A stretch of DNA of 64,000 nucleotides from a virus. The stretch is taken from IMG/VR virus record IMGVR_UViG_3300042465_009257, positions 32,001 to 96,000 of that record, one strand, 5' to 3'. The notes under the pieces were generated by a model. That model ran no database searches and was not told where the DNA came from. It saw only the letters and a list, made by a program, of their open reading frames with translations. The position numbers were made by a program, and so were the translations under genes. Shown piece after piece: positions 1 to 64,000 of this stretch (within the stretch, counting starts at the first letter, position 1; every line of letters begins with the position of its first letter).

Positions 1-125
1 AGTACTCTTCCCAACCGATTGCGAAGCGATTTAAAGCTTCGTGATCTGGGGCGAAACAAGCGCCGTCAAACCAACCGTCTTCAACCGCAAATATCGGGGC
101 AAGTTTCTCTCTAATTGTTGCCATT
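1..125 (-). CDS. hypothetical protein, runs off the left edge (MATIREKLAPIFAVEDGW...)
   Basis: ATG at 125 right after the stop of 126..335; frame open to the window edge. Confidence 0.55.
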
Positions 126-335
126 TCAACCTTTTTTTAGAACTAAAACGACTCGGACCATATTAATTTCCGGCCCAGCTTCAATTTTTCGCACTTCTTC
201 AATCGCCGCTTCGGGGAATCCAAAGCCGTTGTCAAAGCCGAAATTAGTACCGTCAGTGCGTAAAATGCCAGTTATGGTCTGATCGTTTGGAAGCATGACC
301 GTGCAAAGTTGGTTGATAAAATCTGATACTGACAT
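126..335 (-). CDS. hypothetical protein
   Basis: ORF track; tight operon packing. Confidence 0.6.
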   Translation of the reverse strand: MSVSDFINQLCTVMLPNDQTITGILRTDGTNFGFDNGFGFPEAAIEEVRKIEAGPEINMVRVVLVLKKG

Positions 336-338
336 TTT

Positions 339-1253
339 TTAATCTGCTTCTGGGTAATGATAAAATCCATCTACGATATTTCCATCAATAGTCAAATACA
401 TTCTGCGATTTCCGCAAAAACAACGATGCTCACCAACTGACCAACTATTACAATAATCGCAGCACTCAATATCAATCACCTCACCATCCATAGCCTTACG
501 ATAATCCTCTATCTCCTTTTCCGTCACCATGGCAATTAGCTCAGCATTAGTTTCTGCCTTGATATCCCATTTTGTCGCTAGTTCCATTGCTTTTGCCACT
601 AGTCGGATTTGCTTATCAGCTTTTGCCGTTTCGGCTTTGGTAATTTTTATTTTTTCTAGGTATTTAGCTTGGGCGGATTCAATATCCCGTTTAAAGTCTG
701 CGAGTTTTACTTTCATCGCCCCGTAACCATCATTCAACTGACAATTCCGTTTAATATCTTCCAAAAATCCAGCGTCATGATCAGTTCTTTTCTTTTCACG
801 GGACCTGGAGGTCGGATAATCGTAAGTAGGGTAACTTGCCGGGATTCCCACGCCTTCCATAAAATTCCTAATATTTTGCTGGACGGCAGTATTATGTTCA
901 ATCACTGGAAGATTTTCCAAGTGCCATGCTTCAACTTCCTTCAAGGCGCTATCATGCCATTCCATTGCCGCCTTATAACACTTTTCAATATGTTCAACTT
1001 TTGATTCGTCAAAGGAAGAATAACTACCCCCACCGAAATAATCTTTAAAAAACTTTGACATTAAGATTCGTGGATTAGGATATCCACCGAAACCGATCAT
1101 ATTAAGAGGTTTAATCGCCAATGTTTCAAAACGCATTTTTTGAACTTTAGCTAAGGCTTTATCGATTTCCTCTTTTGCTGCTTCAAGAATGTATTCGGCA
1201 GTGCCGTATTTATAATCTTTTTTCGTCATATTAAATTCCACAATTAGAGTCAT
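339..1253 (-). CDS. hypothetical coiled-coil protein with C-terminal Cys cluster (CCDYC...RCFCG)
   Basis: 304-aa ORF; true start may be the second Met (MTKKDY). Confidence 0.7.
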   Translation of the reverse strand: MTLIVEFNMTKKDYKYGTAEYILEAAKEEIDKALAKVQKMRFETLAIKPLNMIGFGGYPNPRILMSKFFKDYFGGGSYSSFDESKVEHIEKCYKAAMEWHDSALKEVEAWHLENLPVIEHNTAVQQNIRNFMEGVGIPASYPTYDYPTSRSREKKRTDHDAGFLEDIKRNCQLNDGYGAMKVKLADFKRDIESAQAKYLEKIKITKAETAKADKQIRLVAKAMELATKWDIKAETNAELIAMVTEKEIEDYRKAMDGEVIDIECCDYCNSWSVGEHRCFCGNRRMYLTIDGNIVDGFYHYPEAD

Positions 1254-1926
1254 GATGATCTGGAGAGTCCATATCCCTGTCTTTCAAATGCTCCTTAACT
1301 TCTGCTAAAGAAACTGGTTTCGCCCAGCCGTCCCATCCTACATCAAGTCTTTTTCCACGGCCTAAATCTTTATTTGTCAACTTACATCCATTATGACTAT
1401 GTCCTGAAAGGTGTAAACTGTTCTTGCCCAGCCTATTGTGACTAATAATAGGATAATGACCAGCGGCAATAAAAGTCCCGTTAATCTGAATATCTGCGTA
1501 TTGAGGTAAAAAGATAATCTTCTTTCCTTCGATCAATTCCATTTGCAAGGGGTAAACTTCCAAACCTGCCGCCGCAACATCAGGATACAGATTCTCCAAA
1601 CGGCGTTTATAGATAACAGACTGACCACTTGTGTGATTTCCCCAGTAGCAATACAGTTCTTTAAAGTTTAAAGAATAAACTAAATCTATGAACTTTTCTC
1701 CATAAGGGTCTTCAAAGACCATATCTCCTAAATGGAAACAGATAGATTGCGCAGAGCAATGTTCGTTCCAAGATTCAACAACTCCCTCTTTATGAGATTC
1801 GATGGAATCATAGCCACGCATTTTCCACAAAGGGTTTTCCCAAGAAGAACAGGACTGGCCGATATGCAAATCAGAAGAAAAGAAGAAATCTTTATCACTT
1901 CCTTTGAATTTGAGTGTTTTAAGCAT
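1231..1926 (-). CDS. calcineurin-like metallophosphoesterase
   Basis: SDLH, HLGD, GNH, HYP, GHSH motifs. Confidence 0.85.
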   Translation of the reverse strand: MLKTLKFKGSDKDFFFSSDLHIGQSCSSWENPLWKMRGYDSIESHKEGVVESWNEHCSAQSICFHLGDMVFEDPYGEKFIDLVYSLNFKELYCYWGNHTSGQSVIYKRRLENLYPDVAAAGLEVYPLQMELIEGKKIIFLPQYADIQINGTFIAAGHYPIISHNRLGKNSLHLSGHSHNGCKLTNKDLGRGKRLDVGWDGWAKPVSLAEVKEHLKDRDMDSPDHHDSNCGI

Positions 1927-1932
1927 ATTTAT

Positions 1933-2334
1933 TTAAAATTTAAAACTATGCTCCAAATTTTGCTTCTGGCGGGCGATAATTTCTGGCGGGACATTATGAA
2001 CATCCTTATGGCCCATGTCCTCTAGGGCTATCGAGAACGCCATAAAACCACATTCCTTAGCTCGATTCAAATATTTTTTCCGCTCGGCGGCAGTAGTCGA
2101 AGTATTAGCTACCAAACAATCAGATCCATCTGCCAAAGCTTTCTCAAATTTGTCCCAGCAAAATTTATGAGCTTGGCTCAGTTTGGCGGCATCAAACTTA
2201 TATTCTCCATCGATCATAAAGAAATCGTCAGCACAACAAATTCTTACTTTCGGGTCGAGACCTTGAATGAAAGCCGCCAAACTGGATTTCCCCGTGCCAC
2301 TTTTTCCAGAAATAATGATTACTGTCTTTTGCAT
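1933..2334 (-). CDS. P-loop polynucleotide-kinase-like protein (AAA_33 / N4BP2-like)
   Basis: GKSGTGKS Walker A, ADDFF..GEYKFD, AH, NT, HNVP motifs. Confidence 0.8.
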   Translation of the reverse strand: MQKTVIIISGKSGTGKSSLAAFIQGLDPKVRICCADDFFMIDGEYKFDAAKLSQAHKFCWDKFEKALADGSDCLVANTSTTAAERKKYLNRAKECGFMAFSIALEDMGHKDVHNVPPEIIARQKQNLEHSFKF

Positions 2335-2363
2335 GGGGTAAACTACTCTATTTTAAGAGAAAG

Positions 2364-2837
2364 TCAAGAGAAATCTTCCTCTTTCGCAATTTTAGTCGAA
2401 ATAAATGTCTTATCCTGTTCTGGAGTAATTGCAATAATTCGGCAAAACTCTTTAGTAAGACCCTTATACCCGCGTTCTTTTTGGTGTTTTGCTTTTACGG
2501 TCAAAGCGTCAGAGAAAGTTTGAATATTTGCCTTTTTCTTGTTTTTCTTCTGAATATTTTGATCTACTGTCGCTGCCCGAATTGCATCCAAGAGAAGGGC
2601 TGGATCAGAACCTTCTGGCATAGTGAAAACAGCGCCTTGAAGAAGATCTGGATTAACATTCTCTCCTTTAATCACAATGAAATGTTCATTTTTGCGCTTT
2701 GGAACCTTAGATGCTAAACGATCTTCCTCTTTTTCCTTTGCCAGCATATTAATCTTCTCCATGAAGAGTGTTCGCTGTTCTCCTGCAAGGCCAGCTAGAT
2801 TTGCTGCTGAGACGATGTCATCAATATCAATTTTCAA
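2364..2837 (-). CDS. hypothetical protein
   Basis: ORF track. Confidence 0.65.
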   Translation of the reverse strand: MKIDIDDIVSAANLAGLAGEQRTLFMEKINMLAKEKEEDRLASKVPKRKNEHFIVIKGENVNPDLLQGAVFTMPEGSDPALLLDAIRAATVDQNIQKKNKKKANIQTFSDALTVKAKHQKERGYKGLTKEFCRIIAITPEQDKTFISTKIAKEEDFS

Positions 2838-2913
2838 TTTATTTATTTCTACTTTGTTTTTAAGTCGTCCGAATTTGAACGAAAATTTCTTTATTTATTT
2901 TTGAGATTAAATC

Positions 2914-3333
2914 TCAAAGCACTTGCTTTTTCATTTCCTCTTCAGCACAGGCAATCATAGCCTGGCCTACCTTCAAAGCTTCTTGAGGATCAAGAGTGAT
3001 AATCTGATCCGGACTATCCGAACCAAAAACCGTTGCTGCAACCTCAACACATCCTAAATCATCAATTTGAATTGTCCAATAATATTCTAGCTCTGCCGAA
3101 CCGACAACACGAATATTTAAGACTTCTAGAAATTTAGTGCGGAATTTTACTGTATTATTAATCATATTTTTTAAAAAGTATTCTTTAGACAATCCAATCA
3201 GGTTTATTTCTCTTCCATGCATGAATGTGTTTCTTATCCAATAAAATATATTTTCGATATTTATCGGTTGTCGATAATGATTCAAATTCCGGCAGTGTTC
3301 GGCATATCTTGTCATTGGCAATAGCAATTGCAA
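2914..3333 (-). CDS. hypothetical protein (true start probably the downstream MINNTVKF)
   Basis: the annotated 5' part overlaps the glycosylase gene. Confidence 0.5.
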   Translation of the reverse strand: MQLLLPMTRYAEHCRNLNHYRQPINIENIFYWIRNTFMHGREINLIGLSKEYFLKNMINNTVKFRTKFLEVLNIRVVGSAELEYYWTIQIDDLGCVEVAATVFGSDSPDQIITLDPQEALKVGQAMIACAEEEMKKQVL

Positions 3334-3673
3334 ATGGAGTTAAGCTGTCAAAATCAAATTTTAATAAATTGATATTATTTTTACACCATTCCAATACTGC
3401 TTGTGATTTGTGAATCTTATTATACCTTGCAGTATACTCATCAAAGATGGCATAAGTATGCTGAATTAGCCATTGAAAATTATCACGGCTTGCCCGCGTC
3501 CATTTCGTACTTGGATGGTTTAAATGGCATGATCGATATGGCGATTGAATTCCTTGAATATTATATGCTGTGCAAAGCATCTGAGTAGATTCAAGACCCT
3601 GTTTTACTACATGTCGATCCACTAAACATCTGGCAGATTGATCTGGACACGCTGTTGTTGTAAAGATATTCAT
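3185..3673 (-). CDS. pyrimidine-dimer DNA glycosylase / endonuclease V-like protein
   Basis: MNIF...D.HVVK...E..QML, H.NHP..W..S..NF.WL, EYT.RY.K.H pattern. Confidence 0.75.
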   Translation of the reverse strand: MNIFTTTACPDQSARCLVDRHVVKQGLESTQMLCTAYNIQGIQSPYRSCHLNHPSTKWTRASRDNFQWLIQHTYAIFDEYTARYNKIHKSQAVLEWCKNNINLLKFDFDSLTPFAIAIANDKICRTLPEFESLSTTDKYRKYILLDKKHIHAWKRNKPDWIV

Positions 3674-3722
3674 AGTATAGTATTAGCACTATACTTGGCA
3701 TTGTCAAGCTTTTTTTTGATTT

Positions 3723-5042
3723 TTAGGCGCATTCTTCCAATTCTGCCGTATCGTCCGATTCAATGTCAACCTCACCTTTATCCAAAAGCTCTGTCTCTTT
3801 AACAAGAAAGCGAAATGCCTTGAGCTTGAACGCCTTAAGCGCCTTCGTCTCATTCCTCAAGCAAATACCTTCAGCAGGAACTCCAGTATTGCATTCCTTG
3901 CAAATTTGCTCCAAATTGAAAGAAGTCTTTAAATTTTTAAGAAACTCCTCATGCCAATGAGCCTCAAGATGGAGATTAGGAAATAAATCCTTGGCCAAAC
4001 CTTGGTAAAAAATAGGAACATGCTGCAACTTATTATCCCGACAAAACTGAATAACCTCCCGCATTGAATATTCTGTCACCTCATTTGTTGGAGACGTATG
4101 AGTTACCCGATAAACTACCACCTTGAATTCTCCTAGCTTACATCCATAAGTCCATTTGCCTTGGATTTTGCTTCCAGACGGCGTATAGCCTACGATTTCT
4201 GCGTAGATTTGAATGCCATCTGTCAGAGCATGTTCAATCGTTTTAAATCCATCGCGCCATACGTCCTCCTTGTAATAATGATCGCTTTGCGGGAGGAGAG
4301 ATTTAATCACCGTGCGGCTGGCATATACGTTTTCGTATTGGGCTAATGGAACATTTAATCCGCAGAAATTCTTAATTTTTTCCCACAAAGATAAATTCCG
4401 CTTCAATAAAACACGGCCACAATTCAGGCTCGTTCCATGAAATTTATCAGAGATTACAATATAATCATCAGGATCAATCAAATGAATATTATCGGCCAGC
4501 TTAGAGGTATCATAATGCAAATGATATTGCCCTTCAATGAGGCGGCTGGGAAGTTTCCTCACTTTTTTACCTGCAACTCCATTGACCTGCTTTTCGCGAA
4601 TAAGATATTTCCGGCATAATTCCTCGCCATCAATGGTATCAAAAGCCTGATTATCAGCTATATTATCCCATTCGGCAATTTTAATTCCGCGCCAAACTTC
4701 GAAATACTCTAAGGGGCAAAACAAGCCCTCGCTTGGGACTTTCATGAATTTAATACATCGAACCCGGCGCTTGTCTCCAAAATATCCCTTTTTAGTCTGA
4801 TCCGCATTCAACATTTGATCAGAATAGAGATTGTTTTTGGCCGCGAAACTACCAGACAGTTGACTTTCCACTGGGAAAAATACACCCCTATCGCCAACTT
4901 TAGACTCTTTTGAAACAATAACAAGATTTCCATTGATAACCGCGTGCTGAATACTATTCGCACCTGGAATTTCATGCAACGTTTTTAAAGTAACGTAATG
5001 AGCCGCGTAATTTTCGCTATTTTCAATAGTGAGTTTATTCAT
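3723..5042 (-). CDS. RNA ligase (Rnl2/DRB0094-like) with N-terminal OB domain
   Basis: motif I KFHGTS, EIVG, EGICLR, KLK nucleotidyltransferase motifs. Confidence 0.85.
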   Translation of the reverse strand: MNKLTIENSENYAAHYVTLKTLHEIPGANSIQHAVINGNLVIVSKESKVGDRGVFFPVESQLSGSFAAKNNLYSDQMLNADQTKKGYFGDKRRVRCIKFMKVPSEGLFCPLEYFEVWRGIKIAEWDNIADNQAFDTIDGEELCRKYLIREKQVNGVAGKKVRKLPSRLIEGQYHLHYDTSKLADNIHLIDPDDYIVISDKFHGTSLNCGRVLLKRNLSLWEKIKNFCGLNVPLAQYENVYASRTVIKSLLPQSDHYYKEDVWRDGFKTIEHALTDGIQIYAEIVGYTPSGSKIQGKWTYGCKLGEFKVVVYRVTHTSPTNEVTEYSMREVIQFCRDNKLQHVPIFYQGLAKDLFPNLHLEAHWHEEFLKNLKTSFNLEQICKECNTGVPAEGICLRNETKALKAFKLKAFRFLVKETELLDKGEVDIESDDTAELEECA

Positions 5043-5044
5043 TT

Positions 5045-5536
5045 TTAAATTAAAGTTTTAAATTTTCTTGCTCTAAATTCTGAAATCTTTGTTCCACCAC
5101 CTTCTGAAATTTTGTAAACCTCTAAAATATGTCCATCTGCCGTAACTCGCCTAATTTCAATATACTTCTTCACAATTTCCTTCTCTTCACGTTCTATACG
5201 GAAAAACGGTGGACCATTAAATCTTTTAAAATCAGAAAAAGTTTGCCCAACACGCAGTAAGTCATTTGCGCTTACAAGCATTCCTCTTTTCTTTGCCGCA
5301 TTACCAATTCTAGATAAAATACGTCCAGGAATGTCTGTTCGTTGGAGGAATTCTCGTAAAAAGTAATCAGTTGGGAATTGTTCTGTCCAAATACCGCGAT
5401 CTTCAAACCACTTTTTAATATCTTCTTTGTCAATTTGTCCTCGCTGTAAATTTTTGCGAAGATTCTTAAGACTGCGTCGGAAATTAGGATGATTTCTTCT
5501 CATAAGGAAATGTATATCAGATCTTTCGAATGTCAA
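5045..5536 (-). CDS. hypothetical basic protein
   Basis: ORF track. Confidence 0.6.
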   Translation of the reverse strand: MTFERSDIHFLMRRNHPNFRRSLKNLRKNLQRGQIDKEDIKKWFEDRGIWTEQFPTDYFLREFLQRTDIPGRILSRIGNAAKKRGMLVSANDLLRVGQTFSDFKRFNGPPFFRIEREEKEIVKKYIEIRRVTADGHILEVYKISEGGGTKISEFRARKFKTLI

Positions 5537-5545
5537 GAGATTATT

Positions 5546-5899
5546 CTAAATTCTCGCAGGGATAAAAACTCTTTCAAATTTCACATTATCCTCTTCGATA
5601 AATTCAAAAGGTTCATTCTTACCGGACAAAGCCCGAAGAATTCTTTCTTTATTAAAAAGTCGTAATTTATCCTCGCAGCAACAGTATTTAATCATTGCCG
5701 TTCCGATAATCTCTTGCCCAAGAGTTACTGGTGATGCGAACATAATACATCTTTCGTAATTGTCAATTTTATATTTTAAAAAATATCTTACAAAAGCTTG
5801 GAATACAATCGATTCATCAGCGGGGCCGATTATCTCTTCGTGACTCCAAAGAGCGCCGTCATATCCCAGTTTAAAGATTGTGTAAATTCTTGATTCCAT
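5546..5899 (-). CDS. hypothetical protein
   Basis: ORF track. Confidence 0.6.
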   Translation of the reverse strand: MESRIYTIFKLGYDGALWSHEEIIGPADESIVFQAFVRYFLKYKIDNYERCIMFASPVTLGQEIIGTAMIKYCCCEDKLRLFNKERILRALSGKNEPFEFIEEDNVKFERVFIPARI

Positions 5900-6288
5900 T
5901 ATTTTCCCCTTATGTCATCTTCAAACTGTTCAATTTGGCTTTGCAATTCTGCAATTTCCGTATCGCGCTCATCTAATTGAATTTGCAATTCTTCAATTTG
6001 ATCTTTCTGATCGTTTAGTTGAATTTCCAACTCTTCAATTCTATCATCCCGATCTAATAAGCCTTCAAGGCAGTCCTCAAGATTTTCGCATTTTTCATCA
6101 TACTTTTCATTCCAATATAAGTTTTTAGCTCCTACGCAGATTTGGATAAATCTCTCATCATTACTTAGTCTATAAGAGATCGATTCAATTGGTTCATCGC
6201 CATTCGCAAAATTAACATAAACTTGAGGGTCTAGGGTAAATTTATCACGCGCTAAATCAAGTTGCTCTTTAAATATTGAGTAGTTCAT
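5899..6288 (-). CDS. hypothetical protein with acidic coiled-coil C-terminus (14-aa IEELxIQL repeats)
   Basis: IEELEIQL / IEELQIQL / IAELQSQI periodicity. Confidence 0.65.
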   Translation of the reverse strand: MNYSIFKEQLDLARDKFTLDPQVYVNFANGDEPIESISYRLSNDERFIQICVGAKNLYWNEKYDEKCENLEDCLEGLLDRDDRIEELEIQLNDQKDQIEELQIQLDERDTEIAELQSQIEQFEDDIRGK

Positions 6289-6306
6289 TTTTTTATTTAT
6301 CTTATA

Positions 6307-7038
6307 TTATTCAATAACTTTTGATCCATCTTTAACTACATAATCTTTTCCAACATTTTTTAAAGTATTCCCTTTTACGTAAACTTTCGTTTTACCATCT
6401 ACATTAAGAAATGTTGGGACTCCCTCAATCATGCAATTCTCAACCCGCGCCTCCCCATGCCTCTTAGACGTACTCTCTCCAATTCTGATTGCTGTAATTC
6501 CACCTGTAATATAACAATCCCGAACAAGTAAACCAACTGCGCCATTGGCTTGCGCACTTTTATCCCCCTTTGAGTTATTGTAAAACTTACATTTAATAAT
6601 ACTTAAATTATCACTGACATCTTTTGCGTTCGAAACAAAGTCTTCAGAAGTTCCAGTAAAAATAAGATTTTCAAATGTGACATTAGACTCATAGGCTACC
6701 AGTCCTCCTGGCAAATCTTTCCCGAATCCGTTTTTAATTGTTAAATTTTTAACGCGAAGTTTAACGGGAGTATTATTTTCATCCTGTGAATTAGATGATT
6801 TTTTAAGCTTTGATCCATTTAGCTCCCCTCCTTGCAAATCAACTGTAGTGCCAGTAATTTTTACTTTATTACCAAATGCTTTAGAAATCTCATCCATGCT
6901 TCGAAAATCTGGATTTCCTGTTAATTTAATAATATGAGATGGATTTGTTTTGGGCGGCTTTGTCCCGGCTCCAGGTCCTGAACTCGCACAAGACGACAAA
7001 ACTGACGCCACAACAAATAATAGTAGTTTTTTAATCAT
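6307..7038 (-). CDS. lipoprotein with parallel beta-helix, pectate lyase PL3-like
   Basis: lipobox LSSC; SEDFVS and GDKSAQAN resemble PL3 EDA/DKxxQxN motifs; beta-helix repeats. Confidence 0.6.
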   Translation of the reverse strand: MIKKLLLFVVASVLSSCASSGPGAGTKPPKTNPSHIIKLTGNPDFRSMDEISKAFGNKVKITGTTVDLQGGELNGSKLKKSSNSQDENNTPVKLRVKNLTIKNGFGKDLPGGLVAYESNVTFENLIFTGTSEDFVSNAKDVSDNLSIIKCKFYNNSKGDKSAQANGAVGLLVRDCYITGGITAIRIGESTSKRHGEARVENCMIEGVPTFLNVDGKTKVYVKGNTLKNVGKDYVVKDGSKVIE

Positions 7039-7423
7039 ATTCTTTAAATCCTTCTTCTGTCGAAAAGCTCAAGTCCCTAATTCCAAGGAAGTTGAAACAT
7101 AGGTGCTGACAAAATTTACATGGCCGCGAGTTCAAAAGTTCTCCATTTTTTCCTAAACGGATATTCACCATAGTCAACTTTTTCCAATTCAGGTCAGAAA
7201 TTTTATTTTTAACCTTAATAAAGCAATTAAGTTCACTACACGCTCCAGCTTCTAAAAACTTTCCGTTATAGCGATTTCTAGCATGAGTTTTAACTGAATT
7301 TTGAGCAAAACAAATCAGCTTAGAACCTTTATATAGAAAAGAGAAATGGCGACATCTTGCCCCAAAATTAGCAGGAAACGCCGCTCTGGCTATCTCTATG
7401 GCTCGTTTTTGATTTTTGGTCAC
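7031..7423 (-). CDS. cytidine/deoxycytidylate deaminase-like zinc protein
   Basis: CSE (CxE) and SRPCKFC (PCxxC) motifs. Confidence 0.7.
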   Translation of the reverse strand: MTKNQKRAIEIARAAFPANFGARCRHFSFLYKGSKLICFAQNSVKTHARNRYNGKFLEAGACSELNCFIKVKNKISDLNWKKLTMVNIRLGKNGELLNSRPCKFCQHLCFNFLGIRDLSFSTEEGFKEYD

Positions 7424-7428
7424 GCTTA

Positions 7429-7456
7429 ATTATAACGCGATTTTTCCAAAAGTCAA
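7429..7456 (-). promoter_or_regulatory. sigma70-type promoter TTGACT-N16-TATAAT, 5 nt before GTG (leaderless)
   Basis: direct sequence match. Confidence 0.7.
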
Positions 7457-7669
7457 GAGTTATTCTGAATTTTCCGTCAAATATTGGTCTTTTCGATAAC
7501 AACTGGAGTATATAACTTCTCGCCGTCTTTCAAATATTTTTCTCAATAGCTTCTTGATCACACTCTCTTATACAGCTTTGAACCTCTTTTAGGAAGCTCT
7601 GTTGAGTGAATATTTCGTCAGTTTGACTGTAGATTGATTTCTTAATTTGTCAAGGAAAAATATTGAAAA

Positions 7670-7701
7670 TAAAATTTCATAATTTAAGCAATTTACTGTA
7701 A
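7670..7701 (+). promoter_or_regulatory. class II promoter-like motif TAAAATTTC-N18-TGTAA (cassette 1)
   Basis: same motif and spacing found at 8 sites. Confidence 0.7.
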
Positions 7702-7711
7702 TAATACTTAT

Positions 7712-7858
7712 ATGAAATTAAAAACCGAACGCTATAACTTTGCTTTTTCAAAAGAAACAAGCGACAAAATTAAAGAAATTGCAGCGAATAAAACTTGGAA
7801 GTTTGCTACCGTGATTGAAAAGGCTATTGAACTATTTTACAGTAAAGAGTTTAAATAA
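7712..7858 (+). CDS. ribbon-helix-helix DNA-binding protein, 48 aa (MKLKTERYNFAFSKETSDKIKEIAANKTWKFATVIEKAIELFYSKEFK)
   Basis: manually translated; alternating YxFxF strand plus two helices; paralog of three other cassette proteins. Confidence 0.75.
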   Translation: MKLKTERYNFAFSKETSDKIKEIAANKTWKFATVIEKAIELFYSKEFK

Positions 7859-7914
7859 AAACTTTTGCTCTGACTTTATAGAATGATTTAAAATTTTGAA
7901 TATATTGATAATAA

Positions 7915-8844
7915 ATGAACAACTGGCCAAATTTAACGGATTCGGATAAGAAGGAAATGATTAGACTTAAAATTGAAACCTCAATTTCTATAGATACTTT
8001 AGCCAAAACTTATAAAGTTGACGAGATGGTTCTTTCTAAATTTTTGAAAAACAACGGAGTTAAAATAAAAAGCGGAAGATTTAGCCTAGAGGAATTTGTA
8101 AATAAAGCGAGGTCTGTCCACGAGAATTTTTACGATTATTCTCGGGTAGAATATACAAAATCGAATGAAAAAATTGAAATTATTTGCCCTGAACATGGAA
8201 TTTTTAATCAACAAGCTAATAGTCATTTGCAGGGGCATGGCTGTCCTCAATGTTATCACGAGAGAGCGGGTGTTCAATTTAAACTAAATCAACAAGATTT
8301 CTTAGATAAATCAACGAAAGCTCACGGGGATAGATACGATTATTCTTTGTCGTATTATAAAACAACCTTAGAAAAGGTAACTATTATTTGCCCGTTACAC
8401 GGAACGTTTTTACAGACCCCTAAAGATCATTTCCAAGGAAAGGGGTGTGCTATTTGTGCCAACCGATATAAATCCAACGGAGAACGTAAAATTTGTACAT
8501 TATTGGAGGAAAATCAAGTAATTTTCGAATTTAATAGCAGCTTGGGTTGTCGAAATAAGGATACGGGCCGCTTACTAAGATTCGACTTTTATCTGCCCGA
8601 ATTAAATATTGCGATAGAGTACGATGGGATACAACACTTTTTGCCTGTTAAAAGATGGGGAGGAAAAGAGGGCTTAGAATCCGGCCAAAAAAGGGATAGA
8701 ATGAAAGAGGATCACTGTGAATTACTTAATATATATCTTTTAAGGATTTCGTATCAAGAGGATATTGAAAAGAGTCTAATTAATTCAGGAATTATTTCTG
8801 CTGTCCGTATTCCAAACATTCTATCCGATCTTCTAAAGTCTTAA
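7915..8844 (+). CDS. free-standing endonuclease: HTH + two DUF723-like Zn repeats + PD-(D/E)XK/Vsr-like domain
   Basis: CPxHG...QGxGCxxC twice; RFDFYLPELNIAIEYDGIQH. Confidence 0.8.
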   Translation: MNNWPNLTDSDKKEMIRLKIETSISIDTLAKTYKVDEMVLSKFLKNNGVKIKSGRFSLEEFVNKARSVHENFYDYSRVEYTKSNEKIEIICPEHGIFNQQANSHLQGHGCPQCYHERAGVQFKLNQQDFLDKSTKAHGDRYDYSLSYYKTTLEKVTIICPLHGTFLQTPKDHFQGKGCAICANRYKSNGERKICTLLEENQVIFEFNSSLGCRNKDTGRLLRFDFYLPELNIAIEYDGIQHFLPVKRWGGKEGLESGQKRDRMKEDHCELLNIYLLRISYQEDIEKSLINSGIISAVRIPNILSDLLKS

Positions 8845-8956
8845 TTTTAGCATTTAAATCATGAACTTCTATGCCTTTAACGCAAATAAAAATTGCTACA
8901 GTAGAAACAATCGAAATAATAGTAATGACATCCCAAAAATTATTTACACTTCTCAT
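8792..8956 (-). CDS. small membrane protein (MRSVNNFWDVITIISIVSTVAIFICVKG...)
   Basis: manually translated 54-aa ORF with a TM helix; overlaps the nuclease tail-to-tail. Confidence 0.55.
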   Translation of the reverse strand: MRSVNNFWDVITIISIVSTVAIFICVKGIEVHDLNAKIKTLEDRIECLEYGQQK

Positions 8957-8959
8957 ATT

Positions 8960-9184
8960 TTAATTAGTTAATTTTTCAATTTTGAAAGATCCTTGCACAG
9001 ATTTTACTGCGTTGTCAAACTTAAATTCTACCGAATCCCCTAAAACCTCATAGTCTTTGACGAAATAAGTTTTTTCTACCTGCCCGCGACTGTCATAATC
9101 AGTAATAAGATAGCCCGTTCTGCCCAAATCTGTTGTTGAGCAAGAAAAAAGAAAAAGAAATGGAATTAATTTTAAATACTGCAT
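8960..9184 (-). CDS. small lipoprotein
   Basis: lipobox LFSC. Confidence 0.6.
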   Translation of the reverse strand: MQYLKLIPFLFLFSCSTTDLGRTGYLITDYDSRGQVEKTYFVKDYEVLGDSVEFKFDNAVKSVQGSFKIEKLTN

Positions 9185-9235
9185 AATTATTTTAAATGTA
9201 TAAAGTTGAGTTGAGTTGTTTGAAATTACAAATTT

Positions 9236-9535
9236 TTATTTATTCCTTAGTTCGTCCCGTTTATCAATTATGCTGTTCCATTCTTCGACAGTGACAATTT
9301 TACCTCCTGTTATATCGCCTGATACCATATCATCAGCACATTCACATTTGCAAAAATCATCTTCTTGCTCAATTATGCCTTCTAGCGCCTTCTTGCTTTG
9401 AATCGTTCGATTACCCTCGCAGTAAGTACAACTGCCGTGATTGCGACAACTATGATCCCAGCGCTTACTTTTTCGATAAGGTTCCCGTTTCTCTTTGCCA
9501 TGTTTGATTGCTTTGTCTAAGCTCATTTTATTCAT
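9236..9535 (-). CDS. conserved-type phage hypothetical protein (SCRNHGSCTYC)
   Basis: ORF track; Cys/His cluster. Confidence 0.65.
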   Translation of the reverse strand: MNKMSLDKAIKHGKEKREPYRKSKRWDHSCRNHGSCTYCEGNRTIQSKKALEGIIEQEDDFCKCECADDMVSGDITGGKIVTVEEWNSIIDKRDELRNK

Positions 9536-9717
9536 CTTTTCCAGTTAAGCGTTTAATTGCTTCTTTTTTCCGTTGTTCTTTATCCTTCAGCCATGCTTTT
9601 TCTCGCTTTTGATATCGTATGGCAGCGTTGATCATAAATATAAAATTCCAGGTTAAGAGGCATAGAAAGAAAATCCAGAAGATATAATCGAATGACATTA
9701 GATTTTTGGTTTAGTTT

Positions 9718-9972
9718 TTATTTGATTCGATCAGGATTGCCTAGATATTCAATTCCATTTGCAATAATTCTAGCTAGATATCTCATGCATGGTTGACATA
9801 CATCCTTTGCTTCATAAGTATTATCTTGAAATTTAGCATCCTTCGTAATGTCTGCCATTGGATTCTGGCTTGAGCAGTGAGTCTTTACTGCAAAGGATCG
9901 TGGAGCATCTTCCCATCCGCGTTGAGGCATTTCTTTGTCGCAGATATCGCAAATAATAGTTACTGTTCTCAT
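9718..9972 (-). CDS. small CxxC protein
   Basis: CDIC...CQPC. Confidence 0.6.
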   Translation of the reverse strand: MRTVTIICDICDKEMPQRGWEDAPRSFAVKTHCSSQNPMADITKDAKFQDNTYEAKDVCQPCMRYLARIIANGIEYLGNPDRIK

Positions 9973-10013
9973 ATTTTTATGATAAACGGTTTAGGATTTT
10001 AGGAGTAATAAAG

Positions 10014-10361
10014 TTAATTAGTTGTAATAACTTTTTTCCCACAGATTAAAACAGCAGGGGCTTTATGTACTGGCTCTCCAGACTCTTTCTCGAAAAAATA
10101 ATCAAAAAGATAGGGATTGTAACTGACTTGCGTGAGTTTTTTACAGTAATCGAAGCTTTCTGATTCAGTCCCGCAGATATAAGCATGAACGTTTTTCCTC
10201 TTTTGTTGTAATACACGTTCTCGTCCAGCTTTGGACACTCGAAAAGTAGCATTTTCCAAAGAGATAGAGTCAGCATGGCGAACCACTTTCCAAACCCCAT
10301 TGATCTTTTTCTGGACAGAGATTTTTTTCTTATGCAGGTTGAAGTAACAGCGAGTATCCAT
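10014..10361 (-). CDS. conserved-type phage hypothetical protein (YFNLHK...RERV...KNVHAY)
   Basis: ORF with upstream TTGCTT-N16-TATAGT promoter. Confidence 0.7.
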   Translation of the reverse strand: MDTRCYFNLHKKKISVQKKINGVWKVVRHADSISLENATFRVSKAGRERVLQQKRKNVHAYICGTESESFDYCKKLTQVSYNPYLFDYFFEKESGEPVHKAPAVLICGKKVITTN

Positions 10362-10455
10362 GGGAATACTATACAGCGGAAACTGAGAAAAGCAAGAAAT
10401 TTTTTGAATTAATTATTAATGACTCTGCAAAACCTCATTCTGAAGAGTGACTGAG

Positions 10456-10647
10456 TTATTCAGACTCTACTTTGGCAATCCATTCGTCAAGAAGTTTAAG
10501 ATCTTCTTTCTCTCGATTACAGAACTCCATTTCTCTTGATTCATACCCAAGAGTTTCAATCGCGTCTTGCCAAATTTTATTTTGTTCCCAAGCGTTGTAA
10601 ACTAAACTGTCAATGAGCGCAATGATTTTGTTTGATGGTTTGTCCAT
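10456..10647 (-). CDS. hypothetical protein
   Basis: ORF track. Confidence 0.55.
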   Translation of the reverse strand: MDKPSNKIIALIDSLVYNAWEQNKIWQDAIETLGYESREMEFCNREKEDLKLLDEWIAKVESE

Positions 10648-10846
10648 TTAATTTTTAATTAAAGATCATTGTTGCGATTATGCAATAAAATATGGCTATT
10701 GTTCCCAAAATGCTAAAAAATGCAATATTAGATGATCCAGTTAGCGCAATCATTACTAATGGTATTATTAGGAGAATGGCGAATATGCCTAGAGTGAGAA
10801 TCAAAGTTCTTTTGCTTAATTGTGGCATTTTCATATTTATTCTTTT

Positions 10847-11211
10847 CTATTATTATATTAGAGTTCGTATCAATCAAGCAATTTGACTCCGGCTGGAGGA
10901 GGAGACATTTGGTAGATCTCTTTCCAGTGAGTAGCAGCAGGACCCGCGAAGCTAATAGATCCAGCCTCACAGACTTTGGCTTCAGCTTTGTAGTGTTGCA
11001 GTGAGTAATATTCTACTTTTGAGAGTGCGAAGCCAACGTCGCTGCGGGCAGTGAAACCACTACCGCTTACGAACGACTCGACAACGAGATATGGATCATC
11101 CGGGAAATCCTCGCTGTGTAGAATCTCCACCACACGGTACACTTCATTTGAATCGGTAAAGATATCGCCAACAGATACATTGTGCATACTATTATTATAT
11201 TAGAGTTCGTA
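10847..11211 (-). repeat. 23-bp direct repeat CTATTATTATATTAGAGTTCGTA at 10847-10869 and 11189-11211 (contains TATAAT on the minus strand)
   Basis: exact match seen; flanks ORF 10870..11187. Confidence 0.85.
10870..11187 (-). CDS. hypothetical protein
   Basis: ATG 6 nt after TATAAT. Confidence 0.6.
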   Translation of the reverse strand: MHNVSVGDIFTDSNEVYRVVEILHSEDFPDDPYLVVESFVSGSGFTARSDVGFALSKVEYYSLQHYKAEAKVCEAGSISFAGPAATHWKEIYQMSPPPAGVKLLD

Positions 11212-11219
11212 ATCGGTCC

Positions 11220-11465
11220 TCAGGCGAGGAAGTTGTCTTGACAAAGATCTTTTACCACAAGAGTTCTTATATACCTTTTAGGCAAGAGTTGAACCGCGCA
11301 GACTCCAAGTCCAAGCTCCTTGATTTGAAAGTGGTGAACATTTCCTCTAAAGATAATCGATTCATTCATTAACAACCACTCTTGAGCAACTTTTTTTGTT
11401 ACTCTTAGATCTTGTACATTTGAATACAGAGCTTGGATTGGGATCTCGTAATTGCTTTCTTTCAT
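11220..11465 (-). CDS. hypothetical protein
   Basis: ATG 6 nt after TATAAT. Confidence 0.6.
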   Translation of the reverse strand: MKESNYEIPIQALYSNVQDLRVTKKVAQEWLLMNESIIFRGNVHHFQIKELGLGVCAVQLLPKRYIRTLVVKDLCQDNFLA

Positions 11466-11477
11466 ACTATGATTATA

Positions 11478-11795
11478 TTAAAATTCTAAATCAATATTTT
11501 TAATCGCATAAGACATCTCCTCTTTTAACTCTTCAATAAGATCTTTTCTCATTTGTTTTCTATCCGCTTTGCTGATAAGTTGACCAGCAAGAAAGGCATC
11601 GTGCATAGCACTTTCTGAGTAGTATGTTTCTGGCCCCAGAATAATATGTTTGTGTCCTTGTTCTTTCATCAATCTGCCCACATAGTAGGTCATGTGGACA
11701 TCATCTTGAGTCTTCTTATATTTAGCAAGAGGATTGCCATAAGTTTTTAGCAAACGGGTTTCGAGATTTTTGATTATTTCAAGTACATCGCTCAT
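11478..11795 (-). CDS. hypothetical protein
   Basis: ORF track; upstream promoter-like sequence. Confidence 0.6.
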   Translation of the reverse strand: MSDVLEIIKNLETRLLKTYGNPLAKYKKTQDDVHMTYYVGRLMKEQGHKHIILGPETYYSESAMHDAFLAGQLISKADRKQMRKDLIEELKEEMSYAIKNIDLEF

Positions 11796-11854
11796 ACTAT
11801 GAATATACCACGCTCTCAGAAAAACGCAAATTATTTTTTGCGAAAATTGATTGT

Positions 11855-11936
11855 CGTAACGGACGGGAATTGAACCCGCTACCTCTCGCGTGCGATCCTC
11901 GCTACGCCAGCGCTCTCACCGCCGAGCTACCGTTAC
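11855..11936 (-). ncRNA. tRNA-like RNA with elongated, non-canonical anticodon arm
   Basis: 7-bp acceptor GTAACGG/CCGTTAC, D-stem GCTC/GAGC, T-arm GCGGG-TTCAATT-CCCGT, 26-nt anticodon arm; no encoded CCA. Confidence 0.75.
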
Positions 11937-11982
11937 TACAAGCCTTTTAATGACTTACTCAGGTCACTTGCTAGAACAGCAA

Positions 11983-12606
11983 TTATTCAACTAGAGCGCA
12001 AGCTAATCCGCCCTTATTCATTAATTTTGCTAAATCTTTCATTGTCACATAACCGTTTCCGTTGATTCCAAAATCTTTACCCCAACTATTTCTTAGCCAA
12101 ATTCTATCTTTCAGTCCATCGTATCTAAATCCTAAAATCGCGTGAAATCCAATTGGATTACCATTGCATAAAATTCTCCCATCCTTCTCTGTTTTATTCA
12201 TTCTTTCGTACCAAGGTATCGTCATTACAATTGGACTAATTGTATTTAGGTAAAGAGCTACTTGATCTGCATCATTTGTCCAATAATCTTTTTTTACAAT
12301 ATTTTTACTAATTAAGTAATCTACTGCATAGTTTAATTGAGACCCTTCAACATCGTCTGGTGTTTTACCTAATTTCCTCGCCGCTTTATAAATTTCTAGA
12401 GGTTTGCATGGGTTTTGGGAAATTGGTTCTGCTGCTAAAAGGCCCCTTAAGCAATAATCAACACAAGTGCCATTAGGCCCCTGATCTGTGACTTCCCCAA
12501 GTTGATAATTCCGAAAAATTGTTTCTTTCTTTGCCCCCATTGTTAATGGGAATCCCAATTTAGAATCGGGGAGGGAAAATGGAATTGAGCCTAGTTGTTT
12601 TGACAT
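11983..12606 (-). CDS. papain-like (C1) cysteine peptidase
   Basis: DQGPNGTC, HAI, RNSWG..FG.NG motifs; start moved to MSKQL. Confidence 0.85.
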   Translation of the reverse strand: MSKQLGSIPFSLPDSKLGFPLTMGAKKETIFRNYQLGEVTDQGPNGTCVDYCLRGLLAAEPISQNPCKPLEIYKAARKLGKTPDDVEGSQLNYAVDYLISKNIVKKDYWTNDADQVALYLNTISPIVMTIPWYERMNKTEKDGRILCNGNPIGFHAILGFRYDGLKDRIWLRNSWGKDFGINGNGYVTMKDLAKLMNKGGLACALVE

Positions 12607-12607
12607 A

Positions 12608-13153
12608 TTATGGCGTAGAAATAAACTCAATCAACTCTTCTTTTGTCTCGAAAACCTGATTTGCATAAAAACGAATATTTCTTTCATCCGTTACAAAATA
12701 ATAAAAGGTTGTTTCAATTTCACCTTCTTGAGCATAAAAATTATTAATAAATTCGCATAGTTCAACTTCGGCCTGCTTTGCTTTGCCTTCCATGAGAACC
12801 CATACTTTATCACCTTTTTTAAATTTCGGTTCAAGGGTCAACCCTTCTTCCCATTTTAATGCCCGACTCAAGGCCAAATTTCGCCCAGCTTTTTTATTGT
12901 AAGCATCAACTTTTGAACAAACAGATTCTCCGCGTAATTCGTTTCCATCTGGATCGCGTAATTCAATAACTACTTTGCCTCCTCTCGGACTTGGATCTAG
13001 GAAATATGAACCATTTCCACCTTTAAGTTTTTTATCAAGATGCAGAATTAATTCTTGATTATCATTTGGGAAAAAGCGATAATGAGAGCATCGGACTTTC
13101 CACCCTTGATCGCGAAGCTCTTTAACGGTTGGCATTTTAACAATTGTTTTCAT
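12608..13153 (-). CDS. hypothetical two-domain phage protein
   Basis: ORF with TTGACA-N16-TATAAT promoter 7 nt upstream. Confidence 0.65.
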   Translation of the reverse strand: MKTIVKMPTVKELRDQGWKVRCSHYRFFPNDNQELILHLDKKLKGGNGSYFLDPSPRGGKVVIELRDPDGNELRGESVCSKVDAYNKKAGRNLALSRALKWEEGLTLEPKFKKGDKVWVLMEGKAKQAEVELCEFINNFYAQEGEIETTFYYFVTDERNIRFYANQVFETKEELIEFISTP

Positions 13154-13160
13154 ATATTGT

Positions 13161-13188
13161 ATTATACTTTAAATCTTTAGTCTGTCAA
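13161..13188 (-). promoter_or_regulatory. sigma70-type promoter TTGACA-N16-TATAAT (leaderless)
   Basis: perfect consensus hexamers. Confidence 0.75.
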
Positions 13189-13475
13189 ATCATTTCTTTA
13201 ATGGGATATTCGAAAAAATTAAGAGCAAGCCAATCTGCGCCGTAGACTTCTGTTTCTGGAATCTCGTCAATTTTAATTAGGCACCAAGAACTGGCGGGTT
13301 CACAATATCTGACCGTACAAATTTGCCCTGATTTTAGGATAGCCGCATTTTTAAGACAATCCTTATGGAATGCGAATGCTGCTTGTTTAAATTTAATTTT
13401 ATCTCCTGGCGAGGGCCATTTTGGAGTCTCATTAAGATCAGAATTAGTAAGAATAGTTTTAATATTGTGATTCAT
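13185..13475 (-). CDS. hypothetical protein
   Basis: ORF track. Confidence 0.55.
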   Translation of the reverse strand: MNHNIKTILTNSDLNETPKWPSPGDKIKFKQAAFAFHKDCLKNAAILKSGQICTVRYCEPASSWCLIKIDEIPETEVYGADWLALNFFEYPIKEMI

Positions 13476-13732
13476 GCTTTAAATGTGTAGCCAATTGCCT
13501 GTTCATGCCGAAGTTCGCACGCTTTTCTAAAATTATCAAGTAGAAAATTCTCTAATACCGTTTGTTCGCTTTCGGGCACAGAGTTGACAAAGAAGTCCAT
13601 CATTGCGACTAAAAGAACGACTTGCATTCCTGGTGTAATTATTGTTCCAGTTGGCGCATCAGGAATAATTGCGATTCCAAATTTTCCAGCCGTCTTGATA
13701 CTAAGCAGATTAGAAAGTTCTGGACGCTGCAT
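13472..13732 (-). CDS. hypothetical protein
   Basis: ORF track. Confidence 0.55.
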   Translation of the reverse strand: MQRPELSNLLSIKTAGKFGIAIIPDAPTGTIITPGMQVVLLVAMMDFFVNSVPESEQTVLENFLLDNFRKACELRHEQAIGYTFKA

Positions 13733-13737
13733 TTAAT

Positions 13738-13995
13738 TTATTTTTTTTTAGATTTTAGCTGAAAATCAATTTGTAAATCACCGACCTCAGATACATATCT
13801 TGAATAATCTTTTTCAGAAATCCATTCTCCATTCTTCATCTTAGAAAAGAGCCAAAGAGGCAGAACTAAAAATATTGGATCTTCGCTTGAGCTATCATTT
13901 ACGACGATCCAGTCTTCTGGCAATTCAGAAGAATCAAATGGGAGTTTGCGAATTTCTTGCTCTTTCATTTTTCGGCGAATTGTGCGTAATTCCAC
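13738..13995 (-). CDS. hypothetical protein
   Basis: ORF track. Confidence 0.55.
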   Translation of the reverse strand: MELRTIRRKMKEQEIRKLPFDSSELPEDWIVVNDSSSEDPIFLVLPLWLFSKMKNGEWISEKDYSRYVSEVGDLQIDFQLKSKKK

Positions 13996-14549
13996 TCAAT
14001 TTCTTTAGTGTAGTCCCTCACGCATCCCTGCAAATCAGAATAAGACGGTAGTTGGGTGGCAATCATTGGAGAGCATACAAAAACATTATTATCGGCCATC
14101 AAATTATGGTAATGAACGTCCATTTCTCTATCAAATGGTAATTCTAGAATAGTATTATAAAATTTACAATTAACAATATAGGCATGGGCTGCATAAGCTC
14201 CAGACATTTTATGAAGGTGTAATGAATGCTTGTATGCGGGTTTCTGCAAATTAGCACCCAAGAAACACATATCCCATTCTATTTTATTTAATTCTTCCCA
14301 AGCCGCGTTTAAAATTTCTTGAGCATTATCGAAAAATACAACATCATCTTCTAGAATTAGGACATACTCCCATCCTTGCTCTTTTGCAATTTCAATACAT
14401 TTTTTCTGAGATTGGAAACAAGTTCCTGTTCCATCAATAATCCCTTCAACTAAATGACATTCAAGGTTATTTAATTTTCTGACTTCGCCATCGACATGGA
14501 CTCTCCTATCCATACGATGTGGTAAATTTATGATAAGTGTATTGAACAT
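13965..14549 (-). CDS. glycosyltransferase family 25-like
   Basis: INL..R.DRR, C..S, LILEDDV, AHAYIV, D motifs; start moved to MFNTL. Confidence 0.8.
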   Translation of the reverse strand: MFNTLIINLPHRMDRRVHVDGEVRKLNNLECHLVEGIIDGTGTCFQSQKKCIEIAKEQGWEYVLILEDDVVFFDNAQEILNAAWEELNKIEWDMCFLGANLQKPAYKHSLHLHKMSGAYAAHAYIVNCKFYNTILELPFDREMDVHYHNLMADNNVFVCSPMIATQLPSYSDLQGCVRDYTKEIEWNYAQFAEK

Positions 14550-15427
14550 AATAGTAATTTTATTCTTTCTTTCCAAGTATGCGACCGAGCGGCAATCTGT
14601 TGAGATAATTCTGCTAAAACTTCTCTCTCTTCTTGATTATTTATGTAGTATTCAACACAATCGCACCAGTCTTTATCATCTGGTACGACAATACTACCTT
14701 TAAATAATATTTTTGCTAAAGGGTGATCACATATCTGGAAACCTCCTGCTAAAGCAATATTAAAAACACTTTGATTTAAATCCACCCGATCAGAAGGACT
14801 TCCAAGATTAGGTTTTTGATAATCAGTATGAAAATTTAAATTAATTTTAGAACGATTTCTAATTAAATTAGTTTCATTATATTGCAAGTGGAAACCCCCA
14901 TGGTTTTTATAAGACATTCCAGCAAGGTAACATTTATATTCAGGATTGTCAAGAATTGGATACAAATACTTAGCTTCCCCCCTATCCCCGTGAGCCAGCG
15001 TCCCGATGAAGGATACGTCAATGTCTTTTTCTATAAAAAGTGGGTAAAAGACTTTCTCGTTTGCCGCTAGGGGGCATCTGACCACTTTGAAACCACGGGA
15101 GACGAACTCAGCCTCCATGACTGGGGACTCAGATTGTGTCGTAAGAATATAATCTATGTAAGGTTGGTAGCTCTCTAACTCATCTCTCCATGTGTCTGCT
15201 GCATAGATCAAAATAGTATCAGGAAATCGCTCTTTGAACTTGGCAATCTCCACAGCGGGAGCAGGACCCACATAAAAAACAATATCAAATTGCGTGCTGA
15301 TGGAGCTTAAAGAGAACGCCTCAATTGGATAAAAGCTCCAGGAATGTCCAAGAGCTTCTAGCCCTACTCCGAACTCGCGAAAAATAGGAGTTGGATGGTG
15401 ATTAGTATCAAAAGTGGCGATTCTCAA
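14528..15427 (-). CDS. CgeB-like glycosyltransferase (GT-B)
   Basis: PLAAN..F.P, DVSFIG, SKINLNFH, FNIALAGGFQI, HTW..R. Confidence 0.8.
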   Translation of the reverse strand: MRIATFDTNHHPTPIFREFGVGLEALGHSWSFYPIEAFSLSSISTQFDIVFYVGPAPAVEIAKFKERFPDTILIYAADTWRDELESYQPYIDYILTTQSESPVMEAEFVSRGFKVVRCPLAANEKVFYPLFIEKDIDVSFIGTLAHGDRGEAKYLYPILDNPEYKCYLAGMSYKNHGGFHLQYNETNLIRNRSKINLNFHTDYQKPNLGSPSDRVDLNQSVFNIALAGGFQICDHPLAKILFKGSIVVPDDKDWCDCVEYYINNQEEREVLAELSQQIAARSHTWKERIKLLLCSIHLS

Positions 15428-15984
15428 GCGATAAAAGATTGAAGTTCACTGTAAGGCGTAATATTCAAAAGTTCCACTCGATTGTCAGCTAAGAAAGAGT
15501 ATTCGTTCACCACATCTCTATCATGATATACGCCGATCCCCCGTGTCACAAGCCCGAATCGTGTCCCTTCGATAGCCATCGTTTTTAGCCCAGCCTGTTT
15601 CGCCAAATTCGCGAAAGTAAACCAAGCGTCTCCGCACCACTCTTGGCCAATCAGCCATTCTTCCTCTGGATTGATGTCATCCATAACAATCACCCCATTA
15701 CTGGATAAACACTTCAAAGAATTTTCAAAGTCTTTCGTTACCTGAGAGGTTTCGTGACAAGCGTCGATAAAAACAACGTCCCACTCTTCTTTATTCTGAA
15801 GAAAAAAATCATCCGTTGACATGCAAAACGTGGGTGAACTTCCTGGATTGATATCCACTCCCGCTTTCCGGCCAGCTTGGACATTATTGAATGTAGCTCT
15901 TGGATCTCGGACCCCCAACTCCAAGTATGAGTCCAGATTCCGTGTTTTTAAGATTTCGTTGATAACTTCGTGATAATTTAACAT
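15424..15984 (-). CDS. class I SAM-dependent methyltransferase
   Basis: YLELGV, DVVFIDACH, GVIVMDD. Confidence 0.8.
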   Translation of the reverse strand: MLNYHEVINEILKTRNLDSYLELGVRDPRATFNNVQAGRKAGVDINPGSSPTFCMSTDDFFLQNKEEWDVVFIDACHETSQVTKDFENSLKCLSSNGVIVMDDINPEEEWLIGQEWCGDAWFTFANLAKQAGLKTMAIEGTRFGLVTRGIGVYHDRDVVNEYSFLADNRVELLNITPYSELQSFIA

Positions 15985-16610
15985 AATTTTTCTTTATTTA
16001 GGAATTCCTGCCACCCTTCTGAGAACACACCTCCTCGTCGGCAAAAATTAAAATAGATCTTTTTCTGTCTAGCTTTCAACAGAATACGTGGATTCAGTGA
16101 TTGAGCGTAAGAATTTCCTTCTATCTCGAATTCCCAAGGTGACATCTCTTTTTTTAAAACCTTTTTTAAATAATCCGTCCGCCAAATTGAGGGTTGAACA
16201 GAGTTTAGATATTGACTATAAGCATTAAATAAATATAGGTCATTTTCTAAGTTTGTCAAGGAATAAACTCCATCTGGATATAATGTATCGAACATTATTT
16301 TGTCAGCCCCATATTCCTCTAAAATTGCAATATGATCGCTCAAAAATTCATTTGTAATAGGTTCCGCTAAATAGTAGTCCTCCAAAATGAAGACCGTATA
16401 GTCAGTAGTCACTTCATCTAAGCCTACCAACATCCTTTGACCCCATGGTCCTTGGACTAACACGTTCTTATAGGTCGGCAGGGGGATAGTCTCCCCGATG
16501 AAAATGTCAGTGGTATTGGCCTGCCAGTAACGACGAAACAAAATGTCGAAATTCCGGCATAGCGGAAAATATGCGTCACAAGACCCAATGATTACAGATA
16601 TATTACTCAT
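15978..16610 (-). CDS. GT-A fold glycosyltransferase-like protein
   Basis: SCDAY, ILEDY, QPSIW, SPWEFE. Confidence 0.65.
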   Translation of the reverse strand: MSNISVIIGSCDAYFPLCRNFDILFRRYWQANTTDIFIGETIPLPTYKNVLVQGPWGQRMLVGLDEVTTDYTVFILEDYYLAEPITNEFLSDHIAILEEYGADKIMFDTLYPDGVYSLTNLENDLYLFNAYSQYLNSVQPSIWRTDYLKKVLKKEMSPWEFEIEGNSYAQSLNPRILLKARQKKIYFNFCRRGGVFSEGWQEFLNKEKLC

Positions 16611-17292
16611 AAAATGCTTTCAGTTCTGCTAGTTGGGTTTCAATTGAAGAGGTAAACTCGCCTATAATACATTTGTCCGATCCTATTCCGCTAATAGGTT
16701 TAATCTCAATATCTAAATTGAAACATTTTTTGATTTTGCTTAATAGGTCAAATTTGGAAATGCATTCAGACCTATAACAGTTTAAAGTTTCGCCTCCATT
16801 TTTCATCAACTTTTGACAGATTTCCGCCCATTTTAGAGTTGTGATACCATTCCATTTCGCGCTAGTATAGCCATTAATTTCCCCTTTCTGAGATAATACC
16901 CAAGACAATAGACTGTCATTACTATTTTTTTCTATTCCAATAATTGAAGATTTAATGATAGTTGTTCTCTGCCCATAAGCTAAAATCCAATCAGACGCTA
17001 TTTTTTTAGAAATTCCATAAGAAGAATCGTCCGATTCACAATCTGTTGCTGGATGAAAAATTTGAGCTTTAGTATATTTTTCTAAAAAGTAAGGGAGAGA
17101 TGTATTTAGACTAAAATCTTTATGCTTTTGGGGGATAGCTCCGATACAATTGATAATGAAATCATAATTTTCTAAGCTATCGCGAAATTCTAGAGATGGA
17201 AATCTATAAGGCGAAACTTCTGCTTCGGGGAAAAACTTTTTGACAGCATTCCCCAGCATTCCATTCGATCCTAAGATTAAAACTTTATCCAT
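16603..17292 (-). CDS. RmlD-like NAD(P)-dependent nucleotide-sugar reductase
   Basis: ILGSNGMLG, INCIG, TDC, YGISK. Confidence 0.8.
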   Translation of the reverse strand: MDKVLILGSNGMLGNAVKKFFPEAEVSPYRFPSLEFRDSLENYDFIINCIGAIPQKHKDFSLNTSLPYFLEKYTKAQIFHPATDCESDDSSYGISKKIASDWILAYGQRTTIIKSSIIGIEKNSNDSLLSWVLSQKGEINGYTSAKWNGITTLKWAEICQKLMKNGGETLNCYRSECISKFDLLSKIKKCFNLDIEIKPISGIGSDKCIIGEFTSSIETQLAELKAFYE

Positions 17293-17293
17293 G

Positions 17294-18046
17294 TTATTTT
17301 TTCAGAATTAATGTCCAATTATTATTTGCATGTGTTTTTGGATATTCTGGAATTACATTTACATACTTAAAGTGTTTCGCCGCTAAGTCAAGTAAAAAAT
17401 CTTTTCTCTGGTCCCATATATTCATCATGAAAAATCCATTTTCACAGTTTTTAATAATGGAGTCAAAATAAAACTGAATTCCATCTTCATCAAATTCTGA
17501 TAAACACCAATTAGAAATAACTAAGTCAAAATCTCTAGTTGGAACAGATGGAAAGTTAAAATAGTCGCAGTCATGATCAAAAAGTTCCATATATTTTCGA
17601 CAAAGCCCTAGAGTTTGGGGAACATCAACAAAAGAATACGACTTTACACCTGAATCAATAATAATTTTTCCCTGTCCACCATAACCACTCCCAATCTCGA
17701 CAATTTCAAAATCTCTCAAGTTTCCAAAGTTTGCTCTAAGATTCTGTAAAATATTCAAAAAATATAATGTTCCTGGGGATATCGTTGCAGCAGGGTAATC
17801 GTAAAGAATTGGAGATCCAAATTTATCATTCTCCTTATATTTATCAAGCTCCTCCATAATAGACGAGTCTTTCTCAATATTCGAATATAGAATATCGGCA
17901 ATTGATTTAGGCAGAACATCGTTCCCAATCACTCTCCTAAATATCCAATTTTGCTTAAATGTTTTAAAGCTTTCTTCATTTTGACAGATAGCTAAGCATT
18001 CTGCTAGAAATTGGTTTCCTACTTCTTCTTGTGGTAACCAGATCAT
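17294..18046 (-). CDS. putative sugar O-methyltransferase
   Basis: VEIGSGYGG, DLVISNWCLSE. Confidence 0.75.
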   Translation of the reverse strand: MIWLPQEEVGNQFLAECLAICQNEESFKTFKQNWIFRRVIGNDVLPKSIADILYSNIEKDSSIMEELDKYKENDKFGSPILYDYPAATISPGTLYFLNILQNLRANFGNLRDFEIVEIGSGYGGQGKIIIDSGVKSYSFVDVPQTLGLCRKYMELFDHDCDYFNFPSVPTRDFDLVISNWCLSEFDEDGIQFYFDSIIKNCENGFFMMNIWDQRKDFLLDLAAKHFKYVNVIPEYPKTHANNNWTLILKK

Positions 18047-18047
18047 A

Positions 18048-18902
18048 TTAAATTAAAGGAATAATTTCTTCCACAGTAAACTGTTGGCACTCATTCGAAA
18101 AAGGCCCATTTTCTAAAACTTTCTCATGAAGATTCTCACCGGCTTGAAGACCAATTGTTTTAATTTTAATATCTGCGCCATTTCCATATTTTAAGATCAT
18201 AGCGTGTAATAAATTGTTGATCGACATTGATTTCATTTCTGGGCAATATGGGGCAGAGTCTACAGCCTTATCCATACAGTCAAAAATCAAATTAACTGCA
18301 TCTGATACTGTCCAGAAGAATCGCGTAGCATCTAGGCTTGTTACTACTACTTCGCCGCCGCTTTGAATTAAATCCTTCCATTTGCATAATACGGAGCCAG
18401 TTGAATATAGAACATTCCCATATCTTACAATTCGATACTCGGTAGAAGAATTAAGTTTCTCAAATTGATGGAACATGCGCTCCATCATTAATTTCGTTGC
18501 CCCGTACACTCCATTAACTTGGGCCGCTTTATCTGTAGAAACACCCAAAACAAAATCCATTTGATTTTTTAGAGATTCTTCTAAAATATTCAAAGAGCCT
18601 AAGATATTAGTTTTAGTATTTTCTCTAACAAATTTTTCTGCCAATCCAACGTGTTTACTTGCAGCTAAATGAAACACTCCGTTAACACCTACCATTGCCT
18701 GCTTAACTTCAAATGGATCAGCAATATCGCCTGGATAAATTTCGACATTAGGAAGAGCCTGCTTAAGTTCAATCAATTTACCTTCATCACGGGCCATGGC
18801 TCGAACTTGTCCTCCCGCATCAATAATACGAGAGCAAAGGCTTTTGCCTAAAAACCCAGATCCACCCGTTACCAAATATTTTTTATTTTCAATTTTTAAC
18901 AT
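18048..18902 (-). CDS. UDP-GlcNAc 4,6-dehydratase-like (PseB/CapD, Polysacc_synt_2)
   Basis: TGGSGFLG, STDKA, YGATK, RYGNV, GENLHE. Confidence 0.85.
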   Translation of the reverse strand: MLKIENKKYLVTGGSGFLGKSLCSRIIDAGGQVRAMARDEGKLIELKQALPNVEIYPGDIADPFEVKQAMVGVNGVFHLAASKHVGLAEKFVRENTKTNILGSLNILEESLKNQMDFVLGVSTDKAAQVNGVYGATKLMMERMFHQFEKLNSSTEYRIVRYGNVLYSTGSVLCKWKDLIQSGGEVVVTSLDATRFFWTVSDAVNLIFDCMDKAVDSAPYCPEMKSMSINNLLHAMILKYGNGADIKIKTIGLQAGENLHEKVLENGPFSNECQQFTVEEIIPLI

Positions 18903-19220
18903 TTATTTATTTTTAATTAAATCTACCAAAGCGTCAAGATTCTTAATCTCAACCCGTTCTTTTCCAGCGCTTTGTATTGCTGTCAATTTATTCTCCCCCA
19001 TCTTATTATCAAAAATCCACCAAGCTACCCATTGATTATCATCTCCAATTTCTCGTTGAATAGCATCAGTATATTTATCAAAAAGTCTCCAACTTAAATC
19101 TCCTAAACCCATACTGACATCAGCCCCGAGAACTTTCTCCAACGCGCTCCACTTATCGTTTAGCTCTTCATGAAATTGAAGCACTGTTTTAATTTTCTCT
19201 TTAATTTCTTTACGTTTCAA
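18903..19220 (-). CDS. hypothetical protein
   Basis: TTG start overlaps the stop of the upstream gene remnant. Confidence 0.6.
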   Translation of the reverse strand: MKRKEIKEKIKTVLQFHEELNDKWSALEKVLGADVSMGLGDLSWRLFDKYTDAIQREIGDDNQWVAWWIFDNKMGENKLTAIQSAGKERVEIKNLDALVDLIKNK

Positions 19221-19342
19221 GCTTTTAATTTGTTTAAGATTTCCTCCCGCTTTTTATTCATATATTCCGCCAACTCAGTTCCCTCCAACTTATAACACTC
19301 CTCATGAACCGCGCCGCAGTATTGAGTTGTTAAAGGGATTAT
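19217..19342 (-). pseudogene. start-less 3' remnant homologous to the C-terminus of the GT at 20528..21331
   Basis: IIPLTTQYCGAVHEECYKLEGTELAEYMNKKREEILNKLKA* aligns ungapped, 14/41 identical. Confidence 0.75.
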
Positions 19343-19365
19343 ACTCCATTTCGCCCCGATGTCAA
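19338..19365 (-). promoter_or_regulatory. outward sigma70-type promoter TTGACA-N16-TATAAT at the left edge of cassette 2
   Basis: perfect hexamers. Confidence 0.7.
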
Positions 19366-19387
19366 CTTTTTTCTATTTTTTTGTAAA

Positions 19388-19419
19388 TAAAATTTCCAAC
19401 TCCTAATTTTAAATTGTAA
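19388..19419 (+). promoter_or_regulatory. class II motif TAAAATTTC-N18-TGTAA (cassette 2)
   Basis: conserved motif and spacing. Confidence 0.7.
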
Positions 19420-19444
19420 TACAATATATAACCCAACAAATTAT

Positions 19445-19618
19445 ATGCAAAAAAGATTAAAAGACCAAGAAAGAATAGACCTCGTGTCTAAATATGAAAA
19501 CGGAATGAGTTCGTGCCAACTTTCGATTGAGTATGGAATCACGGATACAGCGATTCTGGGATTGTTAAAGCGTCGTGGGATCAAGATCCGGAAAAATTCA
19601 GATTATAAGACCAAATGA
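19445..19618 (+). CDS. small HTH protein, 57 aa (MQKRLKDQERIDLVSKYENGMSSCQLSIEYGITDTAILGLLKRRGIKIRKNSDYKTK)
   Basis: manually translated; ATGA overlap with the downstream nuclease. Confidence 0.7.
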   Translation: MQKRLKDQERIDLVSKYENGMSSCQLSIEYGITDTAILGLLKRRGIKIRKNSDYKTK

Positions 19619-20553
19619 AGAAAAGTCGCGTTGAATTAAATGATGATCAAAAAACAGAGATAATCACAGCATATGGAAATGGAGAGAAGATTCCGATGCT
19701 TAGAAATAAGTTTAATATTTCGGCAGAAAGAATTTCTAATCTTCTTAAGGATGCTGGAGTGAATTTACGAAAGCGCGGTGAATTACGTACGTATTCCATA
19801 AATCAATCTTATTTTGAAGAAATAGATACCGAGGATAAATCTTATTTCTTGGGCCTTCTCTATGCCGATGGCAATCAGGGGTCCGGCCCCTCCTCCAGAG
19901 TCAGAATTGAGCTAGCAGAGACTGATAAGGATATACTAGATCGATTTAATGATTGCCTCGATACAAATAAACCGTTATATTTCAGAAATCTTCGGGAGAA
20001 AAATCCTAATTGGCAAAATACCTATACACTGGAAATAAACAGTAAGAAAATTAGCGCAGATTTGCTTAATTGGGGATTGGTTCCAGCTAAAACTTTTAAA
20101 ATTAAATTTCCAGATTTTTTAAGAGAAGACTTAATCATTCCTTTCATTCGTGGTTATGTCGATGGAGACGGTTGTTTGTTTCGATCTTCTGTAACCATCT
20201 GCGGAAATGTGGAATTTTGCGAACAGCTTCGACAAATTATATTCGATTTAACAGGTATTAAATCAGCGTTAAGACTTCCCCAAAACCATCATCCAGACTT
20301 TAGAGTATTGATTATAGAGGGCGGCTTAAACGTCAAGAAGTTTTTAACTTGGCTTTATGGTGATTCAAAAATTCATATGGAAAGGCGTTATCAAAAATAT
20401 TTATCATTCCTTGAATGGTCTCCCAAGCCAAAGAAAAATCTTCTTCGAGGAAATGATGGGGATCTTATGGGGGCGGAAGAAAAAAGAATCAGAACAAATT
20501 CTCGCGCACGGGACCGATGGCAGAGAATTAAGAGCGAGAAAGTAACGAAATGA
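19615..20553 (+). CDS. free-standing LAGLIDADG homing endonuclease with N-terminal HTH
   Basis: YFLGLLYADG and FIRGYVDGDG motifs. Confidence 0.9.
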   Translation: MKKSRVELNDDQKTEIITAYGNGEKIPMLRNKFNISAERISNLLKDAGVNLRKRGELRTYSINQSYFEEIDTEDKSYFLGLLYADGNQGSGPSSRVRIELAETDKDILDRFNDCLDTNKPLYFRNLREKNPNWQNTYTLEINSKKISADLLNWGLVPAKTFKIKFPDFLREDLIIPFIRGYVDGDGCLFRSSVTICGNVEFCEQLRQIIFDLTGIKSALRLPQNHHPDFRVLIIEGGLNVKKFLTWLYGDSKIHMERRYQKYLSFLEWSPKPKKNLLRGNDGDLMGAEEKRIRTNSRARDRWQRIKSEKVTK

Positions 20554-21331
20554 TTTGTTTTCGCTTCTCTTTTAGCTTCACCCCTAACTCCCTCCCGTTA
20601 AATTTATATAAATCTTCCCCAATCGCGCCGCACCACCCAGGAACAATCGGTAAAACCCGCATCATAGACGCCTCTGTTAAAACGCGACAATAAGATTCGA
20701 TGGTGTAAGAGGGGGCAAAAACATAACAACTGTAGTCTTTCAAGGTGTTAAGGAATTCCAGATATTCCATGTTCCCAATAATGTCAAACGGAATATTCAA
20801 CTTTTTACATAAATCCGCCGAAGACCGTTCCCCCTTATAATCCCCGCTGATTATCGCCGCTCGGCCATTTTTTGGGCTGGATTCCTTTGAGACGCAAAAT
20901 TCAATGATTTCATCAGTCCAAAGATTGCCTCCCCAACTTTCCGTGTTTTCAAATCCATTTAATTTAAAAATAGATTCTTGGAAGGAGCTTTGACAAAAAA
21001 TCTTGGCCGATTTAAGGAATTCTACGTTAATCAGATGGTCTGGTTCAACTTTGAAGTCGGCATATTGGGCAGGATTTCTGGAACCAACGAAGAGGAAATC
21101 GTGGCTAATGTGGACGACATTCCCACGAGAAATAAGAATATCCTGAGAATCGTGACTTAAACTAGCAAAATTAGATACAATATATTTATCGGCGAGGTGC
21201 GGATTCTGATTAAATTCTTGGCAAGTTTGGAAATCAGGTTTTAGTTCAGCGTAAATAATGGCATCGCAAGATTCTGCTCCGCGATAACTGCTGCCAATCG
21301 GATTATCCGCGATAAAAAGTATTTTACTCAT
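20528..21331 (-). CDS. GT-B glycosyltransferase-like protein
   Basis: ILFIAD..GAE, VFAP..ESYCRVLTEA. Confidence 0.7.
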   Translation of the reverse strand: MSKILFIADNPIGSSYRGAESCDAIIYAELKPDFQTCQEFNQNPHLADKYIVSNFASLSHDSQDILISRGNVVHISHDFLFVGSRNPAQYADFKVEPDHLINVEFLKSAKIFCQSSFQESIFKLNGFENTESWGGNLWTDEIIEFCVSKESSPKNGRAAIISGDYKGERSSADLCKKLNIPFDIIGNMEYLEFLNTLKDYSCYVFAPSYTIESYCRVLTEASMMRVLPIVPGWCGAIGEDLYKFNGRELGVKLKEKRKQIISLLSRS

Positions 21332-21338
21332 GGTTTAT

Positions 21339-21797
21339 TTAATAAGCTTTTCTCGCAGCTTGCCATAATTCCCAACTCTCTTGAACTCCACGGTTTAGAA
21401 AAACAGATCCCTCTTCATTAAATTCTGTATTCCAGCCTTTATTATTGGCATAATTTACGAATTTTGAATGAATTGAATCGAAAACAGGAGTTTCTGTATA
21501 ATAACTATTCCCATCCATTTCTGCTGGATAAGATTTAATATTTTCCAATCCGACATCTATTAGTAAAGGTTTCCAAGTTTGCACCAGCGGTGCCGAATCC
21601 CGGTCAAAATTGAACAAAGCTGAATTCCATTCTCCTTCAACCCCCTCCAAGACCAATTTAGTATAAGATCGCCCTTCTTCGCCACTAAGAATTTTATACT
21701 TTTGGCCAATAACGAAATTTCGATTTGCCATTACCTGTTCATAGTCATATCCGCCAGCACAGGTAAAAGTTGCCCAACATTCAGTGTTTTTGCTCAT
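21339..21797 (-). CDS. hypothetical protein
   Basis: TTGACA-N16-TATAAT-N6-ATG upstream. Confidence 0.65.
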   Translation of the reverse strand: MSKNTECWATFTCAGGYDYEQVMANRNFVIGQKYKILSGEEGRSYTKLVLEGVEGEWNSALFNFDRDSAPLVQTWKPLLIDVGLENIKSYPAEMDGNSYYTETPVFDSIHSKFVNYANNKGWNTEFNEEGSVFLNRGVQESWELWQAARKAY

Positions 21798-21832
21798 TTA
21801 TTGATTATACATTATTTTTTGTGATTGTCAAG

Positions 21833-21864
21833 TAAAATTTCCATTTTTCAACCTTTTGCTGTAA
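21833..21864 (+). promoter_or_regulatory. class II motif TAAAATTTC-N18-TGTAA
   Basis: perfect motif, back-to-back with a minus-strand TTGACA. Confidence 0.7.
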
Positions 21865-21872
21865 AGAGACCT

Positions 21873-22319
21873 ATGGATAACCAACCTGAAATTGACTGGG
21901 AGAAGATGACCCCAAGCCAGCGAAGCCGAAGCCAGGCTGGACTTGTTAAGGTCAATGGGTTTAAAGCTCTACTGTTTGCGATTGCCCTTGTGGCTCAACC
22001 AATTTGGCAAGCTTATTTTAAAGATCAGGATATGGCCCGCGCTTCAGAAATTATCAAAAATGAGAAACAGGCTGAATCTGCCCTCTCTCTTTCTAAAGCC
22101 GCCATTTCCCAAGTTACAATTCTTTCTTCCCAACTAGGCGAATTAAAATCTGAAAATGAGACCCTTCGCCGCGAGTTAGTCATTTTAACTGATAAATATA
22201 CAGATTTGACTCAGAAGTATAAAGATATGGAAACTTCATATGTCCAAACTCTTGAAGAAAAAAAGATACTTGAATTGCGGATTGATGAGCTTTTTAAAAA
22301 GCATAATGCTACACAATGA
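21873..22319 (+). CDS. membrane-anchored coiled-coil protein (start moved to MDNQPE)
   Basis: one TM helix followed by a long coiled coil; ATG 8 nt after TGTAA. Confidence 0.65.
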   Translation: MDNQPEIDWEKMTPSQRSRSQAGLVKVNGFKALLFAIALVAQPIWQAYFKDQDMARASEIIKNEKQAESALSLSKAAISQVTILSSQLGELKSENETLRRELVILTDKYTDLTQKYKDMETSYVQTLEEKKILELRIDELFKKHNATQ

Positions 22320-22747
22320 ATACTAATACGAAAGACTACCTAAGGGATCACCCCTGTTATCTTGTCGCGGCAATAATCCTCGCTTCAGAGGGAATTCCTG
22401 ATATCCTTAAACAGATTTACGGAAATGAGAAAAACGCATTTGATGCTCTGCAAATTGCGCAAGTTTATGCTGGGAATATGAGAGTCCATCAGCCATCTGA
22501 TTTTCCTATTTACGTTTCCCCCAAAGGGGATATTACTAAAATTCCAGAACGTTTAGCTGGCCTGATTCTCTCTGAGACTGAATTTTTTACCGCTCTCGTT
22601 TGTGACCGTTCCCCTTCTGTAATTTATGATGAATCTTGGCTTGCAACTCTACCTAAAGCATCACGATTAAAACTAAAGGAAAAGTATAAAGAGTTAACTA
22701 TTAGCCATAAGCTTCCTAATCTTGCGCCTTCCCATCCCAGCCATTGA
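22316..22747 (+). CDS. hypothetical protein
   Basis: ATGA overlap with the upstream gene. Confidence 0.6.
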   Translation: MNTNTKDYLRDHPCYLVAAIILASEGIPDILKQIYGNEKNAFDALQIAQVYAGNMRVHQPSDFPIYVSPKGDITKIPERLAGLILSETEFFTALVCDRSPSVIYDESWLATLPKASRLKLKEKYKELTISHKLPNLAPSHPSH

Positions 22748-23194
22748 GTGGTCGCCCCTAGTAAGCTTCTCCTTTGAAAAATAAACCTTCATAATAGATT
22801 TTCTTTGATAAGGTAAGATTAGCCCTAAGAAGTGATCTAAATCTGCTCCAATTCCAGGATCGCGGTCATAAAAACTTGGTTCCGAAACAGAATCTAATGG
22901 AAATTCATTAAATTTGGGTTTGTTTTTCTTATAAAATCCAGTCATCTGATTCAGAATCACCCAAGTAGCGAAAGTTATAAACTTTGATTTTTTATCTGGG
23001 TCAAACCTCATCGCGGCTCTCTCAAAAGCAATCCATCCTTCTTGGATATAATCGTCTAAATCATTACGCCCTTGAGAGAAAGAAATAGCCATTTTCATGA
23101 TAATTCCTTTATTGGCCGCGACGAGTTTCTCAAAAATCCGATTTGATTTCGTTTCTTGATATTTCGCTACTAAGGATTCGTTCGTTTCTGACAT
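22694..23194 (-). CDS. RNA polymerase sigma70-family factor (region 2)
   Basis: DDYIQEGWIAFERAAMRFDPDKKSKFITFATWVI matches the region 2 consensus. Confidence 0.85.
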   Translation of the reverse strand: MSETNESLVAKYQETKSNRIFEKLVAANKGIIMKMAISFSQGRNDLDDYIQEGWIAFERAAMRFDPDKKSKFITFATWVILNQMTGFYKKNKPKFNEFPLDSVSEPSFYDRDPGIGADLDHFLGLILPYQRKSIMKVYFSKEKLTRGDHSMAGMGRRKIRKLMANS

Positions 23195-23196
23195 AA

Positions 23197-23934
23197 TTAT
23201 TTATTTTTATTTCTTTCGATAATCCCTACTACTGTGAAGATTTCTGGATTTTCCATGCTTTCAACAGTTCCATTCCATTTTCCGCTGAGAGTATAGCCGC
23301 CAGACTCCATCAATTTTGGAATATCTGCTGCCGTGTAGCCTGTTTCTACCATAGATTTAATTAGCAGATTTGCAGCATTGGGAACAGTTTTAATTTCTGG
23401 TTTATCGTTCGGGTCCAATTCTTCAAAAGAAACGCTAGCAATATTCAATGCTTGACGTAAAGCTCGACATTCGGCACGGTTTGACGCTAGAGCCTCAGCA
23501 TATTTGAAAAAGTTTGGACTGCAATTATCTACTGAGCAATTTGCTAAGCTGGAAATTACCGTTTCGTAAGGCTCGTCTACTGTCGGAACTAGTGTCATCT
23601 CAACAGAAACAACGGCCCGATGATCCTGACGTTCGCAAAGTTTAAAAATAGTCTTACTGACACCTCGTTTACGAGCAATTTCGCGGAATCCAGCCAAAAG
23701 GATAATTAGTCCCTCATCTGGCGCTTCAGCTTTAAGCCGTTCTTTTTCAGACTCCTCCAGACTTTCAGAATCAATTCCAATCCGAGCATAAAAATGAGGA
23801 TTGAGGATAATGTTTTGAGAACTGACGATTTTGCGCCAATCAGTTGAACCATCTTCTTTTTGCGGCAAAGCAGGGCGAAGCGATGGACTTGCCTTGGCGG
23901 TTCGAGTTTTTTTAGTTTTTGTTTCTTCTGACAT
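23197..23934 (-). CDS. possible Rad52/Sak-like single-strand annealing protein
   Basis: ASNRAECRALRQALNI...FEEL resembles the AETRAxxRALR motif. Confidence 0.45.
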   Translation of the reverse strand: MSEETKTKKTRTAKASPSLRPALPQKEDGSTDWRKIVSSQNIILNPHFYARIGIDSESLEESEKERLKAEAPDEGLIILLAGFREIARKRGVSKTIFKLCERQDHRAVVSVEMTLVPTVDEPYETVISSLANCSVDNCSPNFFKYAEALASNRAECRALRQALNIASVSFEELDPNDKPEIKTVPNAANLLIKSMVETGYTAADIPKLMESGGYTLSGKWNGTVESMENPEIFTVVGIIERNKNK

Positions 23935-23941
23935 AAATTGT

Positions 23942-24193
23942 TTAATTCTTAGACTTTAATGAAAGATAAATTCTTATTACGATCTGTGCAAATAGCATTA
24001 TAACGATACACGGAAAATTGCACAAAACACACCATAGAGGTTTTTCAAAAATATAGTCAATCATTCCTTCTTGATCGCTTGGTTTTAGACCTGGCCGCGC
24101 TGAAAACCAAATTTGTGCGCCGCAAAACCACCAAACAGTCGCAATAAAAAGGAAAAGGATCATGAAAAGCGTAGAAAAATTAATTGTACCCAA
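23942..24193 (-). CDS. small membrane protein
   Basis: two hydrophobic segments. Confidence 0.55.
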   Translation of the reverse strand: MGTINFSTLFMILFLFIATVWWFCGAQIWFSARPGLKPSDQEGMIDYIFEKPLWCVLCNFPCIVIMLFAQIVIRIYLSLKSKN

Positions 24194-24357
24194 GATACTG
24201 GGCCTAAAATTAAGAAAATCTTTAAATGGTGCATCTTGAATTCCTCAAAGCCTTTGTCACTATCAGCAAATACATCTGGATACTTTATCCGAACGACTTC
24301 TGATCCAATGGAATGCCAAATCCAAAGTGCGGCGAGGACTAATAGAAACGTTGTCAT
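24160..24357 (-). CDS. small membrane protein
   Basis: two hydrophobic segments. Confidence 0.5.
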   Translation of the reverse strand: MTTFLLVLAALWIWHSIGSEVVRIKYPDVFADSDKGFEEFKMHHLKIFLILGPVSWVQLIFLRFS

Positions 24358-24406
24358 GGTATTAATTCTTTCGTGAATTTTTAACTATAATTTAGAAGAG
24401 TATGCT

Positions 24407-25567
24407 TTAAATCCTTTTAAAGAAATAAAGTGAGTCGCCGCTCTCCCAAAATTCATCATCTTGTAGAGCTTGACCCACTTCCCCCATTAAGCCTTCAATT
24501 CCTCGTCGGTAGTGCCAAATTGATGCGTAAGGCTTTCCTCTGCCCAAGATAACTTGGCGTGAGACAAATGAAGTTTTTGCAGTAACGCCTTCGACCTTTT
24601 CCAACTTTTTTGTATGGACTGGATTGAAATCAAGCAATTTTAGTCGGACATCACCTAATTTATCTTTATCGCCGATCCAGACAAGAGAATAAGGAATTCC
24701 AGATTTTTTAAGATTTTCTACTTGTTCAAAATTGCTTTCATTTTTAAGAAAATCATTATCCAAGAGTTGGAGTAGCTGGCCAATTCCTCCCTTTGCGGCT
24801 TTAAGGAAATCAAGAGATAAATATTTTTTCGTGACCATCGTAATTGGTCGTTTACGATGACGTAGAATTTCTCCAACCAAATTCTCATCATGCTTTAAAT
24901 CCATCCGAACTACTAAGTTATTATTTGCAATCTTTTCAAACTCTGGGACAAAGTCGGGAATGATCATCATTTGAGGCAGATAATACGCTTTACCAAAGCC
25001 AATCGTCTCCATTGGAATTCGGTCGGGCAAGCCCAGCATTTCTAAAGCTTTATTGGCGACATCTTCCGGCTTAATATTATTAACTTCCTTATTCGCTTCG
25101 TCCGGAAGATAGCTGGGTAGACCTTTTCTCGCAGATAGAGCCTCGTAGCGGCCTTTAAAGTATGGTCCGGTAGCTTCAGGAAGCGTAGAGCCGTAGAGCG
25201 CTAGAATCGGCGTATTTACAGCCCCGCCGAAATGAACAAAACAAGAATCTCCTGAAAGATGAAGCTTTGAATTTTGAACGATGAATGATGATTCGCGAAA
25301 AGATAGACCTGTTTTAGTTACACATCCTTTAATTGGAGTTTCTGAACTTTCACCGATTTGGACGATCCACATCCCCTTTTTCTGCAAAATTCCACTAATC
25401 ATTCTGACGACTTCTGGCCAATGATCATAATCTTTTGATTTTTGCCCTGTCTTTGGAGATAAAGAAATATAATCTCCTAAAATTGGATGGAAATTAACTG
25501 GGAATTCATGTGGAGTTTCTGGAATTTTAACTCCCGCCGCCAATGCGTAATGTTCTAGAATTTTCAA
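24407..25567 (-). CDS. GT9 (heptosyltransferase-like) C-terminal domain fused to an unknown domain
   Basis: K.Y.HW, VQIG, LHLSGDSCFVH, ILALYGST. Confidence 0.75.
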   Translation of the reverse strand: MKILEHYALAAGVKIPETPHEFPVNFHPILGDYISLSPKTGQKSKDYDHWPEVVRMISGILQKKGMWIVQIGESSETPIKGCVTKTGLSFRESSFIVQNSKLHLSGDSCFVHFGGAVNTPILALYGSTLPEATGPYFKGRYEALSARKGLPSYLPDEANKEVNNIKPEDVANKALEMLGLPDRIPMETIGFGKAYYLPQMMIIPDFVPEFEKIANNNLVVRMDLKHDENLVGEILRHRKRPITMVTKKYLSLDFLKAAKGGIGQLLQLLDNDFLKNESNFEQVENLKKSGIPYSLVWIGDKDKLGDVRLKLLDFNPVHTKKLEKVEGVTAKTSFVSRQVILGRGKPYASIWHYRRGIEGLMGEVGQALQDDEFWESGDSLYFFKRI

Positions 25568-25585
25568 AATAAGAATTATGTATAA

Positions 25586-27574
25586 TTATGCCGCGTTTTC
25601 CCCGCTTGTCAATTTAAAATTTGTAGAATTTGGATTAAACTCTTGGAGGTCGCACCCGTTGTGAATAGCTCCGCGCCAAGTTTGCGGGGAAATCCAAACA
25701 TCTACCCATTTTTGATGATTGCGTGTCCCTTCCCAAAGTTCAAAATGTTTCACGCCAGTATATGGAACAAATCCAGTAATATAGTCTAGATGTTGGTAGA
25801 TTTCTACATATTGAGGCAAACAACATACATAAATATCCCATTCTGAAACTGGGTAAAGTTCTCGGAGACGATCTAGAACTGTTAATCCAATATAGGAATC
25901 TCCGTAGTCGCCAGACATGTCCCACATCAGTCGTTTTTTACCATTATCTTTGAAAAATTCAGAAGGATCAAAGGGTTTGCCCATTTTCTGATCAACCATC
26001 TTTTTGGACTCCTCATAAATTTGTTGGCGAGTCGTTCCGCTTGCAAACCGCTGCGTTATTGTCTTAAAATCTTGATGATCCTCATTAATTTTATTTCCAA
26101 AAAAGTTCCAAACTAATTCTTTAATGAATTCTGGTTCATCTGTAGCAGTTGGGAAGGGCGCGTTTGGATTTAACCTCTCTGTTCTGAAATCAAAAGAATA
26201 ATTTGAAATTGGCAATTGATCTAAATATTCCTCAATAGTTTTTAATGTTACATCTGGATGAATCGTTTTCATCGCCCATTCACGGAACTTTAATCCTTTT
26301 TGTTTAGACTCTTCTGGATTATTATAGACCTCCTCCATAAAATCGCAGATGGATTCAGTAGAAGGGACTGCTTTTTTATAAAGGCTTCCCATCTCTTTAT
26401 CAAAAGCATAGGTGATAGGGAAAACAGCATTTGATTCCATAAACATCTCCCCAAAAGAGTAGTCAACGGTAGCTGTATAAACTCCAGCGAAAGCGGCCTC
26501 GGCCACTGTCAGTTCAAATCCTCCTGAATTAATTGGAGCGACATATCCGTTAAAAAGATTATAAAGTTCAACTAAATCATTTTCTAGTATTCCTTTTTCA
26601 ATCGAAATATTCTTAAGGGCTTTAGCTGTGCCGCACTTTGGACAATCATTCTCCGGTCCTTCAATTTCTTTCAAAACTGTCTCGCCGCAACTATGACAAG
26701 TGTGGGCGCACAAAACGTCTTTTGGGTCTAATCCAGCATGTTCGACTCCTAGCTTTAAATTCCAGCCTTCTAGAAAATTAGTACAAAAAACGAATTTAGA
26801 TTTTACGCTTGGATTACGGGTTTGGAATTCTTTAAGCCCATCAATAGCTGCAATCATTCTTTTGCGCGTTTGGTTACGACTGACGAATCCAAAGACAAGA
26901 CAGTCTTCATCAATTCCGTATTTTTTCCTGACGTTTTTTTTCTCTTCGTCATCGAATACACGATAAGGACCAACTTCCATTAAACATGGCCAAAGCCCCA
27001 CATGAGAATGACCCAAGCGGTGAAGATCTTTTTGAGCAAAAGAAGACTTAACGAAAAAGCGTTTTGACTTTTTTACTCCATCTAATAGCATTTCCATGGC
27101 AGGAAGTGAATCAACTGGCGTCTGGATGATGGTATTAAATTTATCCCACCACTCTGTTTCCCAGTAAGGAACGAAAGCTTTATCAGAGAATTTGCGCAAA
27201 ACAGACATCGCCCAAATATCCTCTACAGCTAAGAAAATATCTGGTTTAACTTCCTTAAGAACGCTTTCAATCCGCGCCGCTCCATAAGCAACCATCCTTT
27301 GCAGGTTGGGATCATGATTGCCATTACTATCCTTTGCTAAACCAACGAAAACTGATGATTCATCAGCAGGAATTCCTCCGTAACATTTCCATGGACGCGC
27401 TCTTAGTTTTGGGCTTTCTTCTACTGCCCCTTGGGCAAACTCATGAACTTCCCATTTTTTTGATCCATCTGGATTTTTACGGGAATAGAGGTAGCGAAGA
27501 AGAACTTTGAGATTTTTTGAAAAACCTGTTTGAAGATCAGCAGATGTACTGGAAATAAGAATTTTACGTGGCAT
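25586..27574 (-). CDS. large GT-B (GT4-like) glycosyltransferase with Zn ribbon and C-terminal GT9 N-domain-like region
   Basis: VSRNQTRK, GGFELTVAEA, CHSC...CPKC, GDYGD...LRELYP; start MPRKIL after a TTGACA-N17-TACAAT promoter. Confidence 0.8.
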   Translation of the reverse strand: MPRKILISSTSADLQTGFSKNLKVLLRYLYSRKNPDGSKKWEVHEFAQGAVEESPKLRARPWKCYGGIPADESSVFVGLAKDSNGNHDPNLQRMVAYGAARIESVLKEVKPDIFLAVEDIWAMSVLRKFSDKAFVPYWETEWWDKFNTIIQTPVDSLPAMEMLLDGVKKSKRFFVKSSFAQKDLHRLGHSHVGLWPCLMEVGPYRVFDDEEKKNVRKKYGIDEDCLVFGFVSRNQTRKRMIAAIDGLKEFQTRNPSVKSKFVFCTNFLEGWNLKLGVEHAGLDPKDVLCAHTCHSCGETVLKEIEGPENDCPKCGTAKALKNISIEKGILENDLVELYNLFNGYVAPINSGGFELTVAEAAFAGVYTATVDYSFGEMFMESNAVFPITYAFDKEMGSLYKKAVPSTESICDFMEEVYNNPEESKQKGLKFREWAMKTIHPDVTLKTIEEYLDQLPISNYSFDFRTERLNPNAPFPTATDEPEFIKELVWNFFGNKINEDHQDFKTITQRFASGTTRQQIYEESKKMVDQKMGKPFDPSEFFKDNGKKRLMWDMSGDYGDSYIGLTVLDRLRELYPVSEWDIYVCCLPQYVEIYQHLDYITGFVPYTGVKHFELWEGTRNHQKWVDVWISPQTWRGAIHNGCDLQEFNPNSTNFKLTSGENAA

Positions 27575-27625
27575 TGTGTATAGAATTGTAAGATATTTTT
27601 TAGACTTTGTCAAATTATTTTCACA

Positions 27626-27657
27626 TAAAATTTCCTTCTACCAGTTTCCGCTTGTAA
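27626..27657 (+). promoter_or_regulatory. class II motif TAAAATTTC-N18-TGTAA (cassette 3)
   Basis: conserved motif and spacing. Confidence 0.7.
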
Positions 27658-27668
27658 TTAAAAGTATT

Positions 27669-27824
27669 ATGAGAACTAAAACTAAAACTGAAAAATATAC
27701 ATTCACCTTTGATAAGCCTACCGTAGAACTTTTGGCTAGAATTGTGGATTTTACTGAAATGAGTCAAATTAAAATTGTTACTCGCGCTATTGAAGATTAC
27801 GCGAAAAAGAAAGGGGTCGAATAA
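27669..27824 (+). CDS. ribbon-helix-helix protein, 51 aa (MRTKTKTEKYTFTFDKPTVELLARIVDFTEMSQIKIVTRAIEDYAKKKGVE)
   Basis: paralog of the other cassette RHH proteins. Confidence 0.8.
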   Translation: MRTKTKTEKYTFTFDKPTVELLARIVDFTEMSQIKIVTRAIEDYAKKKGVE

Positions 27825-27825
27825 G

Positions 27826-28917
27826 ATGGATATTGAAGACGAAGAGGAGGAAGATAACCGCCAAAGGTGTATCTACAAAATAACTTGTCTCTTAAACGGG
27901 AAAATCTATATCGGTCAGACTGTTCATTTTGACAAAAGGATGACTCAGCATAAAAATAATAATGGAAAGGCTACTACGATGTATATTGATCGGGCTATTG
28001 AATTTCACGGAGTCGATAATTTTGTTAACGAAATTATTTGTAATTGTCGAAATCTGACTCACGCTAACGAAATGGAGAAATTTTTTATCGCCTTCTATGA
28101 TACGTTTGAAGGGGATGGATACAACTTAACCGAGGGAGGGAGTAACGCAAAAAAATCCCTTTCGGTGAAAAAGAAGATGTCAAAAGCAAAACAAGGCTGG
28201 AAACCTGCATCCTCGAAAAGACTCTTTCTTGGCGTTTCCACACGGAAGGGAAGTAAATCTTTCACCACCACGGTATCTGTCGGATTAAGTAACTCAAAAA
28301 GTAAAAACTTTCCTACTCAAATTGAAGCGGCAGAAGCGTATGATAAGGTTGTTTTGTTTATTTTTGGAAACGATGCGGTTTTAAACTTTCCTGAGAAGCT
28401 AGATGATTATTTATCATTGGATCTTGAATTATTCTACAATTTATTTATTTTTAACAATTCGCCGAGATATAGTAATTTTGTTGGAGTTACAAAAAAGAAA
28501 GATAAATTTGGAAATTTAAAATGGACAGTTCTTTTCCAAGGGAGGCTCCGTAAAATTTTGTACGCTCAAATAAGAGAAACTGGAGGGGATTTCATTCCAT
28601 TAGAATTTTTCGACACTGAAATAGATGCTGCAATCTTTTCTGATAAATTTATTTTTTACTTTGATCTACCATGTCGCTTTAATTTTCCCGAAATTATTGT
28701 AAATCTATCGAAAACAGAACTAGCTTCAATTTTTGCAGAAAGGATAAAAACAAGATATTGTGCATATACTGGAGTCAGCTTTAGCCGTGGGAAATGGATA
28801 AAATTTTATACCGATAGCAAGGGTCAGCATAGAACTATCCGGGGTGGCCACGCTACCGCTGATGAGGCTCATATCGCTCGTCAAGAGTTCCTTCTGCAAA
28901 ACGAAAAATCCCAGTAA
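27826..28917 (+). CDS. GIY-YIG homing endonuclease with AP2-like repeats
   Basis: CIYKITCLLNGKIYIGQT, GYNLT.GG, EAAEAYD...LNFP. Confidence 0.9.
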   Translation: MDIEDEEEEDNRQRCIYKITCLLNGKIYIGQTVHFDKRMTQHKNNNGKATTMYIDRAIEFHGVDNFVNEIICNCRNLTHANEMEKFFIAFYDTFEGDGYNLTEGGSNAKKSLSVKKKMSKAKQGWKPASSKRLFLGVSTRKGSKSFTTTVSVGLSNSKSKNFPTQIEAAEAYDKVVLFIFGNDAVLNFPEKLDDYLSLDLELFYNLFIFNNSPRYSNFVGVTKKKDKFGNLKWTVLFQGRLRKILYAQIRETGGDFIPLEFFDTEIDAAIFSDKFIFYFDLPCRFNFPEIIVNLSKTELASIFAERIKTRYCAYTGVSFSRGKWIKFYTDSKGQHRTIRGGHATADEAHIARQEFLLQNEKSQ

Positions 28918-28965
28918 CTTTCCTGGGTGTCAAGTGAGGGAGAAACAATATTAAAAACCCTCACT
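28910..28965 (-). terminator. double hairpin (AGTGAGGG/CCCTCACT; CCCAG/CTGGG plus T-run) after the SSB gene
   Basis: inverted repeats between convergent genes. Confidence 0.55.
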
Positions 28966-28985
28966 GCAATTTTTATTTTTTCAGA

Positions 28986-29633
28986 TTAAAAGGGGATTTC
29001 CGAACTCTCTAGATCATCACTCACATCCTTATAATCTCCACCCGATTCTTTCTTAACGGTTTTCGTAGTAGGCGTTGGATTAGCCTTCAGTTTTTCCCCG
29101 AGGGCAGTCATCTGGTCTTGATAAAACTGGTTGACTTCAAAATAATCCTTATCGATTTCGCCGCTTTTTTTCTTGGTGACTTCGACTTCTGGGACTGCGC
29201 TGTCACCTTTTTCGTATTTTGCTTTAACAGTTTCGCCCTTTTGACGGACAGCAAAGCTTTCGTAATTTTCACGATTCCTAAAAAACGAGATTTCTACATC
29301 ATCTGTTCCATTCAAGTTTAGAATTCGATTGAACAGACTGCGAGTTGGAACCTTGAAGGTAAACTCTGCAATGTACTTTTCACCAGCTTCCTCATCTTCC
29401 AGAGTAATGGCAATCAGACTTAGGGGTTTCGCCGGGGCGGGCAGTGGAACGAGCTTATGCGCTACTGCTACTAGTTTACCAGAGAAGCGGTCTGTGGACC
29501 CATCTTCTTTCCATTCTCCATTGATCTTGCGACGAATGAAGAACGCTGGTTCAATTTCTTTTCCATCTTTCTTTGCGCGAGGGCTTAGGAATACCAACGA
29601 GCTATTTGATTCTTGTTCTTTACGACCGAGCAT
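28986..29633 (-). CDS. putative single-stranded DNA-binding protein
   Basis: acidic tail ending DDLESSEIPF; next to DnaE. Confidence 0.65.
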   Translation of the reverse strand: MLGRKEQESNSSLVFLSPRAKKDGKEIEPAFFIRRKINGEWKEDGSTDRFSGKLVAVAHKLVPLPAPAKPLSLIAITLEDEEAGEKYIAEFTFKVPTRSLFNRILNLNGTDDVEISFFRNRENYESFAVRQKGETVKAKYEKGDSAVPEVEVTKKKSGEIDKDYFEVNQFYQDQMTALGEKLKANPTPTTKTVKKESGGDYKDVSDDLESSEIPF

Positions 29634-29773
29634 TGTGTGCTTTTCTTATTTATTGTTGCTTTTGATTGGGGAAGAAAACGCTCTTCCTTGATGTATTATA
29701 CATCTAAACCCAGAAAAAGAGAAAGTCTATTTTAACTATTTCTCTAAATAATTGGTGAAGATGATAAATTCTT

Positions 29774-32700
29774 TTAATTAAGGGCCGCGCCCTCAATATT
29801 TTGGGATTTGCCAAGAGCTTTTTGTTCTTTCTCTTGATGTTTATTCAAATCGGAAACGCGGCTGTAGATTTTAAGAGCTTGAATTTCAGCCAGATCAATA
29901 AAAATTAAAGGATCTTCGCCGCCGCCCTTCTGACCACGGATATAAATCAACTGTCCTTCTTCCGGTTCGCCAAATTTCGCCAAATAACTCAGCCATTTAT
30001 CTCCTGTAAATAATGACTCAATATTACCTGTCTCATCTGCCAAAGTGATTTTTGCATATTTATTCCCAGATTTTTTAGCTGTGCCGGTTTTTATCTCTTT
30101 AACCTCCGCAACGACTTGGAGTCGCTCTTTTTCATAAAGTTCAGTTTTAATCTGTCCGATTTTAGAAAGGTCAGGATATTCGTCAAAGAGTTCTGAAAGG
30201 GTGATACTAGGGCAGTATCCGAGGAGCTTCTTTTCGAAGAGCCATTGGGAGACCATGGGATTTTTGGAGTTCTCTTTGTAGATTTCGAAGTAGCTGGCGC
30301 AATTTTTACGGAGAGTAGCCAAGCGTGATTCTTTGCCGATGGGTTTACCGTTCAGGCCAATCCATTCCAAATAACTTTTCATCATAGAAATTAGATCAAA
30401 ATTATGAGACTTCCCATTTTCAAGACAATAGTTCTGTTCTTTTGTTGTAAGCTCTTTCCAGATTTTAGAACAGAGAACGGTTTTTTGTCTATCGAATGGA
30501 GCAAGATCCTCCAAAACCCCACATTCAATTAAAGCTGAAATAACAGTGGAGTTAACCTTTGATTGCTGTGCCGCTTGGAATACTTCAAATAAATTTGCAG
30601 TATCTTTTTGAATAAAGCTTTGAATATTGGCAATAGATTTTTCTGAAATCCCTTTAATAGCTTCTAATCCAAAACGGATATTCGGTCCCTCTAGTTTGAA
30701 ATCTCTTTCAGATTTAGTCAGTGATGGGGGTAGAAGTTTCAAATTAAAAGATGGCATCTCTTGGACCAAGATGGACACTTCTTCCGCTTGGTCTTGCTTA
30801 TCTTTTGATAAACGTAAAGCTTCCAAAAAGAAATGACTGGGATGATTAAACTTTAAGTATACACTTAAAGCACATAACTTGCTATAACAAAAACTGTGAG
30901 AAAAATTGAAAAGATAATCCGCTGACATCAACGCTAGACTCCATAATTTCTTTCCAGCCTCAATATCAATATTATTCTCTGCACATTTGTCATAAATTTT
31001 TTGCTCCCACTGTGCAATCTCATCAACCTTCTTTTTCCCTACGATGCGCCGAATATCATCAGCTTCGCTTAAACTAAAACCAATTTTTACAAAAAGAGCC
31101 ATGAGAGATTCTTGATAAATCATAACTCCTCCAGTCTTATTCAAAATTTCATCAAACAAAGGATGAACACTTGGCTTATCTCCAACTCCATTAACATAAT
31201 CTGCATACTGATCCAAAAAGACAAAACTTCCAGGGCGGCAAATAGCCAATACCGCCGATAGATCGTTCATCGATTTTGGTTTAATTTTATTTAATCCTCT
31301 CTTTGCGCTATCGCCAGAAATCTGGAATAGATTAGATGCACTTTCTAAATTTTGGAGATGACAATAGATATCGTCCCAACTTTCATAATTAATCTTAGAA
31401 ATATCAATCCCTAATGTCTTTACGATATTATCAAAAAGAGTAACTGATTGTAATCCTAAAAGATCAAGTTTGATTGTTGAAATTTCTGCGACATGAGCAT
31501 CTGCCGAAGTTACAATTTCTCCATCATTTCCATACTGCAAAGGCATGAAATCATTAAGAGGGTAATAAGAAATAATATAAGCTGAGGCGTGACTCCCGAA
31601 ATTTTTAATACAATTCTGTAGCTTCTTCACGCACCCGAATATCTCTGGATTATTATCTGCAAATTGTTTTATCTTCTCAGATTCTTCATACGCGGCTTCA
31701 GGTCTAGCGACTTTACCGAATTTAACAGGAATTTCATCTGAATAAACTTTAACCTGCTCTTCTGATAATCCACCGATAACTTTCCCAGCGTCTTTTAATA
31801 AAGCCTTTGTAGTTTGTGTGTTATAGGTCGAAAGTTTTGCGAATTTACCTGGATATTTCCCAGTCAAATATTCAATTACTTTATCTCTAGCTTCGGCCCC
31901 GTAATCGCAATCAATATCGCATAAAGACCCTGCTAAAAAAGTAACTCCATCAATAATTGAAGTTTTTGCGCGGGAAAGAGAAATAAATCTCTCGAAATAT
32001 AATCCTTTATCAACTGGGTCTACATCTACGATTCCCACAAGATAATTGATTAAACTCCCTGCACTAGAGCCTCGTCCGAAGCCATGAGCCAATTTATTTT
32101 TACGAGCAAATCTCATCGTCATCCATACGAGTAGAATATAAGAATCAAAACTTGTTTTATCAAGCATATCTAGCTCATACTCAAATCGTTGGCGATATTC
32201 CTCTTGTCTATCTTTACTTATGTCGCCATTATTTACTTTTTCTTTATATCCATGTCTGGATAAAATACGAAGAGTTTCAATATTCGTGGCACCCTCTGGA
32301 ATATTAAATTCCAATCGATCTTCCTCATCTAACTTAAACTCAGGCAATCTTACTCCTGGTAGAAACAAATCCAAAGGAGTCTCAAACTGCTTTTCAAAAT
32401 CAGACTCTCCATCGCCCAAGATATCCTTATTTTCATTCCAACTCTCTAAGCAAAACTCTGCTGAAGAGAAAAACTCCATATTTGGCTCTTCGATTGTATT
32501 TCCACTACCAAAAGATTTTCTGTCCATTAGTTTCCGCGCTTGGAAATAAGTAAGATCTGCACGGTTCTTGTAATAACAGGTTTTAACCTCGACAGTCTTC
32601 AATCCAAACGCCTTTGCATAATCCAAAGTCTTCTCCCTGATAATCCTATCAAAGAACATATCGCAATCTTCAAGAAACATGAAGGGTTGAATCTTACCAA

Positions 32701-33187
32701 AATCAGGAATTGTGCTTGTTTTCCGAGTCAAGTTATTCATAACAAATCCGTCGTAATGAGGAATAGCTAATACCAATTCATCACTCCAAAGTTCCTGTAA
32801 TTTCTTCCAATCAATTCGAGCCTCTTCAAAATATCCATCTACTTGGCCATAGGTTGCCAATTTCACTAAAGATTTCCATCCGGCCTCGCTGCGAACGAAT
32901 ATAATGATTTTGGAAGAACTCTGCTTTTCCTTTTTCGTAGCGTCGTCACAAATTGAAACACGCCAGCCAAATACAAGGTTACAATTCAACGCTTTGGCTG
33001 CTTTATAAGCCGGGATAAACCCACCAACATTATCTTCACATAAAAACAGCGTTTTAAATCCATAATCTGCGATAATATCTTCTATGTTATCTGGCTGATC
33101 AGGTTTATTTTTTTCTCCTGATTTAATTGGAGAGATTTGAATAATACTTTTGCCGATACTCATATCGGTCTTGATAAGGGGTAGCAT
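29774..33187 (-). CDS. dnaE: DNA polymerase III alpha subunit
   Basis: PHP-like N-terminus, GRGSSAGSL, FERF, DIDCD, KLDLLGL, FNFSHS, OB fold. Confidence 0.95.
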   Translation of the reverse strand: MLPLIKTDMSIGKSIIQISPIKSGEKNKPDQPDNIEDIIADYGFKTLFLCEDNVGGFIPAYKAAKALNCNLVFGWRVSICDDATKKEKQSSSKIIIFVRSEAGWKSLVKLATYGQVDGYFEEARIDWKKLQELWSDELVLAIPHYDGFVMNNLTRKTSTIPDFGKIQPFMFLEDCDMFFDRIIREKTLDYAKAFGLKTVEVKTCYYKNRADLTYFQARKLMDRKSFGSGNTIEEPNMEFFSSAEFCLESWNENKDILGDGESDFEKQFETPLDLFLPGVRLPEFKLDEEDRLEFNIPEGATNIETLRILSRHGYKEKVNNGDISKDRQEEYRQRFEYELDMLDKTSFDSYILLVWMTMRFARKNKLAHGFGRGSSAGSLINYLVGIVDVDPVDKGLYFERFISLSRAKTSIIDGVTFLAGSLCDIDCDYGAEARDKVIEYLTGKYPGKFAKLSTYNTQTTKALLKDAGKVIGGLSEEQVKVYSDEIPVKFGKVARPEAAYEESEKIKQFADNNPEIFGCVKKLQNCIKNFGSHASAYIISYYPLNDFMPLQYGNDGEIVTSADAHVAEISTIKLDLLGLQSVTLFDNIVKTLGIDISKINYESWDDIYCHLQNLESASNLFQISGDSAKRGLNKIKPKSMNDLSAVLAICRPGSFVFLDQYADYVNGVGDKPSVHPLFDEILNKTGGVMIYQESLMALFVKIGFSLSEADDIRRIVGKKKVDEIAQWEQKIYDKCAENNIDIEAGKKLWSLALMSADYLFNFSHSFCYSKLCALSVYLKFNHPSHFFLEALRLSKDKQDQAEEVSILVQEMPSFNLKLLPPSLTKSERDFKLEGPNIRFGLEAIKGISEKSIANIQSFIQKDTANLFEVFQAAQQSKVNSTVISALIECGVLEDLAPFDRQKTVLCSKIWKELTTKEQNYCLENGKSHNFDLISMMKSYLEWIGLNGKPIGKESRLATLRKNCASYFEIYKENSKNPMVSQWLFEKKLLGYCPSITLSELFDEYPDLSKIGQIKTELYEKERLQVVAEVKEIKTGTAKKSGNKYAKITLADETGNIESLFTGDKWLSYLAKFGEPEEGQLIYIRGQKGGGEDPLIFIDLAEIQALKIYSRVSDLNKHQEKEQKALGKSQNIEGAALN

Positions 33188-33192
33188 GTATT

Positions 33193-33840
33193 TTAAATAT
33201 CTAGAGCGTAAATTAGTTTATTAAGTACAGAATTTGTCAACTGGCAATCATATTCTCCTCTGTGAGTTTTATTCGGATCGACTTCAATCTGAAATTCTTT
33301 GCACATTGCTGATAGGTTACTCTTCTTCGAACCACGTGCCGGTCGGCCTATTTCCTGCATCTGTGACCCAAGAAAATTCTCAATATCTGGACGAGTTCCA
33401 TTATGATACATTCTAGACAAACATAAAGTATCAATCACTCTCTCAATATATCCATTCCAACCTCGCCAATCACCGCAATCAATAGCAAGTTTTCTAATTA
33501 AGAAAATGTCGTATCCAATAAAATTATGACCCACAACTAAATAATCAGAATTATATAAAAAAGATGAAATTTCTTCCCATACTTCTTCTTTTGGAGTCGC
33601 TAAATCGCGATACCTTTCCATACTAAACCCTGTAATTTGCGCCGCTCTCTTTCCAACTTTTAAATCTGGGTAGAGTGGATAGAGAGACTTTGCCGCCAAT
33701 ACTTTATTCCCCTGATGGATAGAGTATGCAATTTCCCAAGGACGATGTAAGTGTAAAGAAAGACCCTCTGTCTCACTATCAGCTACGAAATATTTTTGCT
33801 GAAAGTTGTGACTCAATCTGGGAATTTTAAATTTACTCAT
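33193..33840 (-). CDS. DnaQ-like 3'-5' exonuclease
   Basis: DSETEG, GHNFIGYD, DTL, H...YD (DEDDh). Confidence 0.85.
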   Translation of the reverse strand: MSKFKIPRLSHNFQQKYFVADSETEGLSLHLHRPWEIAYSIHQGNKVLAAKSLYPLYPDLKVGKRAAQITGFSMERYRDLATPKEEVWEEISSFLYNSDYLVVGHNFIGYDIFLIRKLAIDCGDWRGWNGYIERVIDTLCLSRMYHNGTRPDIENFLGSQMQEIGRPARGSKKSNLSAMCKEFQIEVDPNKTHRGEYDCQLTNSVLNKLIYALDI

Positions 33841-33843
33841 ATT

Positions 33844-34161
33844 TTATATTTTAAAGAAACTATATCCCTCCAATATTTCTACAGCATCCCGCATTTTCTC
33901 TTTTATATCTCCAGTATCAATATTCCCAATCTCATTTGCCGTCATCAAACGGAAACAATCTTCAGAACCATCAATCCCAGCAAACCTTAATCCATTTTTC
34001 CCGAAAGTCAAGACTAAAGTTATACTTTCTTCCGGCGCAGAAGCGATTTCTGAGGCCAAGTCTTGATACCGATCTATATTTTTCCAATCTGAGAGATAAG
34101 CAGCCGTTCGTTTGGCAATTAGTGACGGGGTATAAAGTTGAAATAATGAGGATATACGCAT
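33844..34161 (-). CDS. hypothetical protein
   Basis: ORF track. Confidence 0.55.
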   Translation of the reverse strand: MRISSLFQLYTPSLIAKRTAAYLSDWKNIDRYQDLASEIASAPEESITLVLTFGKNGLRFAGIDGSEDCFRLMTANEIGNIDTGDIKEKMRDAVEILEGYSFFKI

Positions 34162-34222
34162 AATTTTAAAATAAATTATTCAAATTTAACGGACAGGAGA
34201 TCATAGGAGGAGATATCTCCTC

Positions 34223-34459
34223 TTATAAAAAGAAAAATTGATCCTCCGCAAAAATTACCTCAATTACCTCATACCCTTTAGCCTCATAACTTTTCTTGAC
34301 TTCCCACTCTTCGCCCTTGATGCCTTCTAAGAAGAATGGTCCTACACCGCCACGGCAATCGATACGATAGCAGCCTGTCGGAATTTTTTTAGACTCTATA
34401 GCTGGTTTAACTATATAGCCCAGATTTTTTAAAAATTGGATGGCTGATTCCTCTGTCAT
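34223..34459 (-). CDS. hypothetical protein
   Basis: ORF track. Confidence 0.55.
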   Translation of the reverse strand: MTEESAIQFLKNLGYIVKPAIESKKIPTGCYRIDCRGGVGPFFLEGIKGEEWEVKKSYEAKGYEVIEVIFAEDQFFFL

Positions 34460-34491
34460 AATTTTGCTTCTTACTATGAATTTTTAAGATA

Positions 34492-35484
34492 TCAAGAATT
34501 ATTTTTTAGCTCTTCTCTCCAAGCCCAACAGCCTGGATGAGAACATTGCAAAATTAAATCCCCTTCTTTCTTTATTTTATCTAATTCAATTCGATTTCTA
34601 TCCGTTTTAATAGTTTTACCATCACGGGATAAAGCAAAATAAAGGAATGGTTTCCGATAATCACAGGCCCAGTGTTCACTGCCGTCAGGCTTTTTCGCGG
34701 TAAGATCTTTTTTCCCGCAGGCCCAACTTTTTCCTGGGCCTTTATCTTTCGGAGTGTTTCCCTTAGCATCCTCAAAGGTAAGAGAGTCAATATGTTGAGA
34801 AACCTCCTTGAGCCATACAGAAAATCCTTCCATTTCCCTTTCTCCAATGGTCGGTGCTGTTTGGGTAACTTTCGGGGGAAATTTCAAAAACTGGAAATCA
34901 AATGTCACTGTTTTCCCCGGCCATAGTTGTTGGGCGGCGTAAGTGTAGAAATAATTCTGTAGATTGAAATTGAGTTCTTCTTTGCTGAACTTCTTTTTGC
35001 TTGTTTTGTAGTCAATAATCCGAACGCTGTCTTTCCCAACCGCTGCTTTGTCGATAAATCCATTTAGAGTAAACCCATCCCCCTCAAGAAGAAAATGTCG
35101 CTCAATCTCTACCGAATCTGCGCCATCACAATAAAAATCGCTTTGAATTGCCGCGAGAATAAATTGTCGGATCATCTCAAAATTGTCATGGTCGTGAACC
35201 CCTTCTTTTACGGCTAAAATGTAAGCGAGTCGTCTTGTTGCTTCATCATGCCACGGGTCCTTTAATTCTGTCATTTTCTCCACTTTCTTCCGGCGCTTGG
35301 GGTTCGAAAGGCACTCTAAAACGGCGTGCGTAACTCCACCCCTTCTTGCTCCGTCATTAGAAGTTCCTGGGATTCCGCATTCTCCATTTTTGTGTCCTTT
35401 GTAACCGTACCAGTATTTTAACGAACAATCGAAAAAAGTTTTGGTCCTACTCGGGCTTAGTTTTAATTTGGACTTTTCTGACAT
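34492..35484 (-). CDS. PD-(D/E)XK (RecB/Cas4-like) exonuclease
   Basis: LSPS...C, G...H..LE, GFIDK, IIDYKTS, Q..Y, C-terminal Cys. Confidence 0.85.
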   Translation of the reverse strand: MSEKSKLKLSPSRTKTFFDCSLKYWYGYKGHKNGECGIPGTSNDGARRGGVTHAVLECLSNPKRRKKVEKMTELKDPWHDEATRRLAYILAVKEGVHDHDNFEMIRQFILAAIQSDFYCDGADSVEIERHFLLEGDGFTLNGFIDKAAVGKDSVRIIDYKTSKKKFSKEELNFNLQNYFYTYAAQQLWPGKTVTFDFQFLKFPPKVTQTAPTIGEREMEGFSVWLKEVSQHIDSLTFEDAKGNTPKDKGPGKSWACGKKDLTAKKPDGSEHWACDYRKPFLYFALSRDGKTIKTDRNRIELDKIKKEGDLILQCSHPGCWAWREELKNNS

Positions 35485-35492
35485 TTATTTTA

Positions 35493-35618
35493 AAATTTAT
35501 TAACTTTGGTAATTATAAAAATGCCAAAGAGGCGGCGGAAGTCTACGATAGAAAAGCTATTGAATTAAAGGGCAAGAATGCCAGAACAAACTTCCCAATA
35601 AAAACTATATTAATTTAA
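35493..35618 (+). pseudogene. relic AP2 domain of a deleted endonuclease (KFINFGNYKNAKEAAEVYDRKAIELKGKNARTNFP)
   Basis: clear AP2 helix motif EAA..YD..A..L.G..A..NFP with no start codon. Confidence 0.75.
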
Positions 35619-36873
35619 TTTCAGAACCTTTAGAATAAATAATCTGTTGTAATCCCCAATCTGCGAAAAGTAGTCCTTGTCCCGCCTGGACATTTCCCAC
35701 GTAACCGGCATCTACGTGGTATTTATCAGGAGGGCATAGCGCTGGACAGATCATAACCCGAATTCCCTTAATGTCAAGAAGTTTTTCCGTATGAGTATGA
35801 CCCCCGAGAACAAAAAATTGTTCATAATTTGAAACCTCTTTTTGGTTTTCTCTCATCATAATCAATGGGAGGTCCGCCAATTTAATGCCGTCTGTGTGAG
35901 TAAAACAAATTAAAGTTTTCTCAAATCCAAAGTATTTTCTATTTAGAGGGCGATTGTCTACACTTACATTTTCGTGATTGCGGAAAAAGGCTTTAACGTA
36001 ACTACCTAGTGCATATTCTGTCAACCTAGCATGGTTCCCACAAACAATCATTACCTCAACCTTGAATTGTGACGCGAGTTTCTGAACTACGTCAGTGATC
36101 ATTTCGCAAACCTCATTGTAAAGAGTGTGCCAACTACAGGCCCCTTCTAATCTCGTCCCCTTTGTAGTGGTCACTTGTTCATTTTCAAAATGAATTAGAT
36201 CAGAACCGCATACTAGCATAACTGTCCCGATTTCTCCAACAGGCGCACTTTTAATCAGTTCGTCAACAGCGTCTTTGTAAACCTGTTTCGCGATTTCCAA
36301 GTTATAATCGCCCCATCCAGTTTCGCTCGACTTCGCGATTTTTCCTCCATGCCAGTCCTGAAGATTGAGGATGTATAGTTTCCCACCATCTTTCGGTTTG
36401 GTGTATTTGAATGATTTGGGGGCAATCTTTTCGGCATTTTTCTCAAAACCTTCCAGTAAAGACTCAAGAGCTTTCTCTTCCACCTTCTTACGGAACTCGG
36501 CCTTTACCGACCAATCACCTTTCCAAACTCCAACGCTACTCTTCACCATCTCCCAAACTTCTAAGTCTACCCGTGCAGCTTCAATTAATCCGTCTAGAGT
36601 ACTGACTCCCTTAATTTCTGCTACCGCAGTATCACCATGATCTTGGAAACCTTCAACATTCACGAATACAGTTTCAACCTCTATTCGAGGAATAGCTGCC
36701 CGCTCCTTCTTAGTCAGACTTTTATCAATCTTATTATAATAATCGTTACCTTGCGTTTTGCCAAGGCCGCGTTCGTGCCGGATATATTTACGAATATCTG
36801 TTGGATTTTCCCCAGCCAGGATCTTTCCTTTGATTTTGGCGGCGAAACTGTCAGGGTCGAATGTGTCGTGCAT
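35605..36873 (-). CDS. metallophosphoesterase (SbcD/Mre11-like fold) with N-terminal extension
   Basis: DWHGGK, GSDLIH, GNH, HTD, GHTH; start MHDTF 7 nt after TTGACT-N17-TATAAT. Confidence 0.8.
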   Translation of the reverse strand: MHDTFDPDSFAAKIKGKILAGENPTDIRKYIRHERGLGKTQGNDYYNKIDKSLTKKERAAIPRIEVETVFVNVEGFQDHGDTAVAEIKGVSTLDGLIEAARVDLEVWEMVKSSVGVWKGDWSVKAEFRKKVEEKALESLLEGFEKNAEKIAPKSFKYTKPKDGGKLYILNLQDWHGGKIAKSSETGWGDYNLEIAKQVYKDAVDELIKSAPVGEIGTVMLVCGSDLIHFENEQVTTTKGTRLEGACSWHTLYNEVCEMITDVVQKLASQFKVEVMIVCGNHARLTEYALGSYVKAFFRNHENVSVDNRPLNRKYFGFEKTLICFTHTDGIKLADLPLIMMRENQKEVSNYEQFFVLGGHTHTEKLLDIKGIRVMICPALCPPDKYHVDAGYVGNVQAGQGLLFADWGLQQIIYSKGSEIKLI

Positions 36874-36901
36874 CGTGAATATTATACGGTTTATAAGAGA
36901 A

Positions 36902-37498
36902 TTAGTCAATGCTCCATTGTTGGGCAATTGCTTCCGCCATTCCTTCAAAACTTTTAGAGCGAATTTTCCAACGATCTGGTCCTGGAGGAGCGCGGTGAAT
37001 AGCAGACCATAGTTTATGTTCTTCGGTTCCTTTAACAGGAGGAGTCAATTTATGAGTCGGAACTAGCGGGGGTAAATTCTTTAGCCAAAAACAAGTTGCC
37101 TTAAAGGCCAGATCGCCAAACCACCAAGGCTGAACAATACAATCTGGCTTTCGATAACGGCTCGACATAATACCAATTGGATTTTCTACCGCAATTTTGG
37201 GGATTGGAGCATTAATGAGTTTCATAAAAAACTCAATTGCTGCTTGTTGTGATCCATCTGCAATCTTTTGAGGAAACCATCTCGCGCCACTCACGCAAAG
37301 ATGAGTGCATTCGGGGTGAAAAATAGCAAGATCCCATCCATCTTCTAAATGATTCATCACATCATCTTGAATATGAAAAGGAGAACCGTCATCAGCGGGA
37401 AGAATGTCAAGGCTCCAAGCATCATGGCCAAGTTTTCTAAAAGCTTCCCGAATTGTTCCGCTTGATTCACAGCCAACGAGGATTTTAAGTTTTTTCAT
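36902..37498 (-). CDS. short DNA cytosine-5 methyltransferase
   Basis: LVGCESSG, HPECTHL, ENPIG, AQQW. Confidence 0.8.
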   Translation of the reverse strand: MKKLKILVGCESSGTIREAFRKLGHDAWSLDILPADDGSPFHIQDDVMNHLEDGWDLAIFHPECTHLCVSGARWFPQKIADGSQQAAIEFFMKLINAPIPKIAVENPIGIMSSRYRKPDCIVQPWWFGDLAFKATCFWLKNLPPLVPTHKLTPPVKGTEEHKLWSAIHRAPPGPDRWKIRSKSFEGMAEAIAQQWSID

Positions 37499-38151
37499 TT
37501 TTGTTTTGAATTTCTAATTTGCATTACCGCATCCTCAATATTCATTCCTTTTGTAGTGATTCTATATCTCAATTTTTCATAATCTACTTCTAAAGTCTCC
37601 GATAGCTCCACCATTGTAATTTCACGCCCTTGGTAATTAATAATATTATTATTCCTTTTATTTCTGCCCTGCTCTTTTAAAGATGACCATTTACAATTTT
37701 CAATACTGTATCCTTTATTATTATCTTTTCTATCTAAAGTTTTTCCTTCGGGCCTTTCCCCCATATCCAATAAAAATAAACTAAAATCTTTCCATCTTTC
37801 TTCTATGGTAATTCCTCTTCCTCCATAGTCTTTATACCTTTTCTTGTTTTTTTGATTGACTCTAGCCCACATTGATTCCCAAGATGAATAGGTTGGGCTT
37901 TTTATACTATTTTTAATATGCCCATGTTTAATACTTCTCTCTCCAATGTTATCCATGAATTCTTGAGCTAAACATCCGCAACTTTTTATTTTTCCGCTAG
38001 TTACACTCCACCGTAAATATTCCTTTTCTTTCCCGCAGTCACATTTAAAAAGATAAAGACGGTTTCCAACGTATTTTACTACTGTCAGTCGTTCAAATTT
38101 TAGCCCAGTTTGAAGATATTCTCTTGCCATATTTTTAATATTTAACGTCAA
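37495..38151 (-). CDS. HNH homing endonuclease (sense orientation)
   Basis: CDCG, SCGC, YGGRGI, LDRKDNNKGYSIENCKW. Confidence 0.85.
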   Translation of the reverse strand: MTLNIKNMAREYLQTGLKFERLTVVKYVGNRLYLFKCDCGKEKEYLRWSVTSGKIKSCGCLAQEFMDNIGERSIKHGHIKNSIKSPTYSSWESMWARVNQKNKKRYKDYGGRGITIEERWKDFSLFLLDMGERPEGKTLDRKDNNKGYSIENCKWSSLKEQGRNKRNNNIINYQGREITMVELSETLEVDYEKLRYRITTKGMNIEDAVMQIRNSKQK

Positions 38152-39058
38152 ATTTATTTACCCAGTTTGAAATCTCTTCTTTATTCATCTCGCCAAAATC
38201 ACCTTTGCTTGGTGGGGCGTTGATAATTTTATCTGAAGAAAAAAAAGTAGAAAGCTTTATCTTTATTTTAGCAGCGGCGATTTGGCCCCTATTCTCCAAG
38301 CTGTCTGCATCATCATTCAGAGCTACGAAGATAGAGGTTGGGTTGATTTTTAATAAGAAGCTAAGTCTCGCCGCAGATAGAGACAACCCAAAATTACATA
38401 ATACATTCCAGTAGCCCGAATCACAAAGTTGCAATACATCTCCTATGCTTTCTACAATAATGATTTGACCAGTCTGCCGAATTGCTTCGATGTTCCTCTC
38501 AAATGCCGGGTAAATCCAATCACTCTTTGAGCCTTTAAGCTTCCATTTAACGACGCCCCTTTCTCCACGATTCAATGCGTCCCGTCCTGCCGCCCCAATC
38601 AATTTCCCCTTATCATTTCGGATCTTAAATACAATTCTTCCATAAAGGGGGCCATTTTGTGCTAAACCTGCCCCCATGTAATCTAATGTCTCTTTCGAAA
38701 TTCCGCGCCGCAAGAAGAAATCGTAGCTTTTTACCAAATCGGCGTAATCAGATTCTACTAGAAATTTTTGTACTTTTATCTTTTCCTTGTCTTGCTCTTC
38801 ATATTCGCCGTCATCAACATCAGTGCCCGTAAGCCACTTTTTTGCGTCGGCCTCGCTAATCTTTTTGCAAATAGAAACAAACTTTTCCCAAGTCAAGAAA
38901 CGAGATTCAATAGCATCCCAGACATTACTTTCGTAACACCAAGCACCATTAGGATTATTTCCGCCGCGATACTCGGTTGAGATTGCACAATAGTTGCCCC
39001 CAACATAGTTTACGGCAATACCTAGTCTATCTAGACGATTTCGGATTTTATCTAACAT
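38135..39058 (-). CDS. DNA primase (Toprim, DnaG-like)
   Basis: RIVF, GRD, IVESIGD, LNDD. Confidence 0.85.
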   Translation of the reverse strand: MLDKIRNRLDRLGIAVNYVGGNYCAISTEYRGGNNPNGAWCYESNVWDAIESRFLTWEKFVSICKKISEADAKKWLTGTDVDDGEYEEQDKEKIKVQKFLVESDYADLVKSYDFFLRRGISKETLDYMGAGLAQNGPLYGRIVFKIRNDKGKLIGAAGRDALNRGERGVVKWKLKGSKSDWIYPAFERNIEAIRQTGQIIIVESIGDVLQLCDSGYWNVLCNFGLSLSAARLSFLLKINPTSIFVALNDDADSLENRGQIAAAKIKIKLSTFFSSDKIINAPPSKGDFGEMNKEEISNWVNKFDVKY

Positions 39059-39409
39059 TTATAAAGAAAATGGACTCCACTCTACACGATATCCCGCTTT
39101 TTGCAAATCTTCTACCATATTTTTTGCGGCAAATTCATTGTAACTATGTACCACAAATTCCTTAACATCGGGCTTATTAGCTGTAATAAATCTCACAACC
39201 TCTGAGCCAGTATTCTTCTCTGCGGGATTTTGATAAGCCTCTCCATTTAAATCATGATCTAAAGAAACGAGATCATACCGACCCTCTTTCAAAGCCTCAA
39301 TGCAATCTGCCGCGTTCCAAACCTGACGCAATTCATCACCCTGCTCTTTAGTTTGGAAGAACTTCGAGTGCCTGGACGAATCATCATCACAAAAAAGTAT
39401 TTTTTTCAT
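39059..39409 (-). CDS. cyclic-phosphate-processing receiver-like domain protein
   Basis: ILFCDDD..R, SLDHDL, TG, VHSYN. Confidence 0.7.
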   Translation of the reverse strand: MKKILFCDDDSSRHSKFFQTKEQGDELRQVWNAADCIEALKEGRYDLVSLDHDLNGEAYQNPAEKNTGSEVVRFITANKPDVKEFVVHSYNEFAAKNMVEDLQKAGYRVEWSPFSL

Positions 39410-39420
39410 ATTTGTTAAAA

Positions 39421-39452
39421 TAAAATTTCAAATTGTTTTACGCTCCCTGTAA
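39421..39452 (+). promoter_or_regulatory. class II motif TAAAATTTC-N18-TGTAA (cassette 4)
   Basis: conserved motif and spacing. Confidence 0.7.
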
Positions 39453-39464
39453 CTAAAGGTATCT

Positions 39465-39620
39465 ATGAGATTAAAAATTGTTACCGAAAAATATCACTTC
39501 ACCTTTAGTAAGTCATTATCAGAATTGTTTAAGAGAATTGTTAAAGAGACTGACCTTTCTCAAATTCGCGTTATTGAGCGTGCCATCGAAGATTTCGCGG
39601 TTAAGAAGGGGGTAAAATAA
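39465..39620 (+). CDS. ribbon-helix-helix protein, 51 aa (MRLKIVTEKYHFTFSKSLSELFKRIVKETDLSQIRVIERAIEDFAVKKGVK)
   Basis: manually translated; close paralog of 27669..27824. Confidence 0.8.
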   Translation: MRLKIVTEKYHFTFSKSLSELFKRIVKETDLSQIRVIERAIEDFAVKKGVK

Positions 39621-39621
39621 T

Positions 39622-40620
39622 ATGAAGAAGGGTCGTGGAAATTACAGGCTAGACAATTATGTTTATCTATACTTAGATAATCGGAAGCTTGGTAAATGGG
39701 AATTTAGAGACTGGACTTTTCTTTATCAGCCATTTTATGTCGGACGCGGTCTTGATGATAGAATTAACGCACATACAAAGCCGTCTGAACTTTCTAAACC
39801 TTTTCGGAAATCTAGGATAATAAATAAAATAAGACGAGTTCTAGGGGAGGAGGTTATCCGATTTAAACTTTATGAAGATTTATCTTACCAAGAATCGGCG
39901 TTCCTCGAAAAGGATATAATTGCATTTTTTGGGAGAGAGAAAAATGGAGGTATTTTGGTTAATCTCTCTAAGGACGAATGGGACCGCCCGGCGAAAGAAC
40001 GAACTTCAAAAACCTCAAATTCAAGAGCGTTACCCACGAGTAAAAGAGTTAATCAATATTCTTTAGATGGAGTTTTTATAAAAACTTGGGAGTATTTAAC
40101 AGAAATAAGAAACTCTCTGAGAGGGAAAAGTCGAGGGATTGAGTATAGAATCAGAGAATGTTGCAGGGGCGAAAGAGATAACTGTGATGGTTTTATTTGG
40201 AAATATGAGGGGACTTCCCCTTACTCTCCTCCTCGCATTCCTCAGCCACACTCTAAACCTGTTTTTCAATATTTCAATGGGAATTTTGTAAAAAGTTATG
40301 AATCTGGTGTCGAGGCGGCATTACAAACCGGATTAAATCATAAAGCTATATCACTATGTTGTCTAGGAAAAACTAAGACATCAGGAGGTTTTCGGTGGTT
40401 TTTCGAATATGTAGGAGAATCTATACCTCCTCTTGCAGCCACTGTTCGAAAACTATACGGAAGAGGTGTCAACTGTTTCGATTTGGAAATGAACTTTCTT
40501 GAAAAATATATAAATATCAAGGATTTTTCAAGATCCAACTCTATAAATGAATCTGCGGGCTATCGCGCTGTAAATACTGGTTTACCCGTTAAGGGGTTTT
40601 ATGTAAAATACTCTTCATAG
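39622..40620 (+). CDS. GIY-YIG-family endonuclease with NUMOD1 repeats
   Basis: YVYLY...FYVGRG..R..H; VNQYSLDG.FIKTW, I..CC.G..K..GGF.W. Confidence 0.85.
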   Translation: MKKGRGNYRLDNYVYLYLDNRKLGKWEFRDWTFLYQPFYVGRGLDDRINAHTKPSELSKPFRKSRIINKIRRVLGEEVIRFKLYEDLSYQESAFLEKDIIAFFGREKNGGILVNLSKDEWDRPAKERTSKTSNSRALPTSKRVNQYSLDGVFIKTWEYLTEIRNSLRGKSRGIEYRIRECCRGERDNCDGFIWKYEGTSPYSPPRIPQPHSKPVFQYFNGNFVKSYESGVEAALQTGLNHKAISLCCLGKTKTSGGFRWFFEYVGESIPPLAATVRKLYGRGVNCFDLEMNFLEKYINIKDFSRSNSINESAGYRAVNTGLPVKGFYVKYSS

Positions 40621-40623
40621 TTT

Positions 40624-40884
40624 TCATTTCGTTAATTTCTCAACCTCATTTAATTTTTTAATAATCTTCCCAACATTCTTAATTGCCGCTAGATCAACTT
40701 TAACATCATAAATCACTAAACCTTTTTTAAAAGAAATATTGATTCCAAATGCAGCATCAGCGCTAATCCAACCTCCGTCAAATTCCGCCCAAGCTAGGTC
40801 GTCGGCGTGACCGATTTTAGTAACTTTGATCCCGGCTGATATTAAGATTTCGTTAATTTGGGCAATGGTCGCTTCTGTATCCAT
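40624..40884 (-). CDS. hypothetical protein
   Basis: ORF track. Confidence 0.55.
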   Translation of the reverse strand: MDTEATIAQINEILISAGIKVTKIGHADDLAWAEFDGGWISADAAFGINISFKKGLVIYDVKVDLAAIKNVGKIIKKLNEVEKLTK

Positions 40885-40887
40885 TTC

Positions 40888-41154
40888 CTACCAGTTATAA
40901 TAGCTAATAGATGGGGCATGAATGTCTGAGGCTGATTTACCAAGATAATGTTTCTCATCTTTATCAGCACCACAATCCGCAGAAAAATAAAGAAATCCAT
41001 CTTCATCAATTTTTAAATCTCCTCTCTGCCCATAATAGAATGTATCGTCGCCTGGGCTTCTATTGGAAAAATATGCCCTTGCCGAACCTACTTCCGAGAC
41101 TTTTTCGTAAAGTTTTTTTAAAGTCATTATATTGGCTTTATTTCCAATTTTCAA
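40888..41154 (-). CDS. hypothetical protein
   Basis: ORF track. Confidence 0.55.
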   Translation of the reverse strand: MKIGNKANIMTLKKLYEKVSEVGSARAYFSNRSPGDDTFYYGQRGDLKIDEDGFLYFSADCGADKDEKHYLGKSASDIHAPSISYYNW

Positions 41155-41614
41155 TTTCTTCTTCCTGTGCTGGAGTTAAAGTCGTTTCCAATTCACCAAT
41201 TCTATCATTTACATCAATTTCTGGAAATCCAAAAATCATTTCATGAAATTCTTTCACATGAGGCAGGTTTCGATCTGTTTGGTCTAAAGTAAGACGTAGA
41301 CCTGTTCCCATCATCAGATCGTCAATATCTTTTTCAAAATCATTAATTTCAATATAGTATCGCTCCCCTTCAGCGTCCCAGCTAATTACTTCATTTTCTT
41401 CGCCATAAATTGTTGTAATATTTTCTCGAACAACTTCTGTGCCAGTTCTTAAACTATCAATCATTTCTTGGGGAACATATTGGCTTGCCTCCGCCATTTG
41501 ATCCTTAGTGAGAGAGATACGATATGTACAAGGCTCTGATAAAAGAAATTGTTTAATTGAGTTTGGAAGGTCGCAGCTTCTTCCAATTGTCGGCGATAGC
41601 ATAAGTTTTGTCAT
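41138..41614 (-). CDS. hypothetical protein
   Basis: ORF track. Confidence 0.6.
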   Translation of the reverse strand: MTKLMLSPTIGRSCDLPNSIKQFLLSEPCTYRISLTKDQMAEASQYVPQEMIDSLRTGTEVVRENITTIYGEENEVISWDAEGERYYIEINDFEKDIDDLMMGTGLRLTLDQTDRNLPHVKEFHEMIFGFPEIDVNDRIGELETTLTPAQEEEIENWK

Positions 41615-41685
41615 AGATTATATTTGATTGAGCTTGATTACCGTAGTCTGATTTTTTCTATTGTCAAATGGGCTTTCAGATTTAT

Positions 41686-42234
41686 TTAGTCGTCTGGATT
41701 GCATTCAGAGCATCCTGGGTCCCCACAATTACTTTCTCCACCTTGGTTTTCGTCCATAAGGAAGCTATCCATCAGTTGGAGGATTACAAAAGGTTCTTCC
41801 GGTAAAGGCATTCCAATCTGATTTTCACTCCAAGCCTCTTCGTCATCATCTTCCCATTCTTCCGGGTCAATGACATTAATTCCTGCTTCAAAACCTGTCT
41901 CTTTAACGAAGTTCTCTAAATCTTCCAAGGTCTCAGGCTGAATATAGAAGCGCCAGCCATTTTTATCCCAGTGCGTAAATGCGACCTCCTTCATTTCCAT
42001 ATCGCCGTCTTTCGTAAGCGAAACCATCTTCTGCATATCTTTTACTACCTCACGGGAGTTTTTCAGATCTTCTTTTGTCAAAATTTCAGAAGGTGCTGAG
42101 TGGCGATAAGTAGCTCTTTCTTTAAATGCTAATTCTTTTACATGGTCAAGCTGTTGCGAGGAATTAAAAATTTGGGATGTGATAAACCATTTTTTTGTTA
42201 CGGTTTTTTTAGGTTTCTGGATTTTTGCGGGCAT
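41686..42234 (-). CDS. hypothetical acidic protein
   Basis: ORF track. Confidence 0.6.
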   Translation of the reverse strand: MPAKIQKPKKTVTKKWFITSQIFNSSQQLDHVKELAFKERATYRHSAPSEILTKEDLKNSREVVKDMQKMVSLTKDGDMEMKEVAFTHWDKNGWRFYIQPETLEDLENFVKETGFEAGINVIDPEEWEDDDEEAWSENQIGMPLPEEPFVILQLMDSFLMDENQGGESNCGDPGCSECNPDD

Positions 42235-42290
42235 ATTAAAGTTTGACTAATTTAGTATATAGAGTTTTTAAGGATTGGTCAATTTTAAGA

Positions 42291-43814
42291 TTATTTTGAA
42301 TATTTCGAGTAAGTTGCTTTATTGCGATCTGAAGAGCTTTGACGAGGAGTGAGTTGACCTGCTGATCCCAACGCCGCAACAACGTCCTTATAAGTTCCTG
42401 CCTCTGTAACTCGAAAATTAGAAAAATTTAGATTAATATGATTCTCTACCCAAACTGTTTGGTTTCCTTCTAATACTTCAAAAGGGCCAGACTCATCAGC
42501 GAATTCTCCAAGATTTCGTACAACAATCATACTCAGTTTGTGACTCCCAAATTTATTACTTTCTGTTCCAATCTCTTCTGGACTTTTACGGGTTAAGCTA
42601 AAAATTCCAGTGCTGTACCACTTTACCCGGTCAGCCTGTGCGATTTCTGAAGATCTATTTGTCTGGATGGCTGTAATGGAAATTGTTCTTGGCAGCTTTT
42701 CCGCTAATTGTTTCATAAGATCTGTTTTCATGCCGATTAGCTCATACTCTTTTAATGCTTGGCCTCCATTTCCAGCAGTTCGATCTTCATTTCCGGCAAA
42801 CTTTAGATAATCTAAAACGCATACAAAAATATCATCTGGTCCAACAAATTTAGAATGGAATCTTTTTGCTACACTTTCGATCTTATGAATATCCGCTGTT
42901 GGTAAATAATGATGGTAGATTGTTCCAGCCTTATCTCTAAACGATTGGAGCGAGTCTTGAGTTTTTTCTAAGCGATCTTTATCTTCCGCGAATTTGCCAT
43001 TGAGATAATAAAATGCATTTACTCCACTTTTCGCTGCCATTTTTCGGCAAGCTACCTCTCTTTTTGTCATTTCGGTATCAATAAAAAGAACCCGAATTTT
43101 CCCCTTCTCCCTCTTCGCTCCAAGTTCAACAAAATGATCTGTCAAAGCTGATAAAAAAGAACTCTTGCCTACCTTGGATGAAGCGGCAAAAACATACAGA
43201 CCTCCAATCATAAACTGCCCGTACCAACGATTAAAAATTGGGAAAGGCGACGGGAGTCCAAGCTCTCCTTTATTTCCTAATCCTTCGTTTAGCAAAGCCT
43301 CCATATCCCCATTGATATCGGTAAAGCTTTGGTCTTCTCCTAATACAGATTCAATTGTAACAGCATCAGTAACGATCTTCTCTGTCCCCGATAGAATATC
43401 TCGAAAATTAATCTCAGGATTTTCTAAACTTGTCTCAATAAATTTCTGCGCCTGAATAAGTTTCTTATATGTCTGCCGAGACCAATGGAATTTAGTTAAT
43501 TCGTCTAGGTATGCAATTTTGGCGTCTAAATTAATAGACATATGCGAAATTGAAGTAACGTAGTCGGCAACATCAAGGCCCTCTACGGAACTAAGTCCCA
43601 TCAAATTCAATCTAGAAATTAATAAATGCTCATCTAGTGTTTTTGTTTCAGCATAAAGAGTTTTAATTGCCGAAAATATCTTCTGATTAGGAGGAAAAGA
43701 GAAGAAGTCTGGCTTTAGATGTTCTCCAACTTCTCCAAGCCATCCAGGATCTTTGAAAAAACATGAAATCAAACAACGCTCAACTTCTCCGGTAATAATT
43801 CGTTTTGACATCAA
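42291..43814 (-). CDS. dnaB: replicative DNA helicase
   Basis: DnaB N-domain, ASSKVGKS Walker A, DTEM, LDYL, QTNR. Confidence 0.9.
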   Translation of the reverse strand: MMSKRIITGEVERCLISCFFKDPGWLGEVGEHLKPDFFSFPPNQKIFSAIKTLYAETKTLDEHLLISRLNLMGLSSVEGLDVADYVTSISHMSINLDAKIAYLDELTKFHWSRQTYKKLIQAQKFIETSLENPEINFRDILSGTEKIVTDAVTIESVLGEDQSFTDINGDMEALLNEGLGNKGELGLPSPFPIFNRWYGQFMIGGLYVFAASSKVGKSSFLSALTDHFVELGAKREKGKIRVLFIDTEMTKREVACRKMAAKSGVNAFYYLNGKFAEDKDRLEKTQDSLQSFRDKAGTIYHHYLPTADIHKIESVAKRFHSKFVGPDDIFVCVLDYLKFAGNEDRTAGNGGQALKEYELIGMKTDLMKQLAEKLPRTISITAIQTNRSSEIAQADRVKWYSTGIFSLTRKSPEEIGTESNKFGSHKLSMIVVRNLGEFADESGPFEVLEGNQTVWVENHINLNFSNFRVTEAGTYKDVVAALGSAGQLTPRQSSSDRNKATYSKYSK

Positions 43815-43857
43815 TAATTAATTTTACAATAAAGGTTTTCTATGAAAACTAAAATTT

Positions 43858-44472
43858 TCATTTTCTCAAATTCAAAAAGTCCGCTAAGCTACTAGGAGCC
43901 TTCTTCTTGGCTACATACACTACCTCTGGAGCGTTTGCAAGCTCTAAAACCTCCTCTACCCCACCAGCTTCCTCTAAATCGATTTTAGGGGCCTCTATGA
44001 GCCTGACTGGTGCAAACTTCCTAAAGAATTCATCGCACCAAGATGCGATCATTCCACCCGTAAAAAAATATCTAAACGTCGGCGGCTGAATTCTTTCAGG
44101 AATCTTCATATTTCTTACGGTCTCCTTTCCGTACCTCTCAATCAATTGTCCACATTTTTGGTGCTCAATGGCATAATTACTTACTTGACCATCTAAAACA
44201 TGAAGCATGATCTCTTTAGTCTCTGGGTCCCATTTAGGCAATTTCTTTTCCTTCACTGGACCCTTCTTTAACTTAATTCCAGCTTCACGTAGAAATAACC
44301 GTAATTCAGTCAGCAAGACTGCACCTAAGCCATCTAGAGCCTTAATGTCTTGGAGAGTAAAATTTGAAAAATCCGCCGAAGTGTTGATTTGGGCGGATTG
44401 GAGAAGATTAATCGTGCGTTTTGATATAGGGAAATTCCCTATAGGAATAGGCTGTTTTTTGGGTCGGGGCAT
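43858..44472 (-). CDS. protein with N-terminal RNA polymerase alpha-CTD-like domain
   Basis: ISKRTINLLQSAQINTSADF...IKALDGLGAVLLTEL aligns to the alphaCTD consensus. Confidence 0.7.
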   Translation of the reverse strand: MPRPKKQPIPIGNFPISKRTINLLQSAQINTSADFSNFTLQDIKALDGLGAVLLTELRLFLREAGIKLKKGPVKEKKLPKWDPETKEIMLHVLDGQVSNYAIEHQKCGQLIERYGKETVRNMKIPERIQPPTFRYFFTGGMIASWCDEFFRKFAPVRLIEAPKIDLEEAGGVEEVLELANAPEVVYVAKKKAPSSLADFLNLRK

Positions 44473-44679
44473 ATTTATTCCATTTAGATTAGGATTTACT
44501 TTGCCATCTTACATCTCGACAAGAGGCTCAATTTGTCGCATCACTGCTAGCATTTCATCAAAATCCAACGCTACTACAATTGGCCCAACCTTGATGTTGT
44601 GCTTTTCTTTTCTGCGGCGCAATTCACGTTCTAGATCTTCAGTTTCCATTTTAAAGTATATAACCGTTTTGGGTGATTG

Positions 44680-45138
44680 TCAACTATTTTTTCGCGGAAG
44701 TATATTTGGATAAGTTTTTTCAAACCACTTAATCGTAAGTTCTGGATCATCCTCAAAAAAACGAATTATAGGAAACTTTGAATTCTTAGCGGCGAATAGT
44801 TCTTTTAAACCGTCCCTCGTTAATTGATCTTCAAATTTTTCCATAGTTCCATGGAAATGTTTCGAAAAAATAGAATGCTGATTCCCATCCACTTCGATAA
44901 AAACTTTCTGCTTCTCCTCTTTTTTATCCTCAAAAACACAAAGGAAATCCCATCTAAGCCGATTGATATCTTTTCCACAGAGCGGCACCTCCTCATACCA
45001 TTCTAAATGCGAATAGTGATCACAGAAAAATTTCTTAATCCGGGTTTGAAACTTCGATAAGCTTGCGGCTTTCCATTTGATCTTGTATGGAGCTAGACCA
45101 AGCGGAATTTCATTGCCGCCGAGGGTAGTGAAGATCAT
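44680..45138 (-). CDS. Vsr/DUF559-like PD-(D/E)XK endonuclease
   Basis: EEVP, RWDF, IEVDGNQH, RD..K. Confidence 0.75.
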   Translation of the reverse strand: MIFTTLGGNEIPLGLAPYKIKWKAASLSKFQTRIKKFFCDHYSHLEWYEEVPLCGKDINRLRWDFLCVFEDKKEEKQKVFIEVDGNQHSIFSKHFHGTMEKFEDQLTRDGLKELFAAKNSKFPIIRFFEDDPELTIKWFEKTYPNILPRKNS

Positions 45139-45551
45139 AAGTCTACTCCTAATTCTGCAAATGTTTCCTTGCTTAAGTTTTTTAAATGTAAATCAGTTAA
45201 TTCAACATAATGAAATCCATTTTGTTCTGCCCAAACTCTCTTTTGCTCATCTCTTTTAATAGTTCCAAGAAATCCAATTCGCGACCCATGCATAAAAGGA
45301 TTGAACTTTTTATGAGTTGAGTTTGGCGAGACTTCCAAAAAAACCTTGGTTGTCAAATTAATCAAGTCTACCCGCAATCTACTCCCTGGAATAATAAATT
45401 CTTCAAGAATAGTAGACGTTTCCCAATATTGCCGTAAAAATAATTTAGTAGCTAATTGGGGCTTTGAAACTTTTCGATCCCAGTCTACTAAATATTTTGA
45501 GACTGAAATATTAACAATCTTTTCTGGATTGTTTAGCTTGGAGAATTTCAC
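45135..45551 (-). CDS. Vsr/DUF559-like endonuclease paralog
   Basis: EEF, RVDL, LEVSP..H, FMHG, RD..K. Confidence 0.7.
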   Translation of the reverse strand: MKFSKLNNPEKIVNISVSKYLVDWDRKVSKPQLATKLFLRQYWETSTILEEFIIPGSRLRVDLINLTTKVFLEVSPNSTHKKFNPFMHGSRIGFLGTIKRDEQKRVWAEQNGFHYVELTDLHLKNLSKETFAELGVDL

Positions 45552-45554
45552 GGG

Positions 45555-46691
45555 TCAACCCTGTTCAACTCTTATAATAAACTCCTTGGAGAGAAAATCA
45601 ACGATTGCTGGATTATCATCCAGCCATTTGCCAACTGCTCCGATTCCCCGGAACTTTTCTTCTGGCTCAAATCCTCCACGAGCTAAATCCTTAATTAAAT
45701 TTGGATGCGGATAATACATCTGACCCTTACCTTCTGGTCGAGAAACAAGCTGCCACATTTCAAGCAAATCAAGAACCTCTTTTTCACGCCAAACAGATTT
45801 TCCATCAGTCTGTCCATAACGAATTGGATATCGAATTTCTCTCAAATAACTTTCGTTGTCAGATTTGACAATTTTGCATTTTGCGTAATGACCGATTGGC
45901 TTTGATTTTTTTTCGTCTCCTTCGCGAATGATATCCGTTTCCCAGCGAGGCTGAAAGTCTAAAACCCATCCAGCCGCGTGTTCTACAGCGTGTCCTCCAC
46001 TCGCAGATCCCTGCTTGGGATTACTTTTTTCGTAAGTATTGATCTTAATTGTATCTCGTACTTGGGAGATTAAAACCGTATAATGTCCACGCTTTGAAAG
46101 AGCAATTGATACGGTTTTAAAGAAAACTGATGTCAATAAAGCTCCTCCTGCAACTTGTCCAGCAACACCGAATGGTTTCAAAGCATCCTCTTTTTTAATC
46201 ATCATGTCAAGACTATCCATGATAAAGAAATATTTACACTTGGACTTATTGAACTGAAGCAGATCACGGATCATTTGGAAAACGAACTCAAAAATATTGC
46301 TGTCAACAATAAAACAGGTTCCGTTCTCCCACTCTTCTTCATTTTCTACGAATTTAATACCAGAGCGTTTTTGGGAATTTGGAGAAAGCTTTCCCTCGCA
46401 ACGGAAGTAAATCCCACGACGCTCAAATTTATCGCCATTGCCCTGAAGAAAATGAAACATATAATCTAGTGCCGCACTAGTTTTTCCTCCCGAAGGCGCT
46501 CCAATGAATCGATGCGCTCCTGGTTCTAATCCACCATCCATCTGTGAATTCATTAACATACTAGAAGACGGAACTTTATAGTAGATAGTATCTTCAAAGT
46601 TGTAATGATCTTCTTTATTTGCTTTCAGGATATTTGATAATACCCGAATTGATTCATTACCTTCTTCTTCTTTTTCCTTCTTAATTGCCAT
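45555..46691 (-). CDS. recA: RecA/UvsX-like recombinase
   Basis: GAPSGGKTS, MDSLD, ISQVR, SGGHAVEH. Confidence 0.85.
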   Translation of the reverse strand: MAIKKEKEEEGNESIRVLSNILKANKEDHYNFEDTIYYKVPSSSMLMNSQMDGGLEPGAHRFIGAPSGGKTSAALDYMFHFLQGNGDKFERRGIYFRCEGKLSPNSQKRSGIKFVENEEEWENGTCFIVDSNIFEFVFQMIRDLLQFNKSKCKYFFIMDSLDMMIKKEDALKPFGVAGQVAGGALLTSVFFKTVSIALSKRGHYTVLISQVRDTIKINTYEKSNPKQGSASGGHAVEHAAGWVLDFQPRWETDIIREGDEKKSKPIGHYAKCKIVKSDNESYLREIRYPIRYGQTDGKSVWREKEVLDLLEMWQLVSRPEGKGQMYYPHPNLIKDLARGGFEPEEKFRGIGAVGKWLDDNPAIVDFLSKEFIIRVEQG

Positions 46692-46702
46692 AATAATTAT
46701 TT

Positions 46703-46918
46703 TTAATTCCCAAATGGGCTAGTCGGCCTTTCTGCGGCATAACTCTTACATCCCTCACAAATTTTTGGGACGACTGGATTAATATTCTTTTTCCAACAAA
46801 AGTAGCCAGATGTCTGGCCCTTGAAACACCCGCCGCAACCGATTTGTGCAACGGAAACCACATTATGAGGCTCGTCGCTTCGGTAGCAGCAGGTGTCGAA
46901 TTTTTCTTGACCGGTCAA
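46703..46918 (-). CDS. small Cys-rich protein
   Basis: 7 Cys in 71 aa. Confidence 0.5.
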   Translation of the reverse strand: MTGQEKFDTCCYRSDEPHNVVSVAQIGCGGCFKGQTSGYFCWKKNINPVVPKICEGCKSYAAERPTSPFGN

Positions 46919-47171
46919 AACTTTTTAAGAAAAAGTGTAGTCAAAAATGGATAAATCAACAAAGCGGATTTACTGAATAAAAGAACTGATCTTTTTCAGG
47001 ATAATCTCGCCGCTATTGACATCTCGAAATTTAACGGTTTGATCAGTAACTTTGAGGATCTTCGCGCAATAGCATTCTGTCTTATTCCCGTTACGGAAAG
47101 AGAGAGATGTGAAGCGCCCATTGTGGTTATTCAGTGTGTTTTTATTCATAAAAATTCCGGAAGCCCGGTAG

Positions 47172-47360
47172 CTATTGGGGGTCCATAGGGGACCTTAGCC
47201 CATTATTAAGAAATGGTACGATTACGGATTTAAATTCTGCATGAATAATCCTTTTCAGTGCCTTAAAATCTTCCTCGTCACGCCAAGCCATTTTGGAGTA
47301 ACTTACGGCACATTGCATTGCAAAATCCGAACCAAGCTCTTCTAATTCTTTTTCGTCCAT
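47172..47360 (-). CDS. hypothetical protein
   Basis: TTGACC-N17-TATAAT-N8-ATG. Confidence 0.55.
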   Translation of the reverse strand: MDEKELEELGSDFAMQCAVSYSKMAWRDEEDFKALKRIIHAEFKSVIVPFLNNGLRSPMDPQ

Positions 47361-47401
47361 CTGTGTATATTATATAGGAAATTTAAAATTTGGTCAATCT
47401 A

Positions 47402-48268
47402 CTAAATTGAAGATTTGCATGTCATCGGCTCTAAACTTTTCTCATTTTGAATTTTTTGCCGATATTGCCCCCACCCGCAAAAGTTGCCTGACCATAAACG
47501 TCCCAGCTTGTCTTTATGGGTGAAAAAGATACTTGATTGGTCATAAAGTGGAGTTGCTTGATGTTCCATGGGTGAAAAATGAGCAGGTTCGCTATCGACC
47601 AATTTGTCGTAGATTCGGCAAGCCTTCTCTAAGCTTTCATCGGCTTTTCGGTATGATGTTTGAGCGCAAAGAGAAGCGGATAGTTTCAGTTTACTATCTA
47701 TGTCAAACTCTAGTCCATCATCTTCTACGTAAGGAAGATGCCATTCACCAGATTTTAATAGTTTAGGAGTACTTCCATCATGAGCCTTTTTCATATTAGC
47801 CGCCAATTGATGAATCGTAGGATCAGCATCTTTGTGATCTCGAAGCTTATACCAATTTTCAAAATTTGTCCCCGTCACTAAAACTTTGATAAAAGAAGAA
47901 GATTCAGTTAAACGATTAGCTATTTGCTTATGCGCTCCAATTTTTGAAAGGGCAAAAGAAAAAATACAATTGAATTTTGAGGATAAATCCCAAATCTTTT
48001 TTGCGGTAAATAGCCTCCAGCCTGTCAAATCTTCCTTTGCTGACATTCCTGCTTGGTTTTTTCCCCAGCTTACAGGTGCGGCAGGATTGTTCCATACAGC
48101 TTTAATCATCGTCAGAATTGGAATAGCTCTGGAACTCGCGGATGATTTTGATAGAATTTTATGTGTCAACAATTCTGAGTGAATGATCCGTGGATATTCT
48201 AGCTCAAATGTAATAATTTCTTGACCCCATTCAGTGATAGAATGTTTGATAATTTTGGCGGATGTCAT
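47402..48268 (-). CDS. thyX: flavin-dependent thymidylate synthase
   Basis: PRIIHSELLTHK..S.SSASSRAIP, HKQIANRL, LRDH..A.P.I, H.SP.EHQA. Confidence 0.85.
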   Translation of the reverse strand: MTSAKIIKHSITEWGQEIITFELEYPRIIHSELLTHKILSKSSASSRAIPILTMIKAVWNNPAAPVSWGKNQAGMSAKEDLTGWRLFTAKKIWDLSSKFNCIFSFALSKIGAHKQIANRLTESSSFIKVLVTGTNFENWYKLRDHKDADPTIHQLAANMKKAHDGSTPKLLKSGEWHLPYVEDDGLEFDIDSKLKLSASLCAQTSYRKADESLEKACRIYDKLVDSEPAHFSPMEHQATPLYDQSSIFFTHKDKLGRLWSGNFCGWGQYRQKIQNEKSLEPMTCKSSI

Positions 48269-48652
48269 TTAGCTTGCTGCCTCCTCATTTAAATATTTGA
48301 AATCTTCAATTTTGTCTTGGCGAATTTGTGCCGCTGAATCAGAATATCCATCTGCATACCGCAACATTAGCTTTGCCTTATTCCCGTCAAGAATAGAAGA
48401 TCTTAAAAGACCTAGAATCTGTCGAATTCCTTCTGCGCCAAATTCAAGGTCTCCCATTTCTTCATGAATATTTTCAACATCTAGTTTTTTATTATAGACA
48501 ACGTGTTTTTTAACAGCGTCTAGAATTTCTGCCGCTTCACCCACTAGTAAAGTCGCCATGTGCCATAGGTCAACTTTTTCAGGAGTCAGCGTTTCTAGAA
48601 TTTGTTCGCCAGGTTTTTTCAGTGTTTTTACTAGTTCTTCGTGAGTCATCAT
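48269..48652 (-). CDS. MazG-like nucleotide pyrophosphohydrolase
   Basis: GEAAEILDAVKK, EEMGDL, N..KL..RY. Confidence 0.85.
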   Translation of the reverse strand: MMTHEELVKTLKKPGEQILETLTPEKVDLWHMATLLVGEAAEILDAVKKHVVYNKKLDVENIHEEMGDLEFGAEGIRQILGLLRSSILDGNKAKLMLRYADGYSDSAAQIRQDKIEDFKYLNEEAAS

Positions 48653-48840
48653 AAATTTTAAAAAATTAATATATTGTGCTTATTCGCCAGTTTGTTTTTC
48701 TTTATTTGGAATCCTCTCGCATTTACATTGCCACGCCGTGAAAGAGCCATAGTAAAATCCTTGGTAAGTAACTGGTTTCATTTCAGCTTTACAATAAGGA
48801 CAGATCGGCATTTTTATACGATTTAACTTTATAGTAGATT

Positions 48841-49071
48841 TCACGAAATTCTTTTATATCCAGAAATGTTTTCAGGTATTTGATCGACCAAAGATTTACT
48901 TTGACCGCCCATTGCCCATTCATGCTTTATGAACACTCCATCTGTATTAACATAAAAATCAATTGCATTTGTAAACATCGCGCCCAACCCCTGCCGAAAC
49001 TCGGCTATTAACTTTGCCGAACAAAGTGATAATGTTGCCGTTTTTACATTTGTTTCTATAGCATGTTCCAT
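48841..49071 (-). CDS. hypothetical protein
   Basis: ORF track. Confidence 0.5.
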   Translation of the reverse strand: MEHAIETNVKTATLSLCSAKLIAEFRQGLGAMFTNAIDFYVNTDGVFIKHEWAMGGQSKSLVDQIPENISGYKRIS

Positions 49072-49075
49072 ATTA

Positions 49076-49318
49076 TTATTTACTTAAGGTGTTGGCAACA
49101 AGCCATTCTTTAAATTTCGCTTTATCCTCCGCAGAATCGTCCCAATCATCTCTAAGAGATTTAATAGGCTCAATACTAGTAACTCTAGTGGAATAGTTTT
49201 CTGTCTTAGCCTTACGGACAACAACTAATGAACGGTAGTCTTCGCGGCTTTGAATTTCAGATGGGCAAAGTTTCCGTTTTGGCTTTTCCAGTGGTTTCGT
49301 TAGTTCTTTATGAGTCAT
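49076..49318 (-). CDS. hypothetical protein
   Basis: ORF track. Confidence 0.55.
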   Translation of the reverse strand: MTHKELTKPLEKPKRKLCPSEIQSREDYRSLVVVRKAKTENYSTRVTSIEPIKSLRDDWDDSAEDKAKFKEWLVANTLSK

Positions 49319-49358
49319 ATTACACTACTACTACAGATTCAGAATAAGTCAACAAATT

Positions 49359-49817
49359 TCAGAAAAAATTTAAATTCAATGGCCAGTAGTCAACGATTTC
49401 TTGCAAGCGGTCAAGAGGAAAATCATTGGTCATAATAGTTTGCGCTGGAATATTAACAGATGGTTGAATAGTTATAATTCCATTGTCATTAACATTAATT
49501 AAATTTTCATACATGTAATCCCATACTGTTTGGAGCACCATGAAATCATCTTCATTTTCAATTTGATCCCAATCGTCTTGGCACTCCCATGTTTCAAAAT
49601 CTTGTAAATTATCAAGATTGTCAAAATATGCAACTAAACTACATTCTTGGCCAATGCTATATTTATCAAGCCATCTATATGCGGCCCATATTTTATAGCT
49701 AGAATCGGGTTCTGTTTTTTCTTCAATCCGAACTGTTACAACAGCTTCTACTTTTTTAGATTTCGGAGACTGCTTATAAAACAAATAATGAATATTATCA
49801 GATGTAGAATTTTCCAT
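49359..49817 (-). CDS. hypothetical protein
   Basis: ORF track. Confidence 0.6.
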   Translation of the reverse strand: MENSTSDNIHYLFYKQSPKSKKVEAVVTVRIEEKTEPDSSYKIWAAYRWLDKYSIGQECSLVAYFDNLDNLQDFETWECQDDWDQIENEDDFMVLQTVWDYMYENLINVNDNGIITIQPSVNIPAQTIMTNDFPLDRLQEIVDYWPLNLNFF

Positions 49818-49969
49818 ATCACGCCTTTAATTGTATTTAGAGTCTACTTTTTTCCTAACTTCTTCCAACTTTTTAATCTCCTCAATTTCTGCTTGAATCT
49901 TTATTTTTTCCTTTTCAATATCAGTAATTATAGGAAAGATATATTTTGCCAATGATTTTAATTTTTTCT

Positions 49970-50212
49970 TCATCCTTCACCAGGCACCGAGACTTCCCAT
50001 CCTAGTCGGGAAATAATTTTATCCATTGACTCTTTAGTCCGAAAAGTATTAACTTGGCAAGTTTCATTACGACCTTCAAATGTCGAGGCGCTAATCTGTT
50101 TAATTTCTGAATCAGGAATTACCAACATAGAATCATCTATGAGGCGTAGCAGCATGGCGCGGATTTTTACAGCAGGCTTTTTTTTACTTAGGGCTTTATT
50201 TTTTACAATCAT
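49970..50212 (-). CDS. hypothetical protein (start moved to MIVKNK, outside the tRNA)
   Basis: the longer ORF-track start lies inside the tRNA. Confidence 0.55.
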   Translation of the reverse strand: MIVKNKALSKKKPAVKIRAMLLRLIDDSMLVIPDSEIKQISASTFEGRNETCQVNTFRTKESMDKIISRLGWEVSVPGEG

Positions 50213-50224
50213 AATATTAAATTT

Positions 50225-50314
50225 TGGTGGGAGATGAGGGAATTGCACCCATCGCCGCCTTCCACTTTGTTATAATGGCAACGGATTTACAGTCCGCCAA
50301 GTGGGGCATCGCCC
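50225..50314 (-). tRNA. atypical tRNA-Tyr(GUA) lacking a D-arm, with a long variable region
   Basis: GCGGA-CTGTAAA-TCCGT anticodon arm, G1-C72, A73, encoded CCA, T-loop TGCAATT. Confidence 0.8.
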
Positions 50315-50321
50315 GTATTCA

Positions 50322-50350
50322 AGTATACGGCGGGAATTTTGAAAAGTCAA
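50322..50350 (-). promoter_or_regulatory. TTGACT-N17-TATACT promoter, 7 nt upstream of tRNA G1
   Basis: direct match. Confidence 0.75.
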
Positions 50351-50375
50351 GAGAAATTATTATGCCAACATCAGT

Positions 50376-50422
50376 TTAAATGGTTCCTAAACCGTCATCT
50401 GTACGGAAAAGGAACCATTTAA
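50376..50422. other. 13-bp inverted repeat hairpin downstream of nrdA
   Basis: TTAAATGGTTCCT...AGGAACCATTTAA with an inner CCGT/ACGG stem. Confidence 0.6.
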
Positions 50423-50432
50423 GCTTTGGATT

Positions 50433-52079
50433 CTACGCTTCGCAAGACGAACAATTAAGAATCGATCTGGCCAATTGCTGACTAGGATTACTAGAGCGTT
50501 GGTAATAGACTCCTTTTAGTCCTTTTCGCCACGCTTCAATCAAAAGAAGGCTCATGTCCTTTACAGGAGTCTCAGGAGGAATCATGAAATTGATACTTTG
50601 TCCTTGGTCAATATCTTTCTGCCGCGCCGAAGCCTGATTAATAATTTCCATCTGGCTAATTTCACCAAAAGTTTTGAATACATCTTTTTCATCTTGAGTC
50701 AAAAAGGTGAGATGCTGAACTGATCCCCCATGATTCAAGATAGATTTCCAAACTTCTGTAGAGTTTTCCCCTTTTTCTTTTAAGAGTTTTTTAACATACG
50801 GATTTTTAAAGGTGAACTTCCCTTTAGCTAAATCCTTAATGAAATAATTGGAGTTTAGTGGCTCAATCGACGGAGATACTTGGCCAAGAATAAACGAACT
50901 TGATGTTGTCGGGGCAACGGCACGAGTTGTACTATTCCTAATCCCATACCCCTTTAGAAGCTCAGGCTCTCCGAATAAAACCGCTAATTCTTGTGTAGCT
51001 TTATTGCACTTATTTGCAATATTTTTCCAAACTTGGGAGTTCAAAAGCTTTGCTTCCATGGACTCAAAGCTAATCATTTTTGACTGTAACAGAGAATGCC
51101 ATCCTAAAACTCCTAATCCAAGCGCTCGTTGGTTCATCGCAAAGCGCCGTGGAGCTTCCATGAATGCCATGCCTTCTGTTTTATTGATGAACTCTGTCAT
51201 CACTGCATCTAAAAAGTAAATTAGCGTCTCTACAGCGTCAGTATCTTTCCATTCATCATAATGAAGTAGATTCATTGAAGAAAGGTTGCAAACAAAAGAC
51301 TCTTTATCCGAATTAGCTAAATAAATTTCATTACACAGATTGGAATGGTTAATCTTTAGTCCTTTGTCTTTATAAACTTGCGGAGAGTTTTTATTTACTG
51401 TGTCAGAAAAGAAAAGATAAGGATATCCCGAACTCGACCGTTTCTCCAAAATCTTTTTCCAAACAGTCATATTCTCTTTTTTCTTCTCCAAGAGATCATT
51501 CATCCACTGATCGGAAATACAAACTCCTAAAGACATTTCTTGGATTGGATGCCCAGTATCGCGAATACGCAAAAACTCTAAAATATCAGGATGATCTACT
51601 GGAAGGTATGCCGCGAAAGATCCTCTGCGAACATTTCCTTGACTTACAACATTCATTAGCTTGTCGAAAATTTCCATAAAATGGACAGAACCAGTTGATT
51701 CACCACCAGACGAAATTTTGCTACCTCTGCCGCGAAGATCACCGAAAAAAGCAGAAGTTCCACCTCCAGCTTTTGTCATCATTCCTACTTCTGCCGCTTT
51801 GCCAAGAATATCTTCCATGCTATCCCCAATGTAACTTCCGAAACAGGAGATAGGCAAGCCACGAGACTTAGAGAAATTAGACCAAATTGGAGAGCTTAAG
51901 CTATACCAGCCGCGAGATAGGTAATCTTCAAATTTTTCGGCAAATCCATCAATTCCAAGATTTTTTTCTGCCTCTTTCGCGATTTCCCAAATTCGATCTT
52001 CGGCAGATTGTCCTTCTTCAAGATACCCCCTGGATAAATATTTGCGTGATTCCTCATTAAGCCAATAATATTTACTCAT
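50433..52079 (-). CDS. nrdA: class Ia ribonucleotide reductase alpha subunit (no ATP cone)
   Basis: PISCF, SNLCNEI, VCNLSS, APTTSSS, YY, C-terminal CSSCEA. Confidence 0.95.
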   Translation of the reverse strand: MSKYYWLNEESRKYLSRGYLEEGQSAEDRIWEIAKEAEKNLGIDGFAEKFEDYLSRGWYSLSSPIWSNFSKSRGLPISCFGSYIGDSMEDILGKAAEVGMMTKAGGGTSAFFGDLRGRGSKISSGGESTGSVHFMEIFDKLMNVVSQGNVRRGSFAAYLPVDHPDILEFLRIRDTGHPIQEMSLGVCISDQWMNDLLEKKKENMTVWKKILEKRSSSGYPYLFFSDTVNKNSPQVYKDKGLKINHSNLCNEIYLANSDKESFVCNLSSMNLLHYDEWKDTDAVETLIYFLDAVMTEFINKTEGMAFMEAPRRFAMNQRALGLGVLGWHSLLQSKMISFESMEAKLLNSQVWKNIANKCNKATQELAVLFGEPELLKGYGIRNSTTRAVAPTTSSSFILGQVSPSIEPLNSNYFIKDLAKGKFTFKNPYVKKLLKEKGENSTEVWKSILNHGGSVQHLTFLTQDEKDVFKTFGEISQMEIINQASARQKDIDQGQSINFMIPPETPVKDMSLLLIEAWRKGLKGVYYQRSSNPSQQLARSILNCSSCEA

Positions 52080-52082
52080 AAA

Positions 52083-53069
52083 TTAAAATAGATCGTCGGT
52101 ATCAAAGCTCTGAGACTTCTTGCTATATTCTACAGGTCGGCGGGCAAAAAAGTCAGTAGATGTATTTCCTAAAACTTCTTCGTCAAACCAAAGAGTTTGC
52201 TTAATTAAAAATTCATCGATTTCAAAAGCTTTGCGGTAGCCAATCTCAATTAAAGAATCATTAATTCTATTCTTAACGAACTCTTTCAAGACTTCTGGAT
52301 TCAATCCATCTTCGGTTACTCCTTCTAAAGCCCAATCAATAATATTTGATTCAGCTTTAAATGCTTCTTTCGCCTCATGAATAATTTTTTCTTCTAAGTC
52401 TTGATCAAAAAGTTCTGGGTATTCATCTCGGATTACATTAATAATCTTGATTCCTACCATTGAATGAATTCTCTCCTCTTTCGCGGTATAAGCAGTCTGC
52501 TGAGTGACCGACTTTAAAACATTCTTGTGCCGATTTAGCCAATTGACAATATAGAATTGACTGAAAAGAGAAACATTTTCAACGAACAAAGTGAACAAAG
52601 TCACGGCGTAGAGATATTGCTTTTTCTTATCAGAGTATTCTTTTTTCCGATATTTACGAAGATAGTCTACACGACCCTTAAAAAAGGGCAACTTTAGATT
52701 CTTCTCAAAGACATCTTCGATCCCTAGTTCTTCCAAAAGTCTCCCATAAGCTTGGGAATGGGTTACCTCAATGGCTGCGAGTTTAAAACCAAGGTCAATT
52801 AAACTAGGATGCGGAAGATTTTCTCCTAATTTGCCCCAATAAACTTTTACTTCTGTTTCCACTTGGGAGATAGCAGAAAGAGTTCTAATGACACACTCTT
52901 TGATTTGTGGTGATAGAGCTACATTAAAATCTTGGATATCGCTAGCAAAAGAAAATTCTTTGTCTGTCCAGTGCCCTGAGTCCATTGCGTCAATGAATTC
53001 ATAAGCCCATGGATATCGGTCTGGCTTGCGACTAATTTGTTCATCAAAGATTCTAATTTTATCACTCAT
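52083..53069 (-). CDS. nrdB: ribonucleotide reductase beta subunit
   Basis: EVTHSQAY, ENVSLFSQF, EERIH, DFF..RPVEY. Confidence 0.95.
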   Translation of the reverse strand: MSDKIRIFDEQISRKPDRYPWAYEFIDAMDSGHWTDKEFSFASDIQDFNVALSPQIKECVIRTLSAISQVETEVKVYWGKLGENLPHPSLIDLGFKLAAIEVTHSQAYGRLLEELGIEDVFEKNLKLPFFKGRVDYLRKYRKKEYSDKKKQYLYAVTLFTLFVENVSLFSQFYIVNWLNRHKNVLKSVTQQTAYTAKEERIHSMVGIKIINVIRDEYPELFDQDLEEKIIHEAKEAFKAESNIIDWALEGVTEDGLNPEVLKEFVKNRINDSLIEIGYRKAFEIDEFLIKQTLWFDEEVLGNTSTDFFARRPVEYSKKSQSFDTDDLF

Positions 53070-53078
53070 ATTTAAAAT

Positions 53079-53486
53079 TTATAGTCCACTGCTAATTTCC
53101 ATCGCCTCTACCTCTGCCGCAATTTTTGCCTGCTCTGTTGTTGCGTTTATTGAGGCTTGTTTTGTTGCCTCTTTCGCTGCCGTATTCGTTACATCCGCCG
53201 CAGTCTTGGAGTTCTTCACGGATTGATAAGTGGCGTTCCCAGTGCTCCAGATATCAGTTGCTGCCCACGCCCCAATACCCCATTTAACAACCCCGCCCAA
53301 ATCAGAAAAGGATTTCTCATTATTGGCTCCCGCCATAACTACTGTATCTCCTTTCTTCACAAAAATCATATCCTTGCCGCCGACTCGGCTTCCAGATTTG
53401 ATAGAAATTCCATCTACAACTACTGAATTCGATGTGCTACATGCTACAAGAAAACACGGAAATGCTAAAAGGATTAGATTTTTCAT
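53079..53486 (-). CDS. lipoprotein
   Basis: lipobox LVAC; Ala-rich tail. Confidence 0.6.
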   Translation of the reverse strand: MKNLILLAFPCFLVACSTSNSVVVDGISIKSGSRVGGKDMIFVKKGDTVVMAGANNEKSFSDLGGVVKWGIGAWAATDIWSTGNATYQSVKNSKTAADVTNTAAKEATKQASINATTEQAKIAAEVEAMEISSGL

Positions 53487-53497
53487 TTAAATTTTAT

Positions 53498-53827
53498 TTA
53501 GCTAAGTTTTCCAAGGACCTCTAAAAAATCCTTAATAACAGGATCTTTGATCATCTTCTCATAGCTACGATAATTGGCTTTCTTCTTTTTGTCAAGAGCC
53601 GCTTTGGCTTTTTTCCATGCTGCATATAACTTTGCAGGATCAGTTTCTAAATCGCCAATAGGAAATTCCAGCAACAACCGCTCTGTTTCTAAGCCGCCGA
53701 CATTCTCTACATAAAATGAAAAAGTTGACTCCGTTACTGACGCCCCGCTATAAAAATTGCCTTCTAGCTTAGCAATAAATTCGCCAGCAATCTCATCAAT
53801 TTTTTCAAAAACTTCTTCTAATTCCAT
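53498..53827 (-). CDS. hypothetical protein
   Basis: ORF track. Confidence 0.6.
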   Translation of the reverse strand: MELEEVFEKIDEIAGEFIAKLEGNFYSGASVTESTFSFYVENVGGLETERLLLEFPIGDLETDPAKLYAAWKKAKAALDKKKKANYRSYEKMIKDPVIKDFLEVLGKLS

Positions 53828-53842
53828 ATTAATTTTTAAAAT

Positions 53843-54223
53843 TTATTCAATTATAATGTCTCGACTTGGCTTTGCTTGTTTACCACGCTTTGCTTTTCCA
53901 CCTCTAGCATCACTATATTTTTTATCAGCTTCTGCTTTAAGAAGATCAACTCCACCCATTTTCTCGGCCCTAGCTTCGCTAAGATCAGAAGCGCGATCCC
54001 AGATATCACCCAAGGTTCCACCTTTTGAGGTTTTGTCAAGGAATTGTTTTGGGTTAAACGGGTCAGATTTAACGTCCATGCTAATCTGAGGTACGGTCCA
54101 GACCCGATCCCATTTTACTCCCGCAAGAATATATTCGTGAACATCGTTTACGGATAGAAAAAGAGAAATAATATCTCTGGGATCTTGTGGATTAGAAAAT
54201 TGATATTCTGGCATGGCTGGCAA
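53843..54223 (-). CDS. FmdB-like small protein (Cys ligands absent)
   Basis: MPEYQF..., W.RVWTVP, GTLGDIWD.ASDLS..R. Confidence 0.55.
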   Translation of the reverse strand: MPAMPEYQFSNPQDPRDIISLFLSVNDVHEYILAGVKWDRVWTVPQISMDVKSDPFNPKQFLDKTSKGGTLGDIWDRASDLSEARAEKMGGVDLLKAEADKKYSDARGGKAKRGKQAKPSRDIIIE

Positions 54224-54229
54224 ATGATA

Positions 54230-54261
54230 TTACAGTAGTTCCTAAAAGGCTGGAAATATTT
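54230..54261 (-). promoter_or_regulatory. class II motif AAATATTTC-N18-TGTAA on the minus strand
   Basis: same 18-nt spacing; 6 nt upstream of the TTG start. Confidence 0.6.
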
Positions 54262-54264
54262 TCT

Positions 54265-54858
54265 TTAAGAAATTGAAAATTCAGAGCGGATTGTTAAATT
54301 AAATTCTGGAATTGAGATAGATGTGGCGATGCCTAGCTCTAAAGCTTTTTCGCTGGTAATCAACCAGTCATCCAATAAATTATTCTTTAATTGCTTTTTA
54401 ATCCAATCCTTGGGTTTCTTAAGATGCTTACTAAGAACTTCATTCATTAAATCATTTTCCTTACCGTGCCACTCAACGACTTGTCGAGCCTCTTGTAGAT
54501 TTCCCTCAAAGCCTAGTTGAGTACTGTGAAATAAGAGTGAAGAGAATTTCCCCATGTACCGGTGATCACAATACATGAAAACACAGCATCCTGCTGAAGC
54601 TGCTGTTCCAGATACTACGGCAGCAAATTGCATTCCCTTCTCACGATAACAATCCATGATTGACATAAAGCCAAACAAAATTGCTGCACTGCCTCCATCG
54701 CTTTGAATAAAGATGGGCATCAAAGGCTGAGAATTCTCATGAGCGCGATGCAGCGTCTTTGAGAATGCCTGCAAAGACCTTTCTGAAAAATCGGTAAGAT
54801 GAAAAACACCCGGCACTGCGACATCTCTGACTTGAGGCGATTGACTAATATTCCACAT
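54265..54858 (-). CDS. ClpP-like serine protease
   Basis: IQSDGG, AASAG (Ser), LLFH (His), D.W.T...ALELG. Confidence 0.8.
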   Translation of the reverse strand: MWNISQSPQVRDVAVPGVFHLTDFSERSLQAFSKTLHRAHENSQPLMPIFIQSDGGSAAILFGFMSIMDCYREKGMQFAAVVSGTAASAGCCVFMYCDHRYMGKFSSLLFHSTQLGFEGNLQEARQVVEWHGKENDLMNEVLSKHLKKPKDWIKKQLKNNLLDDWLITSEKALELGIATSISIPEFNLTIRSEFSIS

Positions 54859-54895
54859 AATTATTTTTTATTATTCTCTATTTTAGATATAAATT

Positions 54896-55987
54896 TTAAA
54901 AATCCAAAAGACAATCAACTGTATTTTTCACAGAAAACTTATCTGCCAAAGCTTTTCCAACCTCTGGATCTGGAACATCCATATTTAAGGCTTGTTCCAT
55001 TCCTGCAATTCCAGCGTCCTCATCCCAAGTAAAAATATTACCTTGGTTGTATGGCTGGCCTTTTTGGAAAAACATTCCATCTGTTGCGTCTTCTTTTCCA
55101 GAAGGCTCAACAAAAATAGAGTTCGTATCAGAACAATAGTCAGTATGAGCATGAGCACGTAGAACTACGCCTCTTTTGCCTAAACAGCGAGTTTGTAACA
55201 ATGGTAGTCCAAACCCTTCTCCACCGCTTAGTCCTAGATCGATATCAATTACATTTAGAGCTTGGTTGAACTCTTCCTTTGTAAGAAAACCAAATAGATT
55301 TACATTCCAAGGAAGCTCTCTTCCAATTTCCCGCTCAATAATTTGCTTGTGTGCTGCAATATGATTTTTAGGGTCTATTCCGCCCATGATGAATGGATTA
55401 AAGACATGGCAATGTAGCCGATATTTCTTATCCCCTCCAAAGCGTTTTACCCAAGCTCCGATTGTCTTGGTCGTCCACTTGCGCTTTTCAAGTTTGCCTA
55501 AAACTGAGAAGATTGTGACATCTTCAAGGCCCTTTCGTGGGGCATCTACGTGAGAAAACAGACTGGCGTCAAAGAAGTTAGGAGTTACGCCAGCCTGGAG
55601 ACCTTTAGCCTCAAAAGTTTGTTTAGAAAAATTCGATGGAACTAGAATCCTCGAATACTGAGCCATGATATTCTTTTCAGTATCCGTAATGGAGTCGATT
55701 TCATGAACTGTATAAAGAGTATTTATATCAGACAGTCTCGATTGGCTACCATTAATGTGCCAAACCTTAATTGCTGGTTCAGACTTTTTATAATTAGTTA
55801 ATGCTTTTCCACTGCAATACTGGAACCACTGTGGAAACCCTTCTGGTAAATTGGCATATCCAAAATCAGGATTTCCAATAATGAAGATATTCGGGGTCAA
55901 ACCTCTTTTAAAAAGTTCAACGGCAATACCCATTCCGACACTGCCAAGGCCGGTTTGATTTAGAGGGAGTTCAATACTAAACGTCAT
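54896..55987 (-). CDS. GT4-like glycosyltransferase
   Basis: VPSNFS, GKLEKRK, GEGFGLP. Confidence 0.8.
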   Translation of the reverse strand: MTFSIELPLNQTGLGSVGMGIAVELFKRGLTPNIFIIGNPDFGYANLPEGFPQWFQYCSGKALTNYKKSEPAIKVWHINGSQSRLSDINTLYTVHEIDSITDTEKNIMAQYSRILVPSNFSKQTFEAKGLQAGVTPNFFDASLFSHVDAPRKGLEDVTIFSVLGKLEKRKWTTKTIGAWVKRFGGDKKYRLHCHVFNPFIMGGIDPKNHIAAHKQIIEREIGRELPWNVNLFGFLTKEEFNQALNVIDIDLGLSGGEGFGLPLLQTRCLGKRGVVLRAHAHTDYCSDTNSIFVEPSGKEDATDGMFFQKGQPYNQGNIFTWDEDAGIAGMEQALNMDVPDPEVGKALADKFSVKNTVDCLLDF

Positions 55988-56007
55988 GGTTGATTCTACT
56001 TAAAGTT

Positions 56008-56514
56008 TTAGGATTGGTCAATCTCTGTTTCTTCGATTTGAATGGTTTTGTCAAACTTTTTGATAAGAGCAAAAGATGAATCTAATCCAAATAAAGTTTC
56101 TGCCCAAGTTGAAATCCAGCCTTCAGTATTTTCAAGGGTTTCCCAAGAAGGGAGGTATAAAACTTCAGGAGGTCCATGCGGCTCAAAAACTTCAAAGCAT
56201 TGAATAATCCAATCCATTCCTGGTTTTAGAGAAGTGAAAATCCGCGCATCTTCTTCCATCGCTAAACTTTCTAAGTTGAATACTGAAACAGTCACAGTAA
56301 ATTTCTCATGCTGATCCTCAATCAATTGCGTCATCACCTGATATCGTATTCCACCATCAATAGATACCAAAAATGGTTCCCGATGGGAGAAACAGGCTGC
56401 ACGGACTAGGTTGGATTGAGACATTTGTTTTTTACGATAAACGCGATTATTGGACTTGTCAATGGAATATATAATGGAAAACCTGCGATAAGGCAAATCC
56501 CGAGAGATAGCCAA
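56008..56514 (-). CDS. hypothetical protein (probable start MSQSNL)
   Basis: ORF track. Confidence 0.55.
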   Translation of the reverse strand: MAISRDLPYRRFSIIYSIDKSNNRVYRKKQMSQSNLVRAACFSHREPFLVSIDGGIRYQVMTQLIEDQHEKFTVTVSVFNLESLAMEEDARIFTSLKPGMDWIIQCFEVFEPHGPPEVLYLPSWETLENTEGWISTWAETLFGLDSSFALIKKFDKTIQIEETEIDQS

Positions 56515-56702
56515 AGATTATGGCACAATTGGCATTTCCACAAGTTGAAAATTAAATCTGCACAAATTTTTTCAGCGGCGCGACGACTTTGCATCCAAAT
56601 CAGAAGCCTAGTTCTGAAATCTTCAAAAAGTGTAGACTCATGGGTTACAAAATTTAAATAAGACAGTAAAATGCCTACGCAAATAATTAGTTCTAAATTC
56701 AT
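56406..56702 (-). CDS. DUF1360-like membrane protein
   Basis: LFEDFR, LWKCQLCHNLW, TM helices. Confidence 0.55.
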   Translation of the reverse strand: MNLELIICVGILLSYLNFVTHESTLFEDFRTRLLIWMQSRRAAEKICADLIFNLWKCQLCHNLWLSLGICLIAGFPLYIPLTSPIIAFIVKNKCLNPT

Positions 56703-57388
56703 ACATCTTGTAAACCTTCTTTTAGCTCCGAGTCAACCCATTTTTCCATTTTTCTCACCATCTCGCCGCCTTCTTTCCACAAACCAGAATTTTCCTTCAT
56801 TACACGTTCCACCTCTAAACGTGGAATCGACTCTCCATTCTCAAATTTGCTAAAATCATGCCAGCGGAATTGAACATCAGCAGCTTTGCGGATTAGTGGG
56901 TCATTTTTCTCTTCCTCGCTGTTCGCTGGCTCTAGAACATGGAATTGCCCATACCAGTCCTTGCTGTCATATCTTTCAACGTGGACGATTTTCCCACCAT
57001 TAGATTTTACAAATCCAAGCTCGTCGCCGCCGCCAAATTCCGCAAAACGCAAATCCGTAATAAATCTTACTTGCGGTCCTTCTGGGGAAAGGAGAGTATC
57101 TCGGATTTTATTCAACCAATACTGCCCCTTACTATCATTTCTGCGGAGCTTGCCATATTGAACAAGCAATGGCCGAACCCTTGTCTTCTCTTCAGTAACC
57201 TCGGTAAACGCCGAAAATCCAAACTTATCAGTTATAAAATGGTCCAGGTCTCTCTTCAATTCGTCGGCGAAAGCCCATCGCCCGCAGGTGATTCCTTCTT
57301 CTTTGAGAAAATCAGAGGCGAATCTGTAAAAAGAGTCCTTGCCCGATCGCCCGACCCCCGAAAGGGCTATAATTTTAAATGATTTCAT
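56699..57388 (-). CDS. deoxynucleoside monophosphate kinase
   Basis: SGVGRSGKD, FADELK, RPLLVQYG, ITDLRF; start MKSFK 6 nt after TATAAT. Confidence 0.85.
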   Translation of the reverse strand: MKSFKIIALSGVGRSGKDSFYRFASDFLKEEGITCGRWAFADELKRDLDHFITDKFGFSAFTEVTEEKTRVRPLLVQYGKLRRNDSKGQYWLNKIRDTLLSPEGPQVRFITDLRFAEFGGGDELGFVKSNGGKIVHVERYDSKDWYGQFHVLEPANSEEEKNDPLIRKAADVQFRWHDFSKFENGESIPRLEVERVMKENSGLWKEGGEMVRKMEKWVDSELKEGLQDV

Positions 57389-57524
57389 TCCTTTATTATA
57401 GGTGGAAACGAAAGAAAAAGTCAACCGACTGTCTCAAAATGATTATTTTCGCGAAAAAAAATGGTTGAGGCTTTCGGATTTGACCAAAAAACGGGCAGGA
57501 AAAGAATCATTAATAATTTAAAAT

Positions 57525-57556
57525 AAATTGTTCCCTTTTCTTTACCATTCCTGTAA
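57525..57556 (+). promoter_or_regulatory. class II motif variant AAATTGTTC-N18-TGTAA (cassette 5)
   Basis: TTC-N18-TGTAA conserved. Confidence 0.6.
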
Positions 57557-57570
57557 TTAAACATATAATT

Positions 57571-57729
57571 ATGAATCACCGAATTAAAACTAAACGCTAT
57601 AATTTTTGCTTTGACCCGAAAATTGACGAACTCTTGAAAAAAATTAAAGCAGAAACTTCAATAGGATTAACGAAAATTGTGGAGTTAGCTGTTGTTGATT
57701 TTGCCGAAAAGAAAGGAGTTTCTTTATGA
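57571..57729 (+). CDS. ribbon-helix-helix protein, 52 aa (MNHRIKTKRYNFCFDPKIDELLKKIKAETSIGLTKIVELAVVDFAEKKGVSL)
   Basis: manually translated; paralog; ATGA overlap with the nuclease. Confidence 0.8.
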   Translation: MNHRIKTKRYNFCFDPKIDELLKKIKAETSIGLTKIVELAVVDFAEKKGVSL

Positions 57730-58523
57730 TCGGTGTCGTTTTTAACATGAATATCGAATCTCTTGCGATTTGCCCAAGAACCAACGGAATTTACAAAATC
57801 ACAAATACGAAAACAGGAAGATTCTATATTGGCCGAGCAGAATACAAGAAAGGTTTTTTTCGCCGGTGGTATCACCATAGGTGGCAACTTAGAAAAAATA
57901 TCCATGAAAATCCTCATTTGCAAAACTCTTATAACAAATATGGAGAGTCTTGTTTCACCTTCGAGATTCTTGAAATTAAAGACTATGGAGATCCGTTAAT
58001 AGATCTAGAGTCAGAATATATCATAAATTTAAAAGCCATGTACTTTGAAGACGGGTATAATCTTACGAATGAAAGGTTTGCCGCAAAATATCCTAAAATA
58101 TACAGAGAAAATCATCATAACTCAAAAGAATTTGAACTGCTTGACCCAGAAGGAAATTTAATTAAAGGCAGGAATTTAAGTCAATTCTGTGAAGAACTAG
58201 ATGTGGGCGTAGGAGCCATGTGGGATGTCATCCACGGAGATAGAAAATCCTACAAAGGATTCAAATCTCCCAATCCCGAATTTCACGTAGTTAAAAAAGA
58301 GTATCGCTTGCTCTCGCCCGAAAAAGAATTGTTCGTATTTGACAACGCCGCAGAATTCGCGAGAAAGATAGGGGTAAACAAACGTTCTATACACAAAGTA
58401 TTAAAAGGGGAAAGGTCTAATGCCGAGGGCTACCATCTTGAAAATCCATTACCAGAACATCAAAGAAATCTTGATAATTATTTCAATAGGAAGCATCTCT
58501 CTGATCGAATCAACTTTCAATGA
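57726..58523 (+). CDS. GIY-YIG homing endonuclease with two C-terminal DNA-binding repeats
   Basis: GIYKITNTKTGRFYIGRA, R..H..L..N.H.N..LQ, E, GYNL. Confidence 0.9.
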   Translation: MIGVVFNMNIESLAICPRTNGIYKITNTKTGRFYIGRAEYKKGFFRRWYHHRWQLRKNIHENPHLQNSYNKYGESCFTFEILEIKDYGDPLIDLESEYIINLKAMYFEDGYNLTNERFAAKYPKIYRENHHNSKEFELLDPEGNLIKGRNLSQFCEELDVGVGAMWDVIHGDRKSYKGFKSPNPEFHVVKKEYRLLSPEKELFVFDNAAEFARKIGVNKRSIHKVLKGERSNAEGYHLENPLPEHQRNLDNYFNRKHLSDRINFQ

Positions 58524-58674
58524 ATCCGTCCAAATCCTTTTTTAGCTCATCAGCAAAAGCCCAGCGGCCACATGAAATTCCCTCCGTTTCTAGAAATTCC
58601 GAAGCGAAGCGGTAAAAAGAGTCCTTCCCCGCCCGACCGACGCCAGAGATTCCGATAATTTTAAATGGTTGCAT
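58510..58674 (-). pseudogene. truncated 5' copy of the dNMP kinase gene (54 aa) with its own promoter
   Basis: 41/54 aa identical to the N-terminus of 56699..57388. Confidence 0.85.
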
Positions 58675-58726
58675 TGATGAATTGTATCGGGCTTTTGTGC
58701 GGAAAGTCAATCTTAGAATTTTTAAA

Positions 58727-58758
58727 ATTAAATTCCTTTTCTGCATATTCGCCTGTAA
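58727..58758 (+). promoter_or_regulatory. class II motif ATTAAATTC-N18-TGTAA
   Basis: conserved spacing; 6 nt before the TTG of the PolA-like ORF. Confidence 0.6.
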
Positions 58759-58764
58759 AAGAAC

Positions 58765-60345
58765 TTGACTTATTTGATTTCCGACTTTTTAATTACTGTG
58801 ATGCCTAAAATGAATTACTCTCTGGTAAACCCCGATAAAACGATTCTCAAAAATGAAAACATGATTCGAACAATAGGGTATGGGGGAGAGGGGACCATTG
58901 CTGGAGGGAGGGAGAGGGTGTCTCTTTATAAGGGGAGGTTTAGAGAAGTACAAGAAGTAATAGAGGGGAGGTCTATACTTAGTAATGATGTAGATTGGGA
59001 ATTTAAAGAGAAATCTTTCTTAATCCCTTCAGACTTTTCTAATAATGAGCTTCTTAGCCTTGGCTTGAAAGAGAAACATATTGCGAATGCTATGGTTTTT
59101 CTTTCCTTATTAAGGATTTCAACAAAGTACAAAGAGGTTGTTCTGAGGGATGTTAATCCATTCAGTAGAATTAACAGTATAGTTCTTTCGGAATTTATGT
59201 TAACTCTTGGCTCCGGTACGAAAGACATGTTGAAAAAATTAAGCATTGCACAATGGATTGAGATTGACCATTCTTACCAAGCAGGAATCAAATCAAAAGG
59301 ATATCGTCTTGGGAAAAGATTTGAAAACTCAAAATGGATTTCCGCAAATTGGAAAGAAAGTCTTGAAAAATTTGTCCCAGGTGTCCTGCAAGGAGGTTAT
59401 ATTTCTAGGAGCAGAGATGTTTTGTATGGACTCTGGGATAGAGCTTGTATATATTTTACCAACTGGCAGGCTATGGCTGACGGCCCTTTAAAGGAAATCT
59501 GCAAAAGAACGTCAGAAATAGGCCGTAAATTGATCGTAAGATACTGTGAGGCTCTGACTAAGGAAATTAATACAAACGCTGTAGAGCATATCAAATGCCC
59601 AGCAAATCAAGCATCTGTAGAAAATGGATGGACACTAGAGAAACAAATTCAAAATTATTGGGATTCTTTGTCGTATTTTGACGGTAAAAGTTTTTCTGTT
59701 ACCTGTCACGACGAAAGGTTTAAGTTTTTTACTTACCGTTTGTATTCAAATGTTGTAAATTTAAAATCTGAGTTTCGCCAATTTCTAGAACTAGATGGAC
59801 AGCAAATGGTGAACGTGGATATCCAATCCTGCCAAGTGGCTTTACTGGCGACATTCTATAACACTGAAGATTTAGTGGAAAAAGAGAAATTCATCAAAAT
59901 TATTTGCGAAAAAGATATTTATCTATTTATCGCGGGAGATAAAATTGAGCGGAAACAAGCGAAATCTGACTTTTTCTATATCATGTTCGACAAGAATTGT
60001 AACCAAAAAGGAGAAACTTGCCGCCGATTTAAAGAGGAATTTCCAATCTTAACTCAAAGGATTTACGACGAAAAGAAAAGAAATGGTTATAAAAGTGTAG
60101 CTCGTCTAATGCAGACAAAAGAAGCTTCTATTATGATATTAGGAGCATTGAATAAACTCCTTTTCGTAAATGAAATTGAAGCTTTTTCAATCCACGACTC
60201 TATCTTTTGTCTTCTTAAAGACGTAAAATTAGTAGAAGAAACTATCCGCTCCTTCTTTACAAATCAAATGGGCTTCTGCCCAGCAATTAAAGTGGAAGCG
60301 CCCAGAGTGGATGAATCTGCCAACCGTATTGGGCAGCAATCATAA
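58765..60345 (+). CDS. family A polymerase-like protein (wHTH-like N-part plus PolA palm motifs, no exonuclease)
   Basis: RLYS, motif A VDIQSCQ, motif B RKQAK, Q..EA, motif C IHDS. Confidence 0.7.
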   Translation: MTYLISDFLITVMPKMNYSLVNPDKTILKNENMIRTIGYGGEGTIAGGRERVSLYKGRFREVQEVIEGRSILSNDVDWEFKEKSFLIPSDFSNNELLSLGLKEKHIANAMVFLSLLRISTKYKEVVLRDVNPFSRINSIVLSEFMLTLGSGTKDMLKKLSIAQWIEIDHSYQAGIKSKGYRLGKRFENSKWISANWKESLEKFVPGVLQGGYISRSRDVLYGLWDRACIYFTNWQAMADGPLKEICKRTSEIGRKLIVRYCEALTKEINTNAVEHIKCPANQASVENGWTLEKQIQNYWDSLSYFDGKSFSVTCHDERFKFFTYRLYSNVVNLKSEFRQFLELDGQQMVNVDIQSCQVALLATFYNTEDLVEKEKFIKIICEKDIYLFIAGDKIERKQAKSDFFYIMFDKNCNQKGETCRRFKEEFPILTQRIYDEKKRNGYKSVARLMQTKEASIMILGALNKLLFVNEIEAFSIHDSIFCLLKDVKLVEETIRSFFTNQMGFCPAIKVEAPRVDESANRIGQQS

Positions 60346-60571
60346 GGGCATCTTTTAGAGGGATAGGAACTTGTGTCGGCCCGAAAGCTCCATCTTCGTC
60401 CTCAAAACCCGCTGACCAGCAAATATCATTTCCATTAAATTTTCCGAACTGTGGGCGAAGGCTCATCAAGTAAACGGTCATGTTTGGATCTGGGAAATCT
60501 TCTTTGTCAACGTCTCTCCAGTAATCTGGTGCCGCGACATTATCCCACAAATTTACTTTTTGATCTTCCAT
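60287..60571 (-). CDS. hypothetical protein
   Basis: ORF track. Confidence 0.55.
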   Translation of the reverse strand: MEDQKVNLWDNVAAPDYWRDVDKEDFPDPNMTVYLMSLRPQFGKFNGNDICWSAGFEDEDGAFGPTQVPIPLKDALMIAAQYGWQIHPLWALPL

Positions 60572-60604
60572 ACCGCTTGATTCTAAATTATTTTTTAAAT
60601 AAAG

Positions 60605-60928
60605 TCAAGTCATAAACGGTACAGCATGTCCATCAGCAACAATTAATTCATTTAAATTAACTTCATCTAAATATACAGTCGCCAGCCACCTTCCGTATTT
60701 ATCTGTAGGATTTTTGAAAGTTTCAATGGTAACTTCTTTTCCAACTGGTAACTTCGTTTTGACGTAAGCTGTTGCTTCTGAACCTCCTAAAGCATTTCTC
60801 TCTGGGGTATTAATTCCAATGAGTCTCACGCGAACCTCATGATTGATGCGAAATCCAAGAGACACGAAAAAGTCAATAGTGTCACCATCGACGACTCGCT
60901 GAACAGTAGCTTTATATTTGTAGTACAT
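60605..60928 (-). CDS. thermonuclease (SNase-like)
   Basis: VVDGDT, RLIGINTPE, DKYGRWLA. Confidence 0.9.
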   Translation of the reverse strand: MYYKYKATVQRVVDGDTIDFFVSLGFRINHEVRVRLIGINTPERNALGGSEATAYVKTKLPVGKEVTIETFKNPTDKYGRWLATVYLDEVNLNELIVADGHAVPFMT

Positions 60929-60943
60929 AATAGTTTTAAAAAG

Positions 60944-61630
60944 TTAATTTCGATAATACCCCGAGACTTTATCATAGGTGAATGGCAAGTCTTTCTTCTT
61001 GCCGCCCTGCTCTACTTTATAAATATCAGAAAAGTAACGAATTGATCCGCAATCAAAGTATTCAATATTTAAACGTCCATTTATAGGCTCAATTGAGAAA
61101 ATAGGTATATAAAGGGTGTAGGTCAAATTCCCTAATTCATCATATTTTAAACCAGAATTTTTTGGAATAGCCGTCCCTTGTTCAATCCGCGCCCATTGTG
61201 TGCTTAATTTTTCATAGTCGCCTCTTGTATACCCATATGGAATTTTCATCCAAAATAAGGTTTTCCCAACCTTATCTACAAAAAACCTCCCACCTGAGGC
61301 ATCATCTGGAGTTAAATATAAATTTTCGCTAGTCTCAGTATCAACATCAAACGCTGTAAGAGGGAAGTACTGAGAAATTTCATCTTTTCTTTTCTCCTTT
61401 ACTAAAAATGAATATAAGAAAATTGCAAACTCAGTTGCCGCAGGTGAATAAAAGTCCAAAAAAGAATTTCCTAAAACGCTTGAAGAAGATGATGCAACAT
61501 TAAAATCACGTAGAAGTTGCGGTCTAAATCGCGGCCCAACATTAATTTCATATTTTGAATCTGTTACGTCACGAACTGAAACTCGAAAGTCTCTTATTGG
61601 TTGAATATAAGTTGGTCTACTTTCAAACAC
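60944..61630 (-). CDS. hypothetical, probable virion-associated protein
   Basis: in an operon with the Gly/Thr/Tyr-rich protein. Confidence 0.5.
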   Translation of the reverse strand: MFESRPTYIQPIRDFRVSVRDVTDSKYEINVGPRFRPQLLRDFNVASSSSSVLGNSFLDFYSPAATEFAIFLYSFLVKEKRKDEISQYFPLTAFDVDTETSENLYLTPDDASGGRFFVDKVGKTLFWMKIPYGYTRGDYEKLSTQWARIEQGTAIPKNSGLKYDELGNLTYTLYIPIFSIEPINGRLNIEYFDCGSIRYFSDIYKVEQGGKKKDLPFTYDKVSGYYRN

Positions 61631-62573
61631 GGCAGAAAAAATGGTCGTTAAAGTCTTTTAGATCAGATGAAGAAGAGGTGCCCTTAAATTGAAAAACCTG
61701 TCGATATCTATTTTTACCAGAAATATCATCACGATATTCCTGAAGTAAATCTGGCGATATATTATTAATATCAATAGTAGTCCCTTTACTAAAAATTAAT
61801 TCAGTTGCAGATCCTAATCCAGAATAGCTAGAGTTTTCCCAAGAGTCCAATAAAGTAATAGAGACTTTATCTTTCATGTATGGCGCTCCTTCTTTTATTA
61901 TCCAAGACCCTCCAAGCTTCTCAAATACATTTTTAGCCATTAACTGGTCAAAGCTTATAATTTCTGCCCCTAGAACTCTTGAATAATTCTCTGGATTAAT
62001 GGGGGTTCCATCTGGATTGGCCTGTTTTTTAATTAAAAAATAAATTTGGCCCCTATTATAATTTATATTTTCAGGTTCTTTTGGCAATGCGTATCCATCT
62101 TGATCAAATTTAATTGTTGTCGTAAGAGTCGCCGCATCAATACTCTTTTGATCTTTAAAATCAATCTGTTTCATTTCAGTCCCATTAATCATTATCGGGA
62201 TACGGTACTTTTCTAATTCATCTTCAGTTAATATTAAATTCTGATTAAATGTGATAATATTATATGTCCCATCAGATAATTTTACTACTAAAAGCGGTTT
62301 AGTTCGAGACCTCTCAATACTAGAAATATCATAAAGTTTACCTCTTTGGATTGCCACTTTAATAGTTACCTCTAGATTTTTCGGCCCAGGAACTAAAAAA
62401 TTAGGAGTATCTTCATAAATTGGAGCATTTGATTCTAAATAATATTTTTTAAAAGGATAATCATCAGGATACGGCGCACCTATGATTGGCGCAATTAGCT
62501 CATTACGCTCGGTGCCAACCCACCTTCTATTTTGGAATCCTACCCAACGCGGGATATAACTCGATTCAAACAT
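61623..62573 (-). CDS. hypothetical, probable virion-associated protein
   Basis: overlapping operon packing. Confidence 0.5.
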   Translation of the reverse strand: MFESSYIPRWVGFQNRRWVGTERNELIAPIIGAPYPDDYPFKKYYLESNAPIYEDTPNFLVPGPKNLEVTIKVAIQRGKLYDISSIERSRTKPLLVVKLSDGTYNIITFNQNLILTEDELEKYRIPIMINGTEMKQIDFKDQKSIDAATLTTTIKFDQDGYALPKEPENINYNRGQIYFLIKKQANPDGTPINPENYSRVLGAEIISFDQLMAKNVFEKLGGSWIIKEGAPYMKDKVSITLLDSWENSSYSGLGSATELIFSKGTTIDINNISPDLLQEYRDDISGKNRYRQVFQFKGTSSSSDLKDFNDHFFCRV

Positions 62574-64000
62574 TAAGTTGTAAATTGGTTGGTCAGAATA
62601 TTTACTTCACCAGTTTTTCCTCCTGCCTTCACACGTAGTGTGACCTCATCTGAAGAGTCAGTATCGGTTGAAGTATAATCAACTTTAACATACCCTTTTA
62701 TGAATCCAGCATCGTAATTATAAGGAGTTGGATTCATAAATTTAGTTGGAGAAAACCAGCCGTAATCTTTATAGCTTGTGCCGTAATTTCCATCTGTCTC
62801 AGAATAATAAAGATTAAATTTACTATTTATATTACCAGATGGAACATATCCATATCCATAAAATAATCCTGAGGCTGTCAGATTAATTGCAGGATCAGGA
62901 AACTCTAATGAAATAGTATTATAAATAATAGTTTCTTCCTCTCCAATAACTTCACGAGTTGCTGGATAAATAACAGGAAGTGGGATAAAAGCACGATCAC
63001 ATGTTCCGGCATAAGTACCAAAATATCCACCACTTTGAATAGAATACTCAACTTCAAAAGGGGTATCTGTTCCTTTTATAACGTATAGTCCAAATGTTTC
63101 TGATCCATCATCACTACTTCCAGAAGAGAAAATGCAACCCCGTCCGTAATAAGAATTCCCATTTGTCGCAATTATTCCATTTCCAACATAAGGATAAACC
63201 CCAGTATCATTTGGGCTTGAAAAGACTGGGCCTTGCATTGTAATACCAGGAAAATTAATATATCCTACTGTACGGCCTGTAAATCCAAATACGGCTGGAT
63301 TAACTACTCCTCCACTGGTTGGAGAATAACCCCCAGTTATATTTGGCACTGCAAGATTTTCATAAAATTCAAGCATCATTGGAGCTATAACAATATTAGA
63401 AGGTCCTGTAGGAAATCCCCAAGTTTGATATTGTTCAAGTGGAGCGCCAGTTCCATAAAAGCCTGTTATTCCATTAGAAATCCATCCTCTAGCGGTCGTA
63501 CTTGTTAAATTACATTCTGCCCCATAGCCCCATTCATCAGTGACAGGGCCGTAAGGAACTCCAATTCCATTTGGCTCCCAATCATAAGCGTTTCCAACAA
63601 AAGATACATCACCAGTACCACTTCCGTAAAGCTCAATTCGACTAGTGTAAGTGCGCCCTGTCCCCTCGCCAAAGAAAGAAGCAACAGGAGACTCTCTAGT
63701 TACAATACCTTCCCCTGTTTTTAAAACATTAACATTTCCTCCTCCAAGCCCAGTCGCAAATAAAGCTGGATTGTATGCATCAACTTTAACTCCACCATTA
63801 ACAAAAGGAGTTGTACTAGAGTCAACATAAAAATAAGGACTGTATCCAGAATTTAGATAACCATAACATCTTTCATTAAAAATATGAATTCCTTGCTCGG
63901 ATTCTATATAATCATGAGTCGCTACAACATCGCCCAAACCGCTAAATGAATACCCCATATAACCAGGATAAGGACCATTATAAAGACCATCAATTAAAAC
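62573..64000 (-). CDS. Gly/Thr/Ser/Tyr-rich beta-structured protein, probable tail/virion component; 5' end outside the window
   Basis: frame stays open from 63958 to 64000 (VLIDGLYNGPYPGY). Confidence 0.6.
   Translation of the reverse strand, partial: VLIDGLYNGPYPGYMGYSFSGLGDVVATHDYIESEQGIHIFNERCYGYLNSGYSPYFYVDSSTTPFVNGGVKVDAYNPALFATGLGGGNVNVLKTGEGIVTRESPVASFFGEGTGRTYTSRIELYGSGTGDVSFVGNAYDWEPNGIGVPYGPVTDEWGYGAECNLTSTTARGWISNGITGFYGTGAPLEQYQTWGFPTGPSNIVIAPMMLEFYENLAVPNITGGYSPTSGGVVNPAVFGFTGRTVGYINFPGITMQGPVFSSPNDTGVYPYVGNGIIATNGNSYYGRGCIFSSGSSDDGSETFGLYVIKGTDTPFEVEYSIQSGGYFGTYAGTCDRAFIPLPVIYPATREVIGEEETIIYNTISLEFPDPAINLTASGLFYGYGYVPSGNINSKFNLYYSETDGNYGTSYKDYGWFSPTKFMNPTPYNYDAGFIKGYVKVDYTSTDTDSSDEVTLRVKAGGKTGEVNILTNQFTT

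Follow-up and report, generated by a model that had tools for sequence, protein, structure and literature searches.

Small RHH genes in this phage genome, and their homologs in other samples, are found almost exclusively just 5′ of homing endonuclease genes of at least five unrelated types. By analogy with CopG, I-TevI and the Arc protein of IS605, the RHH protein would act as an autorepressor within a portable 5′ expression module of free-standing homing endonuclease cassettes, a reading that is given slightly better than an even chance. The window (the whole 64,000-nucleotide stretch that was analysed) is part of a complete viral record of 173,358 bp, and the five plus-strand islands of the original prediction, with their ORFs, were re-derived from the sequence at the same coordinates; most of the cassettes run antisense to the surrounding operons. 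The features are as follows, with c1 to c5 denoting the five cassettes.

7670..7701, plus strand: c1 late-type promoter motif, exact TAAAATTTC-N18-TGTAA, with the ATG 10 nt past TGTAA; PWM 39.7 bits
7712..7858, plus strand: c1 RHH mini-gene, 48 aa; own HMM E 1e-23, weak PHROG Arc-like repressor matches
7915..8844, plus strand: c1 nuclease, 309 aa, DUF723/treble-clef zinc-finger repeats and a tentative C-terminal Vsr-like nuclease domain; phrog_559 E 4e-55, phrog_9084 homing endonuclease
19388..19419, plus strand: c2 late-type promoter motif, exact match
19445..19618, plus strand: c2 small ORF, 57 aa, HTH; 29% identity to the HTH at the N-terminus of the c2 nuclease, E 1e-6
19615..20553, plus strand: c2 LAGLIDADG homing endonuclease, 312 aa, with an ATGA overlap with the HTH ORF; LAGLIDADG_3 E 1.8e-7, phrog_4645 E 2.9e-52
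21833..22747, plus strand: control island without RHH; exact promoter motif and two non-nuclease ORFs of 148/164 aa and 143 aa
22694..23194, minus strand: phage-encoded sigma factor, 166 aa; phrog_351 E 4.8e-18
27626..27657, plus strand: c3 late-type promoter motif, exact match
27669..27824, plus strand: c3 RHH mini-gene, 51 aa, whose KKGV-type tail codons form the SD-like sequence for the nuclease
27826..28917, plus strand: c3 GIY-YIG (and AP2-like) homing endonuclease, 363 aa when counted from the ATG; GIY-YIG E 4e-9, phrog_314 E 8e-26
39421..39452, plus strand: c4 late-type promoter motif, exact match
39465..39620, plus strand: c4 RHH mini-gene, 51 aa, the query of the dimer model
39622..40620, plus strand: c4 LEM-3-type GIY-YIG and NUMOD1 homing endonuclease, 332 aa
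57518..57556, plus strand: c5 degenerate late-type promoter; PWM 15.2 bits
57571..57729, plus strand: c5 RHH mini-gene, 52 aa; matches Pfam RHH_3 at E 3e-4, narrowly short of the curated cut-off
57726..58523, plus strand: c5 GIY-YIG and NUMOD-like homing endonuclease, 265 aa; shares 64% identity with a paralog that lacks an RHH gene and lies on the minus strand of the genome (154689-153721)
58510..58746, minus strand: kinase 5′ fragment, a 78-aa ORF that duplicates the beginning of the complete kinase gene at 56699-57424 (minus strand), 70% over 64 aa

The small ORFs had been predicted to encode DNA-binding proteins in all five islands, which was upheld, with the RHH assignment holding for four of them. 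These four (c1, c3, c4 and c5) are paralogs, as claimed, with 41–59% identity to c4, and the c2 ORF was ruled out as an RHH gene, since it encodes an HTH protein resembling the N-terminus of its own nuclease. The claimed absence of three RHH ORFs from the ORF track is consistent with three of them being shorter than 60 aa and with c3 being listed only as an 82-aa frame with a GTG start. The whole genome has seven paralogous RHH genes of 46–55 aa, four of them in the window (48–52 aa), and three more RHH–nuclease cassettes lie beyond the window at 5765, 9921 and, on the minus strand, 170958. The family is small, with 48 clusters or representatives at E ≤ 1e-3 among 1.84 billion (1.84e9) proteins, and all of its members are 45–70 aa long. 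The window members are individually weak against Pfam, where c5 alone finds a match (E 3e-4); among 49 members, RHH_3 was matched by 14 (best E 4.5e-18) and RHH_1 by six, and the family profile had CopG (1b01, E 2e-5, full length) as its best solved structure and also matched ORF56 (2k9i, E 1.3e-4). Judged by the profile matches to CopG and RHH_3, the small ORFs are genuine RHH (CopG/Arc-like) proteins. Across the 49 members the strand positions R/K9 (45/49), inward F12 (42/49) and inward F14 (36/49) are conserved, whereas the outward positions 11 (N/T/S/H) and 13 (T/A/V/S) are variable and polar, and the strand residues of the family align to R4, T6 and T8 of CopG. The outward β-strand residues do differ among the four window proteins in the manner first described (N/A, T/T, H/T and N/C).

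Dimer modelling, which had been proposed with the original prediction, was applied to the c4 protein, and the model passed its controls with a score of 0.70 (best control 0.00), runs that agreed in 100% of the contacts and a partner pLDDT of at least 84; among proteins of solved structure, 20 of 30 one-chain pairs attain the mark for this score, as does 1 of 23 single chains. Residues 9–13 pair in an antiparallel fashion (contacts 11–11, 12–10 and 9–13), and a homodimer formed via the canonical antiparallel two-stranded β-ribbon is predicted, although the pass may be due to likeness to solved RHH dimers. In the x1/x2 RHH pair, dN was 0.12 versus a dS of about 2.5, which points to strong purifying selection on the RHH genes. 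These results weigh against the idea that translation of the small ORF only brings ribosomes to the nuclease start and that the peptide itself has no function. Such a leader would suit the RHH ATG lying 10–18 nt past TGTAA, a −10-like element, with no Shine-Dalgarno (SD) sequence, as well as a nuclease start that overlaps or abuts the RHH stop, the coupling being as originally claimed (1-nt gaps in c3 and c4, ATGA overlaps in c2 and c5; in c1, 56 nt separate the RHH and nuclease ORFs). A functionless peptide is nonetheless scarcely credible in view of the strong purifying selection on the amino-acid sequence, the RHH pattern conserved across 48 clusters, the confident dimer model, and the SD-like sequence that 11 of 18 RHH/nuclease junctions have of their own, often within the last RHH codons (the “KKGV” tail).

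The expectation that RHH homologs would nearly always stand immediately upstream of nucleases was supported, with all seven paralogs in the genome directly upstream of, and coupled to, a nuclease gene, and with 11 of the 12 contigs of other samples that were informative also having the RHH gene immediately 5′ of a nuclease (L007, L008, L010, L012, L013, L016, L071, L072, L073, L076 and L078). The nucleases of the seven genome cassettes comprise five GIY-YIG enzymes, one DUF723/Vsr-like and one HNH-like, and the external partners include LAGLIDADG, HNH_3 and T5orf172 types; recognised homing endonuclease families and many “homing endonuclease” PHROGs were found among them. Within the window, the labels DUF723 (c1), LAGLIDADG (c2, LAGLIDADG_3), GIY-YIG (c3, c5 and, of the LEM-3 type, c4) and NUMOD1 (c4) were borne out, and the PD-(D/E)XK label for the C-terminal domain of c1 is only tentative, its Atlas leads being DUF2726/DUF559/AbaSI-like with a Pfam DUF2726 E of 0.07.

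Near-identical RHH proteins (76–78%) adjoin different nucleases, and one RHH subfamily is found with five unrelated nuclease types, so the specificity of the RHH protein does not appear to track the nuclease or its target. This makes it improbable that the RHH protein sits at or near the nuclease target or the resident allele, where it would recruit or stimulate the nuclease or shield the carrier from self-cleavage. RHH and nuclease pairs of such logic are present in conjugation systems, in which TraY/NikA-type RHH proteins recruit or stimulate relaxases, and protection of specific sites would be consistent with the variability of the DNA-contacting residues; however, the cassette nucleases already bring DNA-binding modules of their own (NUMOD1, AP2 and HTH), and the c5 nuclease has a 64% identical paralog that lacks an RHH partner. 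This paralog is one of three promoter-less GIY-YIG genes that lie co-directionally inside late operons, all without RHH, and hence the RHH gene goes with own-promoter cassettes rather than with the nuclease protein. The same paralog counts against a protein-partner or antitoxin role, in which the RHH protein would bind and neutralise the nuclease as in type II toxin–antitoxin pairs. The gene order, a small RHH gene and then an overlapping toxic enzyme, is that of many type II operons, but an antitoxin is very unlikely in a family consisting only of a 45–50-aa RHH core and a 3–10-residue tail, with no partner- or toxin-binding extension, whose partner nucleases are of unrelated folds, with close paralogs of one partner nuclease existing without RHH. 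Four homing endonuclease cassettes with the same promoter also lack the RHH gene (two carry an HTH mini-ORF instead, the other two no such ORF), and a small upstream ORF was looked for at the homing endonucleases of more distant relatives, where none was found, so the regulator is not a general requirement, a point against the autorepressor reading.

The promoter element was more widely distributed than the original prediction had supposed. The motif TAAAATTTC-N18-TGTAA had been ascribed to all five cassettes, and it is exact at c1–c4 and only degenerate at c5; an exact copy also stands at a sixth plus-strand island (21833) that has no nuclease. A search allowing up to two mismatches gave eight matches versus 3.3 expected, the five exact ones all lying before plus-strand units, and a PWM for the motif class found about 30 sites in the genome versus 0–1 in shuffles, including sites ahead of the tape-measure and tail-fibre-like genes. 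As a mark of the cassettes, the motif therefore failed; from its sequence distribution it is the phage’s general late-type promoter and not cassette-specific, and the phage sigma factor (22694..23194) is a candidate reader of this promoter class.

The proposed swapping of a shared promoter and RHH front end onto different nucleases was supported in two ways. The similarity matrix of the RHH proteins disagrees with that of the nucleases, and at the nucleotide level the cassettes resemble one another from the promoter up to the RHH/nuclease junction, i.e., the nuclease start, which together mark the front end as a separable module. On this sequence evidence, the promoter and RHH gene recombine as one block that is independent of the nuclease. 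At c5, duplicated kinase 5′ ends bracket an insert whose limits take in the promoter, RHH gene and nuclease gene. The L008 cassette is flanked by homologs of the window genes near 2825 and near 13144, the latter site having no cassette here; L007 carries a different cassette near the c1 site, L016 carries one at the c3 site, and the relatives G001–G005 have no RHH cassettes. Variable presence and position among related genomes, combined with insertion scars, are what characterises a free-standing homing endonuclease cassette.

An RHH cassette consists of a copy of the TTTC-N18-TGTAA-class promoter, followed by the SD-less RHH gene and the coupled nuclease gene. In the favored autorepressor reading, the RHH dimer would bind an operator that lies at or close to its own promoter, turning the cassette off after a short burst, and this shutdown would limit the nuclease dose and lessen antisense transcription into flanking essential operons. 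Each paralog would have its own operator, recognised through the variable outward β-strand residues, so that up to seven cassettes could coexist without cross-talk. Operator-like repeats were searched for, and the best inverted or direct repeats in 13 RHH-cassette promoters were no better than those in 17 same-class promoters that have no RHH gene (inverted-repeat arms averaging 6.2 bp vs. 5.6 bp). An 8–9-bp dyad bracketing the −10 element was present only in x1 and x2 (shuffle p about 0.1), and c4, L076 and L007, whose outward strand residues are identical, had no sequence evidently in common within the promoter spacer.

The lack of a cassette-specific operator in this search counts against autorepression and would suit a regulator acting in trans, with the RHH protein as a passenger that targets phage late promoters, host genes or the genes of co-infecting phages and the nuclease merely spreading it. 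Homing endonuclease cassettes are known to take flanking DNA along (PMC2988022), and since the late promoter is common to cassettes and structural genes, an RHH protein reading promoter-proximal sequence could act genome-wide. Nevertheless, a single trans function would hardly explain seven diverged paralogs, each with its own nuclease, nor why the RHH gene is always the promoter-proximal, nuclease-coupled first gene and is missing from promoter-less cassettes; regulation in trans is thus considered unlikely. Autorepression could be taken further, in a tentative proposal that is well short of even odds: the promoter and RHH gene may form a portable, self-limiting “expression socket” into which nucleases of any fold are exchanged at the RHH/nuclease junction, with rapid divergence of the three DNA-contacting residues and of the operators making the sockets mutually orthogonal. 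If true, one phage could tolerate many antisense nuclease cassettes at once, and the sockets would add a previously unrecognised organisational layer to phage homing elements while supplying a natural library of very small, mutually orthogonal repressor/promoter pairs.

Several known systems resemble this arrangement in part. In plasmid pMV158, copG is the first gene of a two-gene operon, and the second product is a DNA-cleaving enzyme. CopG itself (RepA; PDB 1b01/2cpg) is a 45-aa RHH autorepressor of this copG–repB operon and is the same size as the cassette RHH proteins, but its downstream gene encodes a replication initiator in a plasmid context rather than a phage homing endonuclease, and its operator is known, whereas none was found for the cassettes in the repeat search. 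The C (controller) proteins of restriction–modification systems are likewise small DNA-binding proteins, co-transcribed ahead of a nuclease gene, that set the timing and dose of the nuclease; they are HTH proteins, work alongside a methyltransferase that gives protection, and act chiefly as activators when the dose is low. Restriction–modification under a C protein was rejected for the cassettes, in which the controller is an RHH protein and there are only two genes and no methyltransferase. A type II toxin–antitoxin system with an RHH antitoxin was set aside as well, there being no toxin-binding extension and no one-to-one pairing of antitoxin and toxin families.

The Arc protein of IS605 is an RHH micro-protein of a selfish element, often missed by annotation, that binds the promoter of the element and represses the tnpB nuclease gene (bioRxiv 10.64898/2026.09.24.754181). 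The original suggestion that the arrangement might be undescribed is nearly right, except that the same preprint mentions in passing that Arc homologs adjoin homing endonuclease genes too; the most likely role of the RHH protein, that of a transcriptional brake on its own cassette, is not known to have been described for phage homing endonucleases. The IS605 element is a TnpA/TnpB transposon of cellular genomes, and the phage cassettes were ruled out as members of this family, as neither TnpA nor TnpB gave a family match in any scanned RHH neighbour, these being homing endonucleases and ordinary phage genes. The free-standing seg and mob genes of T4 are, like the cassettes, GIY-YIG/HNH genes that interrupt conserved phage genes or sit between them; some have a late or middle promoter of their own and others lack one (seven are promoter-less), mobE is translationally coupled to an upstream ORF and segD is antisense, and they have no dedicated regulator (PMC2988022), in contrast to the mostly antisense cassettes with their RHH front end. 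In T4 I-TevI, late-promoter transcription is repressed by a DNA-binding module at the promoter, which limits the nuclease (PMC2988022). There, the repressor is the nuclease’s own DNA-binding domain, whereas the repressor proposed here is a separate, exchangeable RHH gene product, and the RHH front end would thus amount to a split-gene version of the way I-TevI represses itself at its late promoter.

The window belongs to a single IMG/VR viral record of 173,358 bp, rated 100% complete and with a G+C content of 39%, and its genes lie mostly on the minus strand, interrupted by short plus-strand islands. Five of these islands had been predicted to carry a small DNA-binding ORF followed by a homing endonuclease, and all five were found with their ORFs at the predicted positions (cassettes c1 to c5). 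The four ribbon-helix-helix (RHH) mini-genes among the small ORFs are paralogs, with 41–59% identity to that of c4.

First ORFs of the five cassettes (window coordinates)
7712–7858, plus strand: RHH ORF of c1, paralog of the c4 RHH
19445–19618, plus strand: small HTH ORF of c2, unrelated to the four RHH paralogs
27669–27824, plus strand: RHH ORF of c3, paralog of the c4 RHH
39465–39620, plus strand: RHH ORF of c4, the reference in the identity comparison
57571–57729, plus strand: RHH ORF of c5, paralog of the c4 RHH

The coupling to the nuclease genes is as predicted, with 1-nt gaps in c3 and c4, ATGA overlaps in c2 and c5, and a 56-nt gap in c1. Pfam and PHROGs identified GIY-YIG nucleases in c3 and c5, a LEM-3-type GIY-YIG nuclease with NUMOD1 in c4, LAGLIDADG_3 in c2 and DUF723/treble-clef repeats in c1, the last also being matched by several “homing endonuclease” PHROGs (phrog_559, E 4e-55). 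The homing-endonuclease-like assignments thus stood, and only the “PD-(D/E)XK” label of the c1 C-terminal domain is tentative, this domain giving zero matches in a PDB sequence search and a pLDDT of 34 in a single-sequence AlphaFold model. The small ORF of c2 is 29% identical (E 1e-6) to the HTH at the N-terminus of the LAGLIDADG nuclease that follows it and is therefore a duplicated or split nuclease module outside the RHH family. Directly past c5 and the neighbouring kinase fragment lies a 526-aa plus-strand ORF (window 58765–60345) that matched no Pfam or PHROG family.

A paralog HMM searched against every ORF of the genome retrieved six strong RHH members, two of them outside the window (genome 5765 and 9921), and a seventh, distant one (genome 170958–170818, minus strand). 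GIY-YIG nucleases directly follow both strong outside members. A 1-nt gap separates the seventh from the downstream gene of a 381-aa protein that is HNH-type at its C-terminus and has an endonuclease VII PHROG match. All seven RHH genes in the phage thus open a nuclease cassette. The members in the window are individually weak matches in Pfam and PHROGs; a profile of 49 family members matched the plasmid autorepressor CopG over its full length (1b01, E 2e-5) and also the archaeal RHH protein ORF56, with Pfam RHH_3 being matched by 14 of the 49 members and RHH_1 by six. The strand residues R/K9, F12 and F14 are conserved in the RHH pattern, and the outward positions 11 and 13 are polar and, as had been claimed, variable, and align with the base-contacting residues of CopG. 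For the RHHs of x1 and x2, two cassettes of the same genome outside the window, dN was 0.12 against a dS of about 2.5, which is saturated. Modelling of the suggested homodimer gave a score of 0.70 (best control, 0.00); among solved structures, 20 of 30 homo-pairs and one of 23 single chains attained the mark used. Contact agreement between runs was 100%, pLDDT was at least 84, and the antiparallel strands paired around residue 11. The model shows a likeness to solved RHH dimers rather than binding itself. We conclude that the members of this family are real RHH genes.

The association with nucleases was then followed beyond this genome. When 1.84 billion representatives were searched exhaustively with the family profile (E<=1e-3), the family comprised only 48 clusters, 45–70 aa in length with one exception of 108 aa. 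Eleven clusters were looked up and JGI metagenome contigs were scanned, one contig being too short to judge. As had been expected of the family, eleven independent contigs carry an RHH homolog directly upstream of a co-directional nuclease gene, overlapping or abutting it.

Nucleases following RHH homologs on the eleven contigs
L007: LAGLIDADG
L008, L071, L072, L078: LEM-3 GIY-YIG/NUMOD1
L010, L012, L013: HNH_3 with or without AP2
L016: AP2-type relative of the c3 nuclease
L073: T5orf172, weak match
L076: classical GIY-YIG

A distant RHH_3 member, P0030 (L017–L021), is flanked by two oppositely oriented HNH genes; its setting is a different phage type, with dUTPase_2 and DUF722 neighbours, and is nuclease-adjacent yet not co-directional. 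A metagenome pattern scan yielded four loci only, two of them from the same phage, a scan of viral contigs with the RHH alignment gave zero matches, and a neighbouring 675-aa protein had no tblastn match in a phage database.

The proposal that a shared front end has been swapped onto different nucleases was borne out by discordant similarities. The RHHs of x1 and x2 are 76% identical, whereas their nucleases are unrelated; those of c4 and L007 are 69% identical and precede a GIY-YIG and a LAGLIDADG nuclease, respectively; and those of c4 and L076 are 78% identical and precede a LEM-3-type and a classical GIY-YIG nuclease. The reverse case is presented by c3 and L016, where the nucleases are 40% identical and the RHHs only 32%. 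In both x1/x2 and c4/L007, DNA similarity starts at the promoter motif, continues through the RHH ORF, where synonymous changes are numerous, and is lost at the start codon of the nuclease or shortly before it. This confinement indicates that promoter plus RHH is the unit that was recombined onto different nucleases.

Cassette sites also differ between related contigs, as would be seen with mobile elements. The c5 cassette has a kinase 5′ fragment of 78 aa on one side and a complete kinase gene on the other; their N-termini are 70% identical, their DNA has diverged, and each has its own TTGACT-N18-TAyAAT promoter. Bracketed by two kinase 5′ ends, the inserted block thus consists of promoter, RHH and nuclease. 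On L007 (1171–2233), the RHH and LAGLIDADG cassette lies beside a homolog of window gene 6307–7038, near the c1 site, and this region (window 6307–8844) may be an insertion hot spot for different cassettes. In more distant relatives (34–42% identity in one neighbouring protein), neither an RHH of the family nor a small ORF before the homing endonucleases was found.

The promoter motif had been put forward as a mark of the cassettes, a claim that did not hold. The sequence AAAATTTC-N18-TGTAA has 13 exact occurrences on both strands, and a position weight matrix gave about 30 hits in the genome versus 0–1 in shuffles; main-strand sites precede large genes in the 104–172-kb block, among them the tape-measure gene and a tail-fibre-like gene. 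A cassette-specific promoter was therefore rejected, and the motif is read as the phage’s late-type promoter, possibly recognized by the phage sigma factor (22694–23194, minus strand). It is kept in front of the cassettes in related contigs. An exact copy also precedes a plus-strand island without a nuclease (21825–22747), which converges on the sigma factor gene and encodes a coiled-coil-like protein of 148/164 aa with a weak sigma-factor PHROG match (phrog_21612, E 1.7e-5) and a second ORF of 143 aa without a family match.

The RHH start codon lies 10–18 nt past TGTAA with no Shine-Dalgarno (SD) sequence, so the mRNA would be near-leaderless. For the nuclease, the codons of the KKGV-type tail of the RHH (AAGAA(A/G)GGGGT-like; window 27800–27826, 39596–39622 and 57702–57726) form an SD-like sequence 10–16 nt before the ATG in 11 of 18 RHH cassettes, which is plausibly why the tail is conserved; it may have been kept for the nuclease ribosome-binding site and not for the protein. 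On the opposite strand, near-consensus sigma70-type promoters (TTGAC[A/T]-N16-18-TAnnnT) point away from the cassettes, and one lies less than 170 nt from seven of 11 islands, versus about 0.05 expected per 170 nt.

Divergent sigma70-type promoters, opposite strand to the cassettes
Window 7560–7600
Window 19330–19360
Window 27540–27580
Genome 5670
Genome 9810
Genome 13300

As islands without an RHH have them too and the main strand carries about 52, they were dropped as a cassette part; their probable role is to restart transcription of the main strand behind each antisense island. With the cassette promoters they make up a divergent promoter region, both sides of which an RHH could control.

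A census of the genome gave 14 homing-endonuclease-like genes.

Nuclease genes by front end (genome coordinates except c2)
Promoter and RHH: seven genes
Promoter and HTH mini-ORF: two genes, c2 and 13412 (~77-aa ORF before a GIY-YIG/NUMOD1 gene)
Promoter only: two genes, LAGLIDADG at 29933 and a NUMOD1 protein at 160337 (minus strand)
Neither promoter nor small ORF: three GIY-YIG genes, co-directional in late operons of the late/structural block, 146481–145204, 149819–148689 and 154689–153721 (all minus strand)

The first ORF of the antisense cassette at 13412–14811 (L059, a piece of the same genome: 412–1808) is HTH-like at its N-terminus and coupled by ATGA to the gene of a LEM-3-type nuclease of 389 aa. 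It represents a second type of small DNA-binding front gene, unrelated to the RHHs.

The RHH might be an obligate protein partner of the nuclease, e.g., an antitoxin or a targeting subunit. The promoter-less GIY-YIG gene at 154689–153721, which has no RHH, shares 64% identity over 261 aa with the c5 nuclease, which is coupled to one, however, so the RHH accompanies own-promoter cassettes rather than a particular nuclease protein. This link argues against a partner role, as does the size of the RHHs, which consist of the core only and leave no room for a partner-binding extension, and it favours a transcriptional role. With modest confidence, we regard autorepression as the most likely function: an RHH dimer would repress transcription from its own cassette promoter. 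The reading is favoured by the CopG-like fold, the place of the RHH as first gene, its association with own-promoter cassettes, the variable DNA-contacting residues and three precedents, namely CopG itself, the self-repression of I-TevI at its own late promoter (PMC2988022) and the action of Arc at IS605 promoters. In a search for operators, the best inverted and direct repeats of the RHH-cassette promoters were no better than those of control promoters or shuffles, and promoters of RHHs with identical outward residues shared no obvious extra motif.

The literature searched held no description of an RHH regulator within phage homing-endonuclease cassettes. A review of T4 deals with the choice of promoter, RNA structures, translational coupling and self-repression by nucleases, with no dedicated regulator gene (PMC2988022), and a preprint on IS605 Arc mentions the adjacency of RHH and homing endonuclease in passing, without analysing it (bioRxiv 10.64898/2026.09.24.754181). 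The cassettes would be selfish nucleases whose RHH controller is encoded in cis; a dedicated family of exchangeable micro-repressors, linked to nucleases of at least five types, would, if true, be new. ORFs of fewer than 60 aa, missed by routine gene calling, can form the conserved core of a mobile module, and the very small, diverged RHH/promoter pairs would provide a test of how RHH DNA specificity evolves. Autorepression would also help to explain how 14 nuclease genes, many of which run antisense to essential operons, are tolerated by the phage, and the cassettes would then be selfish genes that control their own dose, as do restriction-modification systems, plasmid replication modules and IS605 transposons.

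Follow-up and report, generated by a model that had tools for sequence, protein, structure and literature searches.

A phage tRNA-like gene with no usable anticodon loop and a leader motif shared among diverse viruses

Introduction

The tRNA genes of phages are usually explained either by codon supply or by replacement of host tRNAs that are cut by anticodon nucleases. Several RNAs are known, however, that keep the tRNA fold without decoding, namely, mascRNA (from MALAT1), the vtRNAs of gammaherpesvirus 68, the tRNA-like domain of tmRNA, and the bacterial and phage YrlA (Y RNA) module; such RNAs have reportedly been reviewed by Katz et al. in 2016 (PMC5003029, as cited in PMC10690425). The tRNA region of phage T4 encodes two small non-tRNA RNAs of unknown role, RNAC and RNAD (PMC3014915), and a large-scale catalogue of candidate viral tRNA-like structures exists (PMC10690425). 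In the literature that we searched, there is no account of a phage gene in which the top half of the cloverleaf is under selection whereas the anticodon arm is free and closed. Here we describe a phage locus that appears to fit this description and is preceded by a conserved leader motif.

Genome and gene neighbourhood

The source is a 173,358-bp IMG/VR record that is 100% complete according to CheckV; the window, that is, the whole stretch of 64,000 nt analysed here, covers positions 32001-96000 of this record. The genome is of the large tailed-phage type, with genes for DnaE, DnaB, ribonucleotide reductase, and RNA ligase, GIY-YIG and LAGLIDADG genes, and a large glycosylation locus. No close cultured relative was found, and direct DNA comparison of a 900-bp region with GenBank phages produced no match. 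Near-identical contigs recur across many metagenome assemblies, and sample names, such as KRAE22 and BUCK21, suggest that the phage inhabits freshwater lakes.

On the minus strand, a peptidase gene is followed by a small hairpin, the leader, the tRNA-like gene, a 12-nt trailer, a terminator-like hairpin with a T run, an extended -10-like sequence (TGGTATATT), and a gene for a 105-aa protein. These features and the RNA ligase gene are listed below; L116 is the contig that carries an ortholog of the tRNA-like gene.

3723-5042, minus strand: phage RNA ligase (PF09414)
11478-11795, minus strand: gene for the 105-aa protein
11820-11842, minus strand: intrinsic-terminator-like hairpin CGCAAA-AAATAA-TTTGCG followed by TTTTT, 12 nt past the 3' end of the tRNA-like gene
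11843-11854, minus strand: 3' trailer ACAATCAATTTT, kept in L116 as CCAATCAATTTT, where it leads into a normal tRNA-Met
11855-11936, minus strand: tRNA-like gene, 82 nt, consisting of a 7-bp acceptor stem, D arm, 26-nt anticodon arm, 5-nt variable loop, T arm, and discriminator G (Rfam tRNA match, 43.3 bits; cloverleaf as the minimum free energy fold; ortholog with compensatory changes)
11863-11879, minus strand: T arm GCGGG-TTCAATT-CCCGT; pairs 49:65 and 50:64 are changed on both sides relative to L116 and still paired
11885-11910, minus strand: anticodon arm, 26 nt, without a 7-nt loop; folds alone at -12.1 kcal/mol
11891-11900, minus strand: 10-nt insertion GAGGATCGCA, specific to this lineage by comparison with the 17-nt arm of L116 (MAFFT alignment A3; boundaries ambiguous by a few bases)
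11940-11966, minus strand: 5' leader TGACCTGAGTAAGTCATTAAAAGGCTT, about 26-27 nt, a 4-bp hairpin with the conserved loop CUGAGUAA, then UUAAAA-GGCUU
11968-11982, minus strand: small hairpin TTGCT-GTTCT-AGCAA directly after the peptidase stop codon (read from the sequence)
11983-12630, minus strand: papain-like peptidase gene

The terminator-like site is the only one in 1.3 kb, where 0.7 are expected from shuffles, and no good sigma-70-type promoter was found between the peptidase gene and the tRNA-like gene. Near the RNA ligase gene, the phage encodes a 133-aa AAA_33 P-loop kinase; the two enzymes fit a tRNA-repair kit, which does not by itself show splicing. Searches of the genome identified no CCA-adding enzyme, no Ro60/TROVE domain, and no match to the tyrosine integrase (PF00589) or serine recombinase (PF00239) families.

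Structure of the tRNA-like gene

The first-pass annotation, which was made from the sequence of the window, had described this locus as a tRNA mimic with an intact elbow but no usable anticodon loop, and both this description and the minus-strand sequence with its partition into arms hold exactly as given. The Rfam tRNA model (RF00005; gathering score 29) matches the gene from end to end (11855-11936, minus strand; model positions 1-71) with a score of 43.3 bits and an E-value of 2.2e-7 in the 2-kb region or 7.2e-6 in the whole window, and this is the single match in the Rfam tRNA scan of the entire 173,358-bp genome. In the alignment to the model, the anticodon stem-loop is a 22-nt unaligned block in the place of the expected 13 nt. 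The minimum free energy fold predicted by RNAfold is a cloverleaf of -35.8 kcal/mol (z = -2.8), and 2 of 200 shuffled sequences fold as well. Its 26-nt anticodon arm is a hairpin of 10 pairs, interrupted by one bulged A and one G.G mismatch and capped by a GGA triloop, in agreement with the hairpin of about 10 bp with a GGA loop that had been noticed originally.

The acceptor, D, and T arms had also been considered canonical. The arms themselves are intact, and of the tertiary-core bases, U8, G18G19, the T-loop UUC, and A58 are present, but position 14, which is A in tRNAs, is G, and the 15:48 pair is G/A, two non-canonical features that had gone unremarked. The acceptor stem includes A3-U70 and is followed by discriminator G73; the 3' end reads G-ACA, so that no CCA is encoded. 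The G+C content of the gene is 63% vs about 37% for the genome. Neither the anticodon hairpin nor the insertion is a repeated or mobile motif within the genome, where each is present in a single copy. The default run of ARAGORN, a check proposed at the outset with the expectation that no regular tRNA would be called, indeed calls no gene, but the intron mode of the same program calls tRNA-Ala(cgc).

Several known RNA classes do not accommodate the gene. It is not a tmRNA, given that it is only 82 nt long and has neither a tag reading frame nor G3.U70, and the tmRNA mode of ARAGORN finds none in the genome. A YrlA/Y RNA is rejected as well: there is no RF02553 match at E <= 10 in the region and no TROVE gene, and the ends of the RNA close an acceptor stem rather than a Ro-binding stem. 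The insert of 9-10 nt is incompatible with a group I intron, which takes about 200 nt or more, and no intron family was found in the Rfam scans.

The ortholog in contig L116

Among the relatives examined, the sole ortholog of the tRNA-like gene is located in contig L116 (1278-1350), which also encodes a homolog of the 105-aa protein (73% identity; 91 homologs in total). The genes that surround the cassette of leader and tRNA-like gene are not the same in L116 as in the window. The L116 leader (TGACCTGAGCAAGTCGTTAAAAAGCTT) is the same as that of the window, and the spacing between its hairpin and the 5' end of the tRNA-like gene is identical. The L116 gene scores 42.6 bits with the Rfam model, again with the anticodon region unaligned, and is followed 12 nt downstream by a genuine tRNA-Met, which scores 65.6 bits vs about 43 bits for both orthologs. 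The acceptor stems have six of the seven pairs in common (GGAACGG/CCGTTCC in L116 vs GTAACGG/CCGTTAC in the window). L116 has A14, G15-C48, and an encoded CCA, and its discriminator is A vs G in the window.

In alignment A3, 98.8% of the stem cells are paired. Three pairs differ on both sides (window/L116: 2:71, UA/GC; 49:65, GU/CG; 50:64, CG/UA), and the acceptor and T stems contain no broken pair; these pairing values are equalled by 6 of 500 shuffles, and slid registers are 31-59% paired. The acceptor and T stems thus appear to have been kept paired by compensatory change, unlike in neutral decay, which suggests structural selection on the top half of the molecule; because only two lineages are known, this covariation comes from a single comparison.

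The anticodon arm of L116 consists of 17 nt (GUAGU-GGUAUCC-UCGAC). The stem contains two mismatches and does not fold stably alone, and the loop, although 7 nt long, is non-canonical, with G at position 33 (no U33) and C at position 37. According to alignment A3, the window arm equals the L116 arm plus the 10-nt insertion, and the loop common to both orthologs would be GGUA(G/U)CC with G33 and C37. Because this non-canonical loop is common to both, the non-decoding state probably predates the split of the lineages, whereas the long anticodon hairpin appears to be recent and confined to the window lineage, and carries no sign of selection. The departures of the window copy from the tertiary rules of tRNA (G14, G15/A48, ACA) together with the insertion could reflect relaxed constraint in this lineage.

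These comparisons revise the evolutionary part of the first-pass annotation. A normal 7-nt loop in homologs had been named as evidence against the proposal, along with a lack of covariation in the extension; the only homolog has a loop of that length that is nevertheless non-canonical, and it has no extension. The pairing of the extension can no longer be taken as a sign of selection, given that the 10-nt insertion is absent from the ortholog and that an indel among strains (see below) weakens the arm. The argument that maintained pairing speaks against simple decay survives for the other arms: the acceptor and T stems have remained paired relative to L116 through three double substitutions, and the non-canonical loop is common to both copies.

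Relatives without the gene and variation among strains

In contigs that encode homologs of the peptidase (58-74% identity; L002-L009), the syntenic place has no tRNA-like gene, and R1, a covariance model built from the window element, detects no remnant there. Ordinary tRNA genes are found nearby, tRNA-Glu in L002 and eight tRNAs in L008, and more distant relatives that encode the 105-aa protein have 4 to 20 tRNAs each, so that the group is usually tRNA-rich and the source phage seems to have lost all but the tRNA-like gene. No tRNA of the related phages is close to it in similarity. When synteny was followed through homologs of the 105-aa protein (L117-L135) and of a 92-aa protein of L116 (L226-L230), the element was found in L116 only.

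Wider searches gave a similar result. In IMG/VR, locus searches with one protein at a time (the peptidase next to the gene, the 105-aa protein, or DnaE) retrieved no relatives, and pattern scans (T arm with acceptor, D arm with T loop, and acceptor with T arm, exact or degenerate) were all empty. A pattern that combined the D arm in its exact form with a degenerate T loop matched no tRNA in 185,579 species genomes; the scan with the 3'-half pattern was confined to viral contigs. A pattern scan of JGI metagenomes retrieved the phage's own species and unrelated tRNAs only. A further scan of IMG/VR, for class-I tRNA bodies in which the stretch between the D and T arms is 7-12 bases longer than usual, identified 76 loci. 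Most of them are tRNA-Tyr(GUA) genes interrupted at the canonical site, after position 37, by a 12-nt intron. Of the insert-carrying records, five were tested, and each encodes several giant-virus capsid genes; the inserts of giant-virus tRNA-Tyr represent ordinary eukaryote-type splicing and are not a phage precedent.

The site is covered by 17 contigs from strains of the source phage (97.4-100% identity), of which 16 contain the element in full and one, L019, breaks off within it. Their alignment has 96 segregating sites in 1,934 bases (5.0%). The 82-nt element contains one SNP, C5 to U, which turns the C5-G68 pair into a U5.G68 wobble, and one segregating 1-nt indel, a G in the 5' strand of the anticodon arm. 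In the +G form, the arm is weakened from -12.1 to -9.3 kcal/mol, and the cloverleaf is 3.2 kcal/mol above the minimum free energy; because the +G haplotype agrees with L116 at this site, the window haplotype probably carries a 1-nt deletion. Compared with 5 SNPs in the remaining 105 nt of the intergenic region, the lower polymorphism of the element is in the direction of constraint but not significant, this set of 17 contigs being underpowered.

The 5' leader motif

The leader is present in one copy in the genome, with the last stem base of its hairpin 14 nt, and its GUC core 15 nt, upstream of the 5' end of the tRNA-like gene. Its consensus is N-GAC-CUGAGYAA-GUC-N'-UUAAA-(CUGCUC or AGGCUY), often followed by a U-rich run and then by a gene. 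At the same 15-nt spacing, the motif precedes tRNA genes in giant-virus tRNA clusters (L056, L059, and others). It is also found in GenBank phages of Lactobacillus, Staphylococcus, Anoxybacillus, E. coli, and Cylindrospermopsis; the E. coli phage copy is located 125 nt upstream of a tRNA-Arg gene, and in the Cylindrospermopsis phage, three copies are interspersed between consecutive small genes. In bacterial and archaeal assemblies, the leader occurs in 57 stretches vs about 9 expected by chance under an assumed uniform base composition; among these, it is a CRISPR spacer in L154 and L180 and lies between CRISPR repeats in L145. The carriers thus include phages of Firmicutes, Proteobacteria, and Cyanobacteria, prophages, archaea-binned contigs, and giant viruses of eukaryotes; the Lactobacillus prophage Lj771 family and the T1-like coliphage JulesPiccard are among them.

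The closing pair N:N' covaries (CG 19, UG 16, AU 8, UA 8, GC 5, unpaired 14), and the many U.G pairs point to an RNA on the given strand; the alignment understates variation because the search pattern fixed most positions. There is also a faint indication that the loop segment GAGYA pairs with the downstream UGCUC. No Rfam family corresponds to the leader, the nearest being a sub-threshold match to GP20-b in prophage Lj771 (20.5 vs 36.2 bits), and the literature that we searched for the motif sequence contained nothing specific. A sigma-70 promoter, a pistol or hammerhead ribozyme, and a preQ1-I riboswitch do not fit all copies, and neither do a boxA/boxB nut site, a piece of tracrRNA, or a mimic of the 3' region of 16S rRNA.

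Discussion

The acceptor, D, and T arms of this gene have been kept in evolution whereas its anticodon arm is unable to decode, so that a tRNA mimic with another job is the most likely explanation. We lean towards this reading, with somewhat less than even confidence, in the form of a non-decoding tRNA mimic that would be matured by the tRNA enzymes of the host and act via its acceptor/T/elbow half. Transcription, initiated in the upstream operon or at a start specific to the gene, would include the conserved 5' leader and end at the terminator 12 nt downstream. Host RNase P would then cut the 5' end and host exonucleases would trim the 3' end, to be completed by the CCA-adding enzyme of the host, as the phage has no such enzyme of its own. 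The acceptor/T minihelix and the D/T elbow are the parts of tRNA that RNase P, the 3' processing enzymes, and the CCA-adding enzyme recognize. The parts under selection are those that these enzymes read, with the anticodon arm dispensable, and accordingly, we infer a mature, CCA-tailed, non-decoding RNA. Such an L-shaped RNA, unable to pair with a codon, would act in trans as a tRNA look-alike, with a partner that reads the acceptor/T/elbow half and not the anticodon. The candidate partner is a tRNA-directed toxin or immunity enzyme of the host with the CCA end as its target, in which case the RNA would serve as a decoy or sponge; alternatively, a phage or host protein could use the tRNA as a cofactor. 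The differences between the two copies in the discriminator and the 2:71 pair would argue against a single conserved synthetase identity and hence against the role of an aminoacyl donor, and seem to fit a shape-reading partner better than one synthetase. The anticodon arm would be free to drift, and in the source phage, the 10-nt insertion would have made it a long closed hairpin.

The rival that we take most seriously, while considering it unlikely, is a decaying relic: a family that once worked as a tRNA or tRNA-like RNA, with the window copy now drifting neutrally in a phage that has lost all tRNA genes. Related phages have 4-20 tRNAs, often near homologous genes, and the source genome has none besides the element; where L116 has A14, G15-C48, and CCA, the window copy has G14, G15/A48, no CCA, a G.G mismatch, and the 10-nt insertion; a 1-nt indel that weakens the anticodon arm segregates within it; and the SNP density is not significantly below that of the flanks. 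Against neutral drift stand the three compensated and zero broken acceptor/T pairs since the split from L116, the 63% G+C retained amid an AT-rich genome, the intact leader, trailer, and terminator, and the fact that the sole SNP preserves pairing in an element kept in every spanning contig (16 of 17 in full, L019 up to the contig end). Moreover, the aberrant loop is common to L116, so that loss of decoding did not start the decay. Rather improbable, in our judgment, is a cis-acting signal, in which the tRNA shape would be a site for RNase P and 3'-end processing ('tRNA punctuation') that sets the 3' end of the peptidase-operon mRNA, the released RNA being functionless. The location, 46 nt past the upstream stop codon and 12 nt before the terminator, and the lack of a good sigma-70-type promoter between gene and element agree with such a signal, as does conservation limited to the top half, which is what RNase P, RNase Z, and the CCA-adding enzyme need. 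There are precedents in mascRNA, at the 3' end of MALAT1, and in the tRNA-like units of gammaherpesvirus 68, and the mascRNA model has a weak, sub-threshold match in L116 (21.8 bits). However, both copies possess a full D arm and a G18G19/T-loop elbow, exceeding a minimal RNase P substrate, and the real tRNA-Met that adjoins the L116 gene 12 nt downstream could punctuate alone, yet the tRNA-like gene is kept beside it, so that a pure punctuation role seems insufficient for retention.

Two further possibilities are far more remote. The first-pass annotation had allowed for a micro-insertion processed by the phage ligase, and the call made by ARAGORN with the -i option, tRNA-Ala(cgc) i(34,9), specifies such a gene: 9 nt (AGCGAGGAT) would be removed after position 33, leaving the loop GUCGCAC with U33 and A37, and the RNA ligase (PF09414) and the 133-aa AAA_33 kinase of the phage would heal and seal the exons. 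GCG accounts for 20% of Ala codons, and short anticodon-loop inserts are common in viral tRNA genes of IMG/VR, but most of the latter are giant-virus tRNA-Tyr genes with eukaryote-type introns, not phage genes, and protein-dependent tRNA splicing is not known to occur in bacteria. The gene has A3-U70 in place of the alanine determinant G3.U70 and discriminator G, not A. RNAfold predicts no bulge-helix-bulge, with one junction a 1-nt bulge and the other inside a helix; a group I intron would be much longer than the insert; and the +G haplotype would yield an 8-nt loop. The insert-free ortholog also lacks a canonical loop, having GGUAUCC, and homology places a different 10-nt insertion elsewhere, the removal of which leaves GGUAGCC or GUAGCC. 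We therefore consider splicing by the phage ligase very unlikely. The least probable reading, by a small step, is a DNA-level element, either the core of an attP site that originated from a host tRNA gene or a hotspot of recombination. tRNA genes are often integration targets, and the neighbourhood of the cassette differs between the window and L116; nevertheless, the genome contains no tyrosine integrase or serine recombinase, none of the 185,579 species genomes has a tRNA that matches the pattern of exact D arm and degenerate T loop, and the compensatory changes point to selection at the RNA level.

Returning to the non-decoding mimic, its selected tRNA shape and freely drifting anticodon arm would fit neither the codon supply nor the replacement explanation of phage tRNA genes and would point to a non-decoding use of the tRNA shape, whether as decoy, cofactor, or processing handle. 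Because such genes escape standard tRNA finders, their number may be underestimated. Should the leader function as an RNA, it would be widely useful as a marker and would represent a new element of regulation or processing. It spans viruses of all three domains of life, with archaea represented by binned contigs, and is targeted by CRISPR spacers; for a new RNA class, this range would imply interaction with machinery that is universal, be it RNase P, the ribosome, or another enzyme that handles tRNA. More speculatively, and at long odds, the leader and the tRNA-like RNA could form a joint, previously undescribed viral RNA module, in which a new class of leader RNA is coupled to an anticodon-less decoy or cofactor directed against host immunity that targets the acceptor end.

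Comparison with known systems

Among the described systems, the elongator tRNAs of phages (RF00005) resemble the gene in the 7-bp acceptor stem, the 4-bp D stem, G18G19, the T loop UUCAAUU, and the 5-nt variable loop, as well as in its location, a region where related phages carry tRNA genes, and in its leader and trailer, which are common to the L116 cassette that also holds a normal tRNA-Met. Unlike these tRNAs, the element has no 7-nt anticodon loop, U33, or purine 37 in its 26-nt arm (17 nt and non-canonical in the ortholog), has G14 and no encoded CCA, and is rejected by ARAGORN under default settings. The intron-containing tRNA-Tyr(GUA) genes of giant viruses and archaea similarly carry a short insert in the region of the anticodon loop, and some of the giant-virus genes are preceded by the same leader motif; however, their inserts are located at 37/38 and leave a perfect CUGUAGA loop, whereas the excision consistent with homology yields no canonical loop in the element.

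RNAC and RNAD of phage T4 are small non-tRNA RNAs located within the tRNA transcription unit of a phage, and are longer than the element. Unlike the element, mascRNA and the vtRNAs are eukaryotic. Together with tmRNA and YrlA, however, these RNAs share its principal features: the top half of tRNA is kept, decoding is absent, and RNase P and the CCA-adding enzyme are the enzymes expected to act on them.

A conserved hairpin motif upstream of the tRNA-like gene

The tRNA-like gene with the 26-nt anticodon arm has as its 5' leader a conserved motif that recurs in a broad range of viral and cellular sequences:

11940-11966, minus strand: leader motif, a conserved 26-nt hairpin
L116:1249-1275: copy in the contig carrying the diverged ortholog of the tRNA-like gene
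L056, L059, L068, L071, L136-L138 and L139-L195: further copies

The consensus is N-GAC-CUGAGYAA-GUC-N'-UUAAA-CUGCUC/AGGCUY, and its closing pair (N:N') covaries. In giant-virus contigs, the motif is again found ahead of tRNA genes; in phages that infect Firmicutes, E. coli or cyanobacteria, it sits in intergenic regions. Among bacterial and archaeal assemblies, 57 stretches contain it, and it also turns up in CRISPR spacers. Rfam includes no family for this motif.

Genes and sites around the tRNA-like gene

Several other features of the window are located downstream and upstream of the tRNA-like gene:

11478-11795, minus strand: 105-aa gene, after the terminator-like hairpin
11802-11810, minus strand: extended -10-like TGGTATATT, just upstream of the 105-aa gene
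12801-12853, minus strand: DUF2815 RNA motif, hit below threshold
3723-5042, minus strand: RNA ligase (PF09414 and PHA02142 OB-fold domain)
1933-2334, minus strand: AAA_33 P-loop kinase, 133 aa, near the ligase gene

The 105-aa gene starts only about 6 nt past TGGTATATT, so that its mRNA, judging from this spacing, may be nearly leaderless. Its protein is a member of a large, functionally uncharacterised family, with 91 homologs and 21 invariant residues, encoded on phage contigs of up to ~200 kb. The DUF2815 RNA match (27.1 bits vs 41.2, E = 0.02) ends at a start codon that lies either within the 181-aa gene or ahead of it.

The RNA ligase and the AAA_33 kinase together could represent a tRNA or RNA repair kit. 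In relatives (L005), NADAR and metallophosphatase genes accompany the ligase.

Other tRNA-like genes with unusual anticodon arms

Five IMG/VR contigs (L042, L097, L064, L065, L100) carry one tRNA-like family with the acceptor stem (AATCAGG), D arm and T arm in common and 26-nt anticodon arms of two unrelated kinds, one with a 7-bp stem and a 12-nt loop, and the other forming a long hairpin capped by a 4-nt loop. The tRNA-like genes of four more IMG/VR contigs (L041, L086, L088, L113) contain a GNRA-capped hairpin within the anticodon region (GGGG-GAAA-CCCC; GGCCC-GAAA-GGGCC); in one gene of this set, a 12-nt insert splits the CUA (amber-reading) loop. As a by-catch, the D-arm pattern scan of metagenome contigs yielded tRNAs with UAU anticodon loops (CUUAUAC/A) and variable regions of at least 9 nt (L026, L030-L032, L034, L036, L038, L039).

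The leader motif in two other records

One further tRNA-like gene, in a Lactococcus petauri contig, has an anticodon stem of 8 bp with a 12-nt loop and a copy of the leader motif 420 nt upstream:

L177:817-897: tRNA-like gene, 81 nt, Rfam 44.1 bits

In Cylindrospermopsis raciborskii virus RM-2018a (L136), the motif occurs three times within positions 76587-77530 of the record, with one copy between each small gene and the next, a layout that looks like that of an intergenic processing or termination signal.

Follow-up and report, generated by a model that had tools for sequence, protein, structure and literature searches.

How can a phage gene remain whole when a homing nuclease has settled within it? 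The locus described here, from the virus record of an uncultured 173-kb freshwater phage, raises this question directly, as a LAGLIDADG nuclease gene lies inside a sugar-transferase gene and yet leaves the transferase unbroken. To our knowledge, homing nucleases inside genes are thought to survive only by means of introns, inteins or the splitting of the gene. In the window, by which we mean the whole stretch of 64,000 nucleotides analysed, the transferase gene is intact despite the inserted nuclease because the insert brings a foreign copy of the back half of the gene. We consider it highly probable that about 276 bp of a phage GT-B gene gave way to a free-standing LAGLIDADG cassette (19319-20908, about 1.59 kb in length), which brought with it an in-frame foreign end.

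The host gene (20528-21331, minus strand) encodes a 267-aa protein whose AF2 model (pLDDT 93.7) is matched by Foldseek to the GT-B enzymes SenB, WaaG and HepE at a probability of 1.0. The model has two Rossmann-like domains and an EX7E motif (E212...E220), the two glutamates of which are invariant in the family, and the open reading frame is uninterrupted and runs to a full-length, family-typical end. Searches of the protein against Pfam, including families of the Glycos_transf_1 type, and PHROG gave no match, and its assignment as a glycosyltransferase (GT) is made from fold and motif rather than from a curated sequence family. A candidate operon promoter (TTGACA-N16-TATAAT, 21804-21831, minus strand), one of three perfect matches to this motif in the 64 kb, precedes a 152-aa gene and the GT gene; it belongs to the native background, and the cassette-free relatives L003 and L021 likewise have it about 500 nt ahead of the GT start. 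The native downstream partner of the GT gene encodes 105 aa (18903-19220, minus strand).

The nuclease gene (312 aa; 19615-20553, plus strand) is free-standing, antisense to this operon and convergent to the GT gene, whose 3' end it overlaps by 26 nt. Its product matches Pfam LAGLIDADG_3 (31.7 bits; cutoff 22.5) and phrog_4645, "endonuclease" (2.9e-52), and consists of an N-terminal helix-turn-helix (HTH), two LAGLIDADG domains and a conserved C-terminal helix. The first motif ends in YADG (D85) and the second in VDGDG (D183, D185); across 40 relatives there is no variation at D85, G86, G184 or G186, and conservation of D183 and D185 is at least 90%. Although a search of the PDB by sequence gave no match, Foldseek matched the AF2 model (pLDDT 92.5) to I-Tsp061I, I-DmoI, I-AniI and I-OnuI at a probability of 1.0. 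Each motif thus carries an acidic residue and the predicted fold is the two-domain saddle of single-chain, two-motif LAGLIDADG enzymes, the gene being polymorphic for presence and absence; with fold, motifs and catalytic acids all in place, the nuclease looks intact. Ahead of it lies a 57-aa HTH ORF (19445-19618, plus strand) that shares an ATGA overlap with the nuclease gene and is paralogous to the N-terminal HTH of the nuclease itself (residues 8-59; BLASTP E=1e-6). Many relatives of the nuclease have 50-110 extra residues fused to their N-terminus, and the 57-aa ORF may represent a DNA-binding repeat that has become detached or, alternatively, a small regulator. The candidate promoter of this unit, TTTCC-N17-TGTAAT (19393-19420, plus strand), is located 25 nt upstream of the HTH ORF; the motif occurs four times in the 64 kb against 0.17 expected, another copy preceding a second nuclease cassette at 27631.

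Beyond the nuclease unit lies a remnant of the native GT 3' end (19217-19372, minus strand), made up of 51 open codons with a TGA at 19217-19219 and no start codon at its head. The preliminary description had reported a start-less remnant matching the C-terminus of the GT, with a stop codon overlapping the start of the next gene, and both observations hold. The translation of 19217-19444 (minus strand) contains a 51-codon open stretch that finishes in 41 GT-like residues and the TGA, and these 41 codons (19220-19342, minus strand) align without gaps to residues 226-266 of the 267-residue GT, with 14/41 positions identical; when the 267-aa protein was searched against the whole 173-kb genome, the remnant was the only second match (E=3e-5). 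The TGA (19219-19217) shares bases with the TTG (19220-19218) at which the 105-aa gene starts. That this was the original, operon-coupled end of the gene, as had also been proposed, is borne out by cassette-free relatives, in which the intact GT gene meets the 105-aa gene at an identical GCTTGAAACG junction. Placed with P0002 and P0003 in trees (84/80), the remnant is 80% identical to the end of the P0003 protein and 73% to that of P0002, against 34% to the end of its own gene; it is the working GT end that is the outlier among ends (34-39% identical). The remnant is free of stops and frameshifts, the frame upstream of it is closed by stops, and its comparison with native ends (pN 0.04-0.06, pS 0.38-0.70) gives the same pattern as native ends compared with one another. 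This substitution pattern, that of a gene end under selection until recently, indicates that the insertion is young. As a separate observation, the best match to the first eight residues of the remnant is the P0007 protein.

The extent of the replacement is delimited by two independent cassette-free relatives, L003 and L021, to which DNA homology (blastn) ends at 20908/9 and resumes at 19318/9; therefore the whole C-terminal domain of the GT has been replaced. The protein is a hybrid of a native-type N-terminal domain (codons 1-141; 20909-21331, minus strand) and, in frame with it, a foreign C-terminal Rossmann domain and C-terminal helix (codons 142-267; 20528-20908, minus strand). Identity to L003 is 85-93% at the DNA level up to 20909, beyond which blastn found no homology to L003 or L021 except for one conserved patch of 34-35 nt. 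At the protein level, the window GT (P0001) is 86-90% identical to P0002 over codons 1-141 and 39-45% thereafter, and GC content is 0.43-0.44 in the foreign part against about 0.37 nearby. The two halves also give incongruent trees with good support: the N-half is sister to P0002 (96/93), while in the C-half tree P0002 pairs with P0003 (99/95) and the window protein falls elsewhere on a long branch. The phylogenetic breakpoint sought on the strength of the preliminary description is thus present, and its proposal of a diverged replacement end brought by the cassette agrees with trees and identities, but not in size: the replacement comprises about 126 codons (142-267), a whole C-terminal domain, rather than 41.

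In the confident GT-B model the breakpoint (codon ~141) maps to the linker between the two domains. The foreign half keeps the invariant residues of the family, EX7E included, and evolves between cassette haplotypes with a dN/dS of 0.16. Together with the GC shift, these features point to a foreign half that is functional. A word-index search for its donor with residues 142-267 returned only the protein itself, and a metagenome scan yielded one carrier fragment and two 45% matches but no donor; because no donor lineage was found in the sampled sequences, the term "foreign" rests on divergence, trees and GC. A local tandem duplication of the GT 3' end, with the nuclease inserted between the copies and divergence in place, could explain the presence, on one strand and 1.3 kb from each other, of two homologous ends that finish at equivalent residues. 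We regard this as very improbable, since it is the working copy that diverges (34% identity with the remnant, pS 0.70, pN 0.44) whereas the copy that resembles relatives is the non-coding remnant, the divergent tract reaches 85 codons past the duplicated part, and the GC content differs.

The cassette-free relatives L003-L005, L021 and L033 have the GT gene, the TTGA overlap and the 105-aa gene, with neither nuclease nor remnant. The presence of the remnant in such relatives, which the preliminary description had named as evidence against its reading, is therefore the opposite of what was found. Since no group I intron was detected and the ORF is complete, the GT gene has been repaired without splicing, in line with the original proposal. 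A spliced element, group I intron or other, with the remnant as true last exon, would be in keeping with the fact that the nearest named relatives of the nuclease are intron-encoded (I-MsaII and others, from Staphylococcus phages), but Rfam gave no match at E<=1 on either strand of 18800-21400, the nuclease is antisense to the GT gene, the GT ORF already has its full length and a family-typical end, and stops close the frame upstream of the remnant. An assembly artefact, for its part, is difficult to reconcile with the finding of the same arrangement in 15/15 carrier places listed, which span several projects and include JGI, ENA and Logan assemblies. We give these two explanations, spliced element or artefact, hardly any credence.

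All comparison sequences are metagenome assemblies; blastn and tblastn searches of a cultured-phage collection with the region and the GT gave no match, and scans of IMG/VR for GT relatives with A1 (remnant row included) and with A3 returned none. The exact GT protein was found on at least 18 contigs, with the cassette in 10/10 places among the matches listed; the P0016 allele is accompanied by the cassette in 4/4 places listed, as is P0020 on its sole contig. Next to the closest relatives of the nuclease (L016-L020) a search for remnants gave nothing significant, and a remnant therefore does not always accompany nucleases of this subfamily. Among carriers of the main haplotype, a block of about 2.8 kb (19313-22132) shows ~100% identity across three or more phage backgrounds, in which the flanks are 10-25% different or unrelated. 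Flanks are switched on either side: L009 is L003-like upstream, L008 is L003-like downstream, and in the window the downstream genes form a different set. Sliding identity suggests that the block is a recently transferred (co-converted) tract; the first differences among carriers fall within the remnant, and identity decays on both sides of the block. This would fit intronless homing with co-conversion of flanks, although exchange of the ordinary kind is also frequent here. These patterns are suggestive of a recent spread of the cassette into several genome backgrounds.

The same frequency of exchange bears on a reading in two unrelated events, in which ordinary recombination at this hypervariable locus made the hybrid at codon ~141 and, separately, a cassette that carried at most a short replacement end inserted close to the 3' end of the gene. 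L033 illustrates the first of these events: relative to L003 and L005, its flanks are 98-99% identical and its GT allele has no DNA homology in the gene body, with sharp edges at codons ~10 and ~253 and no nuclease. As the GT gene is thus swapped between near-identical phages without a nuclease, the codon-141 breakpoint could be the product of a separate, ordinary recombination. The uneven divergence between cassette haplotypes, with a dS of 0.147 in the foreign half, 0.015 in the nuclease gene and 0.037 in the N-half, also favours two events, the higher divergence of the foreign half not being predicted by a simple co-conversion gradient. The foreign tract, however, runs unbroken from codon 142 into the nuclease gene by way of the 26-nt overlap, native codons 142 to ~216 are missing so that one continuous foreign block stands between two native-type pieces, and the nuclease-free allele swaps join at conserved gene ends rather than at codon 141. 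We therefore find two separate events unlikely, and equally so their corollary that the remnant was left by an imprecise join where the cassette landed.

If, as we favour, a single cassette delivered both nuclease and gene end, its parts are, in operon order, the foreign in-frame GT C-terminal domain (codons 142-267), which keeps the enzyme whole without splicing, and the opposite-strand nuclease and HTH ORF, the 3' end of the nuclease gene overlapping the new GT end. Next comes a candidate two-way promoter region, with one motif directed toward the nuclease unit and a perfect sigma70-type motif directed outward. The latter (TTGACA-N16-TATAAT; 19338-19365, minus strand) lies at the junction of cassette and remnant and faces the remnant and the 105-aa gene; its perfect form has three matches in the 64 kb against 0.05 expected, and the junction copy is 100% conserved in all cassette carriers, whereas L003 and L021 lack it in their corresponding native sequence. 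Promoter function is ascribed to these motifs from their match to consensus. No terminator was predicted after the GT gene on the minus strand from 20528 to 19400. Of the native gene, the final ~41-51 codons were left behind. Though no longer protein-coding, they would not be inert: their upstream edge bears the outward motif, and the remainder would serve as leader for the 105-aa gene and hold its translation start region. An operator resembling the native target, an idea taken from I-TevI, was also sought in the cassette promoter region; the best candidate (15/20) was equalled by 11/60 shuffles and was rejected.

Spread of the cassette would follow if the nuclease, presumably active, cut cassette-free alleles of related phages during co-infection and the break were repaired by copying of the cassette-bearing genome. 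The native-type N-half with its upstream DNA may serve as one homology arm and the remnant with the 105-aa gene as the other, and the hybrid allele is presumably resistant to cleavage. This would constitute a third route into coding sequence, in which a phage element brings the rest of the gene along. Such gene-end replacement is documented in fungal mitochondria, and we found no description of it from phages in the literature searched. With empty sites, three haplotypes and several recipient backgrounds at hand, the presumed homing process becomes visible in metagenomes. The route may also generate hybrid enzymes, the join here lying exactly at a domain boundary, and for annotation it implies that start-less "gene tails" beside nuclease genes may be footprints of such insertions rather than noise. 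A more speculative generalization, to which we lend only limited weight, is that phage homing cassettes act as self-repairing domain-swap vehicles that invade coding sequences with a spare gene end or start and promoters in two directions. If so, the present cassette would drive a new sugar-donor-binding domain of the GT through the phage population, and a selfish element would at the same time spread a selectable change in phage glycosylation chemistry.

Several known systems share parts of this arrangement. The elements e14 and phage 21 enter the 3' end of E. coli icd carrying a diverged substitute end and leave the original as a remnant; they do so by integrase-mediated site-specific recombination into the bacterial chromosome, whereas the cassette would rely on a homing nuclease and repair between phage genomes. 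The closest annotated relatives of the nuclease, intron-encoded enzymes of Staphylococcus Kayvirus (~32% identity over ~250 residues; e.g. I-MsaII, rec gene), have the same HTH and double-LAGLIDADG build but sit in sense-strand group I introns, none of which is detectable at the GT locus. T4-like phages harbor free-standing homing endonucleases (seg and mob genes) that undergo intronless homing with co-conversion (PMC2988022). As here, these lie between host genes, are present or absent among related phages, carry flanking markers with them and have promoters of downstream genes in or beside the cassette, segD likewise being antisense to its neighbours. Those of T4 occupy intergenic positions and encode enzymes of the GIY-YIG or HNH type, in contrast to a LAGLIDADG enzyme inside coding sequence with its own gene end, and the review of homing in T4-like phages (PMC2988022) makes no mention of a duplicated or replaced gene end or of a remnant. 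A further example is mobE of Aeromonas phage Aeh1, noted in that review as lying in nrdA ("genes in pieces"), which is also a free-standing nuclease inside coding sequence with host function kept. There nrdA is split into two polypeptides that reassemble, whereas the GT stays in one piece because the replacement domain arrived with the nuclease.

The nearest parallel in anatomy is provided by the mORF gene hybrids of fungal mitochondria, described for atp6, atp9, cox2 and nad3 of Glomus sp. (PMC3630166) and, in work cited there, for atp6 of Allomyces macrogynus. Like the phage locus, they combine a native core, an in-frame foreign C-terminal part, an endonuclease ORF (LAGLIDADG or GIY-YIG; PMC3630166) and a native C-terminal remnant; in both, the remnant resembles relatives more closely than the inserted end does (the phage remnant is 73-80% identical to the P0002 and P0003 ends, against 34% to the end of its own gene), and both are explained by endonuclease-driven transfer. 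The mORF hybrids reside in an organelle and have their nuclease either fused in phase or encoded downstream in the same orientation, whereas that of the phage is antisense and convergent. The phage insert further differs in supplying a whole enzyme domain (126 codons) and in bearing an outward promoter motif that may re-drive the downstream gene, and the phage case, unlike the mORF hybrids, comes with population evidence of spread into several genome backgrounds.

The 173,358-bp record, rated complete and represented by its bases 32001-96000 in the window, belongs to an AT-rich uncultured phage with relatives among the contigs of numerous freshwater metagenomes. The locus is a minus-strand operon of sugar-modifying genes that runs from a predicted promoter perfectly matching TTGACA-N16-TATAAT (21831-21804) through a 152-aa gene (21797-21339) and the 267-aa glycosyltransferase (GT) gene P0001 (21331-20528) to a 105-aa gene (19220-18903) and a UDP-sugar dehydratase-type gene (18902-18048). 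Between the GT and 105-aa genes, the plus strand carries a 57-aa HTH ORF (19445-19618) and a 312-aa LAGLIDADG gene (19615-20553) that reaches 26 nt into the 3' end of P0001, and the minus strand carries an open frame without a start (19372-19220) whose TGA (19219-19217) overlaps the TTG of the 105-aa gene. The preliminary description had read this frame as a remnant of the native GT end, left behind by a cassette that brought its own replacement, and the homology it relied on was reproduced: the remnant gives a gapless alignment with P0001 residues 226-266 (14/41 identical) and is the sole second match of P0001 in a whole-genome search (E=3e-5). The same proposal implied that relatives free of the cassette should have no remnant, which was borne out when the neighbourhoods of P0001 homologues were inspected in five lineages. 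In contigs L003-L005 (GT P0002), L021 (P0003) and L033 (P0014), the GT gene is joined directly to a 105/106-aa gene through the same TTGA overlap, with neither nuclease nor remnant at the GT locus, and in L032 (P0008) the dehydratase gene directly follows the GT. At their ends, P0003 and P0002 share 80% and 73% identity with the remnant, against only 34% for the working end of P0001; in a tree of the 51 terminal alignment columns the remnant groups with P0002 and P0003 (84/80), and the working end stands far off on a long branch. By these comparisons the remnant reads as the native end and the working end as the odd one. At the protein level the remnant can be traced past ...PLTTQY as far as a probable ...V.I.AK, the second half of the EX7E region. 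Its last 32-33 codons, compared with native ends, contain no stops or frameshifts and differ from them with a pN of 0.04-0.06 and a pS of 0.38-0.70, the same as native ends among themselves (pN 0.05, pS 0.63), so that most of this divergence dates from its time as a working gene end. The insertion itself appears to be young.

P0001 has no match in Pfam or PHROG. Its AF2 model, built from a 14-sequence alignment (pLDDT 93.7), retrieved the GT-B enzymes SenB, WaaG, HepE and GtfC in Foldseek (probability 1.0), and its EX7E motif (E212 and E220) is invariant across the family, whose 14 homologues share 45-67% identity with it; the modelled fold identifies the host gene as a GT-B glycosyltransferase. 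Against L003, blastn identity is 85-93% from well upstream to 20909, and nothing aligns from there until 19318-19017 (80%); the more distant L021 shows the same breaks, at 20908 and 19319, and is then homologous across the downstream genes to 16252. Relative to L003, ~1,590 nt (19319-20908) stand in place of ~276 nt (codons 142-233). Protein identity between P0001 and P0002 is 86% over residues 1-70 and 90% over residues 71-141 but only 41%, 45% and 39% in three successive segments thereafter; P0001 is sister to P0002 in a tree of the N-terminal half (96/93) and stands alone in that of the C-terminal half, where P0002 pairs with P0003 (99/95). GC content is 0.43-0.44 within 20450-20900 against ~0.37 in the surroundings. 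Residue 141 lies in the AF2 model at the start of a helix (140-147) between two Rossmann-like domains, and since the breakpoint thus falls between domains, the foreign tract is predicted to be an entire C-terminal Rossmann-like domain together with the terminal helix. In GT-B enzymes the C-terminal domain is generally the nucleotide-sugar donor domain. The foreign half differs between the window and cassette carrier L025 by 11 synonymous and 7 conservative non-synonymous changes (dN/dS 0.16), a pattern indicative of a GT half that works. Its donor lineage was not found by a search with residues 142-267 or a metagenome scan.

Alternatively, the codon-141 breakpoint could be a separate event, apart from the insertion of the cassette, because near-identical phages swap the GT locus in the absence of a nuclease as well: L033 and L003/L005 are 98-99% identical in the flanks on both sides, with codons ~10-252 of the GT devoid of DNA homology. 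By sequence, the GT gene behaves as a swapped, hypervariable module in the phage population. The L033 allele (2501-3298) shares ~50% protein identity with those of L003 (6001-6801) and L005; the sharp junctions lie at the conserved ends of the gene, its first ~10 and its last ~14 codons, and no nuclease is present. In the related phage contig encoding the GT homologue P0007 (ENA ERZ27314275), a Y07B-like gene stands ahead of the GT and is itself immediately preceded by an IS605 OrfB/TnpB-type gene of 427 aa that has a Cas12f1-like TNB domain.

The distribution of the cassette, made up of nuclease gene, HTH ORF and foreign domain, speaks of spread. The cassette is found at 10/10 places listed for the exact P0001 protein (from at least 18 contigs; JGI, ENA and Logan), and two more haplotypes, with GT variants P0016/P0019 and P0020 and nuclease variants P0022/P0023, place it at 4/4 places listed for P0016 and on the single P0020 contig. 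The flanks of carriers vary, with three gene sets downstream of the 105-aa gene and two types upstream. Sliding identity among carriers delimits a ~100% block from ~22132 to ~19313, outside which identity is 77-90% upstream and, downstream, 90-97% followed by 67% or nothing. Going downstream, carrier L009 changes from L003-like (94-100%) to window-like (99-100%) ~800 bp ahead of the GT, and L008 from window-like to L003-like (91-99%) where the 105-aa gene ends. The first differences between carriers fall within the remnant, and the remnant and 105-aa gene therefore behave as a left homology arm. Between cassette haplotypes, dS is 0.147 in the foreign half, 0.015 in the nuclease gene and 0.037 in the N-terminal half, a peak in the foreign half opposite to what a simple co-conversion gradient would give. 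Against L025 (4424-4804), 18/381 nt of the foreign half (20528-20908) differ, compared with 3/423 in the N-terminal half and 7/939 in the nuclease gene.

The nuclease matches Pfam LAGLIDADG_3 above cutoff and phrog_4645 (2.9e-52), and has 21,351 representative relatives at E<=1e-3. Its catalytic acids are invariant (D85) or nearly so (D183 and D185), and its AF2 model (pLDDT 92.5), with a three-helix HTH, two LAGLIDADG domains and a C-terminal helix, matches I-Tsp061I, I-DmoI and I-AniI. The nearest named relatives (~32% identity) are intron-encoded nucleases of Staphylococcus Kayvirus phages; Rfam detected no intron at the cassette locus (18800-21400). We infer from sequence that the nuclease would cleave and that the hybrid allele would be immune. 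The 57-aa ORF duplicates the HTH of the nuclease itself (E=1e-6) and looks like the nuclease's first HTH repeat split off by an ATGA junction; many relatives have such a repeat in fusion with their nuclease. The ORF could be either a broken-off piece of this kind or a separate regulator. The two closest nuclease relatives (P0034 and P0036, ~40% identity) are likewise antisense to host operons and extend 17-35 nt into the 3' end of the host gene upstream, with no remnant of a host gene end detected beside them (L016 and L020). One lies in a sugar-gene cluster and one beside DnaB (L016, 3080-4168; L020, 4001-4945). Another LAGLIDADG relative, a distant one, is encoded in the same genome ~2 kb ahead of the window (G000:C1:29957-30478, plus strand), with 26% identity over residues 8-188 and an open frame of 351 aa.

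The 64 kb contain just three perfect TTGACA-N16-18-TATAAT sites where 0.05 would be expected; each has a 16-nt spacer and lies on the minus strand. That of the operon is conserved in L003 and L021; a second, candidate promoter (19365-19338) sits exactly at the cassette/remnant junction, and the homologous native sequence of L003 and L021 lacks it. The third lies at 13161-13188; all three have a G before TATAAT. If transcription began ~7 nt past the junction -10 element, the remnant would serve the 105-aa gene as a leader of ~110 nt; in T4, cassettes are known to bring promoters for host genes downstream of them (PMC2988022). On the plus strand, a spacing of 25 nt separates TTTCC-N17-TGTAAT (19393-19420) from the HTH ORF that follows it, and TTTCC-N17-TGTAAW occurs four times in 64 kb against 0.17 expected. 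Promoter activity of the junction site and the other motifs is suggested by sequence. The other TTTCC-N17-TGTAAW copies are at 21838-21865 (plus; back to back with the operon promoter), 27631-27658 (plus; preceding another nuclease cassette) and 54229-54256 (minus).

The window also holds a mirror-image case (56699-58746), a GIY-YIG cassette flanked by two forms of the 5' end of a single gene: a minus-strand 78-aa ORF (58510-58746) repeats the N-terminus of a minus-strand 241-aa gene (56699-57424), and an RHH-like ORF (57571-57729) and the GIY-YIG gene (57726-58523) lie between them on the plus strand. No phage case of a cassette with a replacement end was found in the literature searched, an absence that is not proof, and duplicated or replaced gene ends are not among the features listed in a review of T4 (PMC2988022). 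The closest likeness is to the mORF gene hybrids of fungal mitochondria, in which an inserted C-terminal part is followed by an endonuclease and then by the native C*-terminal remnant, the latter closer to relatives (PMC3630166). The phage locus has the same layout but differs in its phage setting, in a nuclease that is antisense to the new gene end and overlaps it, in the replacement of a whole domain, in a predicted two-way promoter region, and in the population evidence for spread of the cassette.
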